From NCBI GenBank assembly GCA_008632985.1, contig QPGO01000105.1, forward strand, positions 1 through 64,000: a DNA stretch of 64,000 nucleotides. The letters run 5' to 3'. The translations under genes and the position numbers were made by a program. Shown here piece by piece: positions 1-64,000 of the stretch; the stretch's first letter is position 1; each line of letters begins with the position of its first letter. Origin of the DNA: Psammoneis japonica (lineage: Eukaryota). The notes under the pieces were generated by a model. That model had not been told where the DNA came from and did not search any database. It saw nothing but the letters and a program-made list of their open reading frames with translations.

Positions 1-510
1 CATTTTGAAAGATTGTTCCCACTGCTTCCCAAAAAACAGGGTTTGGGTCAATTTCTGTTGGTGCAAAGAAACTCACATGGAAAATTCAGGCAGAATGTCT
101 TGTTTGTCATGCTTTTCCTGTGCTTTGCACAAAACAGGCCACAACCTCAAGGAGTCAATTTCAGTCACAATGGCTGGCACTTTGTGTGCTTGCTTTTTGA
201 TGACAAACATGACAATGTCCACAATTTGGCAAAATTCCGTCATCAGAAAAAGTTTGCTGTGGTCAGACCAGAGTGAAGTGCCAATCAAATTTCTTAAAAT
301 GGAGTTTTGAAGTGTTGATGCATGGAATCACGTCACTTGTGCAAAAGTCGTTGTCATGCAAAGCACCAATGGTTTCAGGGGAAAGCAATTCCTGGAGGTT
401 CAGCGGAGCCAAGAAAAGAATGACAAAACAAGCATGAGAAAAAGTTGGCCCAAACCCTGATTTTTGTGATTTTTTCTGTGCAAAAATTGCATTGATTTTT
501 GTGCTGCCAG

Positions 511-751
511 CGCACATGGCTTGTTGGACCAAGGGCACAAGGCTCAGTCAGCCAGGTGTGGCAACTGACCTCCCTGGTCTTTTTGCCAAACTGCCCTGAG
601 GTCTGTTCTTTTGCCCTGTGGTTTGACATGATTTTTGTGCCAGTGCACCTGGCTTGTTGGACCAAGGGCACAAGGCTCAGTCTGCCAGGTGTGGCAATTG
701 ACCTCCCTCTGGTCTTTTTGCCAAACTGCCCTGAGGTCTGTTCCTTTGCCC
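511..751 (+). repeat. Two-copy direct repeat, period about 134 bp
   Basis: ggcttgttggaccaagggcacaaggctcagtc...ggtctttttgccaaactgccctgaggtctgttc occurs at about 518 and 651. Confidence 0.85.
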
Positions 752-3300
752 CATCCATGATCATCATGTGGGTGTGCTGTCCTGTGCAAAGAGCAGCAAC
801 AATGCTTGGACATCCCAAAACCTGTGCACAAATCACCTTGTCTAAACTTGGTGGAAGAAATGGGCATCATCAGAGACATCTCCTTTGCAGTGTGCCTGTG
901 TTGCAGCTGACAATTGTCAGAGTGACAGATTGCAGTCTTCACCAGCTGCCAGCCACAGGCAGTTCTGCACAAACTGTGCAGGAAATGCACCAGGGTTTGT
1001 TGAGAATTTGATGATGACATGATTCCATTTTGACAGCTGCAAGCAGCAGGAACAAACATGATTTTCCAGCACAAATGTGACAGTGACACCACAGACGGAG
1101 TCATTGTCAACACACCAATCACTGCATCATTTTGGGGTTTTGATCACAGGAATTCCTTGTGGTGTCCTTGAGTCCAGTGTGTGCCTTGGATGAGGACAGA
1201 CATCTGCAAGAAATTTACTTGCGAACAATGTGCTAAAGAGAAACCCAGATTTTGGGACACAGCTGGCTGGGCACAAAGTCATTTGGCACTGAATTTTCTT
1301 TGACAAGAGGAAAGACAAGGAAACAACATGAGGAAAAATCAGTTGGTGGCCCAGCATGTGGTTGCAACCATCATGATCCTTTCATCCAGCTGTTGATTTG
1401 TCCACAGCCTGTGGCTGCTAAAACACCTCTTTTTTTGCACTGCACTCAATGGGTGAGGCACAGACACCATTGGGGGGCACTTTCTCAAGGACAAAAACAT
1501 GTGCTTCCATGGACACAAGTGCGCTGTCTGCTCCAAGCAAGTGCGCAAAAGCTCAAGGTGGTGTGGCAAATCTGGCGCACATTGTGCAACAAAAGAAAAG
1601 AGGAAGCCTCTTTGTTTCCTTCATTCTTCAACAAGTCAATGAGGGGGAAATCAAGATGGAGCATGAGCAGAGTTTTGGGTCATTGGGAGCTCCTCTTGCA
1701 TCAGCCCCAGATTTCCTCAGATGAAAGGAAAATTTCCTGCACTTCTTTGGTGCCAGATTTGACCAATGCAGTCCTTTCATCTTGCAGCCAACATTGTGTC
1801 TTTTCATCTCTGTTGGTTGGCAAGTCCAGATGAGTGCAACCACTGCAGTGCTTCAAGTGGCCCACACCACAAAAAGTTTGGCTTTTTGTTGCTGAGATGC
1901 CCCCTTTCCTTTTGCAACCCTTTTTTCACCATGCAGAGCTGGCAAAAATGCCTTTTGACTGCAGTGGCACAGCTGCATGATCTGGCCAATGCCCAGTGCC
2001 AACATCATGAGAGAGGACGAGGCCAGCCAGCCCCCCCCCCCCCACTGCGCACCTGCTGACGGGCTGTGCCCTGCAGCTGGTCTTGCCAGCACAGCACTGC
2101 AGACAAACTCATTTCCTTGGACACACACCACAGAGAAATGCACTCTTGATTGCTTGTCTCTTGTGTTGCAGGTGGATCCTTTCCTTTTGCAGTCATTTTT
2201 TCACCAAGAGCTGGCTGCTGTGCTGCCAAGAAGCCTTGCTGTGCTGCTGCTGCTCACAGCAGGCACAGTGTGGCACAGAACCTGACACCTGATTCTGAAA
2301 GTCAGCCTTCAATCTGTCAAGTGCAAACTTAAATTGAAGTGCACAAGCTGTGAGAGCCAAGAGCCTGAGTCTTGCAGCAAGCCATGCCAAGGGGCCTTTG
2401 TGGTGGTGTGTCTGCCCCACTTGCTTGGGTTTTCTCCTGTCTCTCTTTTCACTTGCACACTTTCCAAAGAGAAGCAGCACAGCAAACAACCAAGCACCCA
2501 ATGCATTGAAGTCAATGTGGGTGCATTCATCAAGCGCAGCCATCTTTTCTGCTGTTGGCATGAAGATGTGGCTCTTGCTCTTCCTGTGCGAACTCTCCTT
2601 TGATGTGCTCATTCATTGCAAGCTCCCATGCAGCATGTGTCGGTGATTCCTCCTGAGTCAATGAAGAGAGTGAGGGTCGTCTGCTGGCAGCTAGAGCCAG
2701 TCTCTCCAGCTAGAGCCAGAGCAGAGAGACAGAGCAGGAACAACAGAGAGGACAGAGGAAGCATCATGCTCCATCCGTCGTTGGCGACTGTGTTCCAACC
2801 CTGCGACGGTTCTCGCACTCTTTTGCGTGCGGGCTTCATGGCGCCCAAAATGTGGTGCGCACCACACTTGCTCCAACACGAGCCGCCGCGTGCAGACATG
2901 ACAAGCGTGTTGTTGCTGTCATTTCTTTTGTGTTGCATCAGAGCTCCAACGCGACGCAACAATGCCACAGCTTCCCTCTCCGCAGCTGTCGATTGGCAAA
3001 GGCAAGACTTGATTCAACAGTCACTTGAGATGTCAGTTCTCTTGTGCTTGCACTTTTGTTTCGGCTTTGTTGTCAGCGTGCTGCAGCAGACACGCTGTCA
3101 AATCAAAATGACTGCGTCTCCTGCCGAATCCACTCCATTCAGGGATCTGTTTTCTTTTCTTAGAATTCAAAGCTTCGGAGCTTTTAACTCTCTTTTCAGA
3201 GCTCGGGGTTGAGACAGTCGATGATCTTGAGTTTTTGGAAGAGAAATGTTTCGAGCATCGCCCATCAATTTCTCCGGTTTCCGTGTAAAAGCTCCTTCTC

Positions 3301-5112
3301 GTGATTGACTTTATTCAAAACGGTGGGTCGATTGACGGATTTAGCTGCTTTCAGGATCTGGTCAAGTCTGTCAAGGCTGCAAAAGCAACATCGGCCCATG
3401 CATCGAAGGACAAGAACGGTGAATCGACAAAGGAGCTTGACCCTTTCGTCACCCCAAACGTTGGAGGACACAAGTTTGCCACGTCGCGCAAGACGCTTTC
3501 AAGCGCGTCTGGATCGTTTCTGGAGAATCTAGTTTCTGGACGGCACCACAATCCTGCTCGTCAAGACAAGGACGGCTCCCATTTCATTGATCGTGATGGT
3601 GCGCACTTTCAACACGTCCTCAACTTTCTCCGCGTCGGAACTGCAGTGACTCTTCCAGAAGGAGCCACGGCCCGAGAGGCTCTTGCCATGGAAGCTGATT
3701 TCTGCGGTCTTCACGAGCTTTTGCAAGCAGTCACCTTCCCCATGATTGAAATGGACGATCACCTTGACGAGGAGACTGTCAAAATTCGCAAGGATGAGGA
3801 CGCACTTCGTGGGGCTTTTGCGGATGGATCAGCTGCCAGTTTTGATCTCTACAGGGGTCTCATTCCTCCACTTTGTCCAGATGATCCTCCATCGCAGCCG
3901 TTGCATCACCGACCTGAAAGCCATTCGAGTGAAAATCATCATTTGCTCATGAACAACTTGCGCAACGACGAAGCAACGAGCAATGCACCAGTTGCGGTTG
4001 GAGCCCTTAGCGAGTTTGAAACCAATTTCAACCGCAAGCATCCAAATGTGCTCCACAGGCTGTCGGACGTCCTTCGTGAGGAGCCTGTCGTGATTGCTGG
4101 TGGAGCGGTGCTTCGTTGTCTCACCTCCAGTGCTGGAAGTCGCACGGCTCAATGGCGGGGCAAGAAAAGTGACATTGATGTGTTCCTGCACTGCAGCAAC
4201 GTGGAAGAGGCCAATCGAATTGCTCGACATGTCTGGAATGCATTGGCAGTGGACGACGAAATGTGGGTGATTGTGCGAGGTCGGGGAGTCATCACCATCC
4301 ATGACTGGGTGGATGCCAAGAAAACGCAGATCCTTCAAATCGTTCTTCGGTTGCATCAGTCTCCCGCCAAGATCCTTCTGGGTTTCGATTGCGACTGTTG
4401 CTGCTGCCCACATGACGGTGCATCCGCATGGGTGACCCCAAGGTGGCTCCATGCTGTGCAACACGGTGTCAACATCTTAAACCCACTCCACATGTGGCCA
4501 AACAAACCATCTCATGAACTTCACTTGGCAAAGTGCGCTCATCGTGGTTTCACTGTTGCTGTTCCAGGACTGGATCAGATGCGCATCGACTGCGACCGAA
4601 TCCGCCGCATGGATCTTTGTGATCTCAGGGGCATGGCCAGGCTGTTGAAAGTGTTGTTTGCAATCGAGCTCACGTGCAATCGTTCATCCGATGACATTCG
4701 TGACATTGACTTTCTAAAAGATGACCAAGACAGTTGTGCGGAGATTACGGAGCTTGTGATCCATGGGAGAACAGGAGTTTGCGAAGAAGGATTTGACAAT
4801 GTTGCAGTGATTGTCCCTTCTGATCACAACTTTGGAGGTGACAACATGCCTCCTTCCCCTGAAATGTGGTGTGATGGCCACGATGAGTTCCCGTGTGCTC
4901 AGTTTTGCCGTGACAAAGTCTGGGAAGAAATTGAAAACAACCAAAACCCTCCCAACGGGGTGCCAGGTCGTCTCTCGGACTCATGGAACCTCGAGAAGAA
5001 GTCTGGTGAGCATTTGAATGCCACCTTGGAGAATTTCGACCTGGTCAATTTGTGCCACATGCACGCGCACAAGACTCATGTGCAAAGGAACTTTGTGGGA
5101 AGGGGTGGTTGA
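3301..5112 (+). pseudogene. KCTD-type BTB/POZ domain fused to a Pol-beta-like nucleotidyltransferase domain; open frame but hypermutated
   Basis: BTB motifs NVGG-F-TSR-TL, FIDRDG-HF-HVLNFLR and EADFCGL. NTase-like IAGGAVL...SDIDVFL, QIVLRL...ILLGFD-DCC and SHELHLAKCAHRGF. Only one Tyr in 603 aa; positions normally Tyr read His or Cys. Confidence 0.75.
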
Positions 5113-5570
5113 CATCATCGAGGTCCAGAGCCTTGCATCTCCAACAAATTGCATTCCTCGATGCTGCAGTCTCAAAGTTGAAAGACATGATGTGCATGGC
5201 AGTGCCGTTGTTTTTTTCAATGCCTTGCTTTTTTTCCCTTGCTTCTCCTTGCAGTTTGTGAATGGTCGATGTGTCGGCCGTCGACTGCTTGCTGATTGGG
5301 CGCCACTTTGACTGGTGGATGTGCACTGTGTGGGGCATTTAGTTTGTGAAGTGGCACCGACATGTGGGATTGCTGAGTCTTCGCTGGGCTGTGCAGGCTT
5401 CACCACGCGCCAAATTTGTTCAAGTTGAAAGCAATGGTTTGCTCCAGTGTTTGAACAATGTTGCCATCCTCCTCATTGTCGACATTGCGGGCCAGACTTG
5501 CTTGTTCTTGCAGTTGCAAATCACAAGTGGCAGCTTGCACCGTGTGCGCTCCTTCACCAACGGTGCTGTT

Positions 5571-5690
5571 GCAGTGTTCGATGCAATTCCGCAACCATCC
5601 CTTGTCGAATGGATTTCGATGTTGACCGGCTTCATTCTGCAGATGCTTGCACCGTGCCAAATTCAAATGCTCATTCATGGCCAATGAGGC
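5571..5690 (-). pseudogene. Decayed fragment of a DHHC palmitoyltransferase C-terminus (TTxE/PaCCT region)
   Basis: AMNEHLNLARCKHLQNEAGQHRNPFDKGWLRNC matches the ZDHHC pattern TTNE..N..RY.YL....Y.NPFD.G...N once C/H are read as Y. Confidence 0.6.
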
Positions 5691-5859
5691 GACAGTCAAA
5701 GGTCTTTGTTGAATGATGCTTGGCCAGGAAGATGACTTTTGAAGCCACCTGTCGTGTGTGTCATCCAACCTTTCTAGTCTGGGCTTGGTGACATCTGATT
5801 GTCAGTGGGTCTGCCAATGTTTTCCAGATGGTGCTGCTCCTGTGCAGAGCTCATCAACA

Positions 5860-6177
5860 CCAGCATTGGTGTGCATGAAAACAGCATCATGCAGGAACAA
5901 AGTGGATGCTGCACCTTGTTTGGCCCTGGAAACAACCTTTCAGATGAGGAAATGAAACAAAAAGTCTGCAAGTGAAGGAGGAGCCATTGCAGTCATTGCC
6001 ATTTTTGGCAGCAAATGTCCAGCATTGGTGTGCATGAAAACAGCATCATGCAGGAACAAAGTGGATGCTGCACCTTGTTTGGCCCTGGAAACAACCTTTC
6101 AGATGAGGAAATGAAACAAAAAGTCTGCAAGTGAAGGAGGAGCCATTGCAGTCATTGCCATTTTTGGCAGCAAATGT
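5860..6177 (+). repeat. Exact 159-bp tandem duplication
   Basis: 5860-6018 is repeated at 6019-6177 (ccagcattggtgtgcatg...ggcagcaaatgt). Confidence 0.92.
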
Positions 6178-7963
6178 GAACAATGACAGCAGTGTGTTCT
6201 TTGTGATCTGCTGGCCCCTGCAAGGCAAAGGAAATGACACATGGGCAATGAGCACATTTGCCATTTTCTCTCCCAGCAGTGTGCTGCATCTGCTGCCTGT
6301 GAATTGGGCCAAGGGCTCCACAGCTTTCTGCTTGCAATCACTTCTGCCAGGTTGCTTGTGTCCCCAGCTTCCAAGTGCAGCCACTTTGCATGTCCCAAGA
6401 AGGCACAAACCTCAAGCATTTTGAGCACAATTTGCCTGGATTGCTTGTCCACCTTTGTGGTGGCAGAGCAGCTGCCTCCATGTGCCAGATGTCAGCCAGC
6501 ATTAAAAGTCACTTCTGCCAAATTGTTTGTGTCCCCACCAGCATTTGAGCATGGCACTTCTTTTCATGCCCCAAGGCACAAAACCAAAGCAGCATTTGGC
6601 ACAGCTTGTGCAGGTTGCTTGGCCACCTTTGTGGTGGTGGCAATGCAGCCTCTGACAACAAAGCAGCAACATTGACAGCAACAAGCAAAGAAAGCATTTT
6701 TCATTTGTTTTTGCTCACTTTGTTGCAACCCTCCTTGGCTGTTGTTGGGTGTCAGAAATCATGCCCTGTGCTCACTCACAACAAAACAACCACCACAAAC
6801 ACACTTCCTGTTTACAACATTTGCATGAGCAAGAATTGTGTGCTGGAGGGTGTTTGGAAAAGTGCCCTTGCCAATTTCCAAAACAAGGTGCCCACATTCC
6901 TTCAAACAAATCCAGTCACTTGGCACATTTTGTTGCAAGTTGTTGTTGCTGAAAACACTCAAAGTGTGCTCCTTGATCATGGTGCTGCTGCTGTCAGCTT
7001 TTGACAAGCACCGCTCCGAAGTTAATTGGCTTGCAAGCGTCACATCAAAAAATGTCAACACCTGAAGCCGAGCAACTTCTGAGTGTTGATGGACAGGAGC
7101 ACTGCTGCAAAGAAACAAAATGACAAAGATGCAGCTCTTGCTGGGGCAAAGAAGCTGCACAAGCTTTGGATGTGCTCATGTGATGCAAAAGCACACTCCA
7201 CCCCTGTGGAAATGTGTCAAATTCAAACCAAGTTTGGGCAGTGTGTTGTTCAAGATGATGACTGCTTTGGAGTCAATGGGAGGCACTCATCTTTGCACTT
7301 GGCAGTCCACCCCAGAACATTCATGTGGTTGACACTGTGACAGCCATTGTCCTTTCAGAACCACACCCCAAACAATGAGCCTCAGCAGAGTTCAAAATTT
7401 CTTCACTGATGCTGCTGTTTAAAACAACGCATCTTGATCCCCCTTCAGTTCCCACTGCTGTGTCCAAATGACTTCAAATGTGCAAAAGAAGAAAAGCTGC
7501 TCTGCCTGAGTTTGAAGAAGGAAAACATTTGCTTTTTGAGAAGAAGCTGCCGCGAGCATCCCATCTCGTGAAATTGTCATGCATGGTCCAGCAGCAATGA
7601 ACCGCTATGACATGCCTTCACTCGCGCTCACTTTGATGTTGCGTGCGGGACGCGTGCGGGACGCGTGCGGCAGTCGAAACAAACAACCAGAGAGCCCACA
7701 ACATTGCACATTGAAACCGATGTGAGTTCATCAATCAAGAGTGAGCATCTTTTCTGGGATTGGCACGACGATGATGTGATTGTGTTCATAAAACGCTTTC
7801 ACACAGCATGTGCCTGTTATTACTCCCAAGACAATAAACGAGAAGTTCCGCGATTGATCCTTGACGCGTATGAATTTTGACACTCTGCCACAAAGAAATC
7901 AACAGTAACAGCACATGGCATACGTATCTCCAAAGGTTATCTCTAGGTGCTATACATTTATGC

Positions 7964-8837
7964 TTATGCTGACTTTTGCATGACTTGCGCTCCCTTGAGG
8001 CCAGATTCTTCAATAGTTTGATCCAGATTTGTAATTGGCTTCGGTGGGAATCCCGACACAAGTCGAAAAGGTTGGGTCGAACCCAAATGTGCAGCCAATT
8101 GCAATACGGTGGCAGAAGTATTGATTCGTACAACACGACGCTGCCCATCTATCAAGCGAACCTGAATAGATGTGGTGGGACTCGACTCGTCCAACGCCGG
8201 AGCTTCCGGTAGAGTGGATGGATCAACCACACCATCCGCTGATGCAGAGGGAGCCCCTCCACCCAAAGAATTACCAGCACCCGAGAAACTGGTGAACTGT
8301 TCCACATACTCCTCAGACCTCTTGTCAATCAATCCCACAGTAACATCACCCTCCTCCAGTAATTCTCGAGGAGTCCTACCGGCTGCAAGACTTTGCAAAA
8401 ACTCCGCATTCGCTGGATCATTCAATCGGCGGTAGGGACCGTCATCGACTTGAAAGCCGCTGCGATACATGGTAATGGTGCGACGAGGAGGCCCGTCATC
8501 GCTTCCTCCTTGCTCTGCTAAGTCAAAGACTGAGTCACGAGGAGCGCCACCGCCTTCATTAGTATTGGGTTCGACAGCTAAGCCGCTGTGTTAATGCAAC
8601 GAAAAAGTAATGAGGAAATTTTGTGAGCGTGTGAACAGTTATCAATATCTACGACGCTGAATATCTATAAACTGTACAGTAGCAGGATCCAAGAGAGGGC
8701 GCAACAAAAAGAGACGCTCACCTGCCGCCGCCCCGAGAATCGACACCACCAACGTAACGATTGTTGCTTTCGTTCTCATCGTCGTCGTCTTTCTTGTCGT
8801 TGTCGCGCAAGCTATGGAGACCGTGGACGTTGCTCAT
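7964..8837 (-). CDS. p47/Shp1-like SEP+UBX domain Cdc48/p97 cofactor; two exons, intron 8586-8721
   Basis: Exon 1 MSNVHGL...YVGGVDSRGGG splices by GT-AG to SGLAVEPN. SEP domain (ITMYRSGFQVDDGPYR...FLQSL..GRTPREL), SHP box FSGAGNSLG, UBX domain (TTSIQVRLIDG...SGFPPK...GLKGA). Confidence 0.9.
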
Positions 8838-9150
8838 GGTGTGTGTGTGACTGAGTGCAGAGTGTCGTCGAAATCCAAAATCTTTGTGCGGCAATCCACG
8901 CTCGTCTGCGTTGCATGTGGGCGTCGTACAAGTTCTACGCAACGTCTGTTTTCTGACCTGTTCGCCACCAATGCAAATATAATGATCTTAGTGGATGAAT
9001 AATTTCAATTGCATCTGGTCCCGGATTTGATTCGTGTTTCTTGCGCGACGTCTGACCGCTTCGTGCGAAGTCTCGCGTGATGAGAAATCAGAAATCGCTT
9101 TCGAAACCTTCTTCAAGAGAACACATGGCGTCCATTCGGTGTGTTGCATA

Positions 9151-10630
9151 ATGGAAAAACAGGATTCACACCAACCCAATATGTACCGGAAGCCTAGAGA
9201 GGAATTGGCGTCGAGGCAGCAGGTGGCCCCACAACAAATCGAGACGCGATCACACAAATCGCTCTTTGCATCAATCTTTGGCACCGGCAAGCAAAGAAAC
9301 ACCATGTCAAGCAGTTCACCAAATTCGGAATCCTCCCGCAATGTTGCAGATCTCGTACAAGCCACATCGGCTGACTTTGGAGTTCTTGAAAACAACATGA
9401 AATCTCTCCTTGTGGCTCTCAAGCAACAGCACTCGTCCATGGTGGATCTTGGAGAGAAACGATTCAAGGTGAGAATATTGTGCTGCTTTGTGATCGTGTA
9501 TTGTTCACTCTGCATGCGTTTGTTTTATTGAAGCATATTATCACTTATACCGGTATCTCTTGTCTTTTCATGTTATTTTATAGACGATTTTGGAATTTGA
9601 GTCCTTTGTGGCCGACTCGCCTCTCTCTGATGTCGTCGGTAACGTGAGTTTGCTAAGGGTTGACACCAAGGCTTTGGCAAAGCAGGATAGTACCAACCCC
9701 AACGATGCTCCCGATCTTGTGATTACCGACAGCGAAGACTCGTCCCCACCATCTTCTCCCGATTCCGCCGAGAAATCGGAGCAAAGCAGCTTTGCGGTAA
9801 CCTCTCCGAGTGGCATTATTGAGGAGGAAGAGCAAGACCAGGATACTGATTTGGATATTACGATTTCGTCCGAAGAAACCCCTCTGGCGGACAATTTGAG
9901 TCCAATGAAGAAAAGCCTTACTGTTTCAGATACAGAGGATGAAGACAAGACTACCGGATTGTCGATCGTCAAGGAAGGAGAAACAGAAGAGCTTTCTGAA
10001 TTTACGTATGCTGGTGTTCAGAAATCCGCCCACACCGTGTCGGCCATGTATACCAACCAGTATCAGCAAGATGTTATTGTCTATGCGGAAAACTGGATCA
10101 AGGTTGTATCAGATCGTATCAAGGCTCGCCAGCTGCAGTTTCAAGAATTGGACAAGAAGCTTCAGCATTACACGAAAAAGGTGACTGGACTCGAAGAGAA
10201 GAAGTTTCAACAGGAGCAAAAGAACGCGACACTGGCACCCAAGCAGCAAGAGCGTTTGGAGCGGAACCAACTCAAGCTCCGTGGTGCCCGTGAGGCCTAC
10301 GATAACTCTGGTCAGAGTCTAGCGCTTCTCATGGAGGAGGTGACAGAACGAGCATGGAAGGACTTTTATCCTCTTTTGCTCAAGTGCATGTCGTTTGATT
10401 TGAACTATGAAGCCGACAAGTGCAATTACTTTTCAAAACTGAACGTTACGATTGAGAAGCTCCAAGGCATTGGAGAGTCGCACAAACTGAATGCAAGTGG
10501 TCGACTTGTCAGTATTGAAAAGTCGCATCCGGAAGAGTTGTACACTGGATCCAAGCGTATGGTTCGTCCAGTGTTGGACTCGGCAACAACTGATAGTGAT
10601 CATGAAGAAAGCGGTCCTCACGAATTTTAA
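9151..10630 (+). CDS. Coiled-coil, BAR-like domain protein; intron 9469-9583; start codon uncertain
   Basis: Two ORFs join in phase 0 (AAG|GT...TAG|ACG). Helical C-terminus KLQHYTKKV...ERLERNQLKLRGAREAYD. Confidence 0.65.
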
Positions 10631-10746
10631 GTCATTATAGTTCAGATTCTAACTATGGCTAGGAGATAATGGATTTTCTGGGTGTTCTCTAGTTAAACAT
10701 TTGTTTGAGATACGTTGCGCTATGTTCGTTTGTTCTTGCAAGGCAG

Positions 10747-12006
10747 TCATCCGACAAAGTTTCCAAAAGCCCAACGCCCTCGCTGAATTACTTTCCCTCG
10801 ATAATTCAGGAGCTCACCATGTCCATGACGTTTACCTTGCTTCCAAGATCCCGTGTACAAATCCCCATTGCTATAAGTTGCAGTGCCGCGACCATTGCGT
10901 AACCCACAACAGAATCCACCAGTATATACAAAATTCCCATCATCAAGTCTTCCTTGCCCATCCATTTCATCAAATTTCCATTCTCCATCATATGTTTTGA
11001 CTTTGCTACTGTCTAGCGCCCACGTTGCTTTTCCGGAACCATGACGTTGAGAGTGTTGAAACTCGCCCTGGTATGTGTACCCATCCACATCTCGGTAAAT
11101 GCCTTTTCCATGAAACATTCCACATTGATAGGCACCCTCGTAGACAGCCGCACGCTTTTCGTACTTTTTTCTCTTGACAAAGTGCGAGAACACACCCCAC
11201 CCCTTTTCAAGTGTACTTCCTTCCGATACTGTCCCAGTAAAGGAGAGCTGATTGGAATCTTCTAATGCGATAATCAATTTCTTCTTTATAGGCTTTGAAA
11301 TCGACAGTCTTTCAAAGCTGCGTTCCATGTCAGAGGAGCGTGAATGTTGGAATTTTGTAGTTCTTCTAGACGTATTTGCTTGATCATCTTGTCTAGATTC
11401 AACCAAACAACGAGAATCATCGTCGTTGAGTGTTTCCCAGTCAGCCAGTCGCGACATGACGAGCGTAGTTTCTTGCGGTGGTAGGGGAGGAAAGCCCGCT
11501 TCAAATGCATCCCAACCATCGTCAGAGTCATGCAAAGTTTGTATCTCTGTTCTAGAAGCCGTCGAGCCTATACTACGGGTATTCTCGTGAGTGCTAGGAG
11601 TAGCCACGGTTTGCTTTTCTTTTTCCCGAGTCGGAAATTCTTGTTCAAACGCGGCCCAATCATCATCCGACTTTTGCTTGTACAGTTTCATTGTTTCTAA
11701 ATCCTTCTGATGAATATTCTTATGACTGCGTACTGGCTTTGCTCGAGACTGTGGCTGCTGTGTTGTTGCTTTTCTTCGGCGCTCTGAATGATTCGACGGG
11801 ATTGCAAAGTATTTATCATCTGTAGACGCCTCTGTGGAAAATATAGGAGCTAAATGCCCATGAGGTGGGAATACATAGGTACTTATGCCCGATGGATCGG
11901 CTGCAACACTATGGCTTTGACCTGGTCGCCGTCTTTTGAGCGGTGTTGTCGGCCTCATCATTGCGGTACTTTTTTCGCGATGCTTTTCGTTCGTCTTTCG
12001 ATGCAT
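10747..12006 (-). CDS. MORN-repeat protein with long disordered N-terminus
   Basis: 419-aa ORF with repeated YxGxW/F...HGxG motifs at the C-terminus. Confidence 0.85.
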   Translation of the reverse strand: MHRKTNEKHREKSTAMMRPTTPLKRRRPGQSHSVAADPSGISTYVFPPHGHLAPIFSTEASTDDKYFAIPSNHSERRRKATTQQPQSRAKPVRSHKNIHQKDLETMKLYKQKSDDDWAAFEQEFPTREKEKQTVATPSTHENTRSIGSTASRTEIQTLHDSDDGWDAFEAGFPPLPPQETTLVMSRLADWETLNDDDSRCLVESRQDDQANTSRRTTKFQHSRSSDMERSFERLSISKPIKKKLIIALEDSNQLSFTGTVSEGSTLEKGWGVFSHFVKRKKYEKRAAVYEGAYQCGMFHGKGIYRDVDGYTYQGEFQHSQRHGSGKATWALDSSKVKTYDGEWKFDEMDGQGRLDDGNFVYTGGFCCGLRNGRGTATYSNGDLYTGSWKQGKRHGHGELLNYRGKVIQRGRWAFGNFVG

Positions 12007-13610
12007 CCGTCTCGCTGATGTCCGTCGTATGGTGACTACTGATACTTACGTGGAAAAGACATTTGCGTTATTATATATACTTTTAAAGGTTATTAATTTT
12101 AGTAAAAATTACCTTCAAGTACGGAGGCCGATCATAACAGGGTGGTCGGTGGGGTTTCGAGTTTAGATCGTGTAGTAAGCTTTCTTCCGCACTTGTCCAG
12201 GTTTCATTGTTCTCGAATTGCGAGATGCATTCAGGTGATTGCTATTTACAAGATAACGCGTGTACAAAGATTCAAAAAAGTTATTACTGCTTGAACTTAG
12301 ATCTACATCTGAAAGCAAAAAAGAAAGGGTGCACCTGTATCCACAGCGCAAGCGTGCGGAGTTTGAGTGGGAAACTGAGCATTTCGAAGGCAGTGGGTGC
12401 AGTGGAAGCTTGAGGATCTCCGGAAAGAATGTTATTTCCCTGAACACTCACATGGACTAATGAATCTGATGCGTAATAGCCCTTCAGATTTGAAAATTTA
12501 GTCGCAACTGAAATTTGGTAACAAGGAAGCTGCAGATCTCGCTCAACCCTGCCTCTCCTGTCTGCGCTTCCTTCTCTCATAAAGTCCATGTTACTGGCGT
12601 CAAATATAACGACTGTGCAGGGTCGTGGCCATGGTCATTCATACGTGTTACATCCAACAGAGGAGTCGCGCCGAAAGTGCGCTTGTGTGGCCTTTCTCCT
12701 CCAATCGCGCGTCTCAAAACATTTTGTTGCGCAGATTCGACTCAACGGCTCCTTTCTACGTTTCGTAATATCATTATGAGGCCATGCTTGTGTGCGTTGA
12801 AGCCACTGCCATTCTGGTAGTCTCGACATTTTTGGCTTGAGTAGCGATGGAAGTATCCGAGGCGGAGTGCATTTGGCGGAGAAAATGTGAGTATCCAGGG
12901 AGGCATTACAACATATTTATATTCGTACACTTATATATATCCACAACTTGATATGGGTGGACTTTTTGAATATCTGCATATATGCATGTATGACTATAAA
13001 ATAATTTACTTATGGTTCTTTCTTCCAAAATGTCGGTCCGGCAACGAACAAAAATCGCTGAATCATGCTTGGCGAGGGTCACACAAATCCTTCACGACAA
13101 AGCGATAGCGGAGTATTTCGTGCGCTCTTTCTCCTTGCAACACAACTCCTGTTGTTAGACTGAAGCAGGCCACCTAGATAAGGAGGCTTGGGGCTTTTGT
13201 AATTGGGGAAGGGGATACGGGGAACTGAGTGTTTCGTTATTCATATTATTTGGGGGATCTCTTTCGTTTTGTGATTGTTGTTGGTCATACGTCATACGAA
13301 AAAGTAACGTCTCAGCATAAATCCTCTGAAGAGCGGGTGGCGTTTTTCGATCATTAAAGCCAATCATTGACTGTATTGGAACTTCCATCGCTAAAGAAGC
13401 ATTTCAAGACTGAAGTCATACAACATACAGAAAGCTTGGTGCGAAGCTCTTTCGAGTGGGCGGAGAAAAGCGTCGTGCAACACACATTTGGGTGGGTGAC
13501 TTTTCCTCGAATCTTCTGCGTCGAATCGAAGCAGTAGGGTTTGTTGGAAGGTCCCCACAAAAGAACGAGGCAAGACGTCTTCCCTTACCTCATACATCAT
13601 TCAGGCGGCG

Positions 13611-15169
13611 ATGGGGCAGTGTTCAACGCTGCCCGCTGAGGCCAGGCAAAATGCCACATCGTCGCCAGCAGGAGTTCGTTATCATCGCAACCAACAACGC
13701 GATGACTATGCTACAGCAAGTCGGAATCATTCTGGGTATGCCATGCAGAATCAGAGCCAATATGATGCTAGGTATCAAGGGAAACGGAGCAGTGGAAATT
13801 ACGGAACACAGTCACGCTCCCGCCAACAAGTTGTTCATTTCTCTGGCACTCCACAGGGTGCGTCAGTTCCTCAAAACCATCACCACGGGGGTAAAAACTA
13901 TGTACCAATGAGTCCACACCAGGGGCCTCATGCTCCTTTTGCTCCACAAGCTCACGATCCAGTACCGATGGACGAAGATCGTGCTCCGCCAACCCTTTCC
14001 CCACCAGACTCTGCTAAACGCACGAGATGCTACAAGTTAAACTTGGAATCCAATTTGGTGGGACTTAGAGGAGGAGGTGACGGTGGCGTTGCTATCACAC
14101 AACCCTTGGGTCCATTTGACCAGACTCCCGCATTGACCAGGACAATGAGTGACGATTCGTCTATCGTTGCCGACCCAACCACCGTGGCCATTCGTACTGC
14201 TCAAATATTCCGCGGTATTACTGTTGGCACTGACGGAACCATATTGTCTCAAAATGCCCGTGCCACAAGAGCAAATAAGAACCGGAACAAACGCGGTGAA
14301 AAGTCAAGACAAGCGGCTAAGATAGACAAGGCTAAGGATTTGGTTGAGGAGTCAATTCAAACAGGAAAGGTACGATTCGCTACCGCGATGTATGGTCGAG
14401 CTAGTTTTGCACTCTTGGTTTGTCACTGACAATAAGGCGCTTTTTTGTTTCTCTCACTTCTTATCCCTATCAGGCTCCAAACTCTAACGACCCCGCTAAT
14501 TTGGTATCTCTTTTCATTTTTGGCGAATACGATAACATGAATCACTTGGTTCGCGACGGGTCAAAGAAGCTGCGAGAAGCCGAGGCCACACAGCTTCCAG
14601 ACGACGACTTGCTAGCTATCAATCTCCAGAGGCCAGGTCAGGGCAGTTTTCGCGAAGCACCGAAAACGCCTGTGTACGAAAACATGGCTAGTCCAACGCG
14701 AAAAAGGGTATCCCCGCATCACAACGCTTTCAATAGCAAAGCAAAGTTCTCTTCGTCTTCCATCTATCCTCAGTCGGCGCCACCCAAACTCAAGGTTCAT
14801 CCTCGTGACCGTCCAAGCACACGTCGCCTTGGCGGTTCTGATAATAATGGTTTTCGAGCTCGGTTTCCACACGACGCATCGTGTACGGGCATGTTTTCTC
14901 CTCACCACAGCGCTGGCGGCGCCGACAGCGACTGGAGTGAAGCCTTGGGCTTTTCCAAGGGTCTCAATTCCATTTTCCATTGCGGTGGGTCTGATCAAAC
15001 GGTGGTTCCCACGACGAAAACGACACCAAAACGAGTCAACCATCCGAGGCAACAAACCATGGATTATCGCAACGAGTCAAATTATGCACGAGCCTACAAC
15101 AGTGCTAGAACTGCGGAACCAACACAGCGAGTGGACAACACACCGGCTCGTGGGAGCATACATGTATAA
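13611..15169 (+). CDS. Hypothetical low-complexity protein, possible N-myristoylation (MGQCST); intron 14370-14473
   Basis: Two long ORFs join at AAG|GTAC...CAG|GCT in phase 0; normal codon composition. Confidence 0.7.
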
Positions 15170-15749
15170 AATTTACGAGGCATGGAATTTGTCAATGATG
15201 ATCCTCTTTGATATATCAATGGTAATGCCATGAGTGTAAATGTTGTGAAACGAATTGAAACACCGACGTTTCGGTGTTGTACTACTAAATGTCTAAGAAC
15301 GCTTCAGCATTAACTTCTTTCTTGTATTCCATAGCTAGTGACGTGAAATGAAACTCTCTAACTGCATGGTGCTTTGGTAAACGGTGTCGTCCCAGTCATG
15401 CAGCGGCTTTTTGGAAGTTTTCAAAGGGCCCCTGATGGACGGGATGAATGTTATTGGGGACTTATTCGGCACCGGATAGATGTCTCTACCGTAATAAAAA
15501 GCACCAATGGATATTCCCTAAAAAGAGGTGGAGGTCTACCCGTTGTTTCATTGGTCGTATTATAAGTCCACAAGCTCTGTTCACATGAACAAGAGAGTCA
15601 AACTCCCCATGATGGACTACTGAGTAGACTAGTTTGAAGCGTCGAACTCAACAATTATATTACGGGCGTATCCCTTGGTCTTATTTCCCAAAAAGAGCAA
15701 GTTCGCCATTCACTTCCCACCGAGTTGGAATAATCCGATGGAAAAAGGC

Positions 15750-17114
15750 TTAATTATCATTGTTCCCCTCAAAATTGAAGGAAAGAGTTGGAGCTGGCTC
15801 AACCCCATTCCCAACTACTTGCCAACCAGTTTTTCGGGGAAAACTAGAAACAGCTTCATTGACGAATGGAGAAGCTCGGTAGAAGTCCTCTTCATCATGT
15901 TGAACTTCAGATGCGACAATCGTAATATACCAGGTAGAATATCCGTCATACCCCACACACCGGACAATTGCAAATTGTGATGGACAATGATTCCATTCGC
16001 CGTGCATACAGTATTCAGGACCAGTCGTAGAGAGGATATCATTACGTGTATAAACACCATTGACAGAAGAAATTCCAGCTCCTGTAACGGTGATGCTGGT
16101 CGGCAGAGGCGACTTCAAGACGTCAATCTCTTCTCGGGCCTCTTGGAGTGACGCTAAGCGGACTTCTGAGAGGAGAAGTGGGCTCAGATTTTCGAGAGAT
16201 TCGTTTGCGGCTGCTGAATCATTCAATCGACTCCATTCCAGAGCCAAGGACTTGACGCAGCATTCGTGCAGTCTGGTTGATGGCGCTGTCCCATCACTCA
16301 CCGCCGGCAGGACGGCTTTTTCGACCTCGAGTAACTTCAGGGAAGCATCAAAGTGCAGCCGTAAGCAACTGCCGACGGATTCAACTAGTTTTGAGAAAGT
16401 TTCAACATCCAGTTGATTCTTGTGTCGCATGCAGAACTCGGCAATCAGCCTGAAATAGCGTGCAGGAACCCTGGAACTGCTCTCCATCATATGGGATTGA
16501 ACGTCGACCCAGAATTGGACGCCCGAACCTTCCATCAAAGGAGAGTCTATGGCAATGTCGCCACAGCACTTCTTCACAACCATTTCTCGCAGTTCCTTGA
16601 TGTGAAAGGTTGCTGCGTGCTCGAAGCATGTCATGAACTCCGCATCGTTTAAGTGGATCCGCTCCCAGAACTCGAGCACTTTCGAGCGGAGACTGTCAAC
16701 TTGAAGATAGTCTGCCAGATGAAAGAGTGTAGCGGAGTTCTCGGGCGTCAACTCAGGTTCATCTAAATCGTAGATATAATCCAAGAGCTGAGGAAAGGCC
16801 TTGGCTGCCAGAGGATGAAATTGAATCGTAGACTTGTTGCTTAGCGCTTCCGCTGTGGCGCTCGCAAACAGAGCTTCAAAATATCCGCTGCTCTTCTCTC
16901 CAAACCCCAAAATGTTCTTATGCACGTGGTACGTGTCACTGGTTTCTTCTCCTTTCGCGTTCTCGTAAACAACCTCGATGGAGAAATCGCTGTAGCTCTC
17001 CTCCGGATCAAGTCGCCAGTTCAGCACACGCCACACGCGTTTGTTGGTCTTGTTGTTGTTGTTGCCAACGGCCTCATCATCACCGCCATTCATCTTGTTA
17101 CTTTCTCCTCTCAT
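15750..17114 (-). CDS. BTB/POZ domain protein
   Basis: LNWRLDPEESYSDFSIEV...YHVHKNILGFG...SGYFEALF...AFPQLLDYIY...LADYL; start could be 17114 or 17093. Confidence 0.85.
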   Translation of the reverse strand: MRGESNKMNGGDDEAVGNNNNKTNKRVWRVLNWRLDPEESYSDFSIEVVYENAKGEETSDTYHVHKNILGFGEKSSGYFEALFASATAEALSNKSTIQFHPLAAKAFPQLLDYIYDLDEPELTPENSATLFHLADYLQVDSLRSKVLEFWERIHLNDAEFMTCFEHAATFHIKELREMVVKKCCGDIAIDSPLMEGSGVQFWVDVQSHMMESSSRVPARYFRLIAEFCMRHKNQLDVETFSKLVESVGSCLRLHFDASLKLLEVEKAVLPAVSDGTAPSTRLHECCVKSLALEWSRLNDSAAANESLENLSPLLLSEVRLASLQEAREEIDVLKSPLPTSITVTGAGISSVNGVYTRNDILSTTGPEYCMHGEWNHCPSQFAIVRCVGYDGYSTWYITIVASEVQHDEEDFYRASPFVNEAVSSFPRKTGWQVVGNGVEPAPTLSFNFEGNNDN

Positions 17115-17514
17115 TGACGGTACACTATGCACCGCACCCTTATAGATCGTCGGCTGGACTACTCTCTTTACAATAAGCCTTGTTGGCTTGTTGGTTGTCT
17201 TTTGTTTGTTCACGCAACACAAATCACAACAGCACGCATCCAACATCATCCAACGACTATTTTTCTATTATATACGTTCATGAGTGTTTTTAAATCTACG
17301 TGCAGTTTTGAATATAACCGTGCAGTTCTTTCGATTTCGTACCCTTTTTTGACTTTTTACTTGTTCATGGATGTTTGAAGAATCTACGTGTAGTTTTTTC
17401 GATTTCTTCCAGTTTTTCGATATTTTTTATTTCTTCAAGTTTTTTCGATTATTCTCCACGCACGCACCACACGCCACACTCGCACGGTGGATCAATAGTC
17501 TACATGGCGCTGCC

Positions 17515-18642
17515 ATGGCCGGTTGTTACAATCCCTGGCAGTCTCTGGTGCTGATTAGCTTGAGCATATTGGGCATAGTACAGCTATCTAGTTCCTTTGC
17601 CTTGCCTACTAGTACAAGTATCATTCGTTCTGCAAGATTCAGCAAGAATCATCACTTGCAAAACAAACCACGCAATAACATCATGAAAGAAACTGCAAGC
17701 AGTGAAGTAAATGACAACGACAATAACGTTTCTGCAGAAGAGAAGTATCGCAAATCGTTGGATACGCTCTCGTCTTGTTCCAAATATGCCATTATCGCGG
17801 GTATTGTCGGGATTATCACGGGTCAAAGCATTCTCATGGACGCTGCCAATCCCTCGAATTTCTTTACAACGATTAGTTTGATTTCCGAGACAACAACTCG
17901 AATGGTCTTGGCTGTAGCACTACGTAAAGTTTTGCAGTTGTTAAAGGACTGTAACTATGAGGTCAATGCCGACATCATGTATCCGATACACACGACAATG
18001 TCTTGGACGTGGCTCCTTAGCTCGTGTCTCATTTTTCTCAATGCCATTGTTATATCTGGAACCATTGACGTGTCGTCGCTCATGGTCAAAAATCACAATA
18101 CTGTGAATGAACTCATCAATACTCTTCTTCAGCAGCGTCAAGGTGTGTTACTGACAATGGGTGCAATTGGTATTGTACCGCTGCATCTAGCTGCGTCAAG
18201 AGCTGTACAAGTAGCTATAGGAAAAGGCAAACCCCCGGGAGAGGGTGGTGGCAAGGTTTACAATTACAAGGTGGCACGCCAAGCAGGCTTGTCATCGGCT
18301 CGGAACCAATTGTATTGTTTGGGTTCACTCGCCGTAATTGGTGTGACTCAAGTCTTGGTAGTTTTGACACTGCCCAATGTCGTCGCCAAGTGTTTTGGAT
18401 TGATTGACTTGTTGGAAGTGTGGACCATTGGTGGATTGCTTGCTGTTTACAACAACAGTTTTCTATCCAATGTTATTGCCTCCACCAATGGAGAACAAGA
18501 TGGCGTGGAGGATTATGTGGATTTGTTTGATGCGCAAACGGGGTTCTTTGGTAAAGTTGGATCTGTCTACAAATCGGAATCTATGTCAAAGTTGGTTCTC
18601 TATGTCGTGACGGGAATCAAGCTTTTTCTTGGCGCAAATTGA
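17515..18642 (+). CDS. Multi-pass membrane protein, probably plastid-targeted
   Basis: Signal peptide ending SSF-ALP, Ser/Thr-rich transit-like segment and several hydrophobic helices. Confidence 0.7.
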   Translation: MAGCYNPWQSLVLISLSILGIVQLSSSFALPTSTSIIRSARFSKNHHLQNKPRNNIMKETASSEVNDNDNNVSAEEKYRKSLDTLSSCSKYAIIAGIVGIITGQSILMDAANPSNFFTTISLISETTTRMVLAVALRKVLQLLKDCNYEVNADIMYPIHTTMSWTWLLSSCLIFLNAIVISGTIDVSSLMVKNHNTVNELINTLLQQRQGVLLTMGAIGIVPLHLAASRAVQVAIGKGKPPGEGGGKVYNYKVARQAGLSSARNQLYCLGSLAVIGVTQVLVVLTLPNVVAKCFGLIDLLEVWTIGGLLAVYNNSFLSNVIASTNGEQDGVEDYVDLFDAQTGFFGKVGSVYKSESMSKLVLYVVTGIKLFLGAN

Positions 18643-19494
18643 TATCATGCTTGGAAGGAATGTCCATCAGGTATTACTACAAGATTAGCGCTACACAGAA
18701 CGACAAGTGATTGATTCACGGTAACTACACTTCCTACTACGAGGCAAAGAGTTTACCAGCAAGATTGGTGTTATTCATACCGTGGCAGTGTCGTTCTATA
18801 GTGACCTTGACCTGCGATGCGCTTGTCGAGGCATTCAAAGCTGTACTCTAACAAAGCTCTGGTGAGCTTTGGTGTAACCAGCACAATTGAATGATCAATC
18901 ACTATCTAGTTGTTTTCTACATCCTTCCGAGTTACGAATCGCGATAGTAAATGCCTCTCTGAATCGCTCTTGCGTTGTTACATTGCTATAAACACTCCTG
19001 TTCGAGTGTGAGCTACAATACTGCTACATTGCTCGCTGGAGTTTTGCATGTCAGCCGGCCAAAAGACACCGTAAGGGGCACTCTTGACTCTAGTGAGTAG
19101 ATTGATCGAATGAAGACTATGGATCGACTCATGCTTTCGATTTCAATTCGACTTATGGTATCATAGCCCTCTAGAGGGCTACTGCTTGAGAAAAGGAATC
19201 GAACAATGTGCTGCCTTGCGCAATCAAATTGTGGCGAGCTCGGAGCTCTCATTTAATGAATATTCATGCTCATAAATATTTTAATATTATTATGACCCCT
19301 AAATGTCTCGCAGTCATCCTTTCATCGCGTCAATCAACGGCAAAAACAGCCCAAAAGAAAACGTTCAACGGCAACGCATCATACCGAACATACCGTTTGC
19401 CTTTTTGTAGAACCTTGTCATTCATCTTACATCCACCGTACAGTACTGCTTGCTCTGCTATCGACAGTCACTTCTTCTCATAAGAACATCCATC

Positions 19495-20415
19495 ATGTCA
19501 TCATCACGAGGAGGTGGTGGCGGCGACGCTGGCAGTACAGCCGCATCATCCATGGACTCGGTTCATGTGCGAAATCGCAAAATTGATTCACTGCGTACCC
19601 AAGTCGAGAGCAAGCTGTACAAACTAGTCGAGGGGAAGGGACAAGAATTTGATTTACTACGAAAACAAGTGGAAGAATTGCGACAACATCCTTCCTCTGA
19701 AGATGTGCTGTCGTCTAGTGCGAGTAGTCATGTCGTTGATGTCCATAAGACTTCCACAAGCAGAAGGCAATCGATCGGCAACAGCACCACCACGAGTACT
19801 ACAAGTTCTAGCACAACCACAGGCGTGACGGATTTGATCATTATGGATCCATATGGAGACGAAGGCACGTATAGCGGTTCGGTAAACAAGAAGAAGGTAC
19901 CACATGGCGTTGGAACCATGCAATACAGGGATGGCCGCTTGTACGAGGGAGAGTGGAAACACGGACATTGGCATGGCAGAGCGATTGCTAAATTTAACAA
20001 CGGGGATGTTTACGAAGGAAATTATAAAAAGGATCAACGACAAGGACACGGGTTGTACAAGTGGCGTGACGGACGAACCTATCAGGGAGAGTTTGAAGCG
20101 GATGAACGACATGGTGTCGGCGTGTATTGTTGGAGTGATGGAGCGTGCTATAAAGGAGAGTTTGCTCACGGCAAACGACAAGGTCAGGGAAGCTATACCT
20201 TTGCCGATGGATCGCATTACAAGGGAGAATGGGTCCAGGGGCGTTTTCATGGAGTTGGGCATGTCCAGTGGGCAGATGGACGCTCCTACAAGGGAGAATG
20301 GCAAGAAGGAAAGGCGCATGGGCGAGGTGTGGAAACATTAAAAGACCAGACCATTAGGCATGATGGAGAGTGGATTGAGAATGAGCCAGTTTTAGATAAC
20401 GACGACGAAGCGTGA
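19495..20415 (+). CDS. MORN-repeat protein
   Basis: About 7-8 consecutive YEGEW/YQGEF...HGxG repeats. Confidence 0.9.
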   Translation: MSSSRGGGGGDAGSTAASSMDSVHVRNRKIDSLRTQVESKLYKLVEGKGQEFDLLRKQVEELRQHPSSEDVLSSSASSHVVDVHKTSTSRRQSIGNSTTTSTTSSSTTTGVTDLIIMDPYGDEGTYSGSVNKKKVPHGVGTMQYRDGRLYEGEWKHGHWHGRAIAKFNNGDVYEGNYKKDQRQGHGLYKWRDGRTYQGEFEADERHGVGVYCWSDGACYKGEFAHGKRQGQGSYTFADGSHYKGEWVQGRFHGVGHVQWADGRSYKGEWQEGKAHGRGVETLKDQTIRHDGEWIENEPVLDNDDEA

Positions 20416-20769
20416 GGGGTGCTTTGTAATGTGACTTGTAGTTCTTTGTTAGCATTTATGACGTTGGAAATTGAGCTTTAAAAACCCTCAGAGCTTCAAC
20501 GGATGTAGCGCTGTATTATAGGAAGGAAACTAGTTCCACCAGAACCAATTTGGGCTTTGCGACAGTCTATGATGACACAGCACATTATGAATCATCTCCT
20601 TGAAATGGGCAAGCAGTGGAGACCGATGCTATATAAGGCCTGACATGCGTTGCGTCCGACGGTGCGTACCGATAGATTATGTTGTGTTGCGATGCGGCAA
20701 ACGGCAAATGCAATTGAAACACGAGCTCAAATTTAATGTTTATATAGCGCCCCGCATGGATGTTGTTGC

Positions 20770-23700
20770 AAACGTTGCGATTCAATTCACACTTTTTTCC
20801 GTGCAAATGATGTGAGTTTTTGTCAGGGGTTTGTGACATTTGTGTCAAACTTCAACCAAGACATCCATGCATTGTTTGTGCTGAACACGGCTCATTCATG
20901 CAGGGTTGTCAAAATCACATTTTGGTCCACAGTGTTGCGCTCTGCGTTCCACAGCTTGTTGGGCAGCTTCAGACTCATTGTGAATCAAGTGCAATGATGG
21001 TGCTCCTGGCACAGCACTGCAATGGTGCCAGAGTTCTGTCATGAACAACTCTCCTCCCAAGTCACCTGTTTGCACAAGTGCTTGAGCAGAACAGAGGTGC
21101 CGCTGTTCAGTTGTTGCCTGATTTTCTGGACTTGGCATCTTGCCCAACTTGCTCAATCAAGTGTTTTGGCCCAACAAGTCACAGTGGCTTTGTCAAATGC
21201 CTGGGGCTGGAGCAGTTGCCCATGCACTGAGTGGTTTTCTAGAAAGTCCCCAAATGCCTTGAATTCATGGGCTAGCTGGGAGCAAGAAATGAGTGCTGTC
21301 ACCATCAGCTGTGACCTTGACAAATCCCTCAAGCACACTGTGGATCTTGCTGAAAGCATAACTTGGCAGAGGTCCTTGGCCTCAGCAACTCCCTCTGGTG
21401 CTGCCAACTGACCACACATGCAAGGCAGCATCTCAGCCAACCCCTTTGAGAAAGGCGCTGAAGGCAACAGCATCGGCCATGGCAGAGTGCATCAAAATGC
21501 ATCTTTGGAGGTGTTGAAAACAAAGAGCACTCAGGTTGGCACAAACATGTGTCTGCATCTGAAAAAGCAAGACACACCCACTGGGTGAGTGGCTGCACAC
21601 AATGTGTGGTCATTTGGCTGTCAAACAAGAGAACCAAGTCAGCTCAGCAGCAGCACAAATGACACAATGACAAACCAGCACACAAAAACCCACAAATTGA
21701 TGCAACACATGTCCTGGCACATGTGCACATGCACAATGAGTTGTCTCCAATGACTTGACACCCACTTTGCTGGTGCTTGGGCCACGCCAGCAATGCTGTT
21801 CATTTGCATTCATTGCCCAACCATTTGCACACTGCCATTGCCTGTTCAAAACACAGCAAACAACAGGCTGGAAGTTCTGGCAGGAGTTGGGGTGTGATTC
21901 AATGCAAAACAAGTTGAAGTGGCACAATCAATGGGAAATTGGAGTTGTGGGTTGTTTGTCTGTGTGGTCTGCCACCCAAGTGACAGCAAGCAAATGGCTT
22001 GATCAAATGACCAAAACCACCAAATGTCCATTGAGTGATGTTGTGGCATGACTCTCTTGCTCCAGCAGCAAGGGCACACCCAAAGCCCTGTAGCAACACA
22101 CAATGATGAATGCACCAATGGCTGCCAACAGGAAAAGCGGCAATTTTGCAAACATGCAAACTCTCCCGCACTTGCAGAAAATGGACTTCTTCAAAATTTT
22201 TGCTTGCCACCTTTGTTCTCATGAGTGTGTGAAGTTGAAAGTCTTTGGCTTGGCAAAACAGAAAGTTTAGAACAACTGTGCAGAGGATTGTGCACAACAA
22301 TTCTTGCAAGAAGGAGTCACATGCATCTCTGGGCAACGCGCATCAAAATCCTGTCCTGTCTTTCTTTGGCACAGTGTGTGGCACTGCATCATCAGCTTCC
22401 TCTGTGCACCCCCAGATTGTCTGCATCAAGACAGCTGAGCTCTCCCACACCTTTGGCAAAGTCTCTGTTTTCTTGTGCATGTGTCCAAATGAATGTTTGA
22501 AAAGCAAGCTCTTTGTTGCAGCTACCAGCACAAGTTTCTTCTTGCCACTGCTCTTGCACTGCAAAGCCAGGCTGGCTGTCTGGTGCCACTTTCTTTGCTT
22601 TTGGTGCACTCTTTTTGCCTCAGCTGCAACCCCCCCCCCTTGGGCTGAAACCTTTTGAGATTTGCATGTTTTGTCATTTGGCTGGAAGCATTGCTGGCTC
22701 AACTTCCTGCATCCCCTCTCTTCTTGGCTGCTGGCTTGCAGGCTTCTTTGCTTTGTCCCACTTGTTTGTCTTTTTGCTTTTAGAGTGAGACTTTGCTTTT
22801 TCTTTGACTTGCTTGCAGGAGAATGTTTGCTCTTTTTCTTTGTGGCAGCTGCCCTCTTCTTTGTGGGCACACTTTTCTTGGCTCCTCAGGTTTGGACATG
22901 GACATTTCAACCTTTCCAGAGCTGTCATTGACTCTGCTTTTGGCACATGGGTCACATTCTTTGATGCTGCAAGCACTGCTTTTGGCTGCAGTGGAAGCCA
23001 TTGTGCTTGTCATCAACTCTCCGAGTCTTTTGCAGCAACGCAGCAACTTGAGCAATGCTCCCATTTTGTTGCTGTCCAGAAATTGTCACACTCTGTGATT
23101 GTTGCTCAGCGACCAATGATGGTGCTTCTCCCCATGACTTTTGATCATGTCTCAGCATGTAACAACAAGTGCCGTTTTGCCTGAGAGGCAGCTGTGGCGA
23201 AAAGACACAGCTTTGCACCACTGCCTGTGTGAGGGCTCCAAAACAACTGCTCACATGCCAGCTGCAATAACTTGCACACTGCTTTGTTTCAAACAACAAG
23301 GCACTCAACTGGCCATGCAGACATGGTTGCATCCACCTCTTCTCTGCCTGCACCAGTGCCACAGCATTGCAGAGATTGTTGCCAGCAGCAACAGCAGCAT
23401 GGGAGCAGCTTTTGCAGCCACCAAAAGGCTCAAACTAGAGTGGCTGGAGGAAGGCTCTGCAGCAAAAATGACAGCAGCTTTTGTGGCAGAAAGCTCAAAC
23501 TTGCCAGAAAAAGACTCTTCTCCATGACAAGGTGATGGCAGCAGACAAGGTGATCATGTCATCTCTGGTGGAAAAGTCAAAAATGGCTGAGAGCCAGGCT
23601 TTTCTCCAGAGTTGGAGAAAGAGGCAGGGACACCAAAAACAGCAGACAACTTGATGGTGAGTTGTGAGGTTCTTGTGGCCCATGATGCAACTGATGACTC

Positions 23701-23960
23701 TGAAGAGACCAACCATGTTCTCAAGATTGGGGTTGACCTGAAAGCAAAACCCAGAAAATGGGGGGCACTGTTTTGCCAGTTGCCTAAAATTGCCATGGGT
23801 GCTGCCTTTGTTTGTCAAGACAGCAAGGAACAAGGCATGTTCAGTTCTGTCATGCCTTGAATGCCTCCCTGAGTCGGCAAAACAGAACATCAAGTCTTGG
23901 AGACAAGCCAAGGCCCATTTTGAGAGAGTCTGTCTGTAGATGTTCCGCAGGTCATTGCAT
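20770..23960. other. TpA/CpG-depleted hypermutated block
   Basis: Near absence of TA, Tyr-free six-frame ORFs and sharp edges. Confidence 0.85.
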
Positions 23961-24118
23961 GCATGAGACCGCATCCTTTACGGTACGTACAGTGCGGTGC
24001 ACAGCACAACGAAAATGGGATTCTACGGTCCACGCCAAAACGAGGGTGTAGCAGTGAGAGAGCTGAGAGAGTAGCTAGAATATTGACAACTACTGGAACA
24101 ATGGCTTAAGCTTCGTTG

Positions 24119-27100
24119 CTAAAGTGCAACCATTTGCGCACGCACGTTCTTCACGATTCTTCCCTTTGTGTTCAAAACTACTTCGACAACATCGGACTGC
24201 TGAGAAACAAAGATTGCCTCATCATCTTGCTGCGTTGTCTCATAAGGATCGGGAAGGGGAACGTCGATTGTGACGTTTCGAGAAAACAACAGTATCTCCT
24301 TCCCTTCTTTGTAGAGAACTACAACTTTTACCAACGAATCGATCCCTTCCTTGGCAGCAGCCTTTGGCTTCGAGAATTCGCCTTGGACTTGCGCGCGAGG
24401 AAAAGTACCTGGCTGCAAACGCGCTTGTTTCACCTTGAAAACCGTTCTTCCATTTCTTCGAATCTTGGGCATTATTGTCACCAGCACGGGATCAGAAACA
24501 TAGACATGCGTTGCTTTCGCGTTGTTGTTGGCCTCTTTAGCATTAGCTGGAATAGCTAACAGTGGGTCAACCTCATAATTTGCTGAGCCGTAATTTTGGT
24601 AGTCACGTTCTTTGCAGTAGTTCAAAAGGTAGCCGGGCGAAAAATCAAAGACGTCGCAGTAAAAAGGAAATGATTTCGTCAGCATTTGATAGGTACAACA
24701 TGTAAACCGCTCATTTACAGCTCCAACAGCAAGGTTTAATCGATCCATGAAGGATCTTGACCCAACGAAAAAGTAGCCATCACGGCATCCAGGCAGACAC
24801 TTCACAGGTTCATATTGAGCGGGCGTGTTTTTTGTTAAGTCCTTCCACTTGATGCATTTTCTAGTTGAATCACAATTTGGATCATCGTCAGTTGCCGATC
24901 CGTAGGTATACTCGTCATTGAGCTTGAATAGTGAGTGACCTAGTTCATGAACTGCCACTAACGCAGCGTTCGGATGCACGGATGTAGTCGCCACATTAGA
25001 AAATGTGTATCCAGCTCCGCCATAGTCGTTTGAGTTGTGGATGACGACGGTCTGTACATTCGATCCGACGGGCGAACACTTGTTTGATAATCTGTGGGCG
25101 CGCTCAACGTCACAGCTGCAAAGTGAAAATATGGCAAACGGAATCAGCAAAAAGGAGAGATCAATTATGTTCCCTGTCTTTTCACACATGGTCATTTCTT
25201 ACCACAACAACCGATCTATCTCCGCACATCCCACCTTACAGAATGTTGTGTCCAGTCTCTGCGGGTCAACACGAAAGAAACTGAGCGCGTCAATGTTTTC
25301 AGAGAACATGTTGTAGTTTTGGAACAAGGCGTACGTCTTGCTGACTTGATTCTGCCATTCTTCATGACTCTTGGTATTAAAGGCCGACGCAACAAAAATA
25401 ATGTTAACGTGGTTTTGTTGAAATTGGGACCCAAACTTGTGCTTGACTGGATAGCATTCAGACGAAGTCATGCACACACCACTTCGACAAGCAGATGACT
25501 TGCAATCACTATCCCATGAACAACTTTGTCCCGCGCCACGCAATCCTTTTCCCAAATTATCCACCTTAGGTGCCACAGTGGGAGCAAGAGTCCCTCGTGG
25601 GGGCGTTCTTATGGGCTCCGTCGTCGGGTTTGGCGTCTTTGGAACGCTTGGAACCAAAGTAGGGGAAGGCGTTGCCTTGGTTGGATGTGGCGTTGGTGGT
25701 GGACTAGGCAATGGTGTAGGATGTGTAGTCGGCTGAGAAGTCGACGGAGACAATGTTGGGTTTGAAGAGGGCAAATTCGACGGTTCAGGTGTCAGCTTTT
25801 GAGTTGGCCTCGTAGTGGGCTCCGTTGTAGTCAACCGTGTCGGTGGTGTGGTCGGTTGAGACGAAGTGGGAGCAAGGGTAGGGTTTGCAGTAGGCTCCGT
25901 CGTGGGTGACTTGGTAGGTGGTAGTGACGGTCTTTCAGTAGGTACTTTTGTTGGAATCGAAGTAAGCATTGTTGGAGTTAATGTTGGTGGAGACGTAGGC
26001 GAACGCGTCGGAAATCGAGTTGAGGTCTTAGCAGCTGGAATACCCGCATTGTTTGCAACCATTTGGCCGCCACCACATGCGCAGCAGGCGTTCCCCGCCA
26101 CCGCGCCGTAGTTTTCGAAGAGGCTTCCGTATTGTTGGCAGTTGTCATCCTCTCCGTACCAGTCGCAGTTGTACTGCTCACCATCAGCATCATGCCAACC
26201 AAACGGGCTATCGCGGCATATCATTTGTGGATTCGTTGCTGTACTAGAAGCCTGCGTCCGCTTCCACAAGAATAAATGACTCATGACAAAACGAGGAACA
26301 CGACTTCCTGTGTTGCTGCTCATTTTGTAGACGTCCCCCCAGCCATCCTCGTTCCACATGCAAAAACTGGCATCTTCATTTCTGTGTTGGACTGACATCA
26401 TGATATCATTTCCACTAGGCGACGAAGATAATCGTATTGTACTGGTCTCATCTCCAATATTAGGTCCAACGTATTCCTTTGACCAATCGTTCGACCAAAT
26501 TCTATAATAGACGTTTGTCGCTGACCTCTTTTTGTACGTCGCAACCGCCGTTCCCGACGTTGTTTGAAACGCGACATCCATGCCGTGATCAGGCTTAATT
26601 ATGTCCAAACCATAGGTGGCTACTTTAGTCGATCCCCAACTAAAGTCTCCATCCCAGATTGCCACCCAGTATGAAGAGTCAGGAGTAGTTGTCACCCCCA
26701 ACGCGATTCGATCTGATGAAGCGTCCGGACTCAATTTCAAGTGCCGGATGTTGTTAGCTCGGGTACGCGAGATTTCACTTGGCGGCGAAAGCAAATACTC
26801 GTTACTCCATCTGGAACCACTCCATATCCGATATCCTACACTCAAAGATTCTTTTTTGCCAAAAACAGCTACCGCCCTGCCGCTCTGCTGTTCATAGGCC
26901 ACAGAATTCGCTTTCGATGTAACTCTGTCATTATCCAAAACCAACACATCGCCCCATCTTTTCCCATTCCAAACCATTAAAAAGTCAGACTGCCTTTGTG
27001 TGCCACCAGTTAGAACTATTTCGTCTGACTTCGGATTGGAAACCAAATTTAGTCGCTTGCCTCGGTCACTTGCGACAGGAGAATCCATGAGAGATTCCAA

Positions 27101-27559
27101 GCTCCAAACAACGCCATTCCATGTACGGTAGTAAATCACGTCTTCGACACCTTTAGAGTACGCCAAAACTGCATTGCCGCTTTGAGACTCGTACGCAACA
27201 TCAAACGCATTCCGGTTACTATTGTGAGCATTCTCATCTAGAGGTGAGAAGGGGAGATTCATCCAAACGCCTTCAGAGTACATTTGTGCCGTGACTACAT
27301 TCTCGGCAGTAACACCAACAACCACGGCTTCATCACGGAGCGGCGCGTAAGCGCCCCGAGTCACTTGCCATCTATCCCCGGTTCCTTTCATGCTTTCTTT
27401 TTCAGAGAATCCAGTGCCATTCCAAACAGCGTACCCGGGGGGTGTAGAACCACTGTTTGCAAAAATTGCGATTCCCTCGTCATGATTTTCGGCTGTAACG
27501 ATGATCAAAATATGCACCAAGAGGTTGAGAATATTTACACTTCGCCAAGACTTGAACAT
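24119..27559 (-). CDS. Secreted multidomain zinc metallopeptidase (M64/IgA peptidase-like); intron 25116-25202
   Basis: Signal peptide, W-N/D-G-repeat beta-rich region, Cys-rich module and Pro/Thr stalk. Splicing restores RLLCCDV. Catalytic region YGGAG...VAVHELGHSLFKLNDEY (HExxH). Confidence 0.8.
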
Positions 27560-27839
27560 CTTGGTTTTTTCATTTCTTTTTTTGAATTCTTGGTTTTCGA
27601 TCCAGGATGTGAAGCATTTTGGTGAAACATGCGAAACATGTTACAGTACGTGCTGTAAGCTTGCCCGCCAATTGCCACCGATGAAAAAAGTGATTTGAGT
27701 TGAAGTCACTTTCGCCTATTGTCATTTAAGCCTCGATGACCGAGATAGGACATTATTTAAGCCTAGATGACCGAGATCGGGAAAGGACAGAAGTGGTAAT
27801 GGAGGATCTGATGACAGCGAGCGCAGGGGGGTTGTCCCT

Positions 27840-29230
27840 TCCGCACAGCGTGGAGGGCATTGTGATTACAGTGTGACATGAGGCAGAAGTGCTGCTCAAC
27901 CCTGCACTGAGCCATCAAGAGAGCTCCACGCCAGCAGATGCCCCAATCGCAGTGTCAGGAGAGGACGATGTGTCGCAAAGGCTGGTGAGTGCATCTGTGT
28001 TGAGATCGCAAAGGCCAAGCACGTGAGCCACAAAATAAAAAGTTGCTGAGGTGTGGCGTCAAAAAAAGCAGCTTCATCATGAGGGCAGATCATGTGCCTG
28101 TGCACCTGCTTTTTAGAGACGCAAAGCAGCCAGCTTGTCACCCACACTCTCAAGTCTTCTGTTTTCTTTTGTGCAGGCCTGTGTGCACTCGTTCTCAACT
28201 TTTCTTTTTCTCCAGATGACAAACACCCCCCAAGCCCACCCACACGCGACAAATGCTGGGGCAAGAGCTCACACCACAAATGCGCTGGTGCTCAGATCAT
28301 CCCACCCTGAAGTCTGCCCTTTCTGCCATGCTCTTTTGCCAATGACCAAGACTCTTGCTCCTTGCAGAGCGCTTGTTTTGAAGCCCCAAACAATCTTTTG
28401 ACCATGTTCAAGAACCTGGTGCAGCCGCGGCTGACCAGACCAGCACACTGTTTGCAACTTGTGCTTGCACCATCAAAACCAACAATTTCAAGCATTCTGA
28501 GCAAGGCTGACAACAAGAGCAGCTGTGCTGGTGGCAGTCACACAACGCTGCACAACAGCTCGCAGATTTCCAGAGAGAGCCAGCTCCAAGCAAAGAACAC
28601 CCTGGGCAGTCTGACGAGCACAAGGAGTTTGTTGACAGATGGGTGAAAGAGGGGCACACCAGCACTGGCTTTTAGAGAGTCTCAAATTCTGGTTGCTTGA
28701 TCAGCCAGCTCCACCCACGGTGTGTTTGCAGGATCAAAAGCAACCAAAATGACCCAATCCAAACAAGTTGATGGCACTGTCACAAGCTCCCAGGGTGCCT
28801 GCAATGTGGGAACTGGCATTTTGAAATGAGAATGCTGGAAGAAACTTGAGCTTCAATGAGCTAAAAAAAACACATTTGCGTTGCAGGGGAGAATGGGTCC
28901 AAGGCCATCTTCGTGCTGTTGGGCACGTCCAGTGGGCGCAGATTGATGCTCTTGCATGGGAGAATGGCAAGAGGGAAATGCACATGGGCAAGGTGTGGAA
29001 ACATCAAAGGATCAGACCGCAAAGCATGATGGGGTGTGGATTGAGAATGAACCACTTTTGGACAATGATGGTGAAGCGCGCGAGGGGCACTTTGCAACAT
29101 GAAGTGTGGTGGTTTCATGCATCAAAGCATTGGTGACAATGGAAATTGAGATTTAACAACTTTCAGAGCTGTCACAGGAAGGAAACTATTTCCACCAGAA
29201 TCAATTTGTGCCTTGCGACAATCTGTGCCA
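27840..29230. other. TpA-depleted hypermutated block
   Basis: Same dinucleotide signature as the other blocks. Confidence 0.8.
28870..29230 (+). pseudogene. Decayed duplicate of the 3' end and downstream flank of the MORN gene at about 20205-20570
   Basis: ggagaatgggtcca...ggagaatggcaaga...ggtgtggaaaca...tggattgagaatga...ggaaggaaacta.ttccaccagaa is collinear with 20224-20545; frameshifted. Confidence 0.85.
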
Positions 29231-29503
29231 CTTGAGAGATCGCCAACGGATAGAAAGAGATGGTTCCTTCTGCAGTCAACTGGTTGTTTTAAGGGGGTAG
29301 CCTATCGTGTTCATGTTTGCTGCTTCTTTTGGATCACGACAATTACCCAATTACCACAAGACAAGGTCGACCTTGGAGTGGTTCGGAATGTGTTTTGGTC
29401 CACACATATCTAGTGCAAATACGAAATATATCAAAACATGTAAAAGTTCGCAATTTATTGTAAGTAGAAACAAAATGCGCCCCCCGGGATGCATCTCTAC
29501 AAT

Positions 29504-30857
29504 TTACTCGGATCTTGCACTCTTGATTCGACTCTTCATCTTACTAAAGACGCTCTTGGTTTTCCCAGGAACCTTGTCGATAACCTTTTTGACAACTTGA
29601 CCGACGTTGGGTTGCTGATGAAGCACAGGATTGTCAAAGACAGACTGGTCGGGACCCGAAGCATTCTTCAACGACTGCCGGAGATACAATATACGTGCTT
29701 CCGATTCGACAAGTACGCCATTGATTTCATCGAGCGATTGCTGAAGCTTGTCGTACACTTTACGCTCGAACGCAAGCACATCGTGCTTTTGGTCCAAGAG
29801 CGCATCCAGCTGTGTTGCGCCGGGTCCCGGCCGCAGCTTTTGACGAAGGCCCGTCATGTGGTCAATGACATCTTGGTAGTATTTTAAATCGCACTTTTTC
29901 GCTTCCATCTTTTCCTTGATGGATTCAATCACCTCGTATATTTCTGCCTCTCGCTGCGTTTCAATGGTAAGTTCCGCCTTGATCATTTGAGTCGTCTTTC
30001 CGACCTAAAGTAATATCGAGAGAGGTGGATGAGAACGATTGTGTGTAAGACGACGAATCAGAGAAATGTGAAAAGTCGAAGCTTTAATCAATAGATTACG
30101 TATACAATAAAATAATCAAAACAACAATTAGACAACAACTCACCTCTCCGCTAATCATTTCCTTTTCGGATCTGAGTTGCTTTTCGAGTTCCCTCTCCAC
30201 CTTGCGTGCTTGAGATTCGGTCTTTTTCTGCATCTTTGCAATTTTGGCAGCTGTTTGCTTCTTCAACACTTCGGATTGATCCAAGTGCTGCTTGGTCCTT
30301 GCCTTGAGTTCATTCAAATCGTACGTCACCGCGCTCGTGGCGGCATAGGAATTGGAATTGAGTGGCAACCTCATGGTGGGGTCCAACAACATTCTCTTGT
30401 CGGCGTCAATCGAGGGTTGCTCAAACGAAGGTGGTTGAGCTTGCTGTTGCGGTTGTTGAGTAGTAAAACTGGAAGCGGGTGCTTGGGACTGGGGAAAGCC
30501 TGACGCCGGAGGCTGTTGCGAAGAAGAAAAGCCTGCGGTGGCAGTTCGTTCTTGATTAAGAAAGCCCTGCTTTGGCAGAGTCGAGGGTTGTTGCTGAGTT
30601 GAAGCATTTAATTGCGTATTAAAATCGAGAGAATTTGTAGCTTCTTGTTGCGTCGGAGCCCTTCCAAACTGTGGCTGATCCGCCGCTGAAGTATCGGGAA
30701 ACGAGCCTCGAGAATCGAGAGAATCAGCCCATCCCTGAAGATTCAACGCCACATTGGAACTACGACAGCTTACTCCAGTCGTCTGAAAGGCAGCAGAGGA
30801 CTGTGATAAGGCCAGCACCAAGAGGGCCGAAAGGGCGTGGGGTGACCACTTGACCAT
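29504..30857 (-). CDS. Plastid-targeted coiled-coil protein, paralogue A; intron 30005-30143
   Basis: Signal peptide ending SSAAF-QT, Gln/Pro/Ser linker, coiled coil with LRPGPGATQLDALL. Confidence 0.8.
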
Positions 30858-31139
30858 GTTGCAAAAGAACAATTGTAATTTGTAATGCGATTTCGTGTTG
30901 GAGGGAGGAAAAGCGAGGGTTCATGCTTTCATGAGCGATGACGTACTACCATGCCGCGTAGAATTCAACGGACGCACAAGAGAAGCGTTGACGTCAGGAA
31001 GACATTTTGGATTCGCATGACGTGCTGACGTGTCCGCTATGACATCAGCAGAGTATTGTTCGATGTCCGTCCGTCCGTGCCGTTGCTTTGACACGCACAA
31101 AGAGAGAGAGGACTACCTACCACCGATACAGTATCTAGC

Positions 31140-31165
31140 TAGAGAGAGAGAGAGAAAGAGAGAGT
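31140..31165 (+). repeat. (GA)n microsatellite
   Basis: agagagagagagagaaagagagag. Confidence 0.7.
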
Positions 31166-31434
31166 AGCTACAGTACAGTAGAGTAGAGACCCTTTTACAA
31201 AACCTTTAGTAGGGCCCCTTAAGCTAGAGAGTACACTCTCCGACTAGAGAGGTGCTGTGCTTTCATTTAAAAGTTAGTTGGTTGCAAGCAGCAAGGCAGA
31301 TAATAAACAAGCGGATTAAAAAAAAAGGTTATTGTCTTCTCTGGATAAAAACGATGAAATCCAAAATGTGCGTCTCATGCTAATACCAACATGCAGTGCG
31401 TAGTCAGTCTATGAACTACACCAGCATACAGTAT

Positions 31435-33133
31435 TTAACGTCTTCTCTTTGCTGGCGTCGGAACCCCATGTCTCCTCGGTTTCGCCACTGTCCTCATACC
31501 CGCCTCGAGAAAGCCCAAAACTGTAAAGGTTCCTCCAATAATTGCCATGAGGGAAGTAATGTACTCATAGAATCTCTGTGTTCTAGGAACGTAGGACACG
31601 GCAATAGGACTCAAGTCGATAATAAATTTGGCCTCCGGGACAATGTCACTCCTGTATATGGCTAATTCAGTCGACTGAAGAATCTGATAAGCCGTGTTGC
31701 TTCCCCATCTTTCCCGGGCCTTCATCCATGATGTTTTGATTTGGTTGGAAAAGCTGGTGGGTATCAATTTCAAATAATGATGGTAAGCTTCATGGAGATT
31801 TGTCGTAACGTAGACATTTCCATTCATTGGCGTTGTCGATTCGGCAAGGTTACCGGGAAACTTGAGACTCGTCTGTTGTTTCAAATGCGTAATCAATCGA
31901 TCATCGCCAAAGCTCAAGTGGTGAATTTCATGCGAAACATTGGTCATGTGCGGAGCCAAATCGTGTGACTTGGACCGGGCTTGAATGAAAAAGTTTCCAG
32001 GCACGCGATTAAGCATCAAATACCCCGATAGTTGACAACCGGGATGATCCTGTGGATTCCACTGTCGTTGTTGCGTCACGTGCCGACTCCGTTCGACACC
32101 TTCAGCCCACTGCTTTTCTTCCTCGGAAACATTCAAACGCTTCTTGACAGCTTCTTGAGCCAAGTGCATCCATCGTTCGTCATCCTGAATCTCGGATCGA
32201 TGGCGTTCCTCTGCCGTCTCCAAGAAATGGGTCATTGCCAAGACTGTTCGATCACCATAGTACTCTCCACCAGAATAGGGCTCGCCATCGACAAAGAGAC
32301 GTAGTGTTGGGTATCCCCGAATGCCTTCGTCCCTGCACAGGTCTTTATGCTCAACGCAATCTATTTTGCTAATAACAACAGGCATTTGAAGTTTCAGGGC
32401 AGTTTGATACTCCTCGACTGTGTAGTCCTCTTCCTCGTCAATGGTTTTTTCGGCAGCGTCCACCATGACCTCAGCCAAGGTCTCCCAAGTCGGTGCTGAA
32501 ACAATACAACACATTATGTAGGTGTGAGAGAACAACCATGTAAACAACAAATAGTGCAAAAATACCACATACTCGTAATACACACTCACCTAGCGCACGA
32601 CAATGACTGCACCACGATGCATAGAAATCAACAAACAAGAAATCGTACTCGTTCTTTGCAAACTCAAACGTGTCTGGATCTAAGGATATGGCATCCTCAC
32701 CATCCTCGTGTAAGTCTTCAATCGATTCAGTCACTTTGGAGTCACTGATTTGAATATCATGCTGATGCACGTTCCTTCCCATGAGGCGTTGTCGCATGCC
32801 CTCCGTATCGACCGTCCACTTTTGAACATTGCTTGATACATTTTGCTCTGTTCCCAAGACGCTCACGACATCTATCGTTGCATACTCGCACCGGAGATCC
32901 ATCATAGTAATGTTGAAATTGACACGTATATACTTGTCTTGTTCGTTGGGAGCATCCAAGCTTAGGCTTGTTACAATTGACGTAGATAAGTACTGTCGTG
33001 TTTCCTGAAAAAACAGAGTCAAAATCAACAAGAGCGCCGCCCACGACAAGACCCTCCCCTCTCGAGTACCCTCCACAAGATCGACAGGGACCTTACGGTA
33101 CATGTCTAGGTTTGCGACCCATCGACGAGGCAT
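31435..33133 (-). CDS. PDI-C/ERGIC family protein (ERGIC N-terminal domain, thioredoxin WCSHC, COPII ERV C-terminal domain); intron 32496-32589
   Basis: LDMYRKVPVDLVEGT; FVDFYASWCSHCRAL|APTWE; GCQLSGYLMLNRVPGNF; YITSLMAIIGGTFTV. Confidence 0.9.
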
Positions 33134-35689
33134 TTTGTTATTACTTTACAAAGCTGTTAAGGCAGCTCTTTGAATCCAACGTGACGATTATAGAATGATT
33201 CGGTGTCAATGATACAATAAGATCCGACCGACGGAACAAGAGAAGAGCGAATAGGGTCGGCTTATGTTGTGATGCGCGTCACTGCGCTTCATTTTTTTTT
33301 GGCTTGCTGTGCACGTTACAGACCTCCCAAGCCGGGAGTGCACGCACCTGTACCTGCGTGGTTTCAACACAGAGATAGAATGACTGATGGCGGGAATGAC
33401 CTAAATTTTCAACCGCACAGAGTGCACACGAGCTGCATGCCGGCATCCAGCAGTTCCAATCCGTCCCCTGACTTGTTGGAAAAGCTTGGCAACAAGAATC
33501 TGGCTGCATTAAAAAGTGATTTGGAAAGTGCACCAGCACAAAAGTGAAGGTTGCACTGTGTCAAAACTTTCACTTTCTTTTTCACATTGACAATGAGCAA
33601 AAGTCATGCCGCAACATGATCGCAGGAGGCAAAGCTGTGCAAACACCAGGTGCAATGCCTCCCCCCATGTTTGAGAACCTTGGTGAATGTTGAGTCTTGG
33701 AAACATTGCTTGCTCTGCAAAAAGGGTGGCTCTTGATCTGGGTCAGCACTCCATTGCAACACTGTCAGCGCACACAAGAGGCAGCTGTCCATCACAGAGA
33801 CACACGAAGAAGAGAGCTCACAAGAAAATTCTCTTTACAAAGAGATGCCATTTGGCTTGTCCCATGCTGGGGTTTGCATTGCACAACCTTTGTCAAACTG
33901 GAAGCTGCGCACCAGAGTTGATTGGCTGGGGGCTGCACCACATTTTTTGTCGATGCAGTTGTGCCACCTCATTCTGCAACTCTGGTGCTGTGTCAAAGAC
34001 CATGTCACCACCTTTGCTGCTGGCACTCTGTTGGGGATTGTGAAGGTGGCTCAGGCTGTCATGCATTGCTTGTTGAAGACTTTGTTGTTGTGTGCTGTCT
34101 TTGTCATGTCAAACATTTTGCTGAGCAACATTTGTTCCAGCCAATCTGAAAAGCACTTTGTGGCAAGGGCAGCTCTTGCTGCCTTGTTGGCTGTTGGCAT
34201 CTAGTGCTGTTCAGTGTGGGCTGGTGGGCATGGTGGGCTCTTGCTCTGGGCTTGTCCTGCAACCACGCAAGGAACCACTCCCATCAGAAGAGCACAGCTG
34301 AGGGGTGCAAGCTCTTGCTTGTGTTTCTGTCCCAAATCCTTCAAAGCCTTGGCCAGGTCCAGGTCCAACCAACTCTTTTCTGAAGCTGTGTCTGGTGCTC
34401 TGGTGCTCACTGATGACAAACGTCTGATGTCAAGCACACACACAAAAAACTTTTTGAAAGGGGCATGTGCACTCTCCAAATGTTTTTTATTTTGTGTCAT
34501 GTGCTCTTCATGAGACAACAACAAGAGAAGTGCCCAAACCCAAATCTCAAACATGCAACTGAGCATTGGCCCATGGCAAGCTGTGGCACTTTTCAGCACA
34601 GCCCACATGACTGGCAGCTCTCATTGAGCATGCCAGAGGAGCACACTGTGTCTGTGCCAGCCAACCTGTCATGTGTGTCAGAAGCAATGACAGCCATGCC
34701 TGCTCTCATGTTGCCAAGTGCCACAACAGCACAATCAAGAAACATCTGGCTGGATGGCTCTGTTTTGCCACAGAATGATGCGGCACATTTTGCTGCAGTT
34801 GATGCCACCACAGCAGCTTTTTACACCTTGGCTCTTGGGGAGGAATGTCACAGAAATTTGTTTGTGAAGCAAATGAATGGCAACCCAGCAGGCAGCTCAC
34901 CATGACAAAGTTGGAATGCCCAAAAACCAAAGACAGTGCTGTTTCCTCATGAAATTTATTTTTGACAAATTGCTGGCCATTTTTCACAACCAAGAAGTTC
35001 CAAAGATGGGAAAGAGCTGAGTTCTGAAGGCCCCAACAGATGTCCCAATGTCCCAAAGGAGGTCCTCAAAAACTTGGGCAACAGGTGCTGCAACTGCACT
35101 TTGCCACAATGCAGGCGCAATCCCACATTGTTTGCCCATGCAGAAAGGTGGAGTCCATGCCAGGTCATGGCTTCTTTGCCATTTTTGCACTGCTTCCTGT
35201 AGAATGCATGCATTTGCACTTCTGCAATGAACCTGAGACACTGTGCACACTCTTGGATGTTGAACGGAAAAGATTTGTTGATCGCATGAGTCAGATTTTG
35301 CCTTTTTGGAAAGGAGAAACAAGACAGTGAGATCGACTGAGAAAGCCAAAAGGGAGATTGCTCCTGCTGGATGCAAGAGGTCACATTCTAGCCAGCTCTG
35401 GTTCAATCTCACAGCTTTCACTTTTTTGTGCTTTGTTCTGCTTTCAATCGCACTCATTCTTCAAGCATGGCGCACTTCAGCAATTCTTGGTGCTCCAAAC
35501 TCATTTGGGTCAGAGCCATTGCCATTGATCAGAAGGCCTGCATGAACACATTCTCAACACCAATGTCACATCAAATCATTTTGGATGTGTTCTCAAAGGA
35601 AAAAATGATGAGATGATGTTGTTTGTTTTTGAAGCTGCCTTTGTGAATCTCTGTTGTCTCATCTTTGCTGCTGTGGATGTCAGACATGA

Positions 35690-37030
35690 GCAGAAGATCT
35701 GCAAAGATGTGTGCAAGCATTTGCTCTTTTTGTTTTGCGTGCGCTGCATGCTTTTCTTTTTGAGTCCATTTGCCCTTCTTGAGTTGATGCCCATTTCTTG
35801 CACAAACATTTGTGTTTCCTTTTCTGCACCATGTGCATTTCTTTTTTAATCTGTTTGCCCTTCTTGCTTGGTGTGCCCATTTCTTGCACAAACATTCTCA
35901 TTTCCTTTTCTTGTCATTGAAGCTGCTGCCATGATGTTCTGGAGAGCAATTGCACATCTTGCACTTGCTCCCTCAGCAACATGGCAATGTGCACACACTT
36001 TTGCTGCTGGCAGCAAACAAGATGCTGCAACAAAACCATTGTGAAGGCACCCATTGGTTGTCATGTGCTGAAGCTGGTTTTGCTTTTGTGATGACCATGG
36101 AAAAGCTCCCTGCACCACAAAGACCATTTGCAACCACATGTCACCCAGCTTAGAAAAAAGGGTGAGAGCATGGCTGTTCTCTTGAGACAGCAGGCTTCTC
36201 AAGTTCTCTCACTCTTCCAGGAAGTGTGCACAGTTTCCTCCTCCACTGGCACCTTGGTCATCACCACAGTCATGTTGAGCCACCTTGCTGCTTTTGATTT
36301 GCTCCTCAAGCCAGCCGTGCTCTGCAACAACTCTTTGGCAAGTCTCTCTGTGTGCAGCCATGTGCTGCTGAAGATTTGTGAAGGGAGCAAGGGCACAAAT
36401 TTCAACAACAAGCAGATTTGTTTCTTGTTGCACTGCAAGTCAGCTGCAAGTCCATGCCGCCACAGGTGTCTTTTGGGTGCCACAGTCATGTTGAGCTGCT
36501 GTGCTGCTGCACTCATTGTGTCTTTAAAAACAAACTCACAACATGTGCTGCACTGGAACAAGCCAGCTCTTTTGATCAATCAGCTTGGTGGCCCACATGT
36601 TGTGCATGTTGCTTTTTGTTGGGGAAAGCACACTCTTGATGTCAAAAATTGCATCACATTGGCATTTGTGCCAATGGCATTGACAACTGCCTGTGGCTGC
36701 AAAGTTGGTGCATCCCTGCTCTCAGCTTCATGATCAACACTCTCAGCCCCAGGCTCACAAAAACAATTTGGAGGCTCTTCTGTGCCCAGCTTGTCAAAAT
36801 CACTTTGTGCCCACATGCGCTGTCACTTTCATCAAGATTTTCTTCATTGTTGGAGTCTGGCTCAATTGTTGTTGGGTGACCAATCCCCAAGAAAGGCCAG
36901 GTGCCACAACCTGACTTTGGTCTCTGCTGGGGACAAAGAGAAAGAACCCAAGCAAGCCCACCTCCAACAAAATCTGCCACATCTGAGATGCTGACCTTGC
37001 AGCATTGTCAAGTGCCCCAGATGACTGCTG
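35690..37030 (+). repeat. Dispersed repeat R, copy 1 (other copies at about 40755-41990 and 45735-46995)
   Basis: Collinear sequence tgcccatttcttgcacaaacatt...gcagcattgtcaagtgccccagatgactg is present three times. Confidence 0.85.
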
Positions 37031-37188
37031 GAGACTGGAGCAAACATTCTTCGCCTTTGCAAAGCTGCACGTCAGGTGTCCCCACCACAGGAGCAGAGTG
37101 CGCGAGAAATGGTCATTGATGAGCACACTGATTGGAGATGAGATGCAAGAGTTTCAATGATGTGATCTGTTGATTGACTTGACCCACA

Positions 37189-37528
37189 AGCAGTGAGCAC
37201 CTCTGTTTTGTGGGAAAAAACCGTTTTAAACAATTGGGTGGATGGATGTGTTTCAATGGCCACATCTCTCCCTCAAACACTGTCATCCGAACAAACCCTC
37301 AGTGTCTCACCCCCTTTTCATGTGTGCGAGGAATTTGGTTCTGCTGCTCGTTTTCTCCTGTCACAAACAGCAGAACCAAATTCCTTGTGCCAGCACATGA
37401 AAAGGGGGGTGAGACACTGAGGGTTTGTTCGGATGACAGTGTTTGAGGGAGACACATGATCATTGAAACACATTCATCCACTGAATTGTTCAACGGTTTT
37501 TTCCCACAAAATTTGGGTGCTCACTGCT
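37189..37528. mobile_element. About 340-bp foldback/MITE-like inverted repeat
   Basis: Arms of about 155 bp: agcagtgagcacc...ggaatttggttctgctg pairs with cagcagaaccaaattcc...gggtgctcactgct around a short loop. Confidence 0.8.
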
Positions 37529-37960
37529 CATTTCCAAGAATTTGAAAAGAAAGTTGGGGACCCACCGTGTGGCTTGCAAATCAGCGCTTGATGTGGCTGA
37601 TGTCACGTGTGGTCAACCCCTGACTTTGTGCCATTGTTTCAGACCGAGCTGGCCACAAAACTTGGTTGGATAGAGTTGTTGTGTTCTGCTCGTAGAGGCT
37701 ACACCATTTCTACGTACGTAGAATTCCACTGCGGGAAACGATTTTTGAAAGTACGTACAAGTGCGTAACCCCATTTTTAGAGTCGAAAGCTTCCTGCCAA
37801 AACTCCAAAACTGTTACATGTTGTAGGAACAACTCAGCTTTCTGGTGTGTTTGCACATCGCCGACCGGATTGAGAGAAAGATGTTCATGCGCAAAGGCAA
37901 GGTTCTTGACACAACCGAGCCTTTAATGCGGCTCTACTCTTTTGCTAGACAGCACAAATT

Positions 37961-40068
37961 ATGATACAACGGGCGGTGCGTCTTGGTTTCCTCGCAGGCC
38001 TGGGCCATCGACGATTCCACCCGAACGTGAAATGTCTCTCATCGATGGTGTCGAGGCGTTCGTTGTCGCAACTGAGAATGGCAGAAATGGTGCCAACCTC
38101 TATTCCCTCCTTTGATGATGCGCCCAAGAGTGAGCGGTATCTTTTCGACTTCTTTAAAAAGTTTCTGCCTAAAGAAGACTTCACTGTGTGGTGGAATATT
38201 CGACTTGTTCCTTCGTCCCGACAAGTGGATTTCGTCGCACTGGCCCCAACAAAAGGGCTTTTGATTGTCGAAGCCAAAGGCTACCCACTTGACTGGATTG
38301 TCCAAGGTGATATGCAGCAGATCATTTTGAGAAGACCATTCGATCCTCTGTCTGAAGCTCGTGCTGAAAAGCACCCATTGTGGCAGGCCGAAGGATACAA
38401 GAACCACCTGCTAGACATGCTCAAGGCGGAGAAAATACTCTGTCATCCAAGTGGTTCTCGCCAGGGACAGCCATTGCTCCCAGTGGGACGTTGCGTTGCG
38501 ATGACAGCGGCCAAGCGTCAGAACCTAAAACGTGAAAATGCCCATGGTGTCTACGTGAATGATATTTTCGAAGACAACTCTATACTGTTTCGAGATGATA
38601 TTGAAGCTTGGAAAACGCTTCCCCCGGAGCAGCGGATAAAGCATTTCGAGTCTCTATTTGATTCTCGGGTCGAATGGCATCCAGAGTGCCCATTGACGAA
38701 CGATCAGATTCAGACGATTAGAGGCTTGCTGCACCCGACGACGCAAATTTCCCGAGTACCGGCACAGGCAGCAAGCTGGAATCTTGGTGGTCTTCGCCAC
38801 ATGCCGACTGATGCCACGGTGCTTAAGAGTTTAGATTTGAAGCAGGAACAAGTTGCCAAAGGAATTGGAACGGGGCATCGAATTCTTGCTGGGGTGGCAG
38901 GATCGGGGAAAACACAAGTTTTGCTATGTCGGGCCAAGATCTTATCGGAATGCAATCCCGACGCGCGTATTCTGGTCACCTGCTACAACAGGACCCTTGC
39001 AAGTTATCTGAGATCTCTTCTTTCTCCGTATTCAAACGTGGAGGTTTCGCACTTTCATGGATGGGCGGAGAAACGTGTGCTCTTGCCGCTGTACACTGGC
39101 AAAAGAGTAAAAGATGAGGAAACAGACGGTGTAATCGCAGAATCTCTTTATCTTCACTGTGAGACCGATCGACACGATCGATACGACGCTATACTGGTGG
39201 ATGAGGCGCACATGATGAGCGGGGCATGGCTCAAGAGTCTAGTCGGTTTCTTGAAAGACCCTGATGGTGGCGACCTGCTTATTGTTTGTGATCGATCGCA
39301 GATGCTGAAGCAGCGTTCTTCTTTCACGTGGTCTTCGGTAAATATCAAAGCACGAGGGCGCACAATGACGTTCTCTCACAATTATCGAAACACAAAGCAA
39401 ATTCTCAATATGGCTTGGGGACTAATGACATATCTGATTGGCAACAAAACAGATTCCGTGTCCAAAGATGAAGCCTTTCCTCTCGTCAAACCGTCAGCGG
39501 CGCGAAGGGATGGCCCAAAACCCACGCTCTTACCTACAAACAATTGGAAGAAGTCGCTGTTGGAATATCTTGGTTACTTGCTGGACAGCGGTGTCCCGTC
39601 GAACGACATTGCGATACTTTATCGATGGAATGTGCGAGGATTCGTTAAAAGACTCAAGGAGGACATTGAACGTCGTTTTGGAAGCGGTATTGTTTATTGG
39701 GTCAATCAGGACCAACAATCAAAAGACCGGTTCGGTTCGCAGAAAAAGGGCATAAGACTCATTACTCACCAATCGTCGCTTGGCTTAGAGTTCAAGCATG
39801 TGATTGTAATTCGACCGGAGCATTTTGAACGTGACCTGTTCTCCCGTCAAAATGCGATGACGTGGAAGGTGCTTGTAAGGAGATACACGTTGGATTAACT
39901 CGAGCTTGTGAAGAGCTAACTCTTATCGCTGAAAGTGTCAGCCAAATATCTGTTTTCTTTAAACAAAAGGCTTCCGAGCTGGATCTTGTCATAGCTGATC
40001 CTCATATGCTGGCTGACTTGCAGTACCCAACGGAAGAGAACGCGCCTGAACACCGCCACGACAACTGA
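37961..40068 (+). CDS. NERD nuclease + SF1 (UvrD-like) helicase, copy 1; 1-bp frameshift at about 39840
   Basis: NERD VDFV...GLLIVEAKGY...HPLWQAEGY; Walker A GVAGSGKT; Walker B ILVDEAH; NYRNT; GLEFKHV; HVGLTRA in the shifted frame 39862-40068. Intronless. Confidence 0.88.
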
Positions 40069-42151
40069 CTGTCGTGGCTCTAATGATAACCCCAACAAGT
40101 GGTGGTTTTCCTTTTCACCACTGCGGCCTGTGTGTATGAAAATTTAATGGTTGGCTTTGTAATACGTCGAGTCTAGCCAGAACTGCTCTTTATGTTACAC
40201 TGTTCGTCACACCGAAATGAAATAGCTAGCTACACCACCACGCCAAGTGAGGACTTCATCTGCGTACCCGCACAAAACTGTCCGTCGTACGCTGATTTCT
40301 TAAGCCTGACATCCACTTTCTTATTAGTCACCGTCAGGAACGATTTTGCATTGGGCTGAGCTGACGATGCCTTTTCTGACATCGTCATCGTCCTCCGCAA
40401 GATGGTTGGAATCGGTCAGTTCTTGGGCTCGAGACGATGACGTCACCACGTGCAAAAATCGCTGCCGCACCGACAATCATGAACCAATGAAAACAAACAA
40501 ACAAAACAATTGAAATCCAAAGTTTGTTTGCACTGGGCCCAAATCAAGAAGAAGCACTGTCACAAATGCTTTCTGTGTCAAAAATGTGGTGAAGGAATTG
40601 AAACTTTCAAAACTCTGAAACAATTTGTGAGAGAGACCAAAGTGACTTGCACACCCTTCAGCGCAAGAAATGCCACACCACCAAGCAGCAAGAAGGAAGA
40701 GCAGCCTGGCACTGAGCAGCGCCCTTGTGCCAAACAGACTTGGCAAGCTCCACTTTGAACTTGTGTGCAAGCATTTGCTCTTTTTGTCTCGCGCACCATG
40801 TGCTTTTCTTTTTGAGTCTGTTTGCCCTTCTTGCTTGGTGTGCCCATTTCTTGCACAAACATTTTGTTTCCTTTTCTCATTGTTGCAGCTGCTGCCATGC
40901 CATCCTGGAGAGCAATTGCACATCTTGCATTTGCTTCCTCAGCAACATGGCAATGTGCACACTGTTGCTGCTGGCAGCAAACAAGATGCTGCAACACGCA
41001 ATTGTGAAGGCACCCAGCGGTTGTCATGTGCTGAAGCTGGTTTTGCTTTTGTGATGACCATGGAAAAGCTCCCTGCACCACAAAGACCATTTGCAACCAC
41101 ATGTCACCCAGCTTAGAAAAAAGGGTGAGAGCATGGCTGTTCTCTTGAGACAGCAGGCTTCTCAAGTTCTCTCACTCTTCCAGGAAGTGTGCACAGTTTC
41201 CTCCTCCACTGGCACCTTGGTCATCACCACAGTCATGTTGAGCCACCTTGCTGCTTTTGATTTGCTCCTCAAGCCAGCCGTGCTCTGCAACAACTCTTTG
41301 GCAAGTCTCTCTGTGTGCAGCCATGTGCTGCTGAAGATTTGTGAAGGGAGCAAGGGCACAAATTTCAACAACAAGCAGATTTGTTTCTTGTTGCACTGCA
41401 AGTCAGCTGCAAGTCCATGCCGCCACAGGTGTCTTTTGGGTGCCACAGTCATGTTGAGCTGCTGTGCTGCTGCACTCATTGTGTCTTTAAAAACAAACTC
41501 ACAACATGTGCTGCACTGGAACAAGCCAGCTCTTTTGATCAATCAGCTTGGTGGCCCACATGTTGTGCATGTTGCTTTTTGTTGGGGAAAGCACACTCTT
41601 GATGTCAAAAATTGCATCACATTGGCATTTGTGCCAATGGCATTGACAACTGCCTGTGGCTGCAAAGTTGGTGCATCCCTGCTCTCAGCTTCATGATCAA
41701 CACTCTCAGCCCCAGGCTCACAAAAACAATTTGGAGGCTCTTCTGTGCCCAGCTTGTCAAAATCACTTTGTGCCCACATGCGCTGTCACTTTCATCAAGA
41801 TTTTCTTCATTGTTGGAGTCTGGCTCAATTGTTGTTGGGTGACCAATCCCCAAGAAAGGCCAGGTGCCACAACCTGACTTTGGTCTCTGCTGGGGACAAA
41901 GAGAAAGAACCCAAGCAAGCCCACCTCCAACAAAATCTGCCACATCTGAGATGCTGACCTTGCAGCATTGTCAAGTGCCCCAGATGACTGCTGGAGACTG
42001 GAGCAAACATTCTTCGCCTTTGCAAAGCTGCACGTCAGGTGTCCCCACCACAGGAGCAGAGTGCGCGAGAAATGGTCGTTGATGAGCACACTGATTGGAG
42101 ATGAGATGCAAGAGTTTCAATGATGTGATCTGTTGATTGACTTGACCCACA

Positions 42152-42491
42152 AGCAGTGAGCACCTCTGTTTTGTGGGAAAAAACCGTTTTAAACAATTGG
42201 GTGGATGGATGTGTTTCAATGGCCACATCTCTCCCTCAAACACTGTCATCCGAACAAACCCTCAGTGTCTCACCCCCTTTTCATGTGTGCGAGGAATTTG
42301 GTTCTGCTGCTCGTTTTCTCCTGTCACAAACAGCAGAACCAAATTCCTTGTGCCAGCACATGAAAAGGGGGGTGAGACACTGAGGGTTTGTTCGGATGAC
42401 AGTGTTTGAGGGAGACACATGATCATTGAAACACATTCATCCACTGAATTGTTCAACGGTTTTTTCCCACAAAATTTGGGTGCTCACTGCT
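42152..42491. mobile_element. Second copy of the foldback inverted repeat
   Basis: Same sequence as 37189-37528 at offset 4963. Confidence 0.8.
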
Positions 42492-42938
42492 CATTTCCAA
42501 GAATTTGAAAAGAAAGTTGGGGACCCACCGTGTGGCTTGCAAATCAGCGCTTGATGTGGCTGATGTCACGTGTGGTCAACCCCTGACTTTGTGCCATTGT
42601 TTCAGACCGAGCTGGCCACAAAACTTGGTTGGATGGAGTTGTTGTGTTCTGCTCGTAGAGGCTGCACCATTTCTACGCACGTAGAATTCCACTGCGGGAA
42701 CCGATTTTTGAAAGTGCGCACAAGTGCGTGACCCCATTTTTAGAGTCGAAAGCTTCCTGCCAAAACTCCAAAACTGTTGCATGTTGTAGGAACAACTCAG
42801 CTTTCTGGTGTGTTTGCACATCGCCGACCGGATTGAGAGAAAGACATTCATGCCAAAGCGGGCTGCCTGCAAAGGCAAGGTTCTTGACATGACCGAGCCT
42901 TTAATGTGGCTCTGCTCTTTTGCTGGACAGCACAAATT

Positions 42939-45047
42939 GTGACACAACGGGCGGTGCATCTTGGTTTCCTCGCAGGCCTGGGCCATCGACGATTCCACCC
43001 GAACGTGAAATGTCTCTCATCGATGGTGTCGAGGCGTTCGTTGTCGCAACTGAGAATGGCAGAAATGGTGCCAACCTCTGTTCCCTCCTTTGATGATGCG
43101 CCCAAGAGTGAGCGGTGTCTTTTCGATTTCTTTAAAAAGTTTCTGCCTGACGAAGACTTCACTGTGTGGTGGAACATTCGACTTGTTCCTTTGTCCCGAC
43201 AAGTGGATTTCGTCGCACTGGCCCCAACAAAAGGGCTTTTGATTGTCGAAGCCAAAGGCTACCCACTTGACTGGATTGTCCAAGGTGATGTGCAGCAGAT
43301 CATTTTGAGAAGACCATTCGATCCTCTGTCTGAAGCTCGTGCTGAAAAGCACCCATTGTGGCAGGCCGAAGGATACAAGAACCACCTGCTAGACATGCTC
43401 AAGGCGGAGAAAATGCTCTGTCATCCAAGTGGTTCTCGCCAGGGACAGCCATTGCTCCCAGTGGGACGTTGCGTTGCGATGACAGCGGCCAAGCGTCAGA
43501 ACCTAAAACGTGAAAATGCCCATGGTGTCTACGTGAATGACATTTTCGAAGACAACTCTGTGCTGTTTCGAGATGACATTGAAGCTTGGAAAACGCTTCC
43601 CCCGGAGCAGCGGATAAAGCATTTCGAGTCTCTATTTGATTCTCGGGTCGAATGGCATCCAGAGTGCCCATTGACGAACGATCAGATTCAGACGATTAGA
43701 GGCTTGCTGCACCCGACGACGCAAATTTCCCGAGTGCCGGCACAGGCAGCAAGCTGGAATCTTGGTGGTCTTCGCCACATGCCGACTGATGCCACGGTGC
43801 TTAAGAGTTTAGATTTGAAGCAGGAACAAGTTGCCAAAGGAATTGGAACGGGGCATCGAATTCTTGCTGGGGTGGCAGGATCGGGGAAAACACAAGTTTT
43901 GCCATGTCAGGCCAAGATCTTATCGGAATGCAATCCCGACGCGCGTGTTCTGGTCACCTGCTGCAACAGGACCCTTGCAAGTTATCTGAGATCTCTTCTT
44001 TCTCCGTATTCAAACGTGGAGGTTTCGCACTTTCATGGATGGGCGGAGAAACGTGTGCTCTTGCCGCTGTACACTGGCAAAAGAGTAAAAGATGAGGAAA
44101 CAGACGGTGCAATCGCAGAATCTCTTTATCTTCACTGTGAGACCGATCGACACGATCGACACGACGCTATACTGGTGGATGAGGCGCACATGATGAGCGG
44201 GGCATGGCTCAAGAGTCTAGTCGGTTTCTTGAAAGACCCTGATGGTGGCGACCTGCTTATTGTTTGTGATCGATCGCAGATGCTGAAGCAGCGTTCTTCT
44301 TTCACGTGGTCTTCGGTAAATATCAAAGCACGAGGGCGCACAATGACGTTCTCTCACAATTATCGAAACACAAAGCAAATTCTCAATATGGCTTGGGGAC
44401 TAATGACATGTCTGATTGGCAACAAAACAGATTCCGTGTCCAAAGATGAAGCCTTTCCTCTCGTCAAACCGTCAGCGGCGCGAAGGGATGGCCCAAAACC
44501 CACGCTCTTACCTACAAACAATTGGAAGAAGTCGCTGTTGGAATGTCTTGGTTACTTGCTGGACAGCGGTGTCCCGTCGAACGACATTGCGATACTTTAT
44601 CGATGGAATGTGCGAGGATTCGTTAAAAGACTCAAGGAGGACATTGAACGTCGTTTTGGAAGCGGCATTGTTTGTTGGGTCAATCAGGACCAACAATCAA
44701 AAGACCGGTTCGGTTCGCAGAAAAAGGGCATGAGACTCATTGCTCACCAATCGTCGCTTGGCTTAGAGTTCAAGCATGTGATTGTAATTCGACCGGAGCA
44801 TTTTGAACGTGACCTGTTTCTCCCGTCAAAATGCGATGACGTGGAAGGTGCTTGTAAGGAGACACACGTTGGATTAACTCGAGCTTGTGAAGAGCTAACT
44901 CTTGTCGCTGAAAGTGTCAGCCAAATGTCTGTTTTCTTTAAACAAAAGGCTTCCGAGCTGGATCTTGTCATAGCTGATCCTCATGTGCTGGCTGACTTGC
45001 AGCACCCAACGGAAGAGAACGCGCCTGAACACCGCCACGACAACTGA
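42939..45047 (+). pseudogene. NERD-UvrD helicase, copy 2; open frame but first ATG changed to GTG and many TpA-derived substitutions
   Basis: Relative to copy 1: ERYL>ERCL, TCY>TCC, RYD>RHD, TYL>TCL, EYL>ECL, VYW>VCW, QYP>QHP and several I>V/M/T changes. An internal ATG (MAEMVP) remains. Confidence 0.8.
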
Positions 45048-47163
45048 CTGTCGTGGCTCTAATGACAACCCCAACAAGTGGTGGTTTTCCTTTTCACCAC
45101 TGCGGCCTGTGTGCACGAAAATTTAATGGTTGGCTTTGCAATGCGTCGAGCCCAGCCAGAACTGCTCTTTATGTTACACTGTTCGTCACACCGAAATGAA
45201 ATGGCCAGCTACACCACCACGCCAAGTGAGGACTTCATCTGCGCACCCGCACAAAACTGTCCGTCGTACGCTGATTTCTTAAGCCTGACATCCACTTTCT
45301 CATTGGTCACCGTCAGGAACGATTTTGCATTGGGCTGAGCTGACGATGCCTTTTCTGACATCGTCATCGTCCTCCGCAAGATGGTTGGAATCGGTCAGTT
45401 CTTGGGCTCGAGACGATGACGTCACCACGTGCAAAAATCGCTGCCGCACCGACAATCATGAACCAATGAAAACAAACAAACAAAACAATTGAAATCCAAA
45501 GTTTGTTTGCACTGGGCCCAAATCAAGAAGAAGCACTGTCACAAATGCTTTCTGTGTCAAAAATGTGGTGAAGGAATTGAAACTTTCAAAACTCTGAAAC
45601 AATTTGTGAGAGAGACCAAAGTGGCTTGCACACCCTTCAGCGCAAGAAATGCCACACCACCAAGCAGCAAGAAGGAAGAGCAGCCTGGCACTGAGCAGCG
45701 CCCTTGTGCCAAACAGACTTGGCAAGCTCCACTTTGAACTTGTGTGCAAGCATTTGCTCTTTTTGTCTCGCGCACCATGTGCTTTTCTTTTTGAGTCTGT
45801 TTGCCCTTCTTGCTTGGTGTGCCCATTTCTTGCACAAACATTTTCGTTTCCTTTTCTCATTGTTGCAGCTGCTGCCATGCCATCCTGGAGAGCAATTGCA
45901 CATCTTGCATTTGCTTCCTCAGCAACATGGCAATGTGCACACTGTTGCTGCTGGCAGCAAACAAGATGCTGCAACACGCAATTGTGAAGGCACCCAGCGG
46001 TTGTCATGTGCTGAAGCTGGTTTTGCTTTTGTGATGACTGTGGAAAAGCTCCCCGCACCACAAAGACTGTTTGCAACCACATCTCACCCAGCTTAGAAAA
46101 AATGGCAAGAGCACAGCCAATCTCTTGAAACAGTGGGCTTCTCAACTTTTCTCACTCTTTCCATGAAGTGCGCGCAGTCTCCTCCTCCACTGACACCTCA
46201 GTCATCACCACAGTTGTGATGTTGAGCCACCTTGTTCATCTTGACCTGCTCCTTGAGCCAGCTGTGCTCTGCAACAACTTCTCTTTGGCAAATCTCTCTG
46301 TGCACAGCCACGTGCTGCTCAAGATTTGTGAAAAGGGCAACAAATGACACAAGCCTCAACAACAAGCAGATTTGTTTCTTGTTGCACTGCACAAGCCAGC
46401 CAGCAGCAAGTCTGTGCCACCACAGGTGTTTTGGGCACCACAGTCACGTTGAGCTGCTGTGCTGCTGCGCTCATTGTGGCTGGAAACAAACTCAGATTGT
46501 GCGCTTCACTGGAACAAGCCAGTTCTTCTGATTGATCTGTTTGGTGGCCTCAGTGTTGTGCATGTTGCTGTTCATTGGAAGGCACTCTTGATGTCAAAAA
46601 TTGCATCATGTTTGCATTTGTGGCAACAGCTGCAACAACTGCTGCAGCTGCTGCAAAGCTTGGTGCACCCCTGCTCTCAGCTCAATGACCAATGCTCTCA
46701 GCCCCAGGCTCACAAAAACAGCTTGGAGGCTCTTCTGTGCCCAGGCCAGCTTGTCAAAATCACCTCATGTCCATGAGCTGTCACTTTCATCAAGATTTCC
46801 TTCATTGTTGGAATCTGGCTCAATTGTCTTCGGGTGACCAATCCCCAAAGAAAGGCCAGGTGCCACAACCTGACTTTGACCTCTGTTGGCATTGCTGGGA
46901 ACAAAGAGAAAGAACCCAAGTCTGCCTCCAACAAAATTTGCCACATCTGATGCTGGCCTTGCAGCATTGTCAAGTGCCCCAGATGACTGGAGACACATCC
47001 CATTTTGCACGCACGATTGAGAGTCAGACGTGCGTGCCGGTACGAAGCACCACACCCAGCCATGCGCGGTTTCATTGTTCAGCAAGGTGTCGAGTGGTCG
47101 ATCGTTGAGAGTTTTTGTCGCTGTCCCTGCAGAGTTCGATTCCGATCATTTTTGAGGACAACC

Positions 47164-48027
47164 ATGACGGTTCGGTGTCATGTACCCTCCTACTTCATAA
47201 CTGGAGGACAAACCGGGGCGGATTCCATCCCCCTGCGGGTTGTCTCCACGGTAGCCAACAACAACAAGCACATTTCTGGTGTCCGCGGCTATCTTCCTGC
47301 TGGATGCAAGCGTTCGGATGGACAGGGTTATGAAATAAAGAAAAAGTTTGGATTATGGGAAGGGGCTGCCGTGAGTAATAGGTATGAATGGCGAGACAAG
47401 GCCAATGCGGGCATGGCAGATGCATGTGTGTGTTTTCTTTCCACAAAGCCCAAAACCGGAAGAGGAACACTGAGAACTGCAAATATTTTCATTAATGGAC
47501 AGTATGAAATGGTCATGGTAAAGAAACCAGATACAATGGACTGGCTTGTGATTGGGACTGCGGTTGCCAAGGAACAAGATGAGGCAAAGGTAGACGACTG
47601 GAGATACTTGATCGCGAAATCACAAGAGGAAGAAACTGTTGAAAAACAAAAGGCGGTCGCTCTAGAAGGAGAAGCCAAACAGCTTTCGAAGAGGACTCTT
47701 GGCGAGAATGGCACAAAACCGGGAGGCTTTTCCTTCTCGTACGAGAATCCAAAATACCCCATCATGCCATTGGCAGAACCCGACCCACTTTCACCGAAAA
47801 CAAGCAAGCTCCAATTCACGAGGAGACCAGTCCTTGTGTTTTGGGATGTAGAAGTACCGAGAGAGAATGATGACACAACATCCCGACTAGCAGAAGTTCT
47901 CCGCGAATTTCTGGACTTTTATGAGCCCGAAAACCTCATGTTCTCTGGTGCAAAAGAGGAAACATGCCCTGGAATTGAGGAGAGAGGTGCTGCAGTAGTA
48001 GTGGAAGCCCTTTGGGGTGAATCTTGA
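47164..48027 (+). CDS. SLOG-superfamily putative molybdenum-carrier/YpsA-like protein
   Basis: ITGGQTGAD motif followed by GYLPAG...SDG, Y..RD.AN...ADA and GT..T. Intronless. Confidence 0.65.
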   Translation: MTVRCHVPSYFITGGQTGADSIPLRVVSTVANNNKHISGVRGYLPAGCKRSDGQGYEIKKKFGLWEGAAVSNRYEWRDKANAGMADACVCFLSTKPKTGRGTLRTANIFINGQYEMVMVKKPDTMDWLVIGTAVAKEQDEAKVDDWRYLIAKSQEEETVEKQKAVALEGEAKQLSKRTLGENGTKPGGFSFSYENPKYPIMPLAEPDPLSPKTSKLQFTRRPVLVFWDVEVPRENDDTTSRLAEVLREFLDFYEPENLMFSGAKEETCPGIEERGAAVVVEALWGES

Positions 48028-49220
48028 TGGAAGGTACCGGTTGGCATCTGGAAGGATCGTTACGACAAGATGAGTCGCTATGACATGGATCCACCACTAA
48101 TTTTCGTCATTAAACTGTCACGATAAATGCAATACAGAACCCGGACAAGACGGCCCGTTTTGTTGCACACGCCATTATTTCGTGCACGAAAATGTATTGC
48201 CACTTCGACACTATACAATCAGCCTCCTCCAACGCCATTCACCCTCTCAGAAAAGCATGGCCTATAGTAAAGTACTGTAGATTGATGCAAAAATTTCATG
48301 GCTGGCTTTTGGTCGTTATTGTAGCCACGCCGTAGTACAGACTGCCGAGTGAACTGGAGACTTCATTTTATTAGAGATAGAGTGTTCATACAATAATGCT
48401 TGGTAGCATCAATACTTTGACTATTATTGATTGCAGTATTTACAACGATAAGTCAAATACTTCCTATAGATGTCGTGGCTATTGACTTGACATCTACAAA
48501 AAACACAGGATATAAAATGTACTAGAGTATCCAATCAAGTCTTTTTTGACCTCTCCGCCGACGAAAAAAGAAGGATGAAGTAGCAGTTCTTTCTATGCCG
48601 GTCACATTTCTGAAACAAGGAACAAAATCATAAAAAGGCTAGAGAATACTTCTGCCAACAGAAAGTCGAAAACTGAAATAGCATGGGTTATGGGCCAAGT
48701 TACGGCAAATCTCGTGTCACTTCCAACTTGCACTCTTTACAACGCAGGGCAACATGCACCTCGCTCTGCCTGCGACTTCCATGGTCTGTAAAAATCGGGC
48801 AACTTTCAGGGCAAAAATGTGAAGGAGACGCGAGTCATGTCTGTGGTGTGACTTGCGTCAGAATGCAACCTTTGCTTCTCGTGTCAACGCCCCTGGATTT
48901 TCAATTTCTTCTTTGATCATGGTCGAACGGCACGGGCGGACGTCCGTCTATCTAGGGCTATCTATCTATCTATCTCACCCCGCTTTATTTCATAGCATGG
49001 CCACCCATTGTTGTTGGATACTTAGACAATTCGTGACTCCTCCCACCGCGTTTTGGCATTGCGCCATCAAATCCGTGACTGAAAATAATGCGAACACCTC
49101 TCGATGCGAACCCTGAAACCCTGAAGATCCAAAATTCCTAAGATCCAACAGAAGTTTGGCTGTTAGCTCGTCACAAAACACAACTCTATCAAAAGAAAAT
49201 TACAGGAATAATCATTCACC

Positions 49221-52200
49221 ATGACGAATCCTCGTCAACCCGACGCGGAAAGGACTAGCTTTCCGTCGCTTCCCGATCATAGTCATCACCGCTTGAGCAT
49301 GAGCAAAAGTGGATACAAGATTTCAAACAAGTCGAATCGAGTCGAGCAGGCGACTCCTCATCAACCCGATGATGACTGGGCGAAGTTCCCATCGCATCCT
49401 AACCATACACCGGGTTATTATCACCGCGCAAGCAACAAGGACTCATACAACGGACAAAGTCAAAGCCACCAATGCCCCACTAATCAAAGTAATGATTCTG
49501 TGGAAGTTACCATTTCATCCTCAACTCCTGGTGCTGAATACGTTTCTGGTATCGACGCATCCTCGGATTCGCGCGATGCCAGTCCCGAGATGAATCCCCA
49601 AGAAGCCCAACCTAGGGTCAACAGTTCAGATGATTATCTTGCTGTCGCTGAACTCGCGGATCCACCTCCAACTCCACCGCCGATGGTACTCGGGGTTGAA
49701 GCTCCCGACGAAGAAGCCATTTACGATACGGCCTATCAAGGAGCCAGAAAAGGGGCTAAAGACGAACGAAAGCAAGAGAACAGGAGGAGGCGATGGTTGG
49801 TTGCTCTCGTAATCTTAGTTATTATTGGAGCAGCCGTCGGAGTCGCTGTTCCTTTAGTGATGAAGAAAGATTCAGATGCTGGAGGCGACACCTTCGTCAG
49901 CGAAGTGGAAGTCTTCAACCTTACCTATGTCGCCCAAAGCACCACCCAGATCATTGTCATCGCGAACGGGCTGAACGGTACCATCCCATCAAACCTATTC
50001 TTGTTGACCGAACTTACCCACCTTGACCTCTCCGACAATAACTTAAGTGGCACCATCCCCACAGAATTTGGTCGCTTTTTGCAACTCGAGTACCTCGATC
50101 TCTCTAATAACACCCTTTCAGGAACTCTACCAATTGAGTTGGCACGTTCAAAAAAGCTCACAGATCTCTACCTTCAAGATAACGCCGATATACGAGGTCC
50201 TATCCCGAAAGAAATTTCCTCGCTGGGAAATTTGGGGAACATGTGGTTGTACAATACAGACCTTACTGGCGCCGTCCCGTCCTCTCTGTGCACTTCTATG
50301 CAGCTGCATCCTCGAATTGACTGCGAAGAGATCGAGTGTGAGTGCTGCGCCGATCTGAACTCACTTCCTTGCGAGGATGGTGCTTCGTGTAATCCGCCAT
50401 GCGTAGAGCCAGAGGTTTGCCACGAAGGCCAATGCTCCTGTGACGCACCAAACTTCCTTATGAATGGCGTTTGTAAGGAAAGCTTAGAGTGCACTGTTGT
50501 TGGTAGCGCTACGGTTGTTTGCAATCAAGAAAACGTCTGCACCCGGAAGACCTATGATTCGGAAACGGTTGATTGCTGTCAAGACGGTTCCTGCTCAAAC
50601 GCTATTTTCTACCGAAGTGCTGTTTCATGTGGAAACAATTCTTGCGCTGGAGCCATGTTTGCCGGCTGCTCGTGCTGTGATGGTCCCGGTTGTCCTGACG
50701 ACGATGACGTGCCTCCATGCGTGGACGGCACTTCCAATGTTGACAATTTCTGTGGTATCAAGTATCTCGGGTCAAGTTGCAAGGCCTGGGGGAACCCGAT
50801 GTGCAACGAAGTACAGCTATCCTTCTCCGAGACTCCTCTCCATCCCGCGCCAAGTTGCAACAAGTTCTTCGACACCAATCTCTGCCAATATGGCAAGTGT
50901 CCCGGCGTTGACATGACTGGCTGCACGGTTTTGTGTCACCACAGTTGCGCCAGCTCATTCTATAATTCTGGTGGTCTCAAAGACCGTACCAGCTTTAAAG
51001 ACTCTGTTGTTGATTGTGAAGGTGGCAGAGCCTGCCACTCGTCACGTATTGAGGACTCTACAGTGCGGTGTCTCGGAAGCAATACTTGCACAAAAGTTCG
51101 GTTTGATAGATCCACAGTTCTCTGCGAAGAGGGCGGCTCCTGTTCTGGGTCAGCGTTTTATCGCAGTGCTGTATCGTGTGGACTTGGATCTTGTGTGGGA
51201 GCTTTCTTCGCCGGTTGTTCGTGTTGTGACGGCCCCGGTTGTCCTGATGAGACACTTGTACCTCGCTGTACGGATGGGAGCGCGTCGTCGGGCGCTTTCT
51301 GTGGCAGCAAGTCTCTTGGGTCAAGCTGCAAGGCGTGGGAAAACCCGCTATGCGAAAGCGTTCAGCTCGCCCTGCCCGAGGCTCCTCTGCGTCCTGCGGC
51401 GAAGTGTACCACGTCCTTGGACACAAACCTCTGCCGAGCTGGCGAGTGCTCCGGGATTGACTTGATGGGTTGTACTGTACTGTGTTATCACAGTTGTTCC
51501 ACCTCATTCTATAACTCTGGTGGTGTCAAAGACCGTACCATCTTGACAGACTCTATTATTGATTGTGAAGGTGGCACCGCCTGCCACTCGTCACAGATCG
51601 AGGACTCGACAGTGCGGTGTCTCGGAAGCAATACTTGCACAAAGGTTCGGTTTGATAGATCCACAGTTCTCTGCGAAGAGGGTGGCTCCTGTTCTGGGTC
51701 AGCATTTTATCGCAGTGCTGTATCGTGTGGACTTGGATCTTGTGTGGGAACATTCTTCGCCGGTTGTTCTTGTTGTGACGGCCCCGGGTGTCCTGATGAG
51801 TCGGTCGTGCCCCGTTGCACCGATGGTAGCTCATCCGTTGAGGCTTTCTGTGGCAGTAAGTCTCTCGGGTCAAGCTGCAAGGCATGGGGAAATCCGCTAT
51901 GCGAAAGCACTCAGCTCGCCCTGCAGGAGTCTCCGTTGCGTCCGGCAGCTGGATGCACCAAGTCCTTGGATACAAACCTCTGCCGCGCTGGCGAGTGCTC
52001 CGGGATTGACTTGATGGGTTGTACTGTATTGTGTTACCACAGTTGCTCCACCTCATTCTATAACTCTGGTGCTGTCAAAGACCGTACCATCTTGACAGAC
52101 TCTGTCATTGATTGTGAAGGTGGCACCGCCTGCCACTCGTCGCAAATCGAGGACTCTACAGTACGGTGTCTCGGAAGTAATACTTGCACAAAAGTTCGGT

Positions 52201-53003
52201 TTGATAGATCTACTGTTCTCTGCGAAGAGGGCGGATCCTGCTCTGGATCAGCATTTTATCGCAGTGCTGTCACGTGTGAACTTGGGTCGTGTGTTGGAGC
52301 TTTCTTCGCCGGTTGTTCGTGCTGCGACGGCCCCGGTTGTCCTGAAGAGACAGTTGTCCGTCGTTGTACCGATGGGAGCTCATCGGTGGATACTTTCTGT
52401 GGCAGTAGCTTCCTCGGGTCAAGTTGCAAGGCGTGGGGGAATCCTCTGTGCGAAGACATTCAGCTCGCCCTACCCGAGTCTCCGCTGCGTCCGGCAGCTG
52501 GTTGTACCACGTCCTTGGACACAAACCTTTGTCACGCTGGCAAATGTTATGGGATCGATTTGACGGGCTGCACCGTATTGTGTTACTACAGCTGCGCCAC
52601 CTCATTCTATAACTCTGGTGGTGTCAAAGACCTTGTCACCTTTGCTGACTCTATTGTGGATTGTGAAGGCGGCTCGGCCTGTCATTCATCGCGTATTGAA
52701 GATTCCACCATCCGCTGTCTCGGTCGTCAAACGTGCACGAAAGTTCGTTTTGATCGATCTGAAGTACTCTGTGACGAGGGTGGCTCTTGCTCGTCTGCGG
52801 CATTTGCATCCAGTGCTGTTGAGTGCGGGCTGGGATCTTGCACTGGGGCGACGTTCACAGGCTGTTCCTGTTGCAGTGGCGTTGGGTGTCCGTCGGCTGA
52901 CGTTGTCCCCCCTTGTCCCGCAACCACGCAAGAAATTACTAATTTTTGCTCTGGCGCGTCTCAAAACTCCACGTGCGTGGAGTTAGGCAATCCGTTTTGT
53001 TAG
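49221..53003 (+). CDS. Type II membrane protein with LRRs and about 4.5 tandem 183-aa Cys-rich repeats
   Basis: TM helix after RRRR; LxxLDLSxNxLSGTIP LRRs; 549-bp repeat period (SFYNSGG...VDCEGG recurs at about 50960, 51510, 52060 and 52610). Confidence 0.9.
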   Translation: MTNPRQPDAERTSFPSLPDHSHHRLSMSKSGYKISNKSNRVEQATPHQPDDDWAKFPSHPNHTPGYYHRASNKDSYNGQSQSHQCPTNQSNDSVEVTISSSTPGAEYVSGIDASSDSRDASPEMNPQEAQPRVNSSDDYLAVAELADPPPTPPPMVLGVEAPDEEAIYDTAYQGARKGAKDERKQENRRRRWLVALVILVIIGAAVGVAVPLVMKKDSDAGGDTFVSEVEVFNLTYVAQSTTQIIVIANGLNGTIPSNLFLLTELTHLDLSDNNLSGTIPTEFGRFLQLEYLDLSNNTLSGTLPIELARSKKLTDLYLQDNADIRGPIPKEISSLGNLGNMWLYNTDLTGAVPSSLCTSMQLHPRIDCEEIECECCADLNSLPCEDGASCNPPCVEPEVCHEGQCSCDAPNFLMNGVCKESLECTVVGSATVVCNQENVCTRKTYDSETVDCCQDGSCSNAIFYRSAVSCGNNSCAGAMFAGCSCCDGPGCPDDDDVPPCVDGTSNVDNFCGIKYLGSSCKAWGNPMCNEVQLSFSETPLHPAPSCNKFFDTNLCQYGKCPGVDMTGCTVLCHHSCASSFYNSGGLKDRTSFKDSVVDCEGGRACHSSRIEDSTVRCLGSNTCTKVRFDRSTVLCEEGGSCSGSAFYRSAVSCGLGSCVGAFFAGCSCCDGPGCPDETLVPRCTDGSASSGAFCGSKSLGSSCKAWENPLCESVQLALPEAPLRPAAKCTTSLDTNLCRAGECSGIDLMGCTVLCYHSCSTSFYNSGGVKDRTILTDSIIDCEGGTACHSSQIEDSTVRCLGSNTCTKVRFDRSTVLCEEGGSCSGSAFYRSAVSCGLGSCVGTFFAGCSCCDGPGCPDESVVPRCTDGSSSVEAFCGSKSLGSSCKAWGNPLCESTQLALQESPLRPAAGCTKSLDTNLCRAGECSGIDLMGCTVLCYHSCSTSFYNSGAVKDRTILTDSVIDCEGGTACHSSQIEDSTVRCLGSNTCTKVRFDRSTVLCEEGGSCSGSAFYRSAVTCELGSCVGAFFAGCSCCDGPGCPEETVVRRCTDGSSSVDTFCGSSFLGSSCKAWGNPLCEDIQLALPESPLRPAAGCTTSLDTNLCHAGKCYGIDLTGCTVLCYYSCATSFYNSGGVKDLVTFADSIVDCEGGSACHSSRIEDSTIRCLGRQTCTKVRFDRSEVLCDEGGSCSSAAFASSAVECGLGSCTGATFTGCSCCSGVGCPSADVVPPCPATTQEITNFCSGASQNSTCVELGNPFC

Positions 53004-53445
53004 ACAACATTCTCCTGGTGGTTGTCGTAAGATTCATGTTTCATATTAAAATCAAATCACCATTTTGATAGAGATAATGCAGTAGGGATGACGACTCTCC
53101 TCGTGTCGTTTTCTTTCTACGATGCAGCGAGACTCTGGCGCCGGTGGCCAGCAGGAGCTACCGTGCTATTTTGCACCTGGACAGAATTGCAAGATCGTCA
53201 GTCGCCGGACTCGCAGTAAAGAAAAGAGAAGCAGCGCACGAAGCAGAACTTCGCAACCCAAGTGATATCTACTAGCTACTGCTATCTAGCAACAGACGGT
53301 TATTCGCTTTTCAATAAGATGAATCAATTATCCCATTTTTCCTAGCCATGACTTCAAACCAACTTGTATCAGGGATGACGTCCATTCATTTGTACTGCGC
53401 TGCATAATAAATAACAGATACAAGCTGCTGGTCACTCTTCTTTCC

Positions 53446-55557
53446 TCAATCCCTCAAGAAGAATTTCTTGAACGCATTCTTAACTTTGCGTCCCAAATCC
53501 TTCGTTCCTTTGGATTTGTTCACTATTGCAGCATCGATACGGTTTCTCAACTTTATGAGCTGCGATTCAGTCTTTCGAACGTCAGCCGCGGCCTTCTCGA
53601 GCAGTTTGACTACATTTTCTATATCCGACCATTCGTACTGTGGCTTCGAAACCAAATTTTCTTTTGCCTCCGATGTCCGCTGAGTACGAGAGCGGGCTTC
53701 GATCATCAGAGTGTTCGCTTCGGTCAAACACGCATTCAGGGCCCCCAGTAGAGTCCGCTCAACCGAAGCCAACTTTTGCTTCTCCTCCAACAAGTCATCT
53801 AGCTGCATCGCACCGGGACCTGGCTTGAGCTTTCTGCGAAGTTGCATCATTTCTAGAATGATACCGTCAAAGTATTCGACTGCCTCTTGCTTTGTTTTGA
53901 TGTCCTCCTCGAGTCCGTTTATGAATAGTAACATTTCGGCTTCACGCTGCGCTTCCATGTCGAGCTCTGTATCCAGCATTCTTAGCATTGTCGCGCCCTG
54001 TTGAGAACAGAAAAGCAGCTTAGAAAATAATCAAAGCCAGAAGACCTTAGTTACTAGAGCAACAAAACTCACTTCCTGATCAATCAAGTTTTGCGTCGAT
54101 TGGAGCTTGGCTTCTAATTCCATTTCCATTTGTCGAGTCTGCTGCTCCGTCGCAGCCTTAATTTCAGCAATCTTTTGCGCCGCCTGATCCTTAAAAGCCG
54201 CTGTCCTGCTCAAGTGCTCTTGTGTCCTTGCTTGTGCATCCTTCAAGTTTTCTTCCACCAATGAATAAGCACTTGACACCCCAAGCGATTTGGCACTTGA
54301 GGCAAGTCTGTTTTCAGCATTGGCTCCACTAATCTCCACGTTCTTGTAGTAATCCAAGGCGTCGGCAACATCCTTGTCGCTGGGGTTGTTCGAGGTAATA
54401 CTAGGGCTGGTGGCACTCGCAGTTCCTCCAAGTCCAGTAGTGCCTCCAAGCCCACTGCTGGCACCGCCATTCAGCCCACTGCTGCTGAATCCAGAACTGC
54501 CAGCTGGAGAAGTGCTCACACCGCCAAGTCCCGCACCACCAGAACCGAGCCCACTACTCGTACCACCAGGACCAGCGCCACCACTCAATCCAGGGCTTGA
54601 GCCGAGACCACCGCTAGTTGATGGAGCTCCACCGCCCAATCCAGGACTAGCGCCGAATCCGCCACTAAGTCCAGCGGATGCGGGAGATCCACCGCCCAAT
54701 CCGCTACTATTAGCAGCGGGAGATCCACCACCAAGTCCAGAACTTGCACCGAATCCACTACTAGTTGCTGGAGGTGCTCCACCAAGTCCGGGACTTGTAC
54801 CGGGTCCACTACTAGATGCAGAAGGAGGCCCACTACCAAGTCCAGGACTTGAGCCTAGTCCAGTGGATGCGGGAGGCCCACCACCAAATCCAGCACCAGC
54901 CGCGGGACTACTAGAAGTACTCTCCCCAGGCCCACCACTGAAACTAGATGCAGGAGGAGGCCCACCACCAAATCCTGCATTGGTACCGGGAGCACTAGTG
55001 GAGCTTGCACCGGGAGCACTACTCAGCCCACTACTACCAAATCCCGCACTAACACCAGCTCCACTACCAGGAGGTCCACCGCTGAATCCAGCACTTGCTC
55101 CACCGGAAGCACTGCTAGGTCCACTAGATGCAGGAGGTCCACCGCTAAATCCAGCGCCAGATCCGCCTGGAGGTCCACCTGTAAAGCCTGCACCAGCCCC
55201 CGGGGCACTACCAATTCCAGTGCTAGCTCCAGGGGCCCCACCACCGCTCATCCCAGGAGCGCTACTTGTTGCTCCGGGAGGACCACCAGGAGGACCACCC
55301 GTGAATCCAGCACTACTAAGTCCCGTATTCGCTCCCGGGTTCGATGGAGGAGAAGTATTTTCATTATCATCATCCTTTTTTGGAGGCGGCGGAGGATCAC
55401 TGAGTGAATTCGACCATGACTCCATAAAAAGCGAAGAAATAGTATTTCTGCCATAAGAAGTTGTTTGTTTCGTTGTCATCCAACCCGCCGGAGTGAACGC
55501 CTCTGACTCATGCTGGGCGGCAAGCACCACCAAGAGTGCAAAAGACCATTTACCCAT
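53446..55557 (-). CDS. Plastid-targeted coiled-coil protein, paralogue B, with a long Gly/Ser/Pro/Ala linker; intron about 53998-54072 (acceptor uncertain)
   Basis: Signal peptide ending SEAF-TP; C-terminus homologous to 29504-30857 (QREAE, LKPGPGAMQLDDLL); same splice donor position. Confidence 0.8.
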
Positions 55558-55799
55558 GAGTGTGCTTTGCGTCGTTTTGTTGTTACTCTCACAACAAAGA
55601 ACAAAGAAACAACAGCTAACCTACCGACCCGCAATGCAAAGTGATGATGATGTCGTGCCGTGTGGAATGTTATCGTTGCTCTTTGTGTGTTTTTCCCTTT
55701 TCAATTTTATTCGTGACCAGAGATTTGCTATGCTCGCTCACAACGGACCATGCTGACGTACTTGATTCGAATCGTACGACTGGACGTCAAGGCATTTTG

Positions 55800-58300
55800 G
55801 AACCCAGGTGATGGTTTGAGGACTGCGGATGGGCATTGCAAGGTTGATCTTGTGGTGTTGTGGCCCCATGTCACATTGTCCCCAACAGCAGCACAGACTT
55901 GACTTCCCCAGCTCCAGAGTGCAAGGATCCCATGATGGCACCAACCAACTCAACAGCTGCAAGCTGAGGGCATTGGTCATCTCTGGCAATGGTGGGCCCA
56001 GGCGCACCCAACACTTTGAGAGCTGTGGTTGAGTGGTTTGCAAGGTTGATCTTGCAGTGTTGTGGCTCCATGTCACCTTGTCCCCAACAGGAACAGTGAG
56101 TCAACTTTTGTGCCCCCAAAGAACTCCAAAGGGAAAGACCCCGTGACACAGCACCTCAAAACCAACCTTGAAGCTGCACGCTGAAGAAACTGACAGAGTG
56201 TCTGGAGGACCCCAGCAGGCAACACACTGAGAACTGTGGTTGAGCATTGCAAGGTTGATCTTGTGGCCCCATGTCATCTTGTTCCCAACAGCAGCAGTGG
56301 AGTTGAGCCACCAAACTCTAGAGTGAAAGACCCCATGACACCAGTGCCAACCATCCTGACAACAGCAGGCTGAGGGCAGCATTGGAGGTCTCTGGTGTGG
56401 GCGACACATTGAGAACTGTGGTTCCTTTTGAACACTGCAGGGCATTGATCTTGTGGTGCTGTGGCCCCATGTCACCCAGCCCCCAACAGCACCAGTGGAC
56501 TTGAGCCTCTCCAAACTCCAGAACAAAAGACCCCACCAACTGACCTGACAACAGCAAGCGCGGGACTTTGGCAGTGTCTGACAGACCCCTGGCAACACAC
56601 TGAGAACTGTGGCTGAGCATTGCAAGGTTGATCTTGTTGTGTTGTGACCCCACAATGTCATGCTGTCCTCAACAGCGGCAGACATCTTGAGTTTCCAAGT
56701 TCCAGAGTGAAAGGGCCCCCCATGGCAGTGCCAAGAACCAACCCAGTGGCTGCAAGCTGGTGGGCAAACTGGTGGTGTCTGGCAAACCTCAGAGGAAAGA
56801 TTGAGAAGTGTGGTTGAGCATTGAGAGGTTGATCTTGTGGTGTTGTGATGACCCAACAATGTCACCCACATGTTGTCCTCATCAACAGTGGCAGACTTGG
56901 CAAGTTTCCAAGCTCCAGGGTGAAAGGACCCCATGACAGTGCCAACCAACCCAAAAACTCCTGCAAGCTGAGCAAACTGGCAGTGGCTGGCAGACCTCAG
57001 AGGAAACTTTAAGAATGTGGTTGAGTGTGTTGCATGGTTGATCTTGTGGTGTTGTGGCCTTTGCCTTGTCTCCAATGGCAGCAGCAGACTTTTGAGTCTC
57101 AAAACTTGTCCAGAGTGAAAGGAGTGCCAACCAACCTGATGACAGCAAGCTGAGGAGGGCACTGGCAGTCTCTGGCAGAGCTCAGGCAATGCTTTGAGAA
57201 CTGTGGGCTGAGCATGTTGCAAGGTTGCTTGATCTTGCAGAGTTGTGGCCCCACACCTTGCCCCCAAGAGAAGCATGCCCAGGCCAGGTTTCCATTCAAC
57301 TCCAGAGTGAGAGGACCCCATGACAGCAGCAACCAACCTGACAACAGCAAATGAAGAACACTGGCAGGACCCACGCAAATCCCACGTGTCACCTGTTCAA
57401 CAAGTTGCAACTTGGCAGAAGTTTCAGTTGCTCAAATCTCCCTGATTTAATGGATTTGGGTCAAGGTGTGAAGCCATCAAATTGTTTTGAAAAGAAGCAC
57501 AGCAAACTTTCAATGAAAGCACCACTTTTGATGCTTCTGACCAATGGATGGATGCCGGAATGTGAAATGTGCGGTGAGCACTCGAGGGCAAGTTTCACAA
57601 CATTTTCCATTGTTGTGCTCACAAAATCAATTCTTTTTGACATCTTCATTGTCAGGGTGAAGTTTTCTTGCCCATTGTTTCAGAAAGAATGTGGGTCAGA
57701 AGAGCAGCGAAGTGCAGACAAAAATTTTGTTGTGCAAATCAAACATCTGAGGAGCCGCTCCCTGCCAGTGCTTGGCACCACTTTCCAAGACAAACCAGCT
57801 CAAGAGCCCCACAGACAACTGGCTGAGATGTGCGTTGCACATCAATGACAGATCTCCAAGAGGTGCTGCACAGCTTGGAGACTTTCATCTGCTGCTTCAG
57901 TTTGACAAGCCTGGCCCATCACAACCTCCCCAGCCCAACAGCTTCCAGCATCTCAAGCACTTGCCAAGCTTTGCTTTTTTCATTCCAATCACCCACAATC
58001 ATTGCAATTGAGAAAGCATGACAAGACACTGTTGATTTGACAACAACACACAATGAATCTTCTGGCAGTCCAAGTCGATTTGGTTGTCAAGTTGGGTGGC
58101 TGGCAATCCACTTCCAGGCTGGTCTGCATTTGTTTCTGCTCAAGCAAAGCCACCCCAAAAAGCCAGACACATCAGCCCACCTGCAGCAGAAATTTTGATG
58201 GAGAGCAAAAGAAAACTAGCAAAAGTGTGACAATTGACAGTTTGAGTGGCAATCACCCACCAATGTCCTTCCTCATGCGATTGTGGAAAAAACGATGCCT
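55800..58300. other. TpA/CpG-depleted hypermutated block
   Basis: Same dinucleotide signature. Confidence 0.85.
55830..57350 (+). repeat. Degenerate tandem array, about 8 units of about 180-210 bp, TpA-depleted
   Basis: gcaaggttgatcttgtggtgttgtggccccatgtcac recurs at about 55838, 56040, 56249, 56441, 56622, 56825, 57033 and 57225, each followed by ccagagtg..aggaccccatga. Confidence 0.88.
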
Positions 58301-58559
58301 TTTTTAAAGGCAGTTGCACCCGTCATCATTACAAAACCCAATAAGGAAACACTAGTGGTTGCGGTTGAGGATTCTCATGGTGGCATTGGGTCCTTCTCCG
58401 AAAGCGAGCCGTCGCCTCTGTCTTCAGCAGAGACACCAGCACGAGCCCTGGAAGAGGGACTCCAGACAGAGCCGGCTCGAAAGAAAAAAGTCCGTACATG
58501 ATTGTGAAATGATAACTCTATAGAGCTAAAAATTGTAGACCCGATGTACTATACCTATG

Positions 58560-59402
58560 CTATTGGTTCTCGTTACCAGCATCTTGCTCCAATGAAGACA
58601 ATATCAGGTCAACAGCTTCCACAATTGAGTCAACTGTGTAGTCCACCGCCTTTTCTGGATATTTCAACTCGTCATTTTCTCGATACTTGCCGGTCTTCAC
58701 CAAGATGCCCATTCCAATTCCAGCGTCTTTGGCCCCGATGACATCTGAAAGCACGTCATCCCCCACCATGACGGTTTCTTGCGGCAACGTGTCCGTGGGT
58801 ATAGCTGATTGAAAGAATTTAACATTGGGTTTTCCCACAACTAGTGCTTCGACACCCGACGCCTCCTCCAACAGCGATACAAAGCCACCAGGTCCCAAGG
58901 ATAATTGATCGTCCGAGTCCCGATAATATCGCCCCTTGTGGAGGGCAATCAGTGTTGGGTGCGTCGCCCCGGCATCCTTTTGCTCGAGCAGAATGCGAAA
59001 AGCGTCGTTGAGACGAGAATAACAAAACTCTCCTGGCGCTAACCCAACTACGACGCAATTGTATTTTTCTCCATTTCTATTGTCCACAATGTCGCTTAAG
59101 TCGTTCTGGATCAAATCGGGTTCCAACAGACAAAACGGATTCATGTTGTGGTACTTGTGAGTTAAGAGTTCTCTCACAATCCCAGTCGCGGTGACAATAT
59201 CCGGTATTTCAGCCTCGGTAAACCCAATTTCTCGCAATTGACTGAGCAGCTGAACCCGAGAAGCCTTGGTCGTATTGGTAAGAAATCTAACGTTGAGAGA
59301 CGACTGTTGCAACCGACGAACCGCTTCAATGGCACCGGGTATGGCGGTCTTTCCAACATGCAGTGTTCCCGACAAATCGAGCAACACGGTCTTTATTGTC
59401 AT
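58560..59402 (-). CDS. HAD-superfamily IIA hydrolase (HDHD2/LHPP-like)
   Basis: LLDLSGTLH motif I, FLTNTT, LGPGGFV, VGKPN, MVGDDVLSDV, LVKTGKYR. Confidence 0.92.
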   Translation of the reverse strand: MTIKTVLLDLSGTLHVGKTAIPGAIEAVRRLQQSSLNVRFLTNTTKASRVQLLSQLREIGFTEAEIPDIVTATGIVRELLTHKYHNMNPFCLLEPDLIQNDLSDIVDNRNGEKYNCVVVGLAPGEFCYSRLNDAFRILLEQKDAGATHPTLIALHKGRYYRDSDDQLSLGPGGFVSLLEEASGVEALVVGKPNVKFFQSAIPTDTLPQETVMVGDDVLSDVIGAKDAGIGMGILVKTGKYRENDELKYPEKAVDYTVDSIVEAVDLILSSLEQDAGNENQ

Positions 59403-61503
59403 TCTGAATTCTGAAATTCTCTGGGCTCAATACTCGTTGGAAAGAGAGTGGGGTGCGATGTACCGTATTGTCATCAGATCAGGCTTGTCAAAGAAGCGGG
59501 CGGCGTGCGAAAACAAAACCTCCTCATCGAAAGGGATACACGATTCAAATGTATCTGCATCCCCAGAGCCTTCCGAACACAACAACATCGAAAAGGGATA
59601 CGTACACGATTCTGTAAATAACTGGCGAGAGTAACGACTGAAGCCGACCGTACCGGGCTGAGGACATTTTTGATCGGCTGAAGGACATGTCTGAAGGCAC
59701 AAATGACGGATATATATTATATAAAATTACTGTGTGCTATGACTTCAAAACTTCGAAAATATTAGTTCGTTCCCACCCCCGCTCGAAAGGGATATGGTAC
59801 ACGATTCAAATGGATGCCGATCCCGAAAAGAAAAATCATCGAAAAGGGAAGCTCGTTTTAAAACGTACGAGTAGTTGATCCCCAAAATGCACTTAGTTTA
59901 AAATCATCGAAAGGGGATACACGTTTTAAAACCTAGCTGATCCCCCGACAGCACTGTCTCCATCCTGCCATGATACGGTCTGTCGAACCTCCACTTGCTC
60001 TTGCCAACAATGTTGATTGGTTGTTAGCTGCACTATCTCACACTGAATCGTATGCCTGCAGTGCCAATCTTTCTAGGCGACGCTGGTCTCTTGGCCTGTG
60101 ATAGATTATATTTCCGCAAGTTTGGATGTCTACGGATTTCTTTTGGCCTATCCGTGCGCTCGGTCTTTGGTATAGCGCCATGTCCCACTTGATTCTGTAC
60201 AGTTTTCAAGACGACTACCCCTCCTTGTTGGTTATCTGTTTTCTCAATTTTCTTTCCCTGTCCATGTTGCACCTTTCGGAGCAGGCCATGGTTCTGGTGT
60301 TTTTGTAAGCGTGCCCGATAGACATGGTGAGCACAGATGTTGAAAGCTCTCGTCTTGAGTCCAGACAAATCGCAGCTCTGGAAGCCATTCCTGGTTTTAG
60401 TTGGAGCGTTCGAAACGAAACTATTCCGGAAGTGCCGTCAGAGGAAGATTGGTCCGAGCTCTTGTTCAACCGTGTGCTCATTTCTCCTTGTGCGCCTGCG
60501 CTCGCATTGGGCTGCTCTCGACGACAAACGTCCCAACCGCTGCGGTGGTTCGACGTCGGAGGAGCAAAAAATGAGACCCGAGGAGCGCTGGACGAAACCT
60601 GCACAAGAGAACTGTGAGGCCATGGATACGTGGGCACCGCTTTATTTATATAAGAAAGTGAAGATAGAAGCAAAACATTATGATTGTAGCAAAGGAAGTT
60701 TCACCAGTCAGACACATTAAATTATATATTAAACTAGGTGAATTCCATGATGAATGGCACTGCCTCTCCCAGCGACTCGCCACCCGCACTACTTACTACT
60801 TCTTCCTGACGCACCAGCTCGCTGCTTTCCAGAGAAGCGAATTTGCATACCGTACCGGTATAACCCACAGTGTTTCTTATGTCCTTTACTTGGTACACGA
60901 CGCAGCAGTATGAAACCATGGCGTCGCACCTGCTGCACACTGATATATGCCAACATAGTGACCAGAGACTCGAAAATTCCGTTACATATAATACTTCCTC
61001 GAGCTTTGACTTCAAGCTTACCGCGCAACCACTGGATCAAAGTTGGATCTTGACAATGGGTATCGCAAACAAGTAAAAGTGATGGTATGCGTAGTCATCA
61101 TGTTCTTTCAACGTTACGACTTATTGTTGCGACCGAATCGGGGGGCAGAAGATGAAGCAGGAACTGGTTTAACCAGCAAAAACGTTCGTCTCCTTCGAAA
61201 AAGGGACTAACAACATCGTCAAAAGCATGGATTGCAAGAAAACCAAGTTCATTGCCCGTTCGATCGGGATGGATCTTTCGAGCAGCTGCAGGAACTCTCC
61301 TAGAAAGTGATGCAGTCTCGTGGTAGTCCGGTCCCTGCTATCCCTTGTACCTTGTCAGAACAATAAGGTAAGCTCCTCCGTACGTTAGATCAAGACTGTC
61401 ACAGTAGATTGGATCCACCGCTGCGTGCCTACCGGTACGCGTTTCACCGGCCGTTGCCTAGCTCGTTCCTCTCGGACGTGTAGGGTGCAGCAGCACTTGT
61501 GAG

Positions 61504-61564
61504 NNNNNNNNNNNNNNNNNNNNNNNNNNNNNNNNNNNNNNNNNNNNNNNNNNNNNNNNNNNNN
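61504..61564. other. Assembly gap (N run) followed by poly-C
   Basis: Run of n characters. Confidence 0.99.
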
Positions 61565-62399
61565 CCCCCCCCCCCCCCCCACTTTCTAAACTGAACTACA
61601 ATCCCACCATGTTCATCGTTGCGAAAGTCAATCATGGTTCAGATGTCTACAACTTCTTCTCCGTAACCTGCAGCGCGCGACGATACCTTCGAGACGAGAT
61701 CATCCTCCTGTGAACTAGACGAGACATTTGGAGTCCCCCAATTGTTGTTGTGTCAGACCCAGCATGAATATCGCTTCCAGTTAGAATTGAATATGATGAA
61801 ACAATACCACTTGAGACGCAACGAGACGACGACTCCAGACCGCATGATAATTTTTCTCCAGGAGAGACGACATGACTCAAGACGGAACGAAATTCCTCGC
61901 CACAGCTGATACCCACAGCATATCCAAGAATGCAGAATCTTTTCATAACTATGAATCAAAAATTAGGTCAAAGAAACGTGAGTGAAGATACGAAATGAAT
62001 GAATAACTTTCTTGTCAATACGAGAGAACGACATTTCTCTTCACAGCTCCCACCCACAGCATACTCAAGACACGTTTCGTAATTATGGTAAGTCGATACA
62101 AGCAATGGGGTTGAACAAAGGAGGTGCAGCGAACGAACAAACATCGGAGTTTGGGTTTTGTCACTCAGAAATGGATGACAACAGAGAAAAAGCCCATCTT
62201 TTGATTTCTACACGACGAATACACCATTTCTCGCCAAAACCAATGGCCGTGCCTAACAGTACCTTCCGAAATCAACGTGAAGGCCTTCCTTGGACGGAAA
62301 CGATGAAGAACAGCTCAAACAAGGCCGAGCATGGGTCGGCAGCGCATCATCACACAAAACTAAAAATCCACGCTCCGGAATAGGAAAAGAGAAAAAAGT

Positions 62400-64000
62400 C
62401 TGCGCGCTCCGCGGTGCGTGTGTGCCGGTGTGTGCAGTCCAGTCAGTGCAGTTGCCGGCAGCCAAAGAGCAGCACGCAAGGTTGATCTTGTGGTGGTGGT
62501 GTGGCCCCATGTCACCTTTTGCCCAACACAGCAGCTGTGGGTCCCAACCCTCAAGTAAATCCAAACTGGCATGGCAGGCATGCTCCTGATGAGTGCACAG
62601 ACTGTCACCGCGGTGCTGTCACGGGGAATTTGATCAAATCTCGCGCCGATGATGGCAATGATTGCGATGCCAAGAAAGCCATCTGAACCTTCGATTCTGC
62701 AAGAACGCACCTGGCACGTGATCAATTGGCATCTGTTCGACAGGCATCTAAGTGCGTTCTCCATGATTTTGATTTTGTGGCGAGCCATTGATGAACATGC
62801 CGATTCAGTCGTTCGTGACACGCCATGTCACGTGCCGAGTCTTCATCAACCACTCATTCGTCGGATTTTCGACACCCGCTGAGAGCAAAAGCCGGCAGAT
62901 GCACAAAGGCAAGTGATGTAGAATCGAAATGGTGTTGTCATTGTGCCAAAGTCTCACCACTTGTTGTCTCACTCAACTGTCACTCAGACGCAGCCAATTT
63001 TCACAGAGTGTCGATCGTCGTGTGAGCTCATCAATGAATCCAATGTCGTTGTCCTGTCGTCAAACCCGTTTTAGCAAAGCCAATGACAAGAGGAATGTTT
63101 TTCAAGACTTTAACAAAGCAACTGCAGTGCAATCAGCCAGTGTTTTTGAGTGGGAGAGGGTGGGGCGTGGGTCGGATTTTGGAGCAAAAATGCAGAGTGA
63201 AGTTGGCGCACTGTTGAAAAGAAGCAGTCAAACAACGTTGACAAAGTCACACATTGATGACACTCTCCTGTAGAAGAATAAATTTATGCAATGGAAGTGC
63301 CCCCTTGCTTGCACATGCTCTAGATTGATCGCAAAAACACAAAAATGTCAAATGTGAAAACAGGAGTGTGTTGCTTGCAATGAGTTTTCATGGATTGCTT
63401 GGCCCATCTGTGGCATGAAAGAGGTCAAACACAGTTGTCACGAGGCCAGCCCTGGATTAGAGAATAGAACACGGCCATGAAATGGGTCTTGTGTTGATGT
63501 TGTCATCCAATCTAGGTGTCGAGAACACTTCATCGTACAGCGAGTCACGTGTCTTGAATCCCGCATGACCCACTCGACTCAACATTTTTGGCAGAATTGG
63601 CTAGACTCTGATCCCCGCTAGGGCCACAAAATGCACAAGATGTGAGCATTGTCAGTCTCCCACCTTTTAAAACAACGTCTTGCGAGAATAGATTGGGTGT
63701 GTGTTGTTCATGGTGTCGGGCATTTGAAAATGGAACCAACATTTCGTGGAGCACCTTTGTCACACGTGAAAGCACGAGGGACAATTTTTAGCCACAGCTC
63801 CACAACTGACGCAACCCTCCACTTGCGACCCCAAAAGTCATCGGGAACTTTGTGCCAGCATGATGTCAGTCGGCTGGAAATGCATTTTGGCAAAAAATGG
63901 GGGGGTTGTGATCACACGTGGAAGCATGACGTTGGGGCCCATGGCAGCAGACTTTTGAGCCCCCAAGCTCCAAAGTGAAAGACCCCATGACAGCACCAGC
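62400..64000. other. Partly TpA-depleted block with isolated units of the 55.8-57.3 kb repeat family
   Basis: gcaaggttgatcttgtggtggtggtgtggccccatgtcacc at about 62476; gctccaaagtgaaagaccccatgacagcacc at about 63967. Confidence 0.7.

Follow-up and report, generated by a model that had tools for sequence, protein, structure and literature searches.

The window analysed here is a 64,000-nt stretch of the diatom Psammoneis japonica (contig QPGO01000105.1, positions 1 to 64,000) that carries a tandem pair of helicase genes, a MORN gene (19411-20415), an LRR gene, a BTB_2 gene, an ERV/thioredoxin gene (diatoms account for 14 of the 15 organism names among its homologues) and repeats. About 40% of the window consists of sharply bounded stretches in which nearly every TpA now reads TG or CA. 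A sliding 500-nt profile and a two-state hidden Markov model on the probability of A given a preceding T, applied to the whole window, separate normal DNA (probability 0.158) from eight main blocks (0.012; 24 kb in all). The blocks hold 67 TpA in 23,970 nt and normal DNA 1,541 in 36,609 nt; observed/expected (O/E) ratios for TpA are 0.02-0.10 and 0.55-0.69 respectively, and those for TG and CA are 1.6-1.9 and 1.0-1.3. Over 128 non-overlapping 500-nt bins TpA O/E has a bimodal distribution that peaks at 0.04 and 0.55 (BIC -27.9 for a two-component mixture vs 52.3 for one component). There are 22 TpA-free gaps of at least 400 nt, the longest being 947 nt, and when 1,673 TpAs were placed uniformly in 1000 trials the maximum gap never exceeded 527 nt. 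The fraction of pyrimidine-purine (YpR) steps does not differ between blocks (0.2407) and normal DNA (0.2412), as expected if only transitions redistributed these steps. TAA and TAG together fall from 36.8 per kb in normal DNA to 4.7 per kb in blocks. The transition at a boundary takes from tens of bases to about 200 nt, and boundaries fall 150-450 nt past the ends of the adjoining ORFs. An earlier note on this DNA had claimed such TpA-free, TG/CA-rich blocks from the letters alone and named sliding-window TpA O/E as the check; the bimodal O/E and the TG and CA ratios bear it out, and the modelled segments fit its coordinates to within a few hundred bases.

The leftmost segment in the low-TpA state (3-7781) has three parts. 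Positions 1-2500 form an old TpA-free, CpG-poor block with a 133-nt tandem repeat at 505-751; positions 2500-5500 are TpA-free with normal CpG and contain a hypermutated BTB_2 gene on the forward strand (ORF 3289-5109, stop TGA); positions 5500-7781 form an old block free of both TpA and CpG, in which a 159-nt unit is perfectly duplicated in tandem (5860-6177) and whose right boundary falls within 7606-7789. A second TpA-free, CpG-poor block occupies 20766-23931 (11 TpA and 20 CpG in 3,166 nt); the change of composition at its left edge (20745) takes no more than tens of bases. The TpA-free block at 27879-29147 is overlapped at its right end by a MORN gene remnant (28878-29227), and the TpA-free, CpG-poor block at 33434-37663 includes an LRR-gene remnant (33930-34224) and the first copy, X1, of a repeat (35826-37663). 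Beside X1 stands helicase gene copy a, with NERD and UvrD-type regions (37664-40345, forward strand, ORF 37949-39898), whose TpA content is normal at 100 TpA. It is followed by the TpA-free repeat X2 (40346-42653), a hybrid with the structure of a crossover product, and by helicase gene copy b (42634-45305, forward strand, ORF 42888-45047, stop TGA), a half-converted tract in which the model marks a further low stretch at 42709-43343. The TpA-free repeat X3 (45297-47171) shares 80-89% identity with X1; at 23 discordant dinucleotides one of the two has TG where the other has CA. Much of the TpA-free, CpG-poor block at 55796-58296 is a degenerate tandem array with a unit of about 208 nt (55805-57350). 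The end of the window, 62415-64000, had been claimed as one more block; its TpA is indeed lowered (low-state segments 62415-63254 and 63702-63988), but the conversion is partial, with TpA O/E of 0.1-0.36 and CpG of 0.5-0.9.

The blocks had also been said to coincide with repeats and gene remnants, and this holds for about half of their DNA, by the sum of the coordinates of what can be traced: the whole BTB_2 gene, the MORN and LRR fragments, the three copies of repeat X and three tandem arrays. The remainder cannot be traced to any source: of 132 block ORFs, none scores at or above the curated cut-off of a Pfam family, and no viral or transposon domain appears among them, so a viral or transposon origin of the blocks is unproven here. 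The traceable genes record what has been lost. The MORN remnant carries TG or CA at 11 of 13 TpAs of its parent gene and at 8 of 10 CpGs, and the LRR remnant does so at 7 of 8 aligned gene TpAs (its converted CpGs number 11 of 11). The BTB_2 ORF retains a single tyrosine in 607 aa; at 14 of the 16 Tyr columns conserved across 21 homologues it has His (10) or Cys (4), and it still agrees with 159 of 200 conserved columns. It follows from the remnants and the Tyr to His or Cys pattern that the TpA-bearing ancestors of block DNA were real. Judged by mass balance and by the remnants inside them, the old blocks would have arisen by mutation. This evidence weighs against the idea that the blocks are an artefact, either of base-calling errors at modified bases or of native TG/CA-rich composition that never held TpA. 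Heavily modified DNA can mislead some base-callers. Read-derived contigs repeat the blocks with 0-1 differences, though they come from a sequencing run that may be the assembly's own source and is then no independent check; blocks of the same kind, with the same flank rule (see below), recur on the unrelated metagenome contig L079; and the same mutations are reported to arise de novo in Illumina data from the chlorarachniophyte alga Bigelowiella natans. We regard an artefact as scarcely credible.

Loss of CpG is a separate, slower process, found only where TpA has already gone. Both dinucleotides are normal in 82 of the 128 bins, both are low in 36, only TpA is low in 10 and only CpG is low in none; the existence of TpA-free, CpG-normal DNA together with the empty reverse class shows CpG loss to be slower and separable. 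The description of the blocks as poor in CG is thus right for 36 of the 46 TpA-low bins, with CpG O/E of 0.11-0.15 in old blocks, but fails for the other 10, which include 2.5-5.5 kb. The suggestion that TA and CG drain through one process finds no support in that form, since in the young helicase duplicate TpA loss stands at 48% and CpG loss, some 20 times slower, at 2.5%, and CpG-low-only bins number 0 of 128.

The helicase duplication shows the process caught midway. Copies a and b differ at 61 positions, of which 48 are A>G or T>C changes at TpA, 5 lie at CpG and 8 are of other kinds. Of the 100 TpAs of copy a, 48 are TG (29) or CA (19) in copy b, none has changed in the reverse direction, and each of the 52 TpAs that copy b has is matched by TpA in copy a. 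In copy b 48/100 TpAs and 4/161 CpGs (2.5%) have changed; for dinucleotides not overlapping TpA the share is at most 1%. Eight outgroup helicases side with copy a at 18 sites and with copy b at 6, of which five lie in a frameshifted tail, and on this evidence copy a is the ancestral state. A 1-base frameshift near codon 632 alters the C-terminus of copy a, which may therefore not be functional; copy b has lost conserved Tyr, Ile, Arg and Thr residues to substitution. The helicase may be of foreign origin: leaving aside two matches at 64% and 56%, the proteins nearest to it are cyanobacterial (44%). Repeat X2 is 97-100% like X3 up to about 41020 and thereafter 100% like X1, an arrangement that makes unequal crossover the source of the duplication, with X1 the left partner and X2 the hybrid product; copy b accordingly stayed on the chromosome and was converted in place. 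Since the duplication, the TpA-free repeat X beside the gene has accumulated about 4 differences over some 2,050 nt (about 0.2% divergence), against 48% for TpA, a rate that is inferred from divergence and is not per generation. Conversion in copy b is heavier at the edges (23/36) than in the middle (7/27; Fisher p = 0.0047) and affects both strands, 29:19, without strand-coordinated runs. TpA loss is mutational, directional and in place. In contigs from one DNA sample, 6 of the TpA sites in copy a show variant letters, a hint of polymorphism.

What selects a stretch for conversion can be read in more than one way. Duplicated DNA might be sensed as such, as in fungal repeat-induced point mutation (RIP) but with A to G chemistry, and the blocks would then be former repeats. 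Every traceable mutated piece is indeed an in-window duplicate or a gene-family member (helicase copy b, the MORN and LRR fragments, X1-X3, the tandem arrays), and the 23 discordant dinucleotides between X1 and X3 are those expected of independent mutation after duplication. Yet copy a has 0 of 100 TpAs converted despite sharing about 2.7 kb of near-identity with copy b; TpA is normal in the 549-nt repeats inside the LRR gene (50607-52870), which are 82% identical; one read-derived contig passes without branching through 33001-35879, so this part of the block at 33434-37663 is not a high-identity repeat now; and the hypermutated viral insert of B. natans is described as single-copy. We consider a homology trigger unlikely. 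Targeting by chromatin or silencing state, rather than by sequence homology, may be what is at work, a reading for which we see an even chance. Spreading of chromatin alone fails to explain the 0/100 of copy a, though it lies between two old blocks, and selection or chance would have to be invoked for its sparing. There is also a tension between the very sharp block boundaries and the kilobase-scale gradient in copy b.

Conversion obeys a flank rule that is the same in three data sets: RTAY sites are converted most, mixed contexts less and YTAR sites least. In the young duplicate the converted counts are 24/32, 19/45 and 5/23 (chi-square p = 2.9e-4). The 67 TpA survivors of old blocks comprise 1 RTAY, 20 mixed and 46 YTAR sites, vs 462/812/267 in normal DNA, and the 13 survivors at metagenome locus L079 comprise 0, 3 and 10. 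With specificity and flank rule shared and the YpR fraction unchanged, the earlier note's view of the blocks as the saturated end of the TA to TG/CA process seen in the duplication is upheld. A rival is A-to-I editing of repeat dsRNA by an ADAR-like enzyme, fixed in DNA through reverse transcription; A to G change with a 5' U/T preference is ADAR-like, as the discussion of the B. natans preprint has it (bioRxiv 10.64898/2026.01.13.699255). The preferred ADAR context, 5'-UAG-3' (PMC11334849), is a resistant one here: a 3' G follows the mutated A in 7/48 events and the unmutated orientations in 23/104, and YTAR sites such as CTAG and TTAG persist in blocks. Copy b moreover keeps its promoter and flanks within a tandem array made by crossover, having been converted in place, and both strands are affected. 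Editing followed by retrocopying is disfavoured on these grounds, and we give it next to no credence.

Because TpA is palindromic, T to C on one strand is A to G on the other, and the attacked base (A or T) is not distinguishable from sequence. Thymine could thus be the target, if a TET/JBP-type modification of T in TpA (5-hydroxymethyluracil, 5hmU, or a derivative) in silent DNA were mispaired or misrepaired to give T to C. In mixed contexts the flank is no guide to the strand that changes (15 vs 11), which fits this, and thymine modification may prefer TpA in some protists. A literature search for TpA-favouring thymine modification in protists found nothing, attack on thymine has no direct support in this analysis, and 5hmU is not known as a strong T to C mutagen. 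The sole experimental study proposes adenine deamination instead (bioRxiv 10.64898/2026.01.13.699255). Attack on thymine is, in our judgement, quite improbable.

Our preferred reading, which is probably correct, is a local TA to TG/CA hypermutation as described above, of the same kind as that in B. natans. A localised, DNA-level mutator would turn TpA into TpG or CpA (A:T to G:C, at either base pair) in bounded, gene-free or silenced domains of the diatom nuclear genome until TpA is nearly gone, at a rate far more than 100 times background. As the window shows, conversion affects both strands of chromosomal DNA in place, at TpA only and modulated by the flanks, and halts tens to hundreds of bases from active-looking genes. 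Host genes can be swallowed, a fresh duplicate having been half converted, chiefly beside old blocks, and the BTB gene fully. TAA and TAG stops are never created; the damage lies in missense changes (Tyr to His or Cys, among others) and in the removal of stop codons. Loss of CpG comes later and far more slowly, presumably by deamination of 5mC in methylated repeat DNA, and the whole may serve to defend the genome against mobile and redundant DNA. By analogy with the proposal for B. natans, an enzyme could be deaminating adenine in DNA to hypoxanthine, a possibility we hold evenly balanced. More tentatively, distant algal lineages (this diatom, B. natans and the eukaryote of metagenome locus L079) might share a chromatin-guided DNA editor that acts on duplex R-T-A-Y and turns either A:T pair into G:C; this we doubt somewhat. 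If true, such an editor would wipe mobile DNA and redundant copies of host genes soon after duplication and so influence gene-family turnover, and in its enzyme nature would have an adenine base editor for DNA.

Among known systems, RIP of Neurospora and other ascomycetes resembles the diatom process in making dinucleotide-specific transitions that inactivate repeated or redundant DNA and in leaving sharply bounded domains of odd composition. RIP can likewise leak into adjoining genes, and it depends on RID/DIM-2-type cytosine methyltransferases. It also generates stop codons, whereas the diatom process makes none and strips TAA and TAG. RIP turns CpA into TpA by C:G to T:A change and mutates both duplicates (PMC2621366); here the direction is the reverse, with TpA lost and CpA/TpG gained, and one duplicate only is mutated (copy a 0/100, copy b 48/100), so RIP itself was rejected. 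RIP is premeiotic, while the B. natans process is reported as active in mitotic lines. Decay of CpG through 5mC likewise gives a loss of CpG to TpG/CpA limited to repeat or silent blocks, as in the 36 bins low in both dinucleotides, and diatom transposons are reported to carry DNMT5-dependent methylation (Hoguin et al. 2023, PMC9998398); it accounts for the CpG part alone. ADAR, ADAT and TadA offer A to I chemistry with a 5' U/T preference, but act on RNA, and the 5'-UAG-3' preference given for ADAR (PMC11334849) is unmatched here; ADAT2 homologues of amphioxus and trypanosomes are reported to edit DNA (as cited in bioRxiv 10.64898/2026.01.13.699255).

A footprint of TpA editing has been described just once before, in B. 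natans, an unrelated alga. In its mutation-accumulation lines 230 of 231 mutations were A to G or T to C, all at TpA, in two silent viral inserts and at about 1000 times the background rate, and TpA-depleted coding sequences were enriched in reverse-transcriptase and DDE domains (Mettrop et al., bioRxiv 10.64898/2026.01.13.699255). The host there is a chlorarachniophyte (Rhizaria) and here a diatom (Stramenopila); the preprint reports de novo mutations in clonal lines, and in some of the lines only, while the diatom process is known here from sequence comparison; its inserts are viral, while the traceable targets here are duplicated host genes, gene fragments and repeats. TpA O/E is given as 0.45 in its NCLDV region, vs a saturated 0.02-0.05 here. 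CpG, depleted in the old blocks of the diatom, is absent from the preprint's main text, as are the words trinucleotide, flanking, context and downstream. In what the preprint does describe for integrated giant-virus and virophage DNA, the likeness is close: almost only A:T to G:C change at TpA, giving TpG or CpA according to strand; bounded regions with a rate orders of magnitude over background; and, genome-wide, clusters depleted in TpA and enriched in CpA and TpG.

The DNA of the window is eukaryotic and intron-poor, and its gene content includes BTB, MORN and LRR genes, an ERV/thioredoxin gene and a HAD hydrolase. Diatoms account for 14 of the 15 organism names among homologues of the ERV/thioredoxin gene, with a top identity of 59%, so the database contains no close relative. 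Segmentation by a 500-nt profile and a two-state hidden Markov model on the chance of A after T separates normal DNA (P(A|T) 0.158; TpA observed/expected ratio, O/E, 0.55-0.69) from eight main TpA-low blocks (P(A|T) 0.012; O/E 0.02-0.10), which fall almost exactly where the earlier note had placed them. Over 128 non-overlapping windows the ratio is bimodal, as that note's sharp partition implied, with modes at 0.04 and 0.55 and a mixture fit of BIC -27.9 for two components vs 52.3 for one. The longest TpA-free gap is 947 nt, compared with at most 527 nt in 1000 random placements of an equal number of TpAs. Block edges are sharp (26 TpAs in the 450 nt up to 20745, 0 in the following 350 nt) and lie 150-450 nt beyond adjoining ORFs.

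Only about one half of all block DNA could be traced to a source. A Pfam search of 132 block ORFs of at least 80 aa found no transposon or viral domains, and its only two matches were weak (E 0.007 and 0.001) and fell short of the curated cut-offs; two block stretches had no look-alikes in a sequence index; in four blocks searched for terminal or inverted repeats, nothing emerged beyond short tandem pieces and an inverted pair of 93 nt; and tRNA genes were sought and none found. The blocks are unlikely to be an artefact, since they are carried by contigs derived from reads possibly of the same sample (whose depths and mosaic letters give neither copy number nor phase, and which were used solely for the existence of blocks in reads), and since the same signature recurs in a metagenome contig described below and in the Illumina data of a preprint on Bigelowiella natans (bioRxiv 10.64898/2026.01.13.699255). 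One old TpA-free block contains a perfect (100%) 159-nt tandem duplication at 5860-6177, which is younger than the conversion; old relics still rearrange. The GC-rich stretch at 54250-55250 (GC 0.57-0.60), in overlapping long ORFs on both strands, has high TpA O/E (1.1-1.25), lowish CpG (0.35-0.6) and a 51-nt tandem repeat at 54698-54851, and is probably a low-complexity coding repeat separate from the blocks. Two minus-strand genes at 29507-30920 and 53449-55620 are distant paralogues (protein identity 31-39%), both TpA-normal.

The direction of change can be read from a tandem duplication at 35826-46989, in which two NERD plus UvrD-type helicase genes, copy a (ORF 37949-39898) and copy b (ORF 42888-45047), are flanked by the TpA-free repeats X1 (35826-37663), X2 (40346-42653) and X3 (45297-47171). 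In a three-way alignment X2 has 97-100% identity with X3 as far as about 41020, beyond which it matches X1 at 100%; X1 and X3 are only 80-89% identical to each other. This switch points to an unequal crossover in which the two old direct repeats on either side of a single helicase gene recombined, and judging from the alignment neither helicase copy has ever moved from its place. The TpA-free X sequences have since accumulated about 4 differences in about 2,050 nt; the helicase copies differ at 61 positions in 2,680 nt. At 48 of these 61, TA in copy a is TG (29) or CA (19) in copy b, with none in the reverse direction. Eight outgroup helicases side with copy a at informative sites, and its Tyr412, Tyr583, Ile163, Arg328 and Thr606 are each backed by 7-8 of the 8. 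From copy a to copy b, the changed share is 48% for TpA, 2.5% for CpG and no more than 1% for dinucleotides without TpA overlap. TpA loss is mutation with a direction. GC-biased gene conversion was considered and ruled out, because A/T sites not in TpA are almost unaltered. At the edge of X3 begins an ORF (46987-48027) whose product carries a circularly permuted YpsA SLOG domain (Pfam E 2.9e-7); the initial ~180 nt of this ORF are within TpA-free DNA.

Conversion is confined to copy b. Within its tract (42634-45305) it is graded, with 23 of 36 TpAs converted in the outer 400 nt of each end vs 7 of 27 in the middle (p = 0.0047), a gradient that coexists with sharp block edges. The pattern looks as if the blocks on either side were encroaching on a copy that duplication had made redundant. 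Copy b, at 651 aa from MAEMVP, retains a full length like that of the outgroups. In copy a the reading frame shifts by 1 base near codon 632, close to the C-terminus, which makes protection of copy a by selection uncertain, unless an assembly error accounts for the shift. Named relatives of the helicase are mostly cyanobacterial and a few archaeal, the nearest about 44% identical, and two unnamed matches reach 64% and 56%, which suggests that this eukaryote has a helicase gene that came from bacteria. Contigs derived from reads of sequencing run X1 carry variant letters at six places in copy a (37753-39431), all six within TpA, five of them A to G or T to C and one A to T; those at 39183 and 39431 stand at about half depth, and several resolve TpA otherwise than copy b does. 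These may represent another haplotype or copy, independently hit, in which case the process would be recent or polymorphic. Just upstream of the helicase ORF, at 37882-37883 and 37912-37913, are adjacent double differences, TG in one copy vs CA in the other, which could be ancestral TpAs resolved separately in each copy, with slight leakage at the edge of copy a.

Susceptibility of a TpA depends on its flanks. In the young duplicate, conversion reached 24 of 32 RTAY sites (R purine, Y pyrimidine), 19 of 45 mixed and 5 of 23 YTAR (chi-square p = 2.9e-4). The 67 TpAs surviving in old blocks are YTAR in 46 cases, mixed in 20 and RTAY in 1, against 267, 812 and 462 in normal DNA, which implies survival of ~26%, ~4% and ~0.3%. 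A strand-specific rule, "A then pyrimidine", was hinted at by pooled counts (37/48 vs 42/104) and failed in mixed contexts, where the flank is no guide to which strand changes (15:11 overall, p = 0.56; 13:6 in the duplicate, 2:5 at BTB_2 Tyr codons); the preference is therefore assigned to the duplex site as a whole. No strand bias was found in the duplicate (29:19, p = 0.19) or in His:Cys replacements (10:4, p = 0.18), and a runs test detected no strand-coordinated clusters (z = 0.93). The flank rule provides a testable fingerprint for an enzyme hunt.

The view that the blocks are the saturated end state of the process seen in the duplication is borne out by their gene remnants and base composition. 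The BTB_2 ORF at 3289-5109, in TpA-free DNA, agrees with 159 of 200 conserved columns and has 1 Tyr in 607 residues, vs 3.1% in homologues; of the 16 columns with Tyr in no fewer than 60% of 21 homologues, 10 are His and 4 Cys in this ORF (codons CAY and TGY). The window's MORN gene has a fragment at the right end of block 27879-29147 with 11 of 13 TpAs converted, and its LRR gene has one within block 33434-37663 with 7 of 8. Pyrimidine-purine steps make up the fraction 0.2407 in blocks vs 0.2412 in normal DNA, as expected if transitions alone moved TA and CG into TG and CA. This balance fits the redistribution that the earlier note described. The note's joint draining of TA and CG is not supported: CpG loss is separable and later. 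Windows fall into TpA/CpG classes normal/normal (82), low/low (36), low/normal (10) and normal/low (0), and TpA has been lost and CpG kept in copy b as in the BTB_2 stretch. The window offers a time series at one place, from an untouched gene through a half-converted copy and a fully converted gene with CpG intact to old relics without CpG. TAA plus TAG on both strands fall from 36.8 per kb in normal DNA to 4.7 per kb in blocks, and long meaningless ORFs are accordingly abundant there (201 of at least 70 aa). A converted gene retains an open frame, its inactivation coming through missense rather than stops. For annotation, TpA-free DNA, poor in stop codons, yields long false ORFs, and dead converted genes stay open.

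A second carrier was found among 31 metagenome loci of at least 3 kb (299,852 nt) anchored on ERV gene homologues. This contig, L079, encodes an ERV protein with 38% identity to that of the window. It contains three blocks with sharp boundaries, low in TpA and high in TG/CA, two of them CpG-poor and one CpG-normal. Its 13 surviving TpAs are 10 YTAR, 3 mixed and 0 RTAY (158, 429 and 213 in the remainder of the locus). The sole taxonomic clue comes from an Atlas cluster whose labels are mostly Haptophyta. The other 30 loci showed no block, and being mostly genic DNA are silent on absence. The TpA-free, CpG-normal block at L079:6540-8390 contains long ORFs of 296 and 343 aa on the two strands, neither matching Pfam, and may be a recently converted gene comparable to BTB_2.

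The best-supported mechanism would be adenine deamination by a putative ADAT2-like enzyme, perhaps guided by RNA or chromatin. ADAR-type RNA editing is disfavoured, as conversion took place in situ and the ADAR-preferred 5'-UAG-3' (PMC11334849) is one of the resistant contexts here. Thymine rather than adenine may be the base attacked, the sequence being compatible with both; a literature search on 5hmU at TpA found nothing. As to the trigger, homology would single out repeated sequence, yet neither copy a nor the LRR gene's internal repeats have been hit, the hypermutated target in B. natans is single-copy (bioRxiv 10.64898/2026.01.13.699255), and CpG decay occurs only inside the regions of TpA loss; for these reasons we favour a chromatin or silencing trigger. 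In diatoms, transposons are marked by DNMT5-dependent methylation (PMC9998398). A natural DNA adenine deaminase would be of interest to base-editing research.

A process of this type is in print once, in the 2026 preprint on B. natans, and our literature search found no description of TpA hypermutation in diatoms. In B. natans mutation-accumulation lines, two viral inserts gained 231 mutations, 230 of them A to G or T to C, all at TpA; they arose de novo in some lines only, at about 1000 times the background rate, and the authors propose ADAT2-like adenine deamination, RNA- or chromatin-guided (bioRxiv 10.64898/2026.01.13.699255). The signature in the window is the same. New here are the flank rule (the preprint's main text lacks the words trinucleotide, flanking, context and downstream; its supplements may carry flank data), the timing of TpA loss ahead of CpG loss, the restriction of conversion to one copy of a fresh duplication, and a second carrier, from a metagenome. 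If enzymatic, this would give eukaryotes a second type of genome defence by mutation, now in at least two supergroup-level lineages, with a chemistry opposite to that of repeat-induced point mutation (RIP).

Follow-up and report, generated by a model that had tools for sequence, protein, structure and literature searches.

A tyrosine-stripped BTB/Gad2-like gene copy, probably a young pseudogene, in a TA-poor, probably TpA-hypermutated block of Psammoneis japonica DNA

Background

How can a reading frame of about six hundred codons lose nearly all of its tyrosines and yet stay open? This question is raised by a locus near the left end of contig QPGO01000105.1 of Psammoneis japonica (assembly GCA_008632985.1), the first 64,000 nucleotides of which were analysed here on the forward strand (the window). 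The original prediction, made from the letters and their open reading frames, described a 603-codon gene in which the conserved family tyrosines read histidine or cysteine, as would follow from TAY codons turning into CAY and TGY. The answer developed below is that the region from 3163 to 5112 is in all likelihood a young pseudogene, a copy from a cellular, diatom-type family that joins a KCTD-type BTB domain to a Gad2-like nucleotidyltransferase, lying within a block of DNA hypermutated at TpA.

Results

Limits, frame and family of the gene copy

Seven homologues compared with the window (tblastn) each gave a single alignment in frame +1, with E values of 1e-130 to 1e-169, starting at 3163-3205 for six of the seven and ending at 5070-5085. 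The pseudogene, with full homology to the BTB plus Gad2-like family, is placed at 3163-5112 on the forward strand. No frameshift was seen in the seven alignments, over about 640 codons, and the homologue alignments showed no intron in the coding stretch. The open frame itself occupies 3289-5112 (607 codons, with the stop at 5110-5112); the start at 3301 given in the original prediction is an arbitrary GTG, the frame really opening at 3289, after an in-frame TAA (3286-3288). This TAA lies in the conserved N-terminal region, opposite the K/R of Q[RK]KLLLV in the four homologue alignments displayed, and six of the seven alignments read through it. There is no in-frame ATG between the TAA and 3688, where the first one falls within the BTB domain, and a start at that codon would delete most of the domain. 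A gene "still open" is thus a fair description of 3289-5112, but the homology continues upstream through the TAA to about 3163 and the first ATG comes only at 3688. Measured against what an intact gene has (a start codon, no internal stop, conserved residues), the copy is dead: it carries the TAA at 3286, is without a usable ATG and has kept 0 of 13 conserved tyrosines, all 13 having been lost. It is presumably not expressed.

The BTB_2 domain (KCTD/T1-type, Pfam PF02214) is recognizable at 3457-3720 on the forward strand (residues 54-141, E 8.7e-16), scoring 58.5 bits (cut-off 21.4). When the profile of the family alignment (A1) was compared with the PDB, chains of KCTD16/7/5, SHKBP1 and the Kv T1 domain were matched; the matches were to BTB chains only, and no solved structure was found with this profile for the C-terminal part. 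In that part, the G-G...D-x-D motif is intact (4099-4179, forward strand; G268, G269, D292 and D294 are invariant in A1), and the gene copy keeps the 56 invariant columns of A1, an alignment in which it is itself included. The homologues carry PF26128 (Atlas name: Gad2), with poly(A)-polymerase and CCA-transferase as structural neighbours, and those with precomputed PF02214 and PF26128 align to the gene copy with 90-99% coverage and E values down to 1e-167. A local Pfam search gave no PF26128 match in the gene copy, nor in three homologues, and the C-terminal part is assigned as a putative Gad2-like domain from the PF26128 homologue alignments and the invariant G268, G269, D292 and D294. The copy resembles the Gad2 (Gabija anti-defence 2) family PF26128 with a KCTD/SHKBP1-type BTB in its BTB_2 domain, its full-length homology and its G-G...D-x-D motif, and differs from the BTB plus Gad2-like family in having no start, an in-frame stop and none of the conserved tyrosines.

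Diatom-type proteins are 45-47% identical to the gene copy over its full length. The protein collection held no near-identical or unmutated paralogue, the best full-length match being 47% identical and the best short one 68% identical over 82 amino acids. Giant-virus bins contain BTB/Gad2-like proteins as well; the viral relatives found (5 loci) are no more than 26-35% identical over the Gad2-like part. A recent giant-virus origin of the gene was considered and rejected on account of this low identity.

Loss of tyrosine and direction of change

The 607 codons of the gene copy include one for tyrosine, 35 for histidine and 20 for cysteine, against 13-28 Tyr, 7-23 His and 5-21 Cys in the 27 aligned homologues. 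A column of A1 counted as conserved if it held 15 or more homologues and 60% or more of them shared a residue. At the 13 conserved-tyrosine columns covered by the gene copy it has histidine ten times, cysteine three times and tyrosine never, while in the same test each of the 27 homologues keeps 10-14 of 14 conserved tyrosines and none loses more than 4 of 14; the set of His/Cys residues is carried by none of the 27. All 13 former tyrosine codons are CAY or TGY, one TA>CA or TA>TG step from TAY. The ten that now read CAY (His) start at 3580, 3907, 4189, 4354, 4411, 4513, 4825, 5011, 5056 and 5068, and the three that now read TGC (Cys) at 3703, 4534 and 5053, all on the forward strand. The sole remaining tyrosine codon, which the original prediction had counted correctly, is a TAC at 3850-3852 (forward strand); as it stands opposite a consensus histidine, it is not a retained family tyrosine. 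Of the five motifs quoted in support of the tyrosine losses, FQHVLNFLR was wrongly chosen, its histidine being the family consensus (HFxHILNFLR), and in EADFCGL (consensus EADYYGL) the cysteine fits the proposed change and the phenylalanine does not come from it.

The gene copy departs from the family consensus at 78 positions. Twenty of these lie one TA>CA/TG step from the consensus residue and five are accounted for by CG>CA/TG, whereas two control pseudo-processes, AT>GT/AC and GC>AC/GT, explain 4 and 3; neither the TA process nor that at CG accounts for the remaining 53. If the 25 changes of TA and CG type are disregarded, the copy would agree with the consensus at (211+25)/289 = 0.82, within the range of the homologues (0.72-0.92), so that there is little other decay in the gene copy. 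In a quick tree its terminal branch measures 1.16, where the median is 0.52, and its composition departs from that of the alignment. The claim that protein conservation gives the direction of mutation (TAY to CAY/TGY) is borne out by the 13 of 13 columns and by the 20 departures set against the controls. For the gene copy this direction rests on the protein consensus, the nearest database protein being 47% identical.

His and Cys stand at 10:3, and CA and TG outcomes are interleaved along the gene in a ratio of 14:6 (binomial p = 0.046 and 0.12, respectively), an imbalance that points to strand bias or chance. The excess of histidine runs against the T-A-Y preference found in the tandem copies described below, which would favour cysteine if both strands were hit equally.

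The TA-poor block and its surroundings

The gene copy (3163-5112) contains 10 TA dinucleotides where 116.6 are expected (o/e 0.09), with CA and TG raised to 1.4, while seven ordinary genes of the window have TA o/e values of 0.47-0.65. Its CG o/e is 0.83 as compared with 0.85-1.05 in the same seven genes, in agreement with the earlier remark that CpG is still fairly common here.

The depletion of TA extends well beyond the gene. In bins of 250 nt, dinucleotide counts delimit a TA-poor block from 1 to 7750, with 0-3 TA per bin, followed by 14 TA in 7751-8000. TA o/e is 0.04 over 1-2750, 0.07 over 2751-5750 and 0.04 over 5751-7750, and the o/e of CA and TG is 1.46-1.97. The left flank (1-2750), which has no recognizable coding domain, and the right flank (5751-7750), which contains a perfect 159-nt tandem pair (repeat D11, 5860-6177), are poor in CG as well (CG o/e 0.11 and 0.19). 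Between them lies an island (2751-5750) that lost TA and kept CpG (CG o/e 0.79), with 6-20 CG per 250 nt against 0-4 in most flank bins. No Pfam family was found in the 17 stop-to-stop ORFs of at least 110 amino acids in the flanks (378-7175, the gene excluded), and blastn gave no hit between the block and the other 56 kb of the window, TA-poor blocks included. At 250-nt resolution the right edge of the block is sharp, between 7750 and 7751, with some 200 nt between it and the 3' end of the first gene outside the block, a gene of ordinary composition on the reverse strand (7967-8590; SEP, E 1.5e-20; UBX, E 1.6e-9; TA o/e 0.56). Further TA-poor blocks occur in the window at about 21-24, 28-29, 34-37.5, 40-48, 56-58 and 62-64 kb.

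That TA loss runs ahead of CG loss, as had been suggested, is right as a description: the gene is low in TA and not in CG, and the flanks are low in both (TA and CG o/e near 0.04-0.19). We read the two losses as separate processes with different rates and footprints, not as two stages of one. With some nine tenths of the gene's TA gone but hardly any of its CG, the erasure of TA is no side effect of methylation decay and has to be much the faster of the two; and since CpG decay is complete in the repeat-like flanks but has left the gene island nearly intact, the sweep of TA was rapid and recent by comparison. The loss of CpG is presumably a separate, slower process, namely deamination of 5-methylcytosine.

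Tandem duplicate and sequence context

Direction and context can also be followed in two tandem copies elsewhere in the window (37400-45613, forward strand; unit about 4.97 kb, with NERD and AAA_19/AAA_30 ORFs). Copies A and B are 97% identical, with 92 mismatches, of which 48 are TA in A and CA or TG in B and none the reverse; of the 100 TA sites of copy A, 29 read TG and 19 read CA in copy B, mixed along the copy. Such a 48:0 asymmetry between copies so similar demands a recent, copy-specific process, and the duplicate, independently of the gene copy, agrees with it in the direction of mutation. The A was mutated in 37 of 109 cases before a pyrimidine and in 11 of 91 before a purine (Fisher p = 4e-4), none of 8 TTAA sites was hit, and the TA dinucleotides surviving in 43 TA-poor bins are mostly YTAR. 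The target of mutation appears to be T-A-pyrimidine.

Evidence from public sequencing runs

Contigs of a DNA run (X1), built from exact 31-mers (depth about 27-35, longest record 315 kb), match 4381-4746, 5158-5416 and 6783-7909 with no differences, and the signature is therefore no assembly peculiarity confined to this record. X1, whose platform is not recorded, may come from the same sample as the window assembly and so lends weak independent support. Many diverged X1 contigs cover the left flank, where the depth summed over them is 213-1186, against 48 over the neighbouring gene, and the depth summed over all contigs is 77-361 over the gene copy; none of these sums is a copy number. A second run (X2, flagged "DNA?") has GT..AG-type joints at 9466>9582 and 8585>8722, because of which we infer that it is derived from RNA, and the SEP/UBX gene is covered by a spliced-looking X2 contig. 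Across 3101-5200 the listing has no RNA run. Over the gene copy, the X2 matches listed include a contig 85% identical at 4285-4788 and no exact piece, which is not evidence on expression.

The ancestral state is still found in relatives from the same sample. The window has A at 4369 (Lys, consensus Glu) where six X1 contigs and one X2 contig read G. Immediately after 5025 an X2 contig runs on into an unaligned end whose translation, made by hand, is IDKLDLDNLY; the Tyr codon TAC stands there in place of the window's TGC.

Discussion

For the signature, direction, block limits, 3'-neighbour preference and gene damage established above, we propose the following mechanism. A domain of at least 7.7 kb would have been swept by TpA-directed A:T>G:C hypermutation, in which an A after a T, preferably one before a pyrimidine, would be turned into G on either DNA strand. 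Each TA would thereby become TG (forward strand hit) or CA (reverse strand hit), and every conserved TAY codon would become CAY (His) or TGY (Cys), with L>P, V>A, T>A and I>V changes arising as well. Under the genetic code no stop can arise by TA>CA/TG (TAA>TGA merely swaps a stop codon for a different one), so that the open frame is as expected and is silent on function. The original prediction that a gene can be crippled by missense without stops is sound, with the qualification that this copy does contain an in-frame TAA and that its start is gone. The chemistry may, with about even chances, be adenine deamination to inosine in DNA, by analogy with what has been proposed for the chlorarachniophyte Bigelowiella natans, and targeting might operate via a silenced chromatin domain or via similarity to paralogues. 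The flanks have no Pfam family and no similarity within the window, the one hint of repeats there being the summed X1 depth; as for duplicated sequence, related X1 contigs of at least 85% identity exist (six at 4369) and one of the two tandem copies was hit.

TpA hypermutation in B. natans is the closest published case. According to a 2026 preprint (Mettrop et al., bioRxiv 10.64898/2026.01.13.699255), TpA-restricted hypermutation affects integrated giant-virus and virophage DNA of that organism: in mutation-accumulation lines, 230 of 231 mutations in two integrated viral regions were A>G/T>C, all at TpA, and the signature arose de novo in these Illumina-sequenced lines, at a local rate about 1000-fold above background, an adenine deaminase being proposed as the agent. 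As in that account, change is restricted to TpA>TpG/CpA, discrete regions lie beside normally mutating DNA, and TA depletion goes with a surplus of CA and TG; directional change of this kind and its confinement to discrete regions beside unaffected DNA are both found here. Many of the low-TA coding sequences of B. natans are reported there to be of likely host origin, alongside transposon domains, a likeness to the cellular gene hit in the present case. The differences are that we are dealing with a diatom-type stramenopile and not a chlorarachniophyte, and that the victim is a copy of a cellular-family gene between unannotatable repeat-like flanks and not a viral insert. Depletion is also near saturation here (o/e 0.04-0.09, as against a Rho of 0.45 given for the B. 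natans virus region), CpG loss accompanies TA loss in the flanks, unlike in the B. natans account, and a 3'-pyrimidine preference is apparent, whereas the words trinucleotide, flanking and context do not occur in the preprint's main text. Among the papers listed by a literature search, we found no description of TA erasure in diatoms.

[quoted passage not shown] The present case resembles it in the dense, dinucleotide-specific transition hypermutation in blocks with neighbouring genes spared, but differs in kind: A>G occurs at TpA, TpA is destroyed (o/e 0.04-0.09), CA and TG are raised and no stops are made, which is not the pattern of RIP. There is likewise a resemblance to the CpG decay of methylated transposons in the flanks (1-2750 and 5751-7750, CG o/e 0.11-0.19, TG/CA surplus), but deamination of 5-methylcytosine leaves the TA loss unexplained, the island having lost TA and kept CG, and the footprints differ.

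Could the signature have arisen without any targeted mutator, in old and neutrally decaying, possibly foreign DNA (an inserted giant virus, for instance) that lost its TA through its own composition or through GC-biased gene conversion? The presence of BTB/Gad2-like proteins in giant-virus bins and the integrated viruses of the B. natans account speak for it. It seems very unlikely nonetheless, as the viral relatives reach 26-35% in the Gad2-like part where diatom-type proteins reach 45-47% over the full length, and as the copy, TA- and CG-type changes apart, is as near to the consensus as its homologues and has no frameshift, and is therefore not old; the 48:0 asymmetry in the 97%-identical tandem copies also counts against it. 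Biased gene conversion, moreover, is not dinucleotide-specific. That the locus is a functional, fast-evolving member of the family, with adaptive or tolerated His and Cys residues and a protein begun in an upstream exon or at ATG 3688, might be argued from the 607 open codons, the preserved G-G...D-x-D motif and 56 invariant columns and the near-normal CpG content. But the open frame is expected in any case, the homologues lose at most 4 of 14 conserved tyrosines where this copy has lost 13 of 13, homology runs in frame through the TAA, a start at 3688 drops most of the BTB domain, the changes are identical in kind to those of the flanking non-coding DNA, and the quick tree gives a long terminal branch and a deviating composition; we hold a functional gene to be highly improbable.

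Just as improbable is an artefact by which modified bases in silenced DNA (T in TpA, 5-methylcytosine in CpG) are miscalled as CA/TG by a long-read base-caller, even though TA and CG are both palindromic and both end as CA/TG, as symmetric modification with strand-wise miscalls would give, and the platforms of both the assembly and X1, possibly one sample, are not on record. X1 contigs reproduce three stretches of the block without a difference, which noisy long reads would be unlikely to do; one copy of the tandem pair is changed at 48 of 100 TA sites with a preference for the 3' neighbour; the island lost TA and not CG, the two effects being separable; and the same signature is reported to have arisen de novo in Illumina-sequenced B. 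natans lines. ADAR proper is not known outside animals, and ADAR-like hyper-editing (U-A preferred) of a double-stranded transcript, followed by reverse transcription and insertion, is hardly credible here. A>G with a 5' T is the neighbour preference of ADAR (as quoted in the discussion of bioRxiv 10.64898/2026.01.13.699255), and the coding stretch has no intron. One reverse-transcribed strand, however, would carry one kind of change, whereas CA and TG are interleaved in the gene (14/6) and in copy B (19/29); the sweep spans 7.7 kb including non-genic flanks, and copy B is an in-register member of a tandem array and does not occupy a retro-insertion site.

Conclusion

A young pseudogene within a TpA-hypermutated block remains our reading of the locus. 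A wider proposal, which we put forward tentatively and to which we give somewhat less than even chances, is that of a diatom mutator that would act on both strands throughout whole silenced chromatin domains, turning the A in T-A-pyrimidine into G, much faster than and independently of CpG decay, choosing its targets by domain and not by repetition, and killing low-copy cellular genes between repeats by missense while their frames stay open. Methodologically, the locus indicates that conservation alone can reveal the direction of an unusual mutation process, no duplicate being needed, and the T-A-pyrimidine preference offers a biochemical handle for testing candidate deaminases. The victims of such a process set a trap for annotation, since they keep long ORFs and pass as genes of odd composition (no tyrosine, excess of histidine and cysteine).

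If the process is the same as in B. natans, it would be present in two distant SAR lineages and would hit cellular gene copies besides viral DNA. Were the domain-wide mutator of diatoms real, it would be the opposite of fungal RIP and would leave "open but dead" genes that gene finders would take for real; it would also be one and the same system with that of the rhizarian Bigelowiella, and hence an old genome-defence mechanism of SAR.

Tyrosine loss in a BTB and Gad2-like gene copy

The gene copy lies in an open frame of 607 codons on the forward strand, running from 3289, directly behind a TAA at 3286-3288, to the stop codon at 5110-5112. The original prediction, which opened the gene at 3301, was right about the openness of the frame but not about its start, as 3301 is merely a GTG within it. 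In the translation P0001, made from 3298 onwards, residues 54-141 form a BTB domain of the KCTD/T1 type (Pfam PF02214, E 8.7e-16). P0001 aligns over 90-99% of its length with about 35 proteins at 37-47% identity (E down to 1e-167). These proteins combine PF02214 with PF26128, named 'Gad2' in the ESM Atlas, and the sole one with a named source is from the diatom Seminavis robusta. In the same atlas, the neighbours of a homologue's C-terminal part are poly(A)-polymerase/CCA-transferase folds, in clusters whose members come from diatoms, haptophytes, ascomycetes and giant viruses. The nucleotidyltransferase-like G-G...D-x-D residues do not vary across the family and are retained in the copy; the family profile, searched against solved structures, returned BTB chains only and nothing for the C-terminal part.

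The copy encodes 1 Tyr, 35 His and 20 Cys (13-28, 7-23 and 5-21, respectively, in 27 aligned homologues). Consensus residues could be assigned to 289 columns (at least 60% agreement among at least 15 homologues), of which the copy matches 211 and deviates at 78. The deviating columns include all 13 with a conserved tyrosine, read as 10 His and 3 Cys from codons that are without exception CAY or TGY, as had been claimed from the sequence; when each homologue is left out in turn and given the same test, it retains 10-14 of its 14 Tyr columns. The loss of tyrosine is real and far beyond chance. Four of the five motifs first put forward as examples are borne out, the exception being FQHVLNFLR, where the His is the family's own (consensus HFxHILNFLR). 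The single remaining tyrosine, also foreseen, is a TAC at 3850 where the family has His.

Each departure was then scored by whether reverting one codon-overlapping CA or TG to TA restores the consensus residue. Such changes account for 20 of the 78 departures (13 Tyr, 2 L>P, 2 V>A, 2 T>A and 1 I>V), and CG>CA/TG changes account for 5 (2 E>K, 2 R>H and 1 R>Q), with the control pseudo-processes AT>GT/AC and GC>AC/GT at 4 and 3. Without these 25 TA- and CG-type changes, agreement with the consensus would be 0.82, within the range of the homologues (0.72-0.92), and the copy looks like a normal family member apart from this damage. A quick tree gives the copy a terminal branch of 1.16 (median 0.52), and the copy's composition deviates from that of the alignment.

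Extent of the TA-poor block

Over 3163-5112, 10 TA dinucleotides are observed where 116.6 are expected (observed/expected, o/e, 0.09; 0.47-0.65 in seven ordinary genes of the window), and CA and TG rise to 1.4. CpG is still common, as predicted, with an o/e of 0.83 against 0.85-1.05 in the same seven genes. The TA-poor block extends from 1 to ~7750, with 0-3 TA per 250 nt followed by 14 in the next bin, and stops some 200 nt short of the 3' end of a SEP/UBX gene (7967-8590, reverse strand) whose composition is ordinary. Within it, an island at 2751-5750 retains CG (o/e 0.79) between flanks that are depleted of it (1-2750, o/e 0.11; 5751-7750, o/e 0.19). The island has lost TA as fully as the flanks while keeping its CpG, and we therefore think that the TA sweep far outpaces CpG decay and has reached a low-copy gene between repeat-like stretches, in line with the proposal that TA loss runs ahead of CG loss.

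No Pfam domain was found in 17 long open frames of the flanks, nor any similarity between the flanks and the rest of the window. The right flank, TA- and CG-poor, contains a perfect (100%) 159-nt tandem duplication at 5860-6177, either younger than the mutation sweep or an assembly effect. BTB genes as such are not a target, since a second, unrelated BTB gene of the PF00651 type (15753-17264, reverse strand) has an ordinary composition (TA o/e 0.47).

Direction and neighbour preference

Tandem repeats in the same window give the direction of change independently. An array of ~4.97-kb units at 35700-48000 is made up of three copies, of which the third is partial or diverged; every copy has a NERD and AAA_19/AAA_30 helicase-like open frame (37949-39895 in copy A, 42888-45044 in copy B), and the array is followed by a cpYpsA SLOG-family ORF at 46987-48024. 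The alignment of copies A and B has 92 mismatches, 48 of which are TA in A and CA or TG in B, with no case of the reverse; the others comprise 9 CG-type differences, 22 other transitions and 13 transversions. This agrees with the direction read from the 13 conserved tyrosines. At 100 TA sites of copy A (37400-40650), copy B (42363-45613) has TG in 29 cases and CA in 19. The TG and CA outcomes are interleaved along copy B, so that both strands were hit, which speaks against an origin by editing of one RNA strand and subsequent retro-copying. The MORN-repeat gene at 20.2 kb has a partial copy at 28.9 kb, in which TA has likewise become CA or TG at 5 sites and the reverse is seen at none. This partial copy is TA-poor and ~80% identical (28001-29100 against 20214-20422; gene 19411-20412). 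Elsewhere in the window, a 1263-codon open frame with leucine-rich repeats (49212-53000) has a normal TA content and includes four tandem units of 549 nt (69-82% identical), and a scaffold gap of 61 N lies at 61504-61564.

In the tandem pair, an A with a 5' T was mutated at 37 of 109 strand-sites before a pyrimidine and at 11 of 91 before a purine (Fisher p = 4e-4), and TTAA at none of 8 sites. In the window's 43 TA-poor 500-nt bins, TTAA, CTAA/TTAG and CTAG survive at 0.43, 0.25 and 0.23 of their normal-bin density and ATAT, GTAC and ATAG at 0, while T or C precedes 9 of the 10 residual TA in the gene copy. The pyrimidine bias and the surviving words thus suggest T-A-Y as the target. Since a Tyr codon presents T-A-Y on the coding strand, Cys should be favoured; the observed excess of His (His:Cys 10:3 at former Tyr codons, CA:TG 14:6 overall; binomial p = 0.046 and 0.12) does not fit, which suggests either a template-strand bias at this locus or chance.

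A probable young pseudogene

With seven homologues as tblastn queries, each gave one alignment in frame +1, and no frameshift was seen over ~640 codons. Six of the seven alignments start at 3163-3205, upstream of the ORF, and pass through the TAA at 3286-3288, which is aligned with the K/R of a conserved Q[RK]KLLLV. There is no in-frame ATG between this TAA and 3688, where the ATG lies within the BTB domain; an ATG at 3108 is in a different frame. By the genetic code, TA>CA/TG never makes a stop, and of the CG changes CGA>TGA alone does (six CGA codons persist in the copy). The open frame is therefore weak evidence of function, and we conclude that the copy is a young pseudogene, inactivated chiefly through missense changes. 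The original prediction of crippling by missense without stops thus stands as to missense, not as to the early TAA and the missing start. The TAA at 3286-3288, which may come from CAA or AAA, and the sole Tyr codon (TAC at 3850-3852, for a consensus CAC) both appear to be recent products of C>T at CpA. They hint that the sweep is over here, or that G-TA-A and C-TA-C contexts are spared.

Relatives in public runs

The public DNA run X1 contains 73% of sampled words of 3101-5200 and contigs identical to the window over 4381-4746, 5158-5416 and 6783-7909, a support that is limited in that the assembly may derive from the sample of X1 itself; the run's exact 31-mer contigs at a depth of ~30 appear unlike noisy long-read output. 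At 4369 the A of the window gives Lys in place of the consensus Glu; G stands in six X1 contigs and in one contig of a second run, X2. Over 5158-5416 and 4085-4746, one X1 contig equals the window and another, of similar depth, differs by ~9% (depths 27 and 33; 32 and 32). Such pairs may represent paralogues, or two haplotypes in which the block mutated independently.

A 688-nt X2 contig matches 4285-4788 at 85% identity, and X2 letters just behind 5025, left unaligned, translate by hand into the family consensus IDKLDLDNLY, with TAC where the window has TGC. The same sample contains relatives in the ancestral state. X2 has GT..AG-type joints in genes neighbouring the copy, which lead us to infer that X2 is RNA-derived, in which case this relative would be an expressed paralogue.

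Comparison with known systems

Regional TpA-directed A:T>G:C hypermutation is the best-supported reading, its signature and direction, block limits, neighbour preference and independence from CpG loss all being demonstrated at this locus. Deaminase chemistry may have acted on TpA, targeted perhaps via a silenced chromatin domain or via similarity to paralogues, and expression of the copy would presumably have been lost. Repeat-induced point mutation (RIP), which changes C to T at CpA and so creates TpA and stop codons, runs in the opposite direction. Fungal RIP also leaks into neighbouring genes, and the extension of the TA sweep to a low-copy gene between repeat-like stretches resembles such leakage.

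The same TpA-directed A:T>G:C signature has been measured directly in mutation-accumulation lines of Bigelowiella natans. Two integrated viral regions gained 231 new mutations there, of which 230 were A>G/T>C and lay without exception at TpA; they arose in some lines only, at ~6e-7 per site per generation, and DNA adenine deamination by an ADAT2-like enzyme was proposed (bioRxiv 10.64898/2026.01.13.699255). Here, in contrast, a diatom-type stramenopile is the host, what was hit is a copy of a cellular-family gene (viral relatives were found at 26-35% identity only), TA depletion is near saturation and a 3'-pyrimidine preference is seen; in a word search, the main text of the preprint yielded no 'trinucleotide', 'flanking' or 'context'. 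Judged from search results alone, the literature searched held no description of TA erasure in diatoms. The original interpretation is supported. The gene copy is an ordinary casualty, but of an unusual, barely described mutation process.

Follow-up and report, generated by a model that had tools for sequence, protein, structure and literature searches.

Results

Organization of the locus

The 64-kb stretch of DNA that was analyzed (the window) proved to be a mosaic in which the genes are normally composed and about 22 kb of spacer DNA has been stripped of nearly all its TA dinucleotides, a state we refer to as scrubbed. Intact open reading frames (ORFs) in the window reach 1,263 aa. The locus of most concern here consists of two tandem units of ~4.97 kb (spacing 4963–4980), each with a scrubbed flank followed by a gene for a superfamily 1 helicase, and a partial third copy that has the flank only. 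The features are as follows.

1..7419, no strand: scrubbed domain, within which the sub-block 2712–5774 has lost TA and has normal CG
3289..5109, + strand: TA-scrubbed ORF with a BTB_2 domain (8 TA against 100 expected, one Tyr in 607 aa, CG normal)
20746..23874, no strand: scrubbed domain, almost devoid of TA as well as CG
28115..29153, no strand: scrubbed domain
33511..37670, no strand: scrubbed domain 5' of helicase copy 1
35826..40792, + strand: first copy of the tandem unit, in which a scrubbed flank and a hairpin repeat precede a helicase gene with TA sites intact
37189..37528, no strand: inverted repeat at the border of flank and gene, arms of ~170 nt, 84% complementary; copy-2 counterpart at 42152–42491
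37671..40326, no strand: unmutated TA-bearing island of copy 1, 100 TA sites, with scrubbed DNA on either side
38078..39898, + strand: helicase ORF copy 1, NERD and SF1 (UvrD-like) domains, keeping the TA states taken as ancestral
40326..42655, no strand: scrubbed domain separating the two helicase copies
40793..45771, + strand: second copy of the tandem unit, in which an identical scrubbed flank precedes a helicase gene changed at 48 of 100 TA sites
42635..45305, no strand: hypermutated tract of copy 2, first to last converted TA; the flanks are TA-free, so the true edges are invisible
43056..45047, + strand: helicase ORF copy 2, full-length open frame of 663 aa, 23 amino-acid-changing codons relative to copy 1
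45281..47040, no strand: scrubbed domain 3' of helicase copy 2
45772..46989, + strand: flank-only part of a third copy, sharing 84% identity with the flank of copy 1 and having 23 TG<->CA double swaps relative to it
55776..58216, no strand: scrubbed domain containing degenerate ~200-bp internal repeats

Substitutions between the tandem units

Alignment of units 1 and 2 with MAFFT gave 4,983 columns with 85 substitutions and 20 gap columns. A sequence-only reading of this DNA had counted about 60 substitutions between the gene-bearing parts of the two copies, of which about 48 were changes of TA to TG or CA, about 4 were changes of CG and none created a TA in copy 2. The MAFFT tabulation of the same span (37620–40470 in copy 1) returned 61, 48, 4 and 0, respectively. 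The 48 positions with TA in copy 1 had either TG (29) or CA (19) in copy 2, and the remaining island substitutions were CG>TG/CA (n = 4), TG>CG (n = 1) and eight others, four of which were accounted for by two CA<->TG double swaps. Copy 2 has 55 TA sites, and every one of them is also TA in copy 1, so there were no reverse changes, and by our own arithmetic a 48:0 split has a two-sided sign test p of ~7e-15.

The rates of change in the gene island indicated a process that is both context-specific and regional, as the sequence-only reading had proposed. TA sites were changed at 48/100, in copy 2 only, CG sites at 4/188 and all other positions at 9/2,230. Five of the nine other positions were non-signature changes, which puts the excess at TA at ~300-fold per base (our arithmetic). 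In the TA-free flank (36056–37620) the copies differed at a single position, 37115, in line with the earlier description of the TA-lacking duplicated flanks as essentially identical. The control was a comparison among 549-bp internal repeats of an LRR gene in a normally composed stretch, where TA<->TG/CA accounted for 56 of 705 differences (8%).

The scrubbed flanks of copy 1 and copy 3 had 45 adjacent double mismatches, 23 of them TG<->CA swaps, as would be expected had the copies independently resolved an ancestral TA or CG. The arms of the hairpin repeat had two CA/TG swaps only and were uninformative.

Polarity of the changes in the helicase gene

The helicase is of bacterial type, with 42% identity to cyanobacterial proteins, and 40 homologous helicase proteins served as the outgroup. 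Changed codons in copy 2 numbered 29, of which 23 alter the amino acid. At 14 of these 23 replacement sites the residue of copy 1 (the TA state) agreed with one or both of the two closest homologues, including Y369, R285, Y540 and T563, which are invariant among the homologues and at which copy 2 has the derived state. The copy-2 residue was matched at three sites (aa 617, 624 and 644, all conservative changes) and at one more (aa 32) by the distant majority only; five sites were uninformative. Comparison with the homologues, at 14 sites versus four, thus indicated that TA is the ancestral state and that change runs from TA to TG/CA, the direction claimed by the sequence-only reading. In copy 1 the last ~60 residues are out of frame owing to a derived 1-nt deletion near 39838. 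Searches for relatives of the helicase gave 160 pattern matches in metagenome contigs and 308 in viral contigs (IMG/VR), of which none was confirmed in either set.

Target motif and strand behavior

The targets in copy 2 were not changed evenly. TAY targets were changed at 37/109 and TAR targets at 11/91 (Fisher p = 4e-4), and TTAA was changed at 0/8. The 3' neighbor of the changed base was a pyrimidine in 37 of the 48 cases and G in only 7 (of 39 available). The same preference was apparent among the TA dinucleotides that survive in scrubbed DNA. In 22,278 bp there were 55 survivors, with 39, 16 and 0 of these having zero, one and two TAY targets, respectively, versus 299, 847 and 472 in the rest of the window (p = 4e-21). 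The preferred target is R-T-A-Y, and Y-T-A-R (TTAA, CTAG, CTAA) survives. An equally good reading of this motif is a purine on the 5' side of T.

Neither strand was clearly favored, as TA>TG (29) and TA>CA (19) did not differ significantly (p = 0.19). Among the 48 changes there were no strand runs (z = 0.93) and no spatial clustering (z = 0.02).

Composition of the scrubbed domains

In the scrubbed spacers TA is reduced to 0.04 and CG to 0.13 of the expected frequency, and TG/CA are doubled. Across 500-bp bins of the window, TG+CA plotted against TA+CG had a slope of -0.946 +/- 0.033 (r = -0.93), pyrimidine-purine (YR) steps summed to 119.8 in scrubbed bins versus 121.2 in normal bins, and the base composition of scrubbed DNA was unchanged. 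The loss of TA and CG from the spacers is therefore a one-for-one, in-place replacement by TG and CA. In the intact genes, TA at the codon 3|1 phase was at ~0.65 of expectation, equal to the other phases. This uniformity across codon phases, together with the 23 of 29 changed codons that alter the amino acid, indicates targeting rather than selection.

CG is changed to TG/CA in most of the fully converted domains. The CpG survivors were enriched for GCG (ratio 1.97) and depleted of TCG (ratio 0.52), a bias that is stronger than we would expect from spontaneous decay. Blocks that are TA-free with normal CG were found twice, at 2712–5774 of the window and at 6480–8480 of a metagenome contig (L060, below), and the reverse was never seen, from which it follows that CpG erasure is slower than TpA erasure.

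Pfam matches were absent from all 112 ORFs of 75–129 aa in the scrubbed blocks and likewise from those of at least 130 aa. Viral hallmarks in the scrubbed targets were sought with Pfam on the scrubbed ORFs and by searching the helicase against IMG/VR, and none was found; a foreign origin of the targets is possible. Rfam and tRNA scans of the whole window gave no matches, and no deaminase domain was identified among the window ORFs scanned.

Read-level support and a second case

Contigs assembled from a public sequencing run, which is possibly the source data of the assembly itself so that agreement with the window is not independent, reproduced the scrubbed spacer 33000–35879 with one other letter. 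The two-copy scrubbed flank was reproduced with no other letters at a word depth of 129. Over the helicase gene the Logan contigs were mosaics of copy-1 and copy-2 letters, as short-word assemblies collapse the tandem repeat, and 18 of the 27 other letters equalled the paralogue. Six of the nine variants that the paralogue does not explain were of TA/TG/CA type, which suggests an extra haplotype, and both states of the differing sites occurred among the contigs.

These data also bear on the trigger. The sequence-only reading had called the pattern a "reverse RIP", a term that implies duplication as the trigger, and this framing is not supported: a single copy has changed (48:0), and the scrubbed spacer 33000–35879 had a word depth of 59.9 versus 55.7 for neighboring unique sequence, although summed contig word depth is not copy number.

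A metagenome screen for DNA with <=2 TA and >=90 TG+CA per 500 bp produced a contig of an uncultured mat eukaryote (L060) that has the same mosaic of scrubbed blocks. The TA survivors in its scrubbed blocks had zero, one and two TAY targets in 14, 9 and 0 cases versus 154, 423 and 213 in its remainder (p = 3e-6). A further contig, L062, was 100% identical to L060 over 10,275 bp, so the pair offers no population contrast. An Atlas search gave a weak lead to Haptophyta for L060 and no taxon for the HAD protein of the window.

Two housekeeping-type genes in the window are diatom-like and had at most 62% identity to any protein in a collection that includes MMETSP. Based on these two genes and on there being no near-identical protein, the window appears to be distinct from the chlorarachniophyte Bigelowiella natans.

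Discussion

Regional TpA hypermutation as the probable cause

The locus is real and belongs to a just-described kind of TpA hypermutation. The sequence-only reading could match the pattern to no named mechanism. Its counterpart is a 2026 preprint on B. natans, in which integrated viral DNA of mutation-accumulation lines underwent TpA to TpG/CpA hypermutation (Mettrop et al., bioRxiv 10.64898/2026.01.13.699255, 2026-04-14). Observed here are the direction and context of the changes, their restriction to certain regions, the one-for-one replacement and their presence in deep read data. We think it probable that what they record is regional, context-specific TpA hypermutation of the B. natans kind in diatom-like nuclear DNA, with deamination as the favored chemistry.

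TpA being palindromic, its change to TpG or CpA would be a change of A:T to G:C on either strand. The process would work on delimited domains, sparing gene bodies, rather than genome-wide or on both duplicates. The spacers would represent conversion to completion and helicase copy 2 a half-way state (48/100), with copy 1, 5 kb off, having none. The chemistry, on which rather less than half of our confidence rests, would be deamination of adenine to inosine in T-A-Y by a TadA/ADAT-like or other nucleic-acid deaminase, presumably recruited to silenced, CpG-methylated chromatin. We know of no natural dsDNA or ssDNA adenine deaminase demonstrated in this role in algae.

The alternative that most deserves attention, although we consider it unlikely, is a thymine route, in which a TET/JBP-type dioxygenase or other enzyme modifies the T of R-T-A (e.g., to 5-hydroxymethyluracil, 5hmU) and the product either pairs wrongly with G or undergoes error-prone repair, giving T>C. 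Its sequence outcome is that of adenine deamination, including the 29 TG and 19 CA changes with no strand runs, and the motif can be read its way. In dinoflagellates 5hmU occurs preferentially at TpA. To our knowledge this base has not been reported from diatom-like algae, nor is oxidized thymine known to us as a strong T>C mutagen. The B. natans authors prefer an ADAT2-like deaminase (Mettrop et al.). An RNA route, by which a transcript underwent ADAR-like A-to-I editing, was reverse-transcribed and then served in gene conversion of copy 2, is very improbable. ADARs prefer a 3' G and act on dsRNA, and we know of them in metazoans only. The changed bases here have a 3' pyrimidine in 37/48 cases and are poor in G (7/39), both strands were changed without runs, and the spacers were converted too. 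What speaks for this route is the hairpin repeat upstream of the helicase gene and the 5' T, since 5' U/T is the ADAR preference as quoted in the preprint (Mettrop et al.).

The other explanations concern whether there has been a TpA mutator at all. On one reading TA and CG were purged from the spacers by selection or avoidance (nucleases, nucleosome positioning); in its favor, most genomes have a mild shortage of TA, and the spacers show a striking uniformity. We give this very little credence, as one young paralogue changed at half of its TA sites versus 5/2,230 other positions, 23 of 29 codon changes damage the protein, and selection could not work so fast on a single copy. Still less probable is the opposite polarity, with copy 2 ancestral and copy 1 hit by RIP-like C>T at CpA. 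A comparison of just two sequences is undirected, and classical RIP does change CpA to TpA; however, the outgroups share the copy-1 residue at the 14 sites above, the 22 kb of TA-poor DNA with doubled TG/CA is the reverse of a RIP product, and the TG<->CA swaps require a TA or CG ancestor. An artifact of assembly or base calling, from miscalled modified bases or chimeric paralogue collapse, would fit the mosaic Logan contigs, in which the paralogue supplies most of the other letters. We regard it as just as remote, given that scrubbed flanks were reproduced with 0–1 other letters at word depths of ~60 (single) and 129 (two copies), that long ORFs are intact, that both site states occur among the contigs, and that the unrelated metagenome contig has the same blocks.

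Significance

Regional TpA hypermutation was first reported in a single chlorarachniophyte, in a 2026 preprint (bioRxiv 10.64898/2026.01.13.699255). Its footprint in a diatom-like genome, where it is far denser and complete, and in a contig of an uncultured eukaryote suggests that the process is widespread among algae. The tandem pair constitutes a natural experiment, with one copy untouched, one half-converted and identical flanks, and it places constraints on any candidate enzyme: RTAY is erased and YTAR spared, there are no strand runs, and hits need not fall in both repeats. Because CpG loss accompanies it, the process can be linked to silenced chromatin in a way that is open to testing. 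There are also practical consequences, as the removal of TAA and TAG from six frames leaves long spurious ORFs in the spacers that gene callers may annotate, and scrubbing hides the ancestry of the affected sequences.

A more speculative proposal, which we would not expect to hold but consider worth stating, is that TpA and CpG loss are two activities of one dedicated, chromatin-directed DNA-editing defence common to unrelated algal lineages, rather than the work of a mutator with ordinary decay of methylated cytosine beside it. These may comprise the chlorarachniophyte (published), this diatom-like protist and the uncultured mat eukaryote. Under such a defence, domains would be permanently "sterilized", the A of R-T-A-Y being deaminated and the C of T/C-C-G more slowly, and the target would be the base after the pyrimidine in both palindromic pyrimidine-purine steps. 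If true, chromosomal DNA would have a natural editor of adenine (and cytosine), one that parallels RIP in function but keeps reading frames open where RIP closes them.

Comparison with known systems

The likeness to RIP of ascomycetes lies in dinucleotide-specific transitions, a missense-riddled duplicate, skewed dinucleotides and a plausible role in genome defence. RIP changes CpA to TpA and leaves an excess of TpA, whereas here TpA was destroyed, to 0.04 of expectation in the affected DNA. RIP mutates both members of a duplication, whereas none of the 55 TA sites of copy 2 had a derived state in copy 1. Also unlike RIP, a spacer with the depth of unique sequence was affected, and premature TAA or TAG stops cannot arise. 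Deamination of 5mC turns CpG into TpG/CpA, as was seen here in the same blocks, but it cannot yield TpA loss, and CpG change lags (4/188 in copy 2). The view of the sequence-only reading that the locus reflects neither RIP nor plain CpG decay is thus upheld.

TadA and ADAT2-3 act on A34 of tRNA, which follows U33 and in tRNA-Arg(ACG) is followed by C. This T-A-C context was retained by the early DNA adenine base editors evolved from such enzymes, and it agrees with the T-A-Y preference observed here. Deaminases of this type have the motif HxE...PCxxC.

The closest comparison is with B. natans. The full-text literature searched, which covered sources other than subscription journals, contained no further papers on TpA hypermutation and none on diatoms. 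In the preprint, the B. natans targets are integrated viral (NCLDV or virophage) sequences, hypermutation arose de novo within culture generations and in only some lines at rates orders of magnitude above background, and an ADAT2-like deaminase is the favored enzyme (Mettrop et al.). Those rates were measured directly, whereas ours is a footprint read from sequence alone, in which the extra TA-type variants of the sequencing run (six of nine) are the one hint of recent change. The host here is diatom-like, the targets yielded no viral hallmark and the spacers have been driven to completion. CpG has also been erased, a term absent from the available preprint text, which likewise does not describe the RTAY/YTAR rule or the strict one-copy-only pattern. 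Common to both are A>G/T>C changes exclusively at TpA that are regional and on/off; the signature changes here were 48 of 61, with 48 in copy 2 versus 0 in copy 1. B. natans also has long-term TpA-poor, CpA+TpG-rich clusters. The cluster criterion of the preprint identified 124 clusters in the whole ~95-Mb B. natans genome (Mettrop et al.), and applied to our window it selected 22 of 64 1-kb windows, in five clusters.

Divergence Between Tandem Gene Copies

The window contains a head-to-tail array with a period of 4.97 kb, whose duplicated gene encodes a NERD and SF1/UvrD-like helicase:

35826-40792, unit 1 (copy 1)
38078-39898, helicase gene of copy 1
40793-45771, unit 2 (copy 2)
43056-45047, helicase gene of copy 2
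45772-46989, third copy, flank only

Alignment of units 1 and 2 over 4,983 columns revealed 85 substitutions and 20 gap columns. At 48 of the 85, a TA in copy 1 was replaced in copy 2 by TG (29) or CA (19), and the opposite change was never observed, as all 55 copy-2 TA sites were also TA in copy 1. In the TA-bearing island of copy 1 (37671-40326), 48 of 100 TA sites were altered, along with 4 of 188 CG sites and 9 of 2,230 positions elsewhere (two CA<->TG double swaps account for four of the nine). A single base differed in the TA-free flank at 36056-37620. These data confirmed the sequence-only reading, which had described both the TA to TG/CA divergence and the near-identity of the TA-less flanks. 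For the control, the 549-bp internal repeats of an LRR gene (50607-52802) were chosen as DNA of normal composition, and TA<->TG/CA changes there made up 56 of 705 differences. Between the flanks of copies 1 and 3, 23 of 45 adjacent double mismatches were TG<->CA swaps, each the trace of a single ancestral TA or CG resolved separately in each copy.

An inverted repeat of ~340 bp (two ~170-nt arms, 84% complementary, with a short loop) was located at 37189-37528 and 42152-42491, exactly at the border of scrubbed flank (TA, and mostly also CG, replaced by TG/CA) and helicase in both copies. It may represent a MITE-like insertion or give rise to hairpin RNA. The LRR ORF (49212-53000) encodes 1,263 residues with 9.3% Cys, and its four 549-bp repeats are 71-89% identical.

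As two sequences alone give no polarity, this was set by an alignment of 40 helicase homologues (identities of 60%, 53% and then ~42%, the last group cyanobacterial). The helicase copies differ at 29 codons, 23 of them missense. At 14 sites, including the invariant Y369, Y540, T563 and R285, the copy-1 residue was shared by one or both of the two nearest homologues; the copy-2 residue was favored at three conservative sites (aa 617, 624 and 644) and, by the distant majority only, at aa 32, with five sites uninformative. Because the homologues side with copy 1 at 14 sites, TA is the ancestral state and copy 2 the mutated copy, which upholds the direction originally claimed. Classical RIP would be the opposite change, CpA>TpA, and is contradicted by those 14 sites, where homologues carry the copy-1 (TA) state. 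Copy 1 has a lesion of its own, a derived 1-nt deletion near 39838. The copy-2 frame is open from end to end, as expected of TA>TG/CA changes, which cannot make a new stop codon.

The helicase copies and an ORF directly past the array (46987-48024, a circularly permuted YpsA/SLOG domain) are bacterial-type genes within a diatom-like nuclear region. They were possibly acquired horizontally, which, if true, would suit the idea that foreign DNA is targeted.

Scrubbed Domains

The window is divided into composition states with sharp borders, and scrubbed DNA totals 22,278 bp.

Dinucleotide content of genes and scrubbed domains
TA: genes 3.87%, scrubbed domains 0.24%
CG: genes 5.34%, scrubbed domains 0.77%
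TG: genes 7.5%, scrubbed domains 11.5%
CA: genes 7.4%, scrubbed domains 11.4%

Scrubbed domains
1-7419
20746-23874
28115-29153
33511-37670
40326-42655
45281-47040
55776-58216

A third state, lacking TA and with normal CG, occurs at 2712-5774, and the BTB_2 ORF inside it has 8 TA versus 100 expected and one Tyr in 607 residues. No CG-free state with normal TA was found within the window. Per 500-bp bin, TG+CA regressed on TA+CG with a slope of -0.946 +/- 0.033 (r = -0.93), and the pyrimidine-purine step sum was constant (119.8 in scrubbed versus 121.2 in normal bins). The loss of TA and CG is an in-place, one-for-one replacement; base composition is unchanged because the GC gained through TA loss offsets that lost with CG.

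Intermediate TA (0.22-0.30 of expectation) was observed in the 1-kb bins of 62001-64000, 7001-8000 and 33001-34000, with CG at 0.58-0.89 of expectation; some of these bins span a scrubbed-domain edge. The region 62001-64000 may be a domain caught mid-process, like copy 2. An ORF at 54034-55620 (minus strand; 529 aa, no Pfam match) has one CG at codon positions 1-2 versus 31 expected, the other two phases being normal; a 51-bp tandem repeat lies within it (54698-54851).

As TAA and TAG are lost from scrubbed blocks, leaving TGA as the sole stop, long open frames overlap in all six frames (blocks 33500-37700, 40300-42700, 20700-23900 and 1-7400; e.g., 212 aa at 36095-36733 and 231 aa at 45456-46151). 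Such frames have 0% Tyr, ~6% Cys, ~6% His and no Pfam match, and false genes are likely to be called in these blocks.

Sequence Context of the Changes

With A taken as the mutated base, 37 of 109 TAY targets were converted in copy 2 versus 11 of 91 TAR targets (p = 4e-4), and none of eight TTAA sites. The 55 TA survivors in scrubbed domains had 0, 1 or 2 TAY targets in 39, 16 and 0 cases, versus 299, 847 and 472 for TA sites outside these domains (p = 4e-21). Based on the survivors and the copy-2 targets, therefore, RTAY is erased and YTAR survives. The copy-2 changes showed no strand runs (z = 0.93), spatial clustering (z = 0.02) or coding-strand bias (29 versus 19, p = 0.19). Among CG survivors, a 5' G was enriched (ratio 1.97) and a 5' T depleted (0.52; p = 1e-14).

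Targeting and Sequence Data Support

In intact genes, TA spanning codon positions 3|1, where changes are largely synonymous, stood at ~0.65 of expectation, the same as in other phases. Scrubbed-domain borders lie no more than a few hundred bases from ORF ends, and the copy-1 island had no conversions although it is flanked by scrubbed DNA on both sides. The process is targeted and not a product of selection, and the sparing of the copy-1 island, the conversion of copy 2 and the gene-bounded domains therefore indicate on/off switching per domain. This differs from RIP in that both repeats are neither required nor struck; with only copy 2 altered, the proposed label of "reverse RIP" is not supported.

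A single public run, X1, contains this stretch, in the form of 657,387 contig records (140.7 Mb). These matched the scrubbed spacer 33000-35879 save one letter, and the common flank 36408-36918 with no other letters at double depth (129); an artefact was rejected on these grounds. Contig word depth, which is not copy number, was 59.9 in the spacer versus 55.7 in the adjoining unique gene. Across the helicase gene the contigs were collapsed mosaics of both copies, with 18 of 27 "other letters" being the paralogue letter. Six of nine non-paralogue variant events were of the signature type:

35772, TG/TA
37757, 39281 and 39344, TA>TG
44007, TA>CA
43665-6, TG>CA swap

These suggest an extra allele or copy with separate conversions. 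X1 rules out consensus errors; as it may be the assembly's source data, it is not independent replication. The assembly has a gap of 61 N at 61504-61564.

A Metagenomic Example

We scanned 80 metagenome loci (418 kb) encoding relatives of the window's ERV gene, counting 500-bp bins in which TA numbered no more than 2 and TG+CA no fewer than 90. Such bins numbered 70 of 253 in the window and 15 of 1,557 in the metagenome loci, all on contigs L060 (12/83) and L062 (3/40); the remaining 15 loci of at least 8 kb had none in 884 bins. L062 is 100% identical to L060 2620-12894, and the two therefore represent one organism, an uncultured eukaryote. L060 lacks TA and is CG-poor at 1-1560 and 16450-18000, and lacks TA with normal CG at 6480-8480, these blocks lying between genes of normal composition. 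Its surviving TA sites had 0, 1 or 2 TAY targets in 14, 9 and 0 cases versus 154, 423 and 213 (p = 3e-6), the same YTAR bias as in the window. In the tree its ERV gene branches far from that of the window, and a haptophyte affinity is a weak lead.

Mechanism and Comparison with Known Systems

The window records a domain-restricted, TpA-specific process that converts A:T to G:C, prefers RTAY sites and exceeds background by ~300-fold per base (-ln(0.52)/2 versus 5/2,230/2); a slower CpG>TpG/CpA loss accompanies it. The favored chemistry, which is an inference, would be deamination of the adenine to inosine in a T-A-Y context. TadA/ADAT enzymes act on U33-A34-C35 and early adenine base editors had a TAC bias, whereas ADARs prefer a 3' G; the context here matches that of the former two and not that of ADARs. 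A thymine-modification route, possible though less likely, would yield an identical footprint. The CpG loss fits 5mC deamination within the same silenced chromatin. Its extent (CG at 0.13 of expectation) and TCG>GCG bias would, however, also allow for an active cytosine deaminase or for a single enzyme having both activities.

Full-text literature searches found no precedent for TpA hypermutation beyond Mettrop et al. (bioRxiv 10.64898/2026.01.13.699255), whose matching signature supersedes the earlier view that no named mechanism applied. As described in the preprint's main text, two integrated viral regions of Bigelowiella natans took 231 of 302 new mutations in mutation-accumulation lines; all save one in these regions were A>G or T>C, all of those at TpA, at ~1000-fold over background in a subset of lines only, and an ADAT2-like deaminase was put forward. 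The words "CpG", "tandem" and "trinucleotide" are absent from the preprint's main text.

The host here is different, as the window's host-type genes are diatom-like. The best matches of these, a SEP-UBX exon and a two-exon ERGIC/thioredoxin/ERV gene, were 59% and 62% identical, and neither had a near-identical protein in a collection including MMETSP, which covers B. natans according to the preprint's main text; a gene from B. natans would have been expected to match itself there. All named matches were diatoms except one labelled Alexandrium, and the ERV gene fell in an unresolved polytomy among diatoms. In the ERV-thioredoxin tree, the EukProt protein P0229 (labelled as the dinoflagellate Alexandrium tamarense) was placed, strongly supported, among the Thalassiosirales, an order of diatoms, and probably reflects contamination or prey in an Alexandrium transcriptome.

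By the preprint's TpA-poor criterion, 22 of 64 1-kb windows here qualified, forming five clusters in 64 kb, compared to the 124 given in its main text for the whole B. natans genome. The footprint is real and out of the ordinary, and adds fresh constraints on the mechanism of TpA hypermutation; it is an example, from a new lineage and much denser, of the kind of process described in B. natans in 2026.
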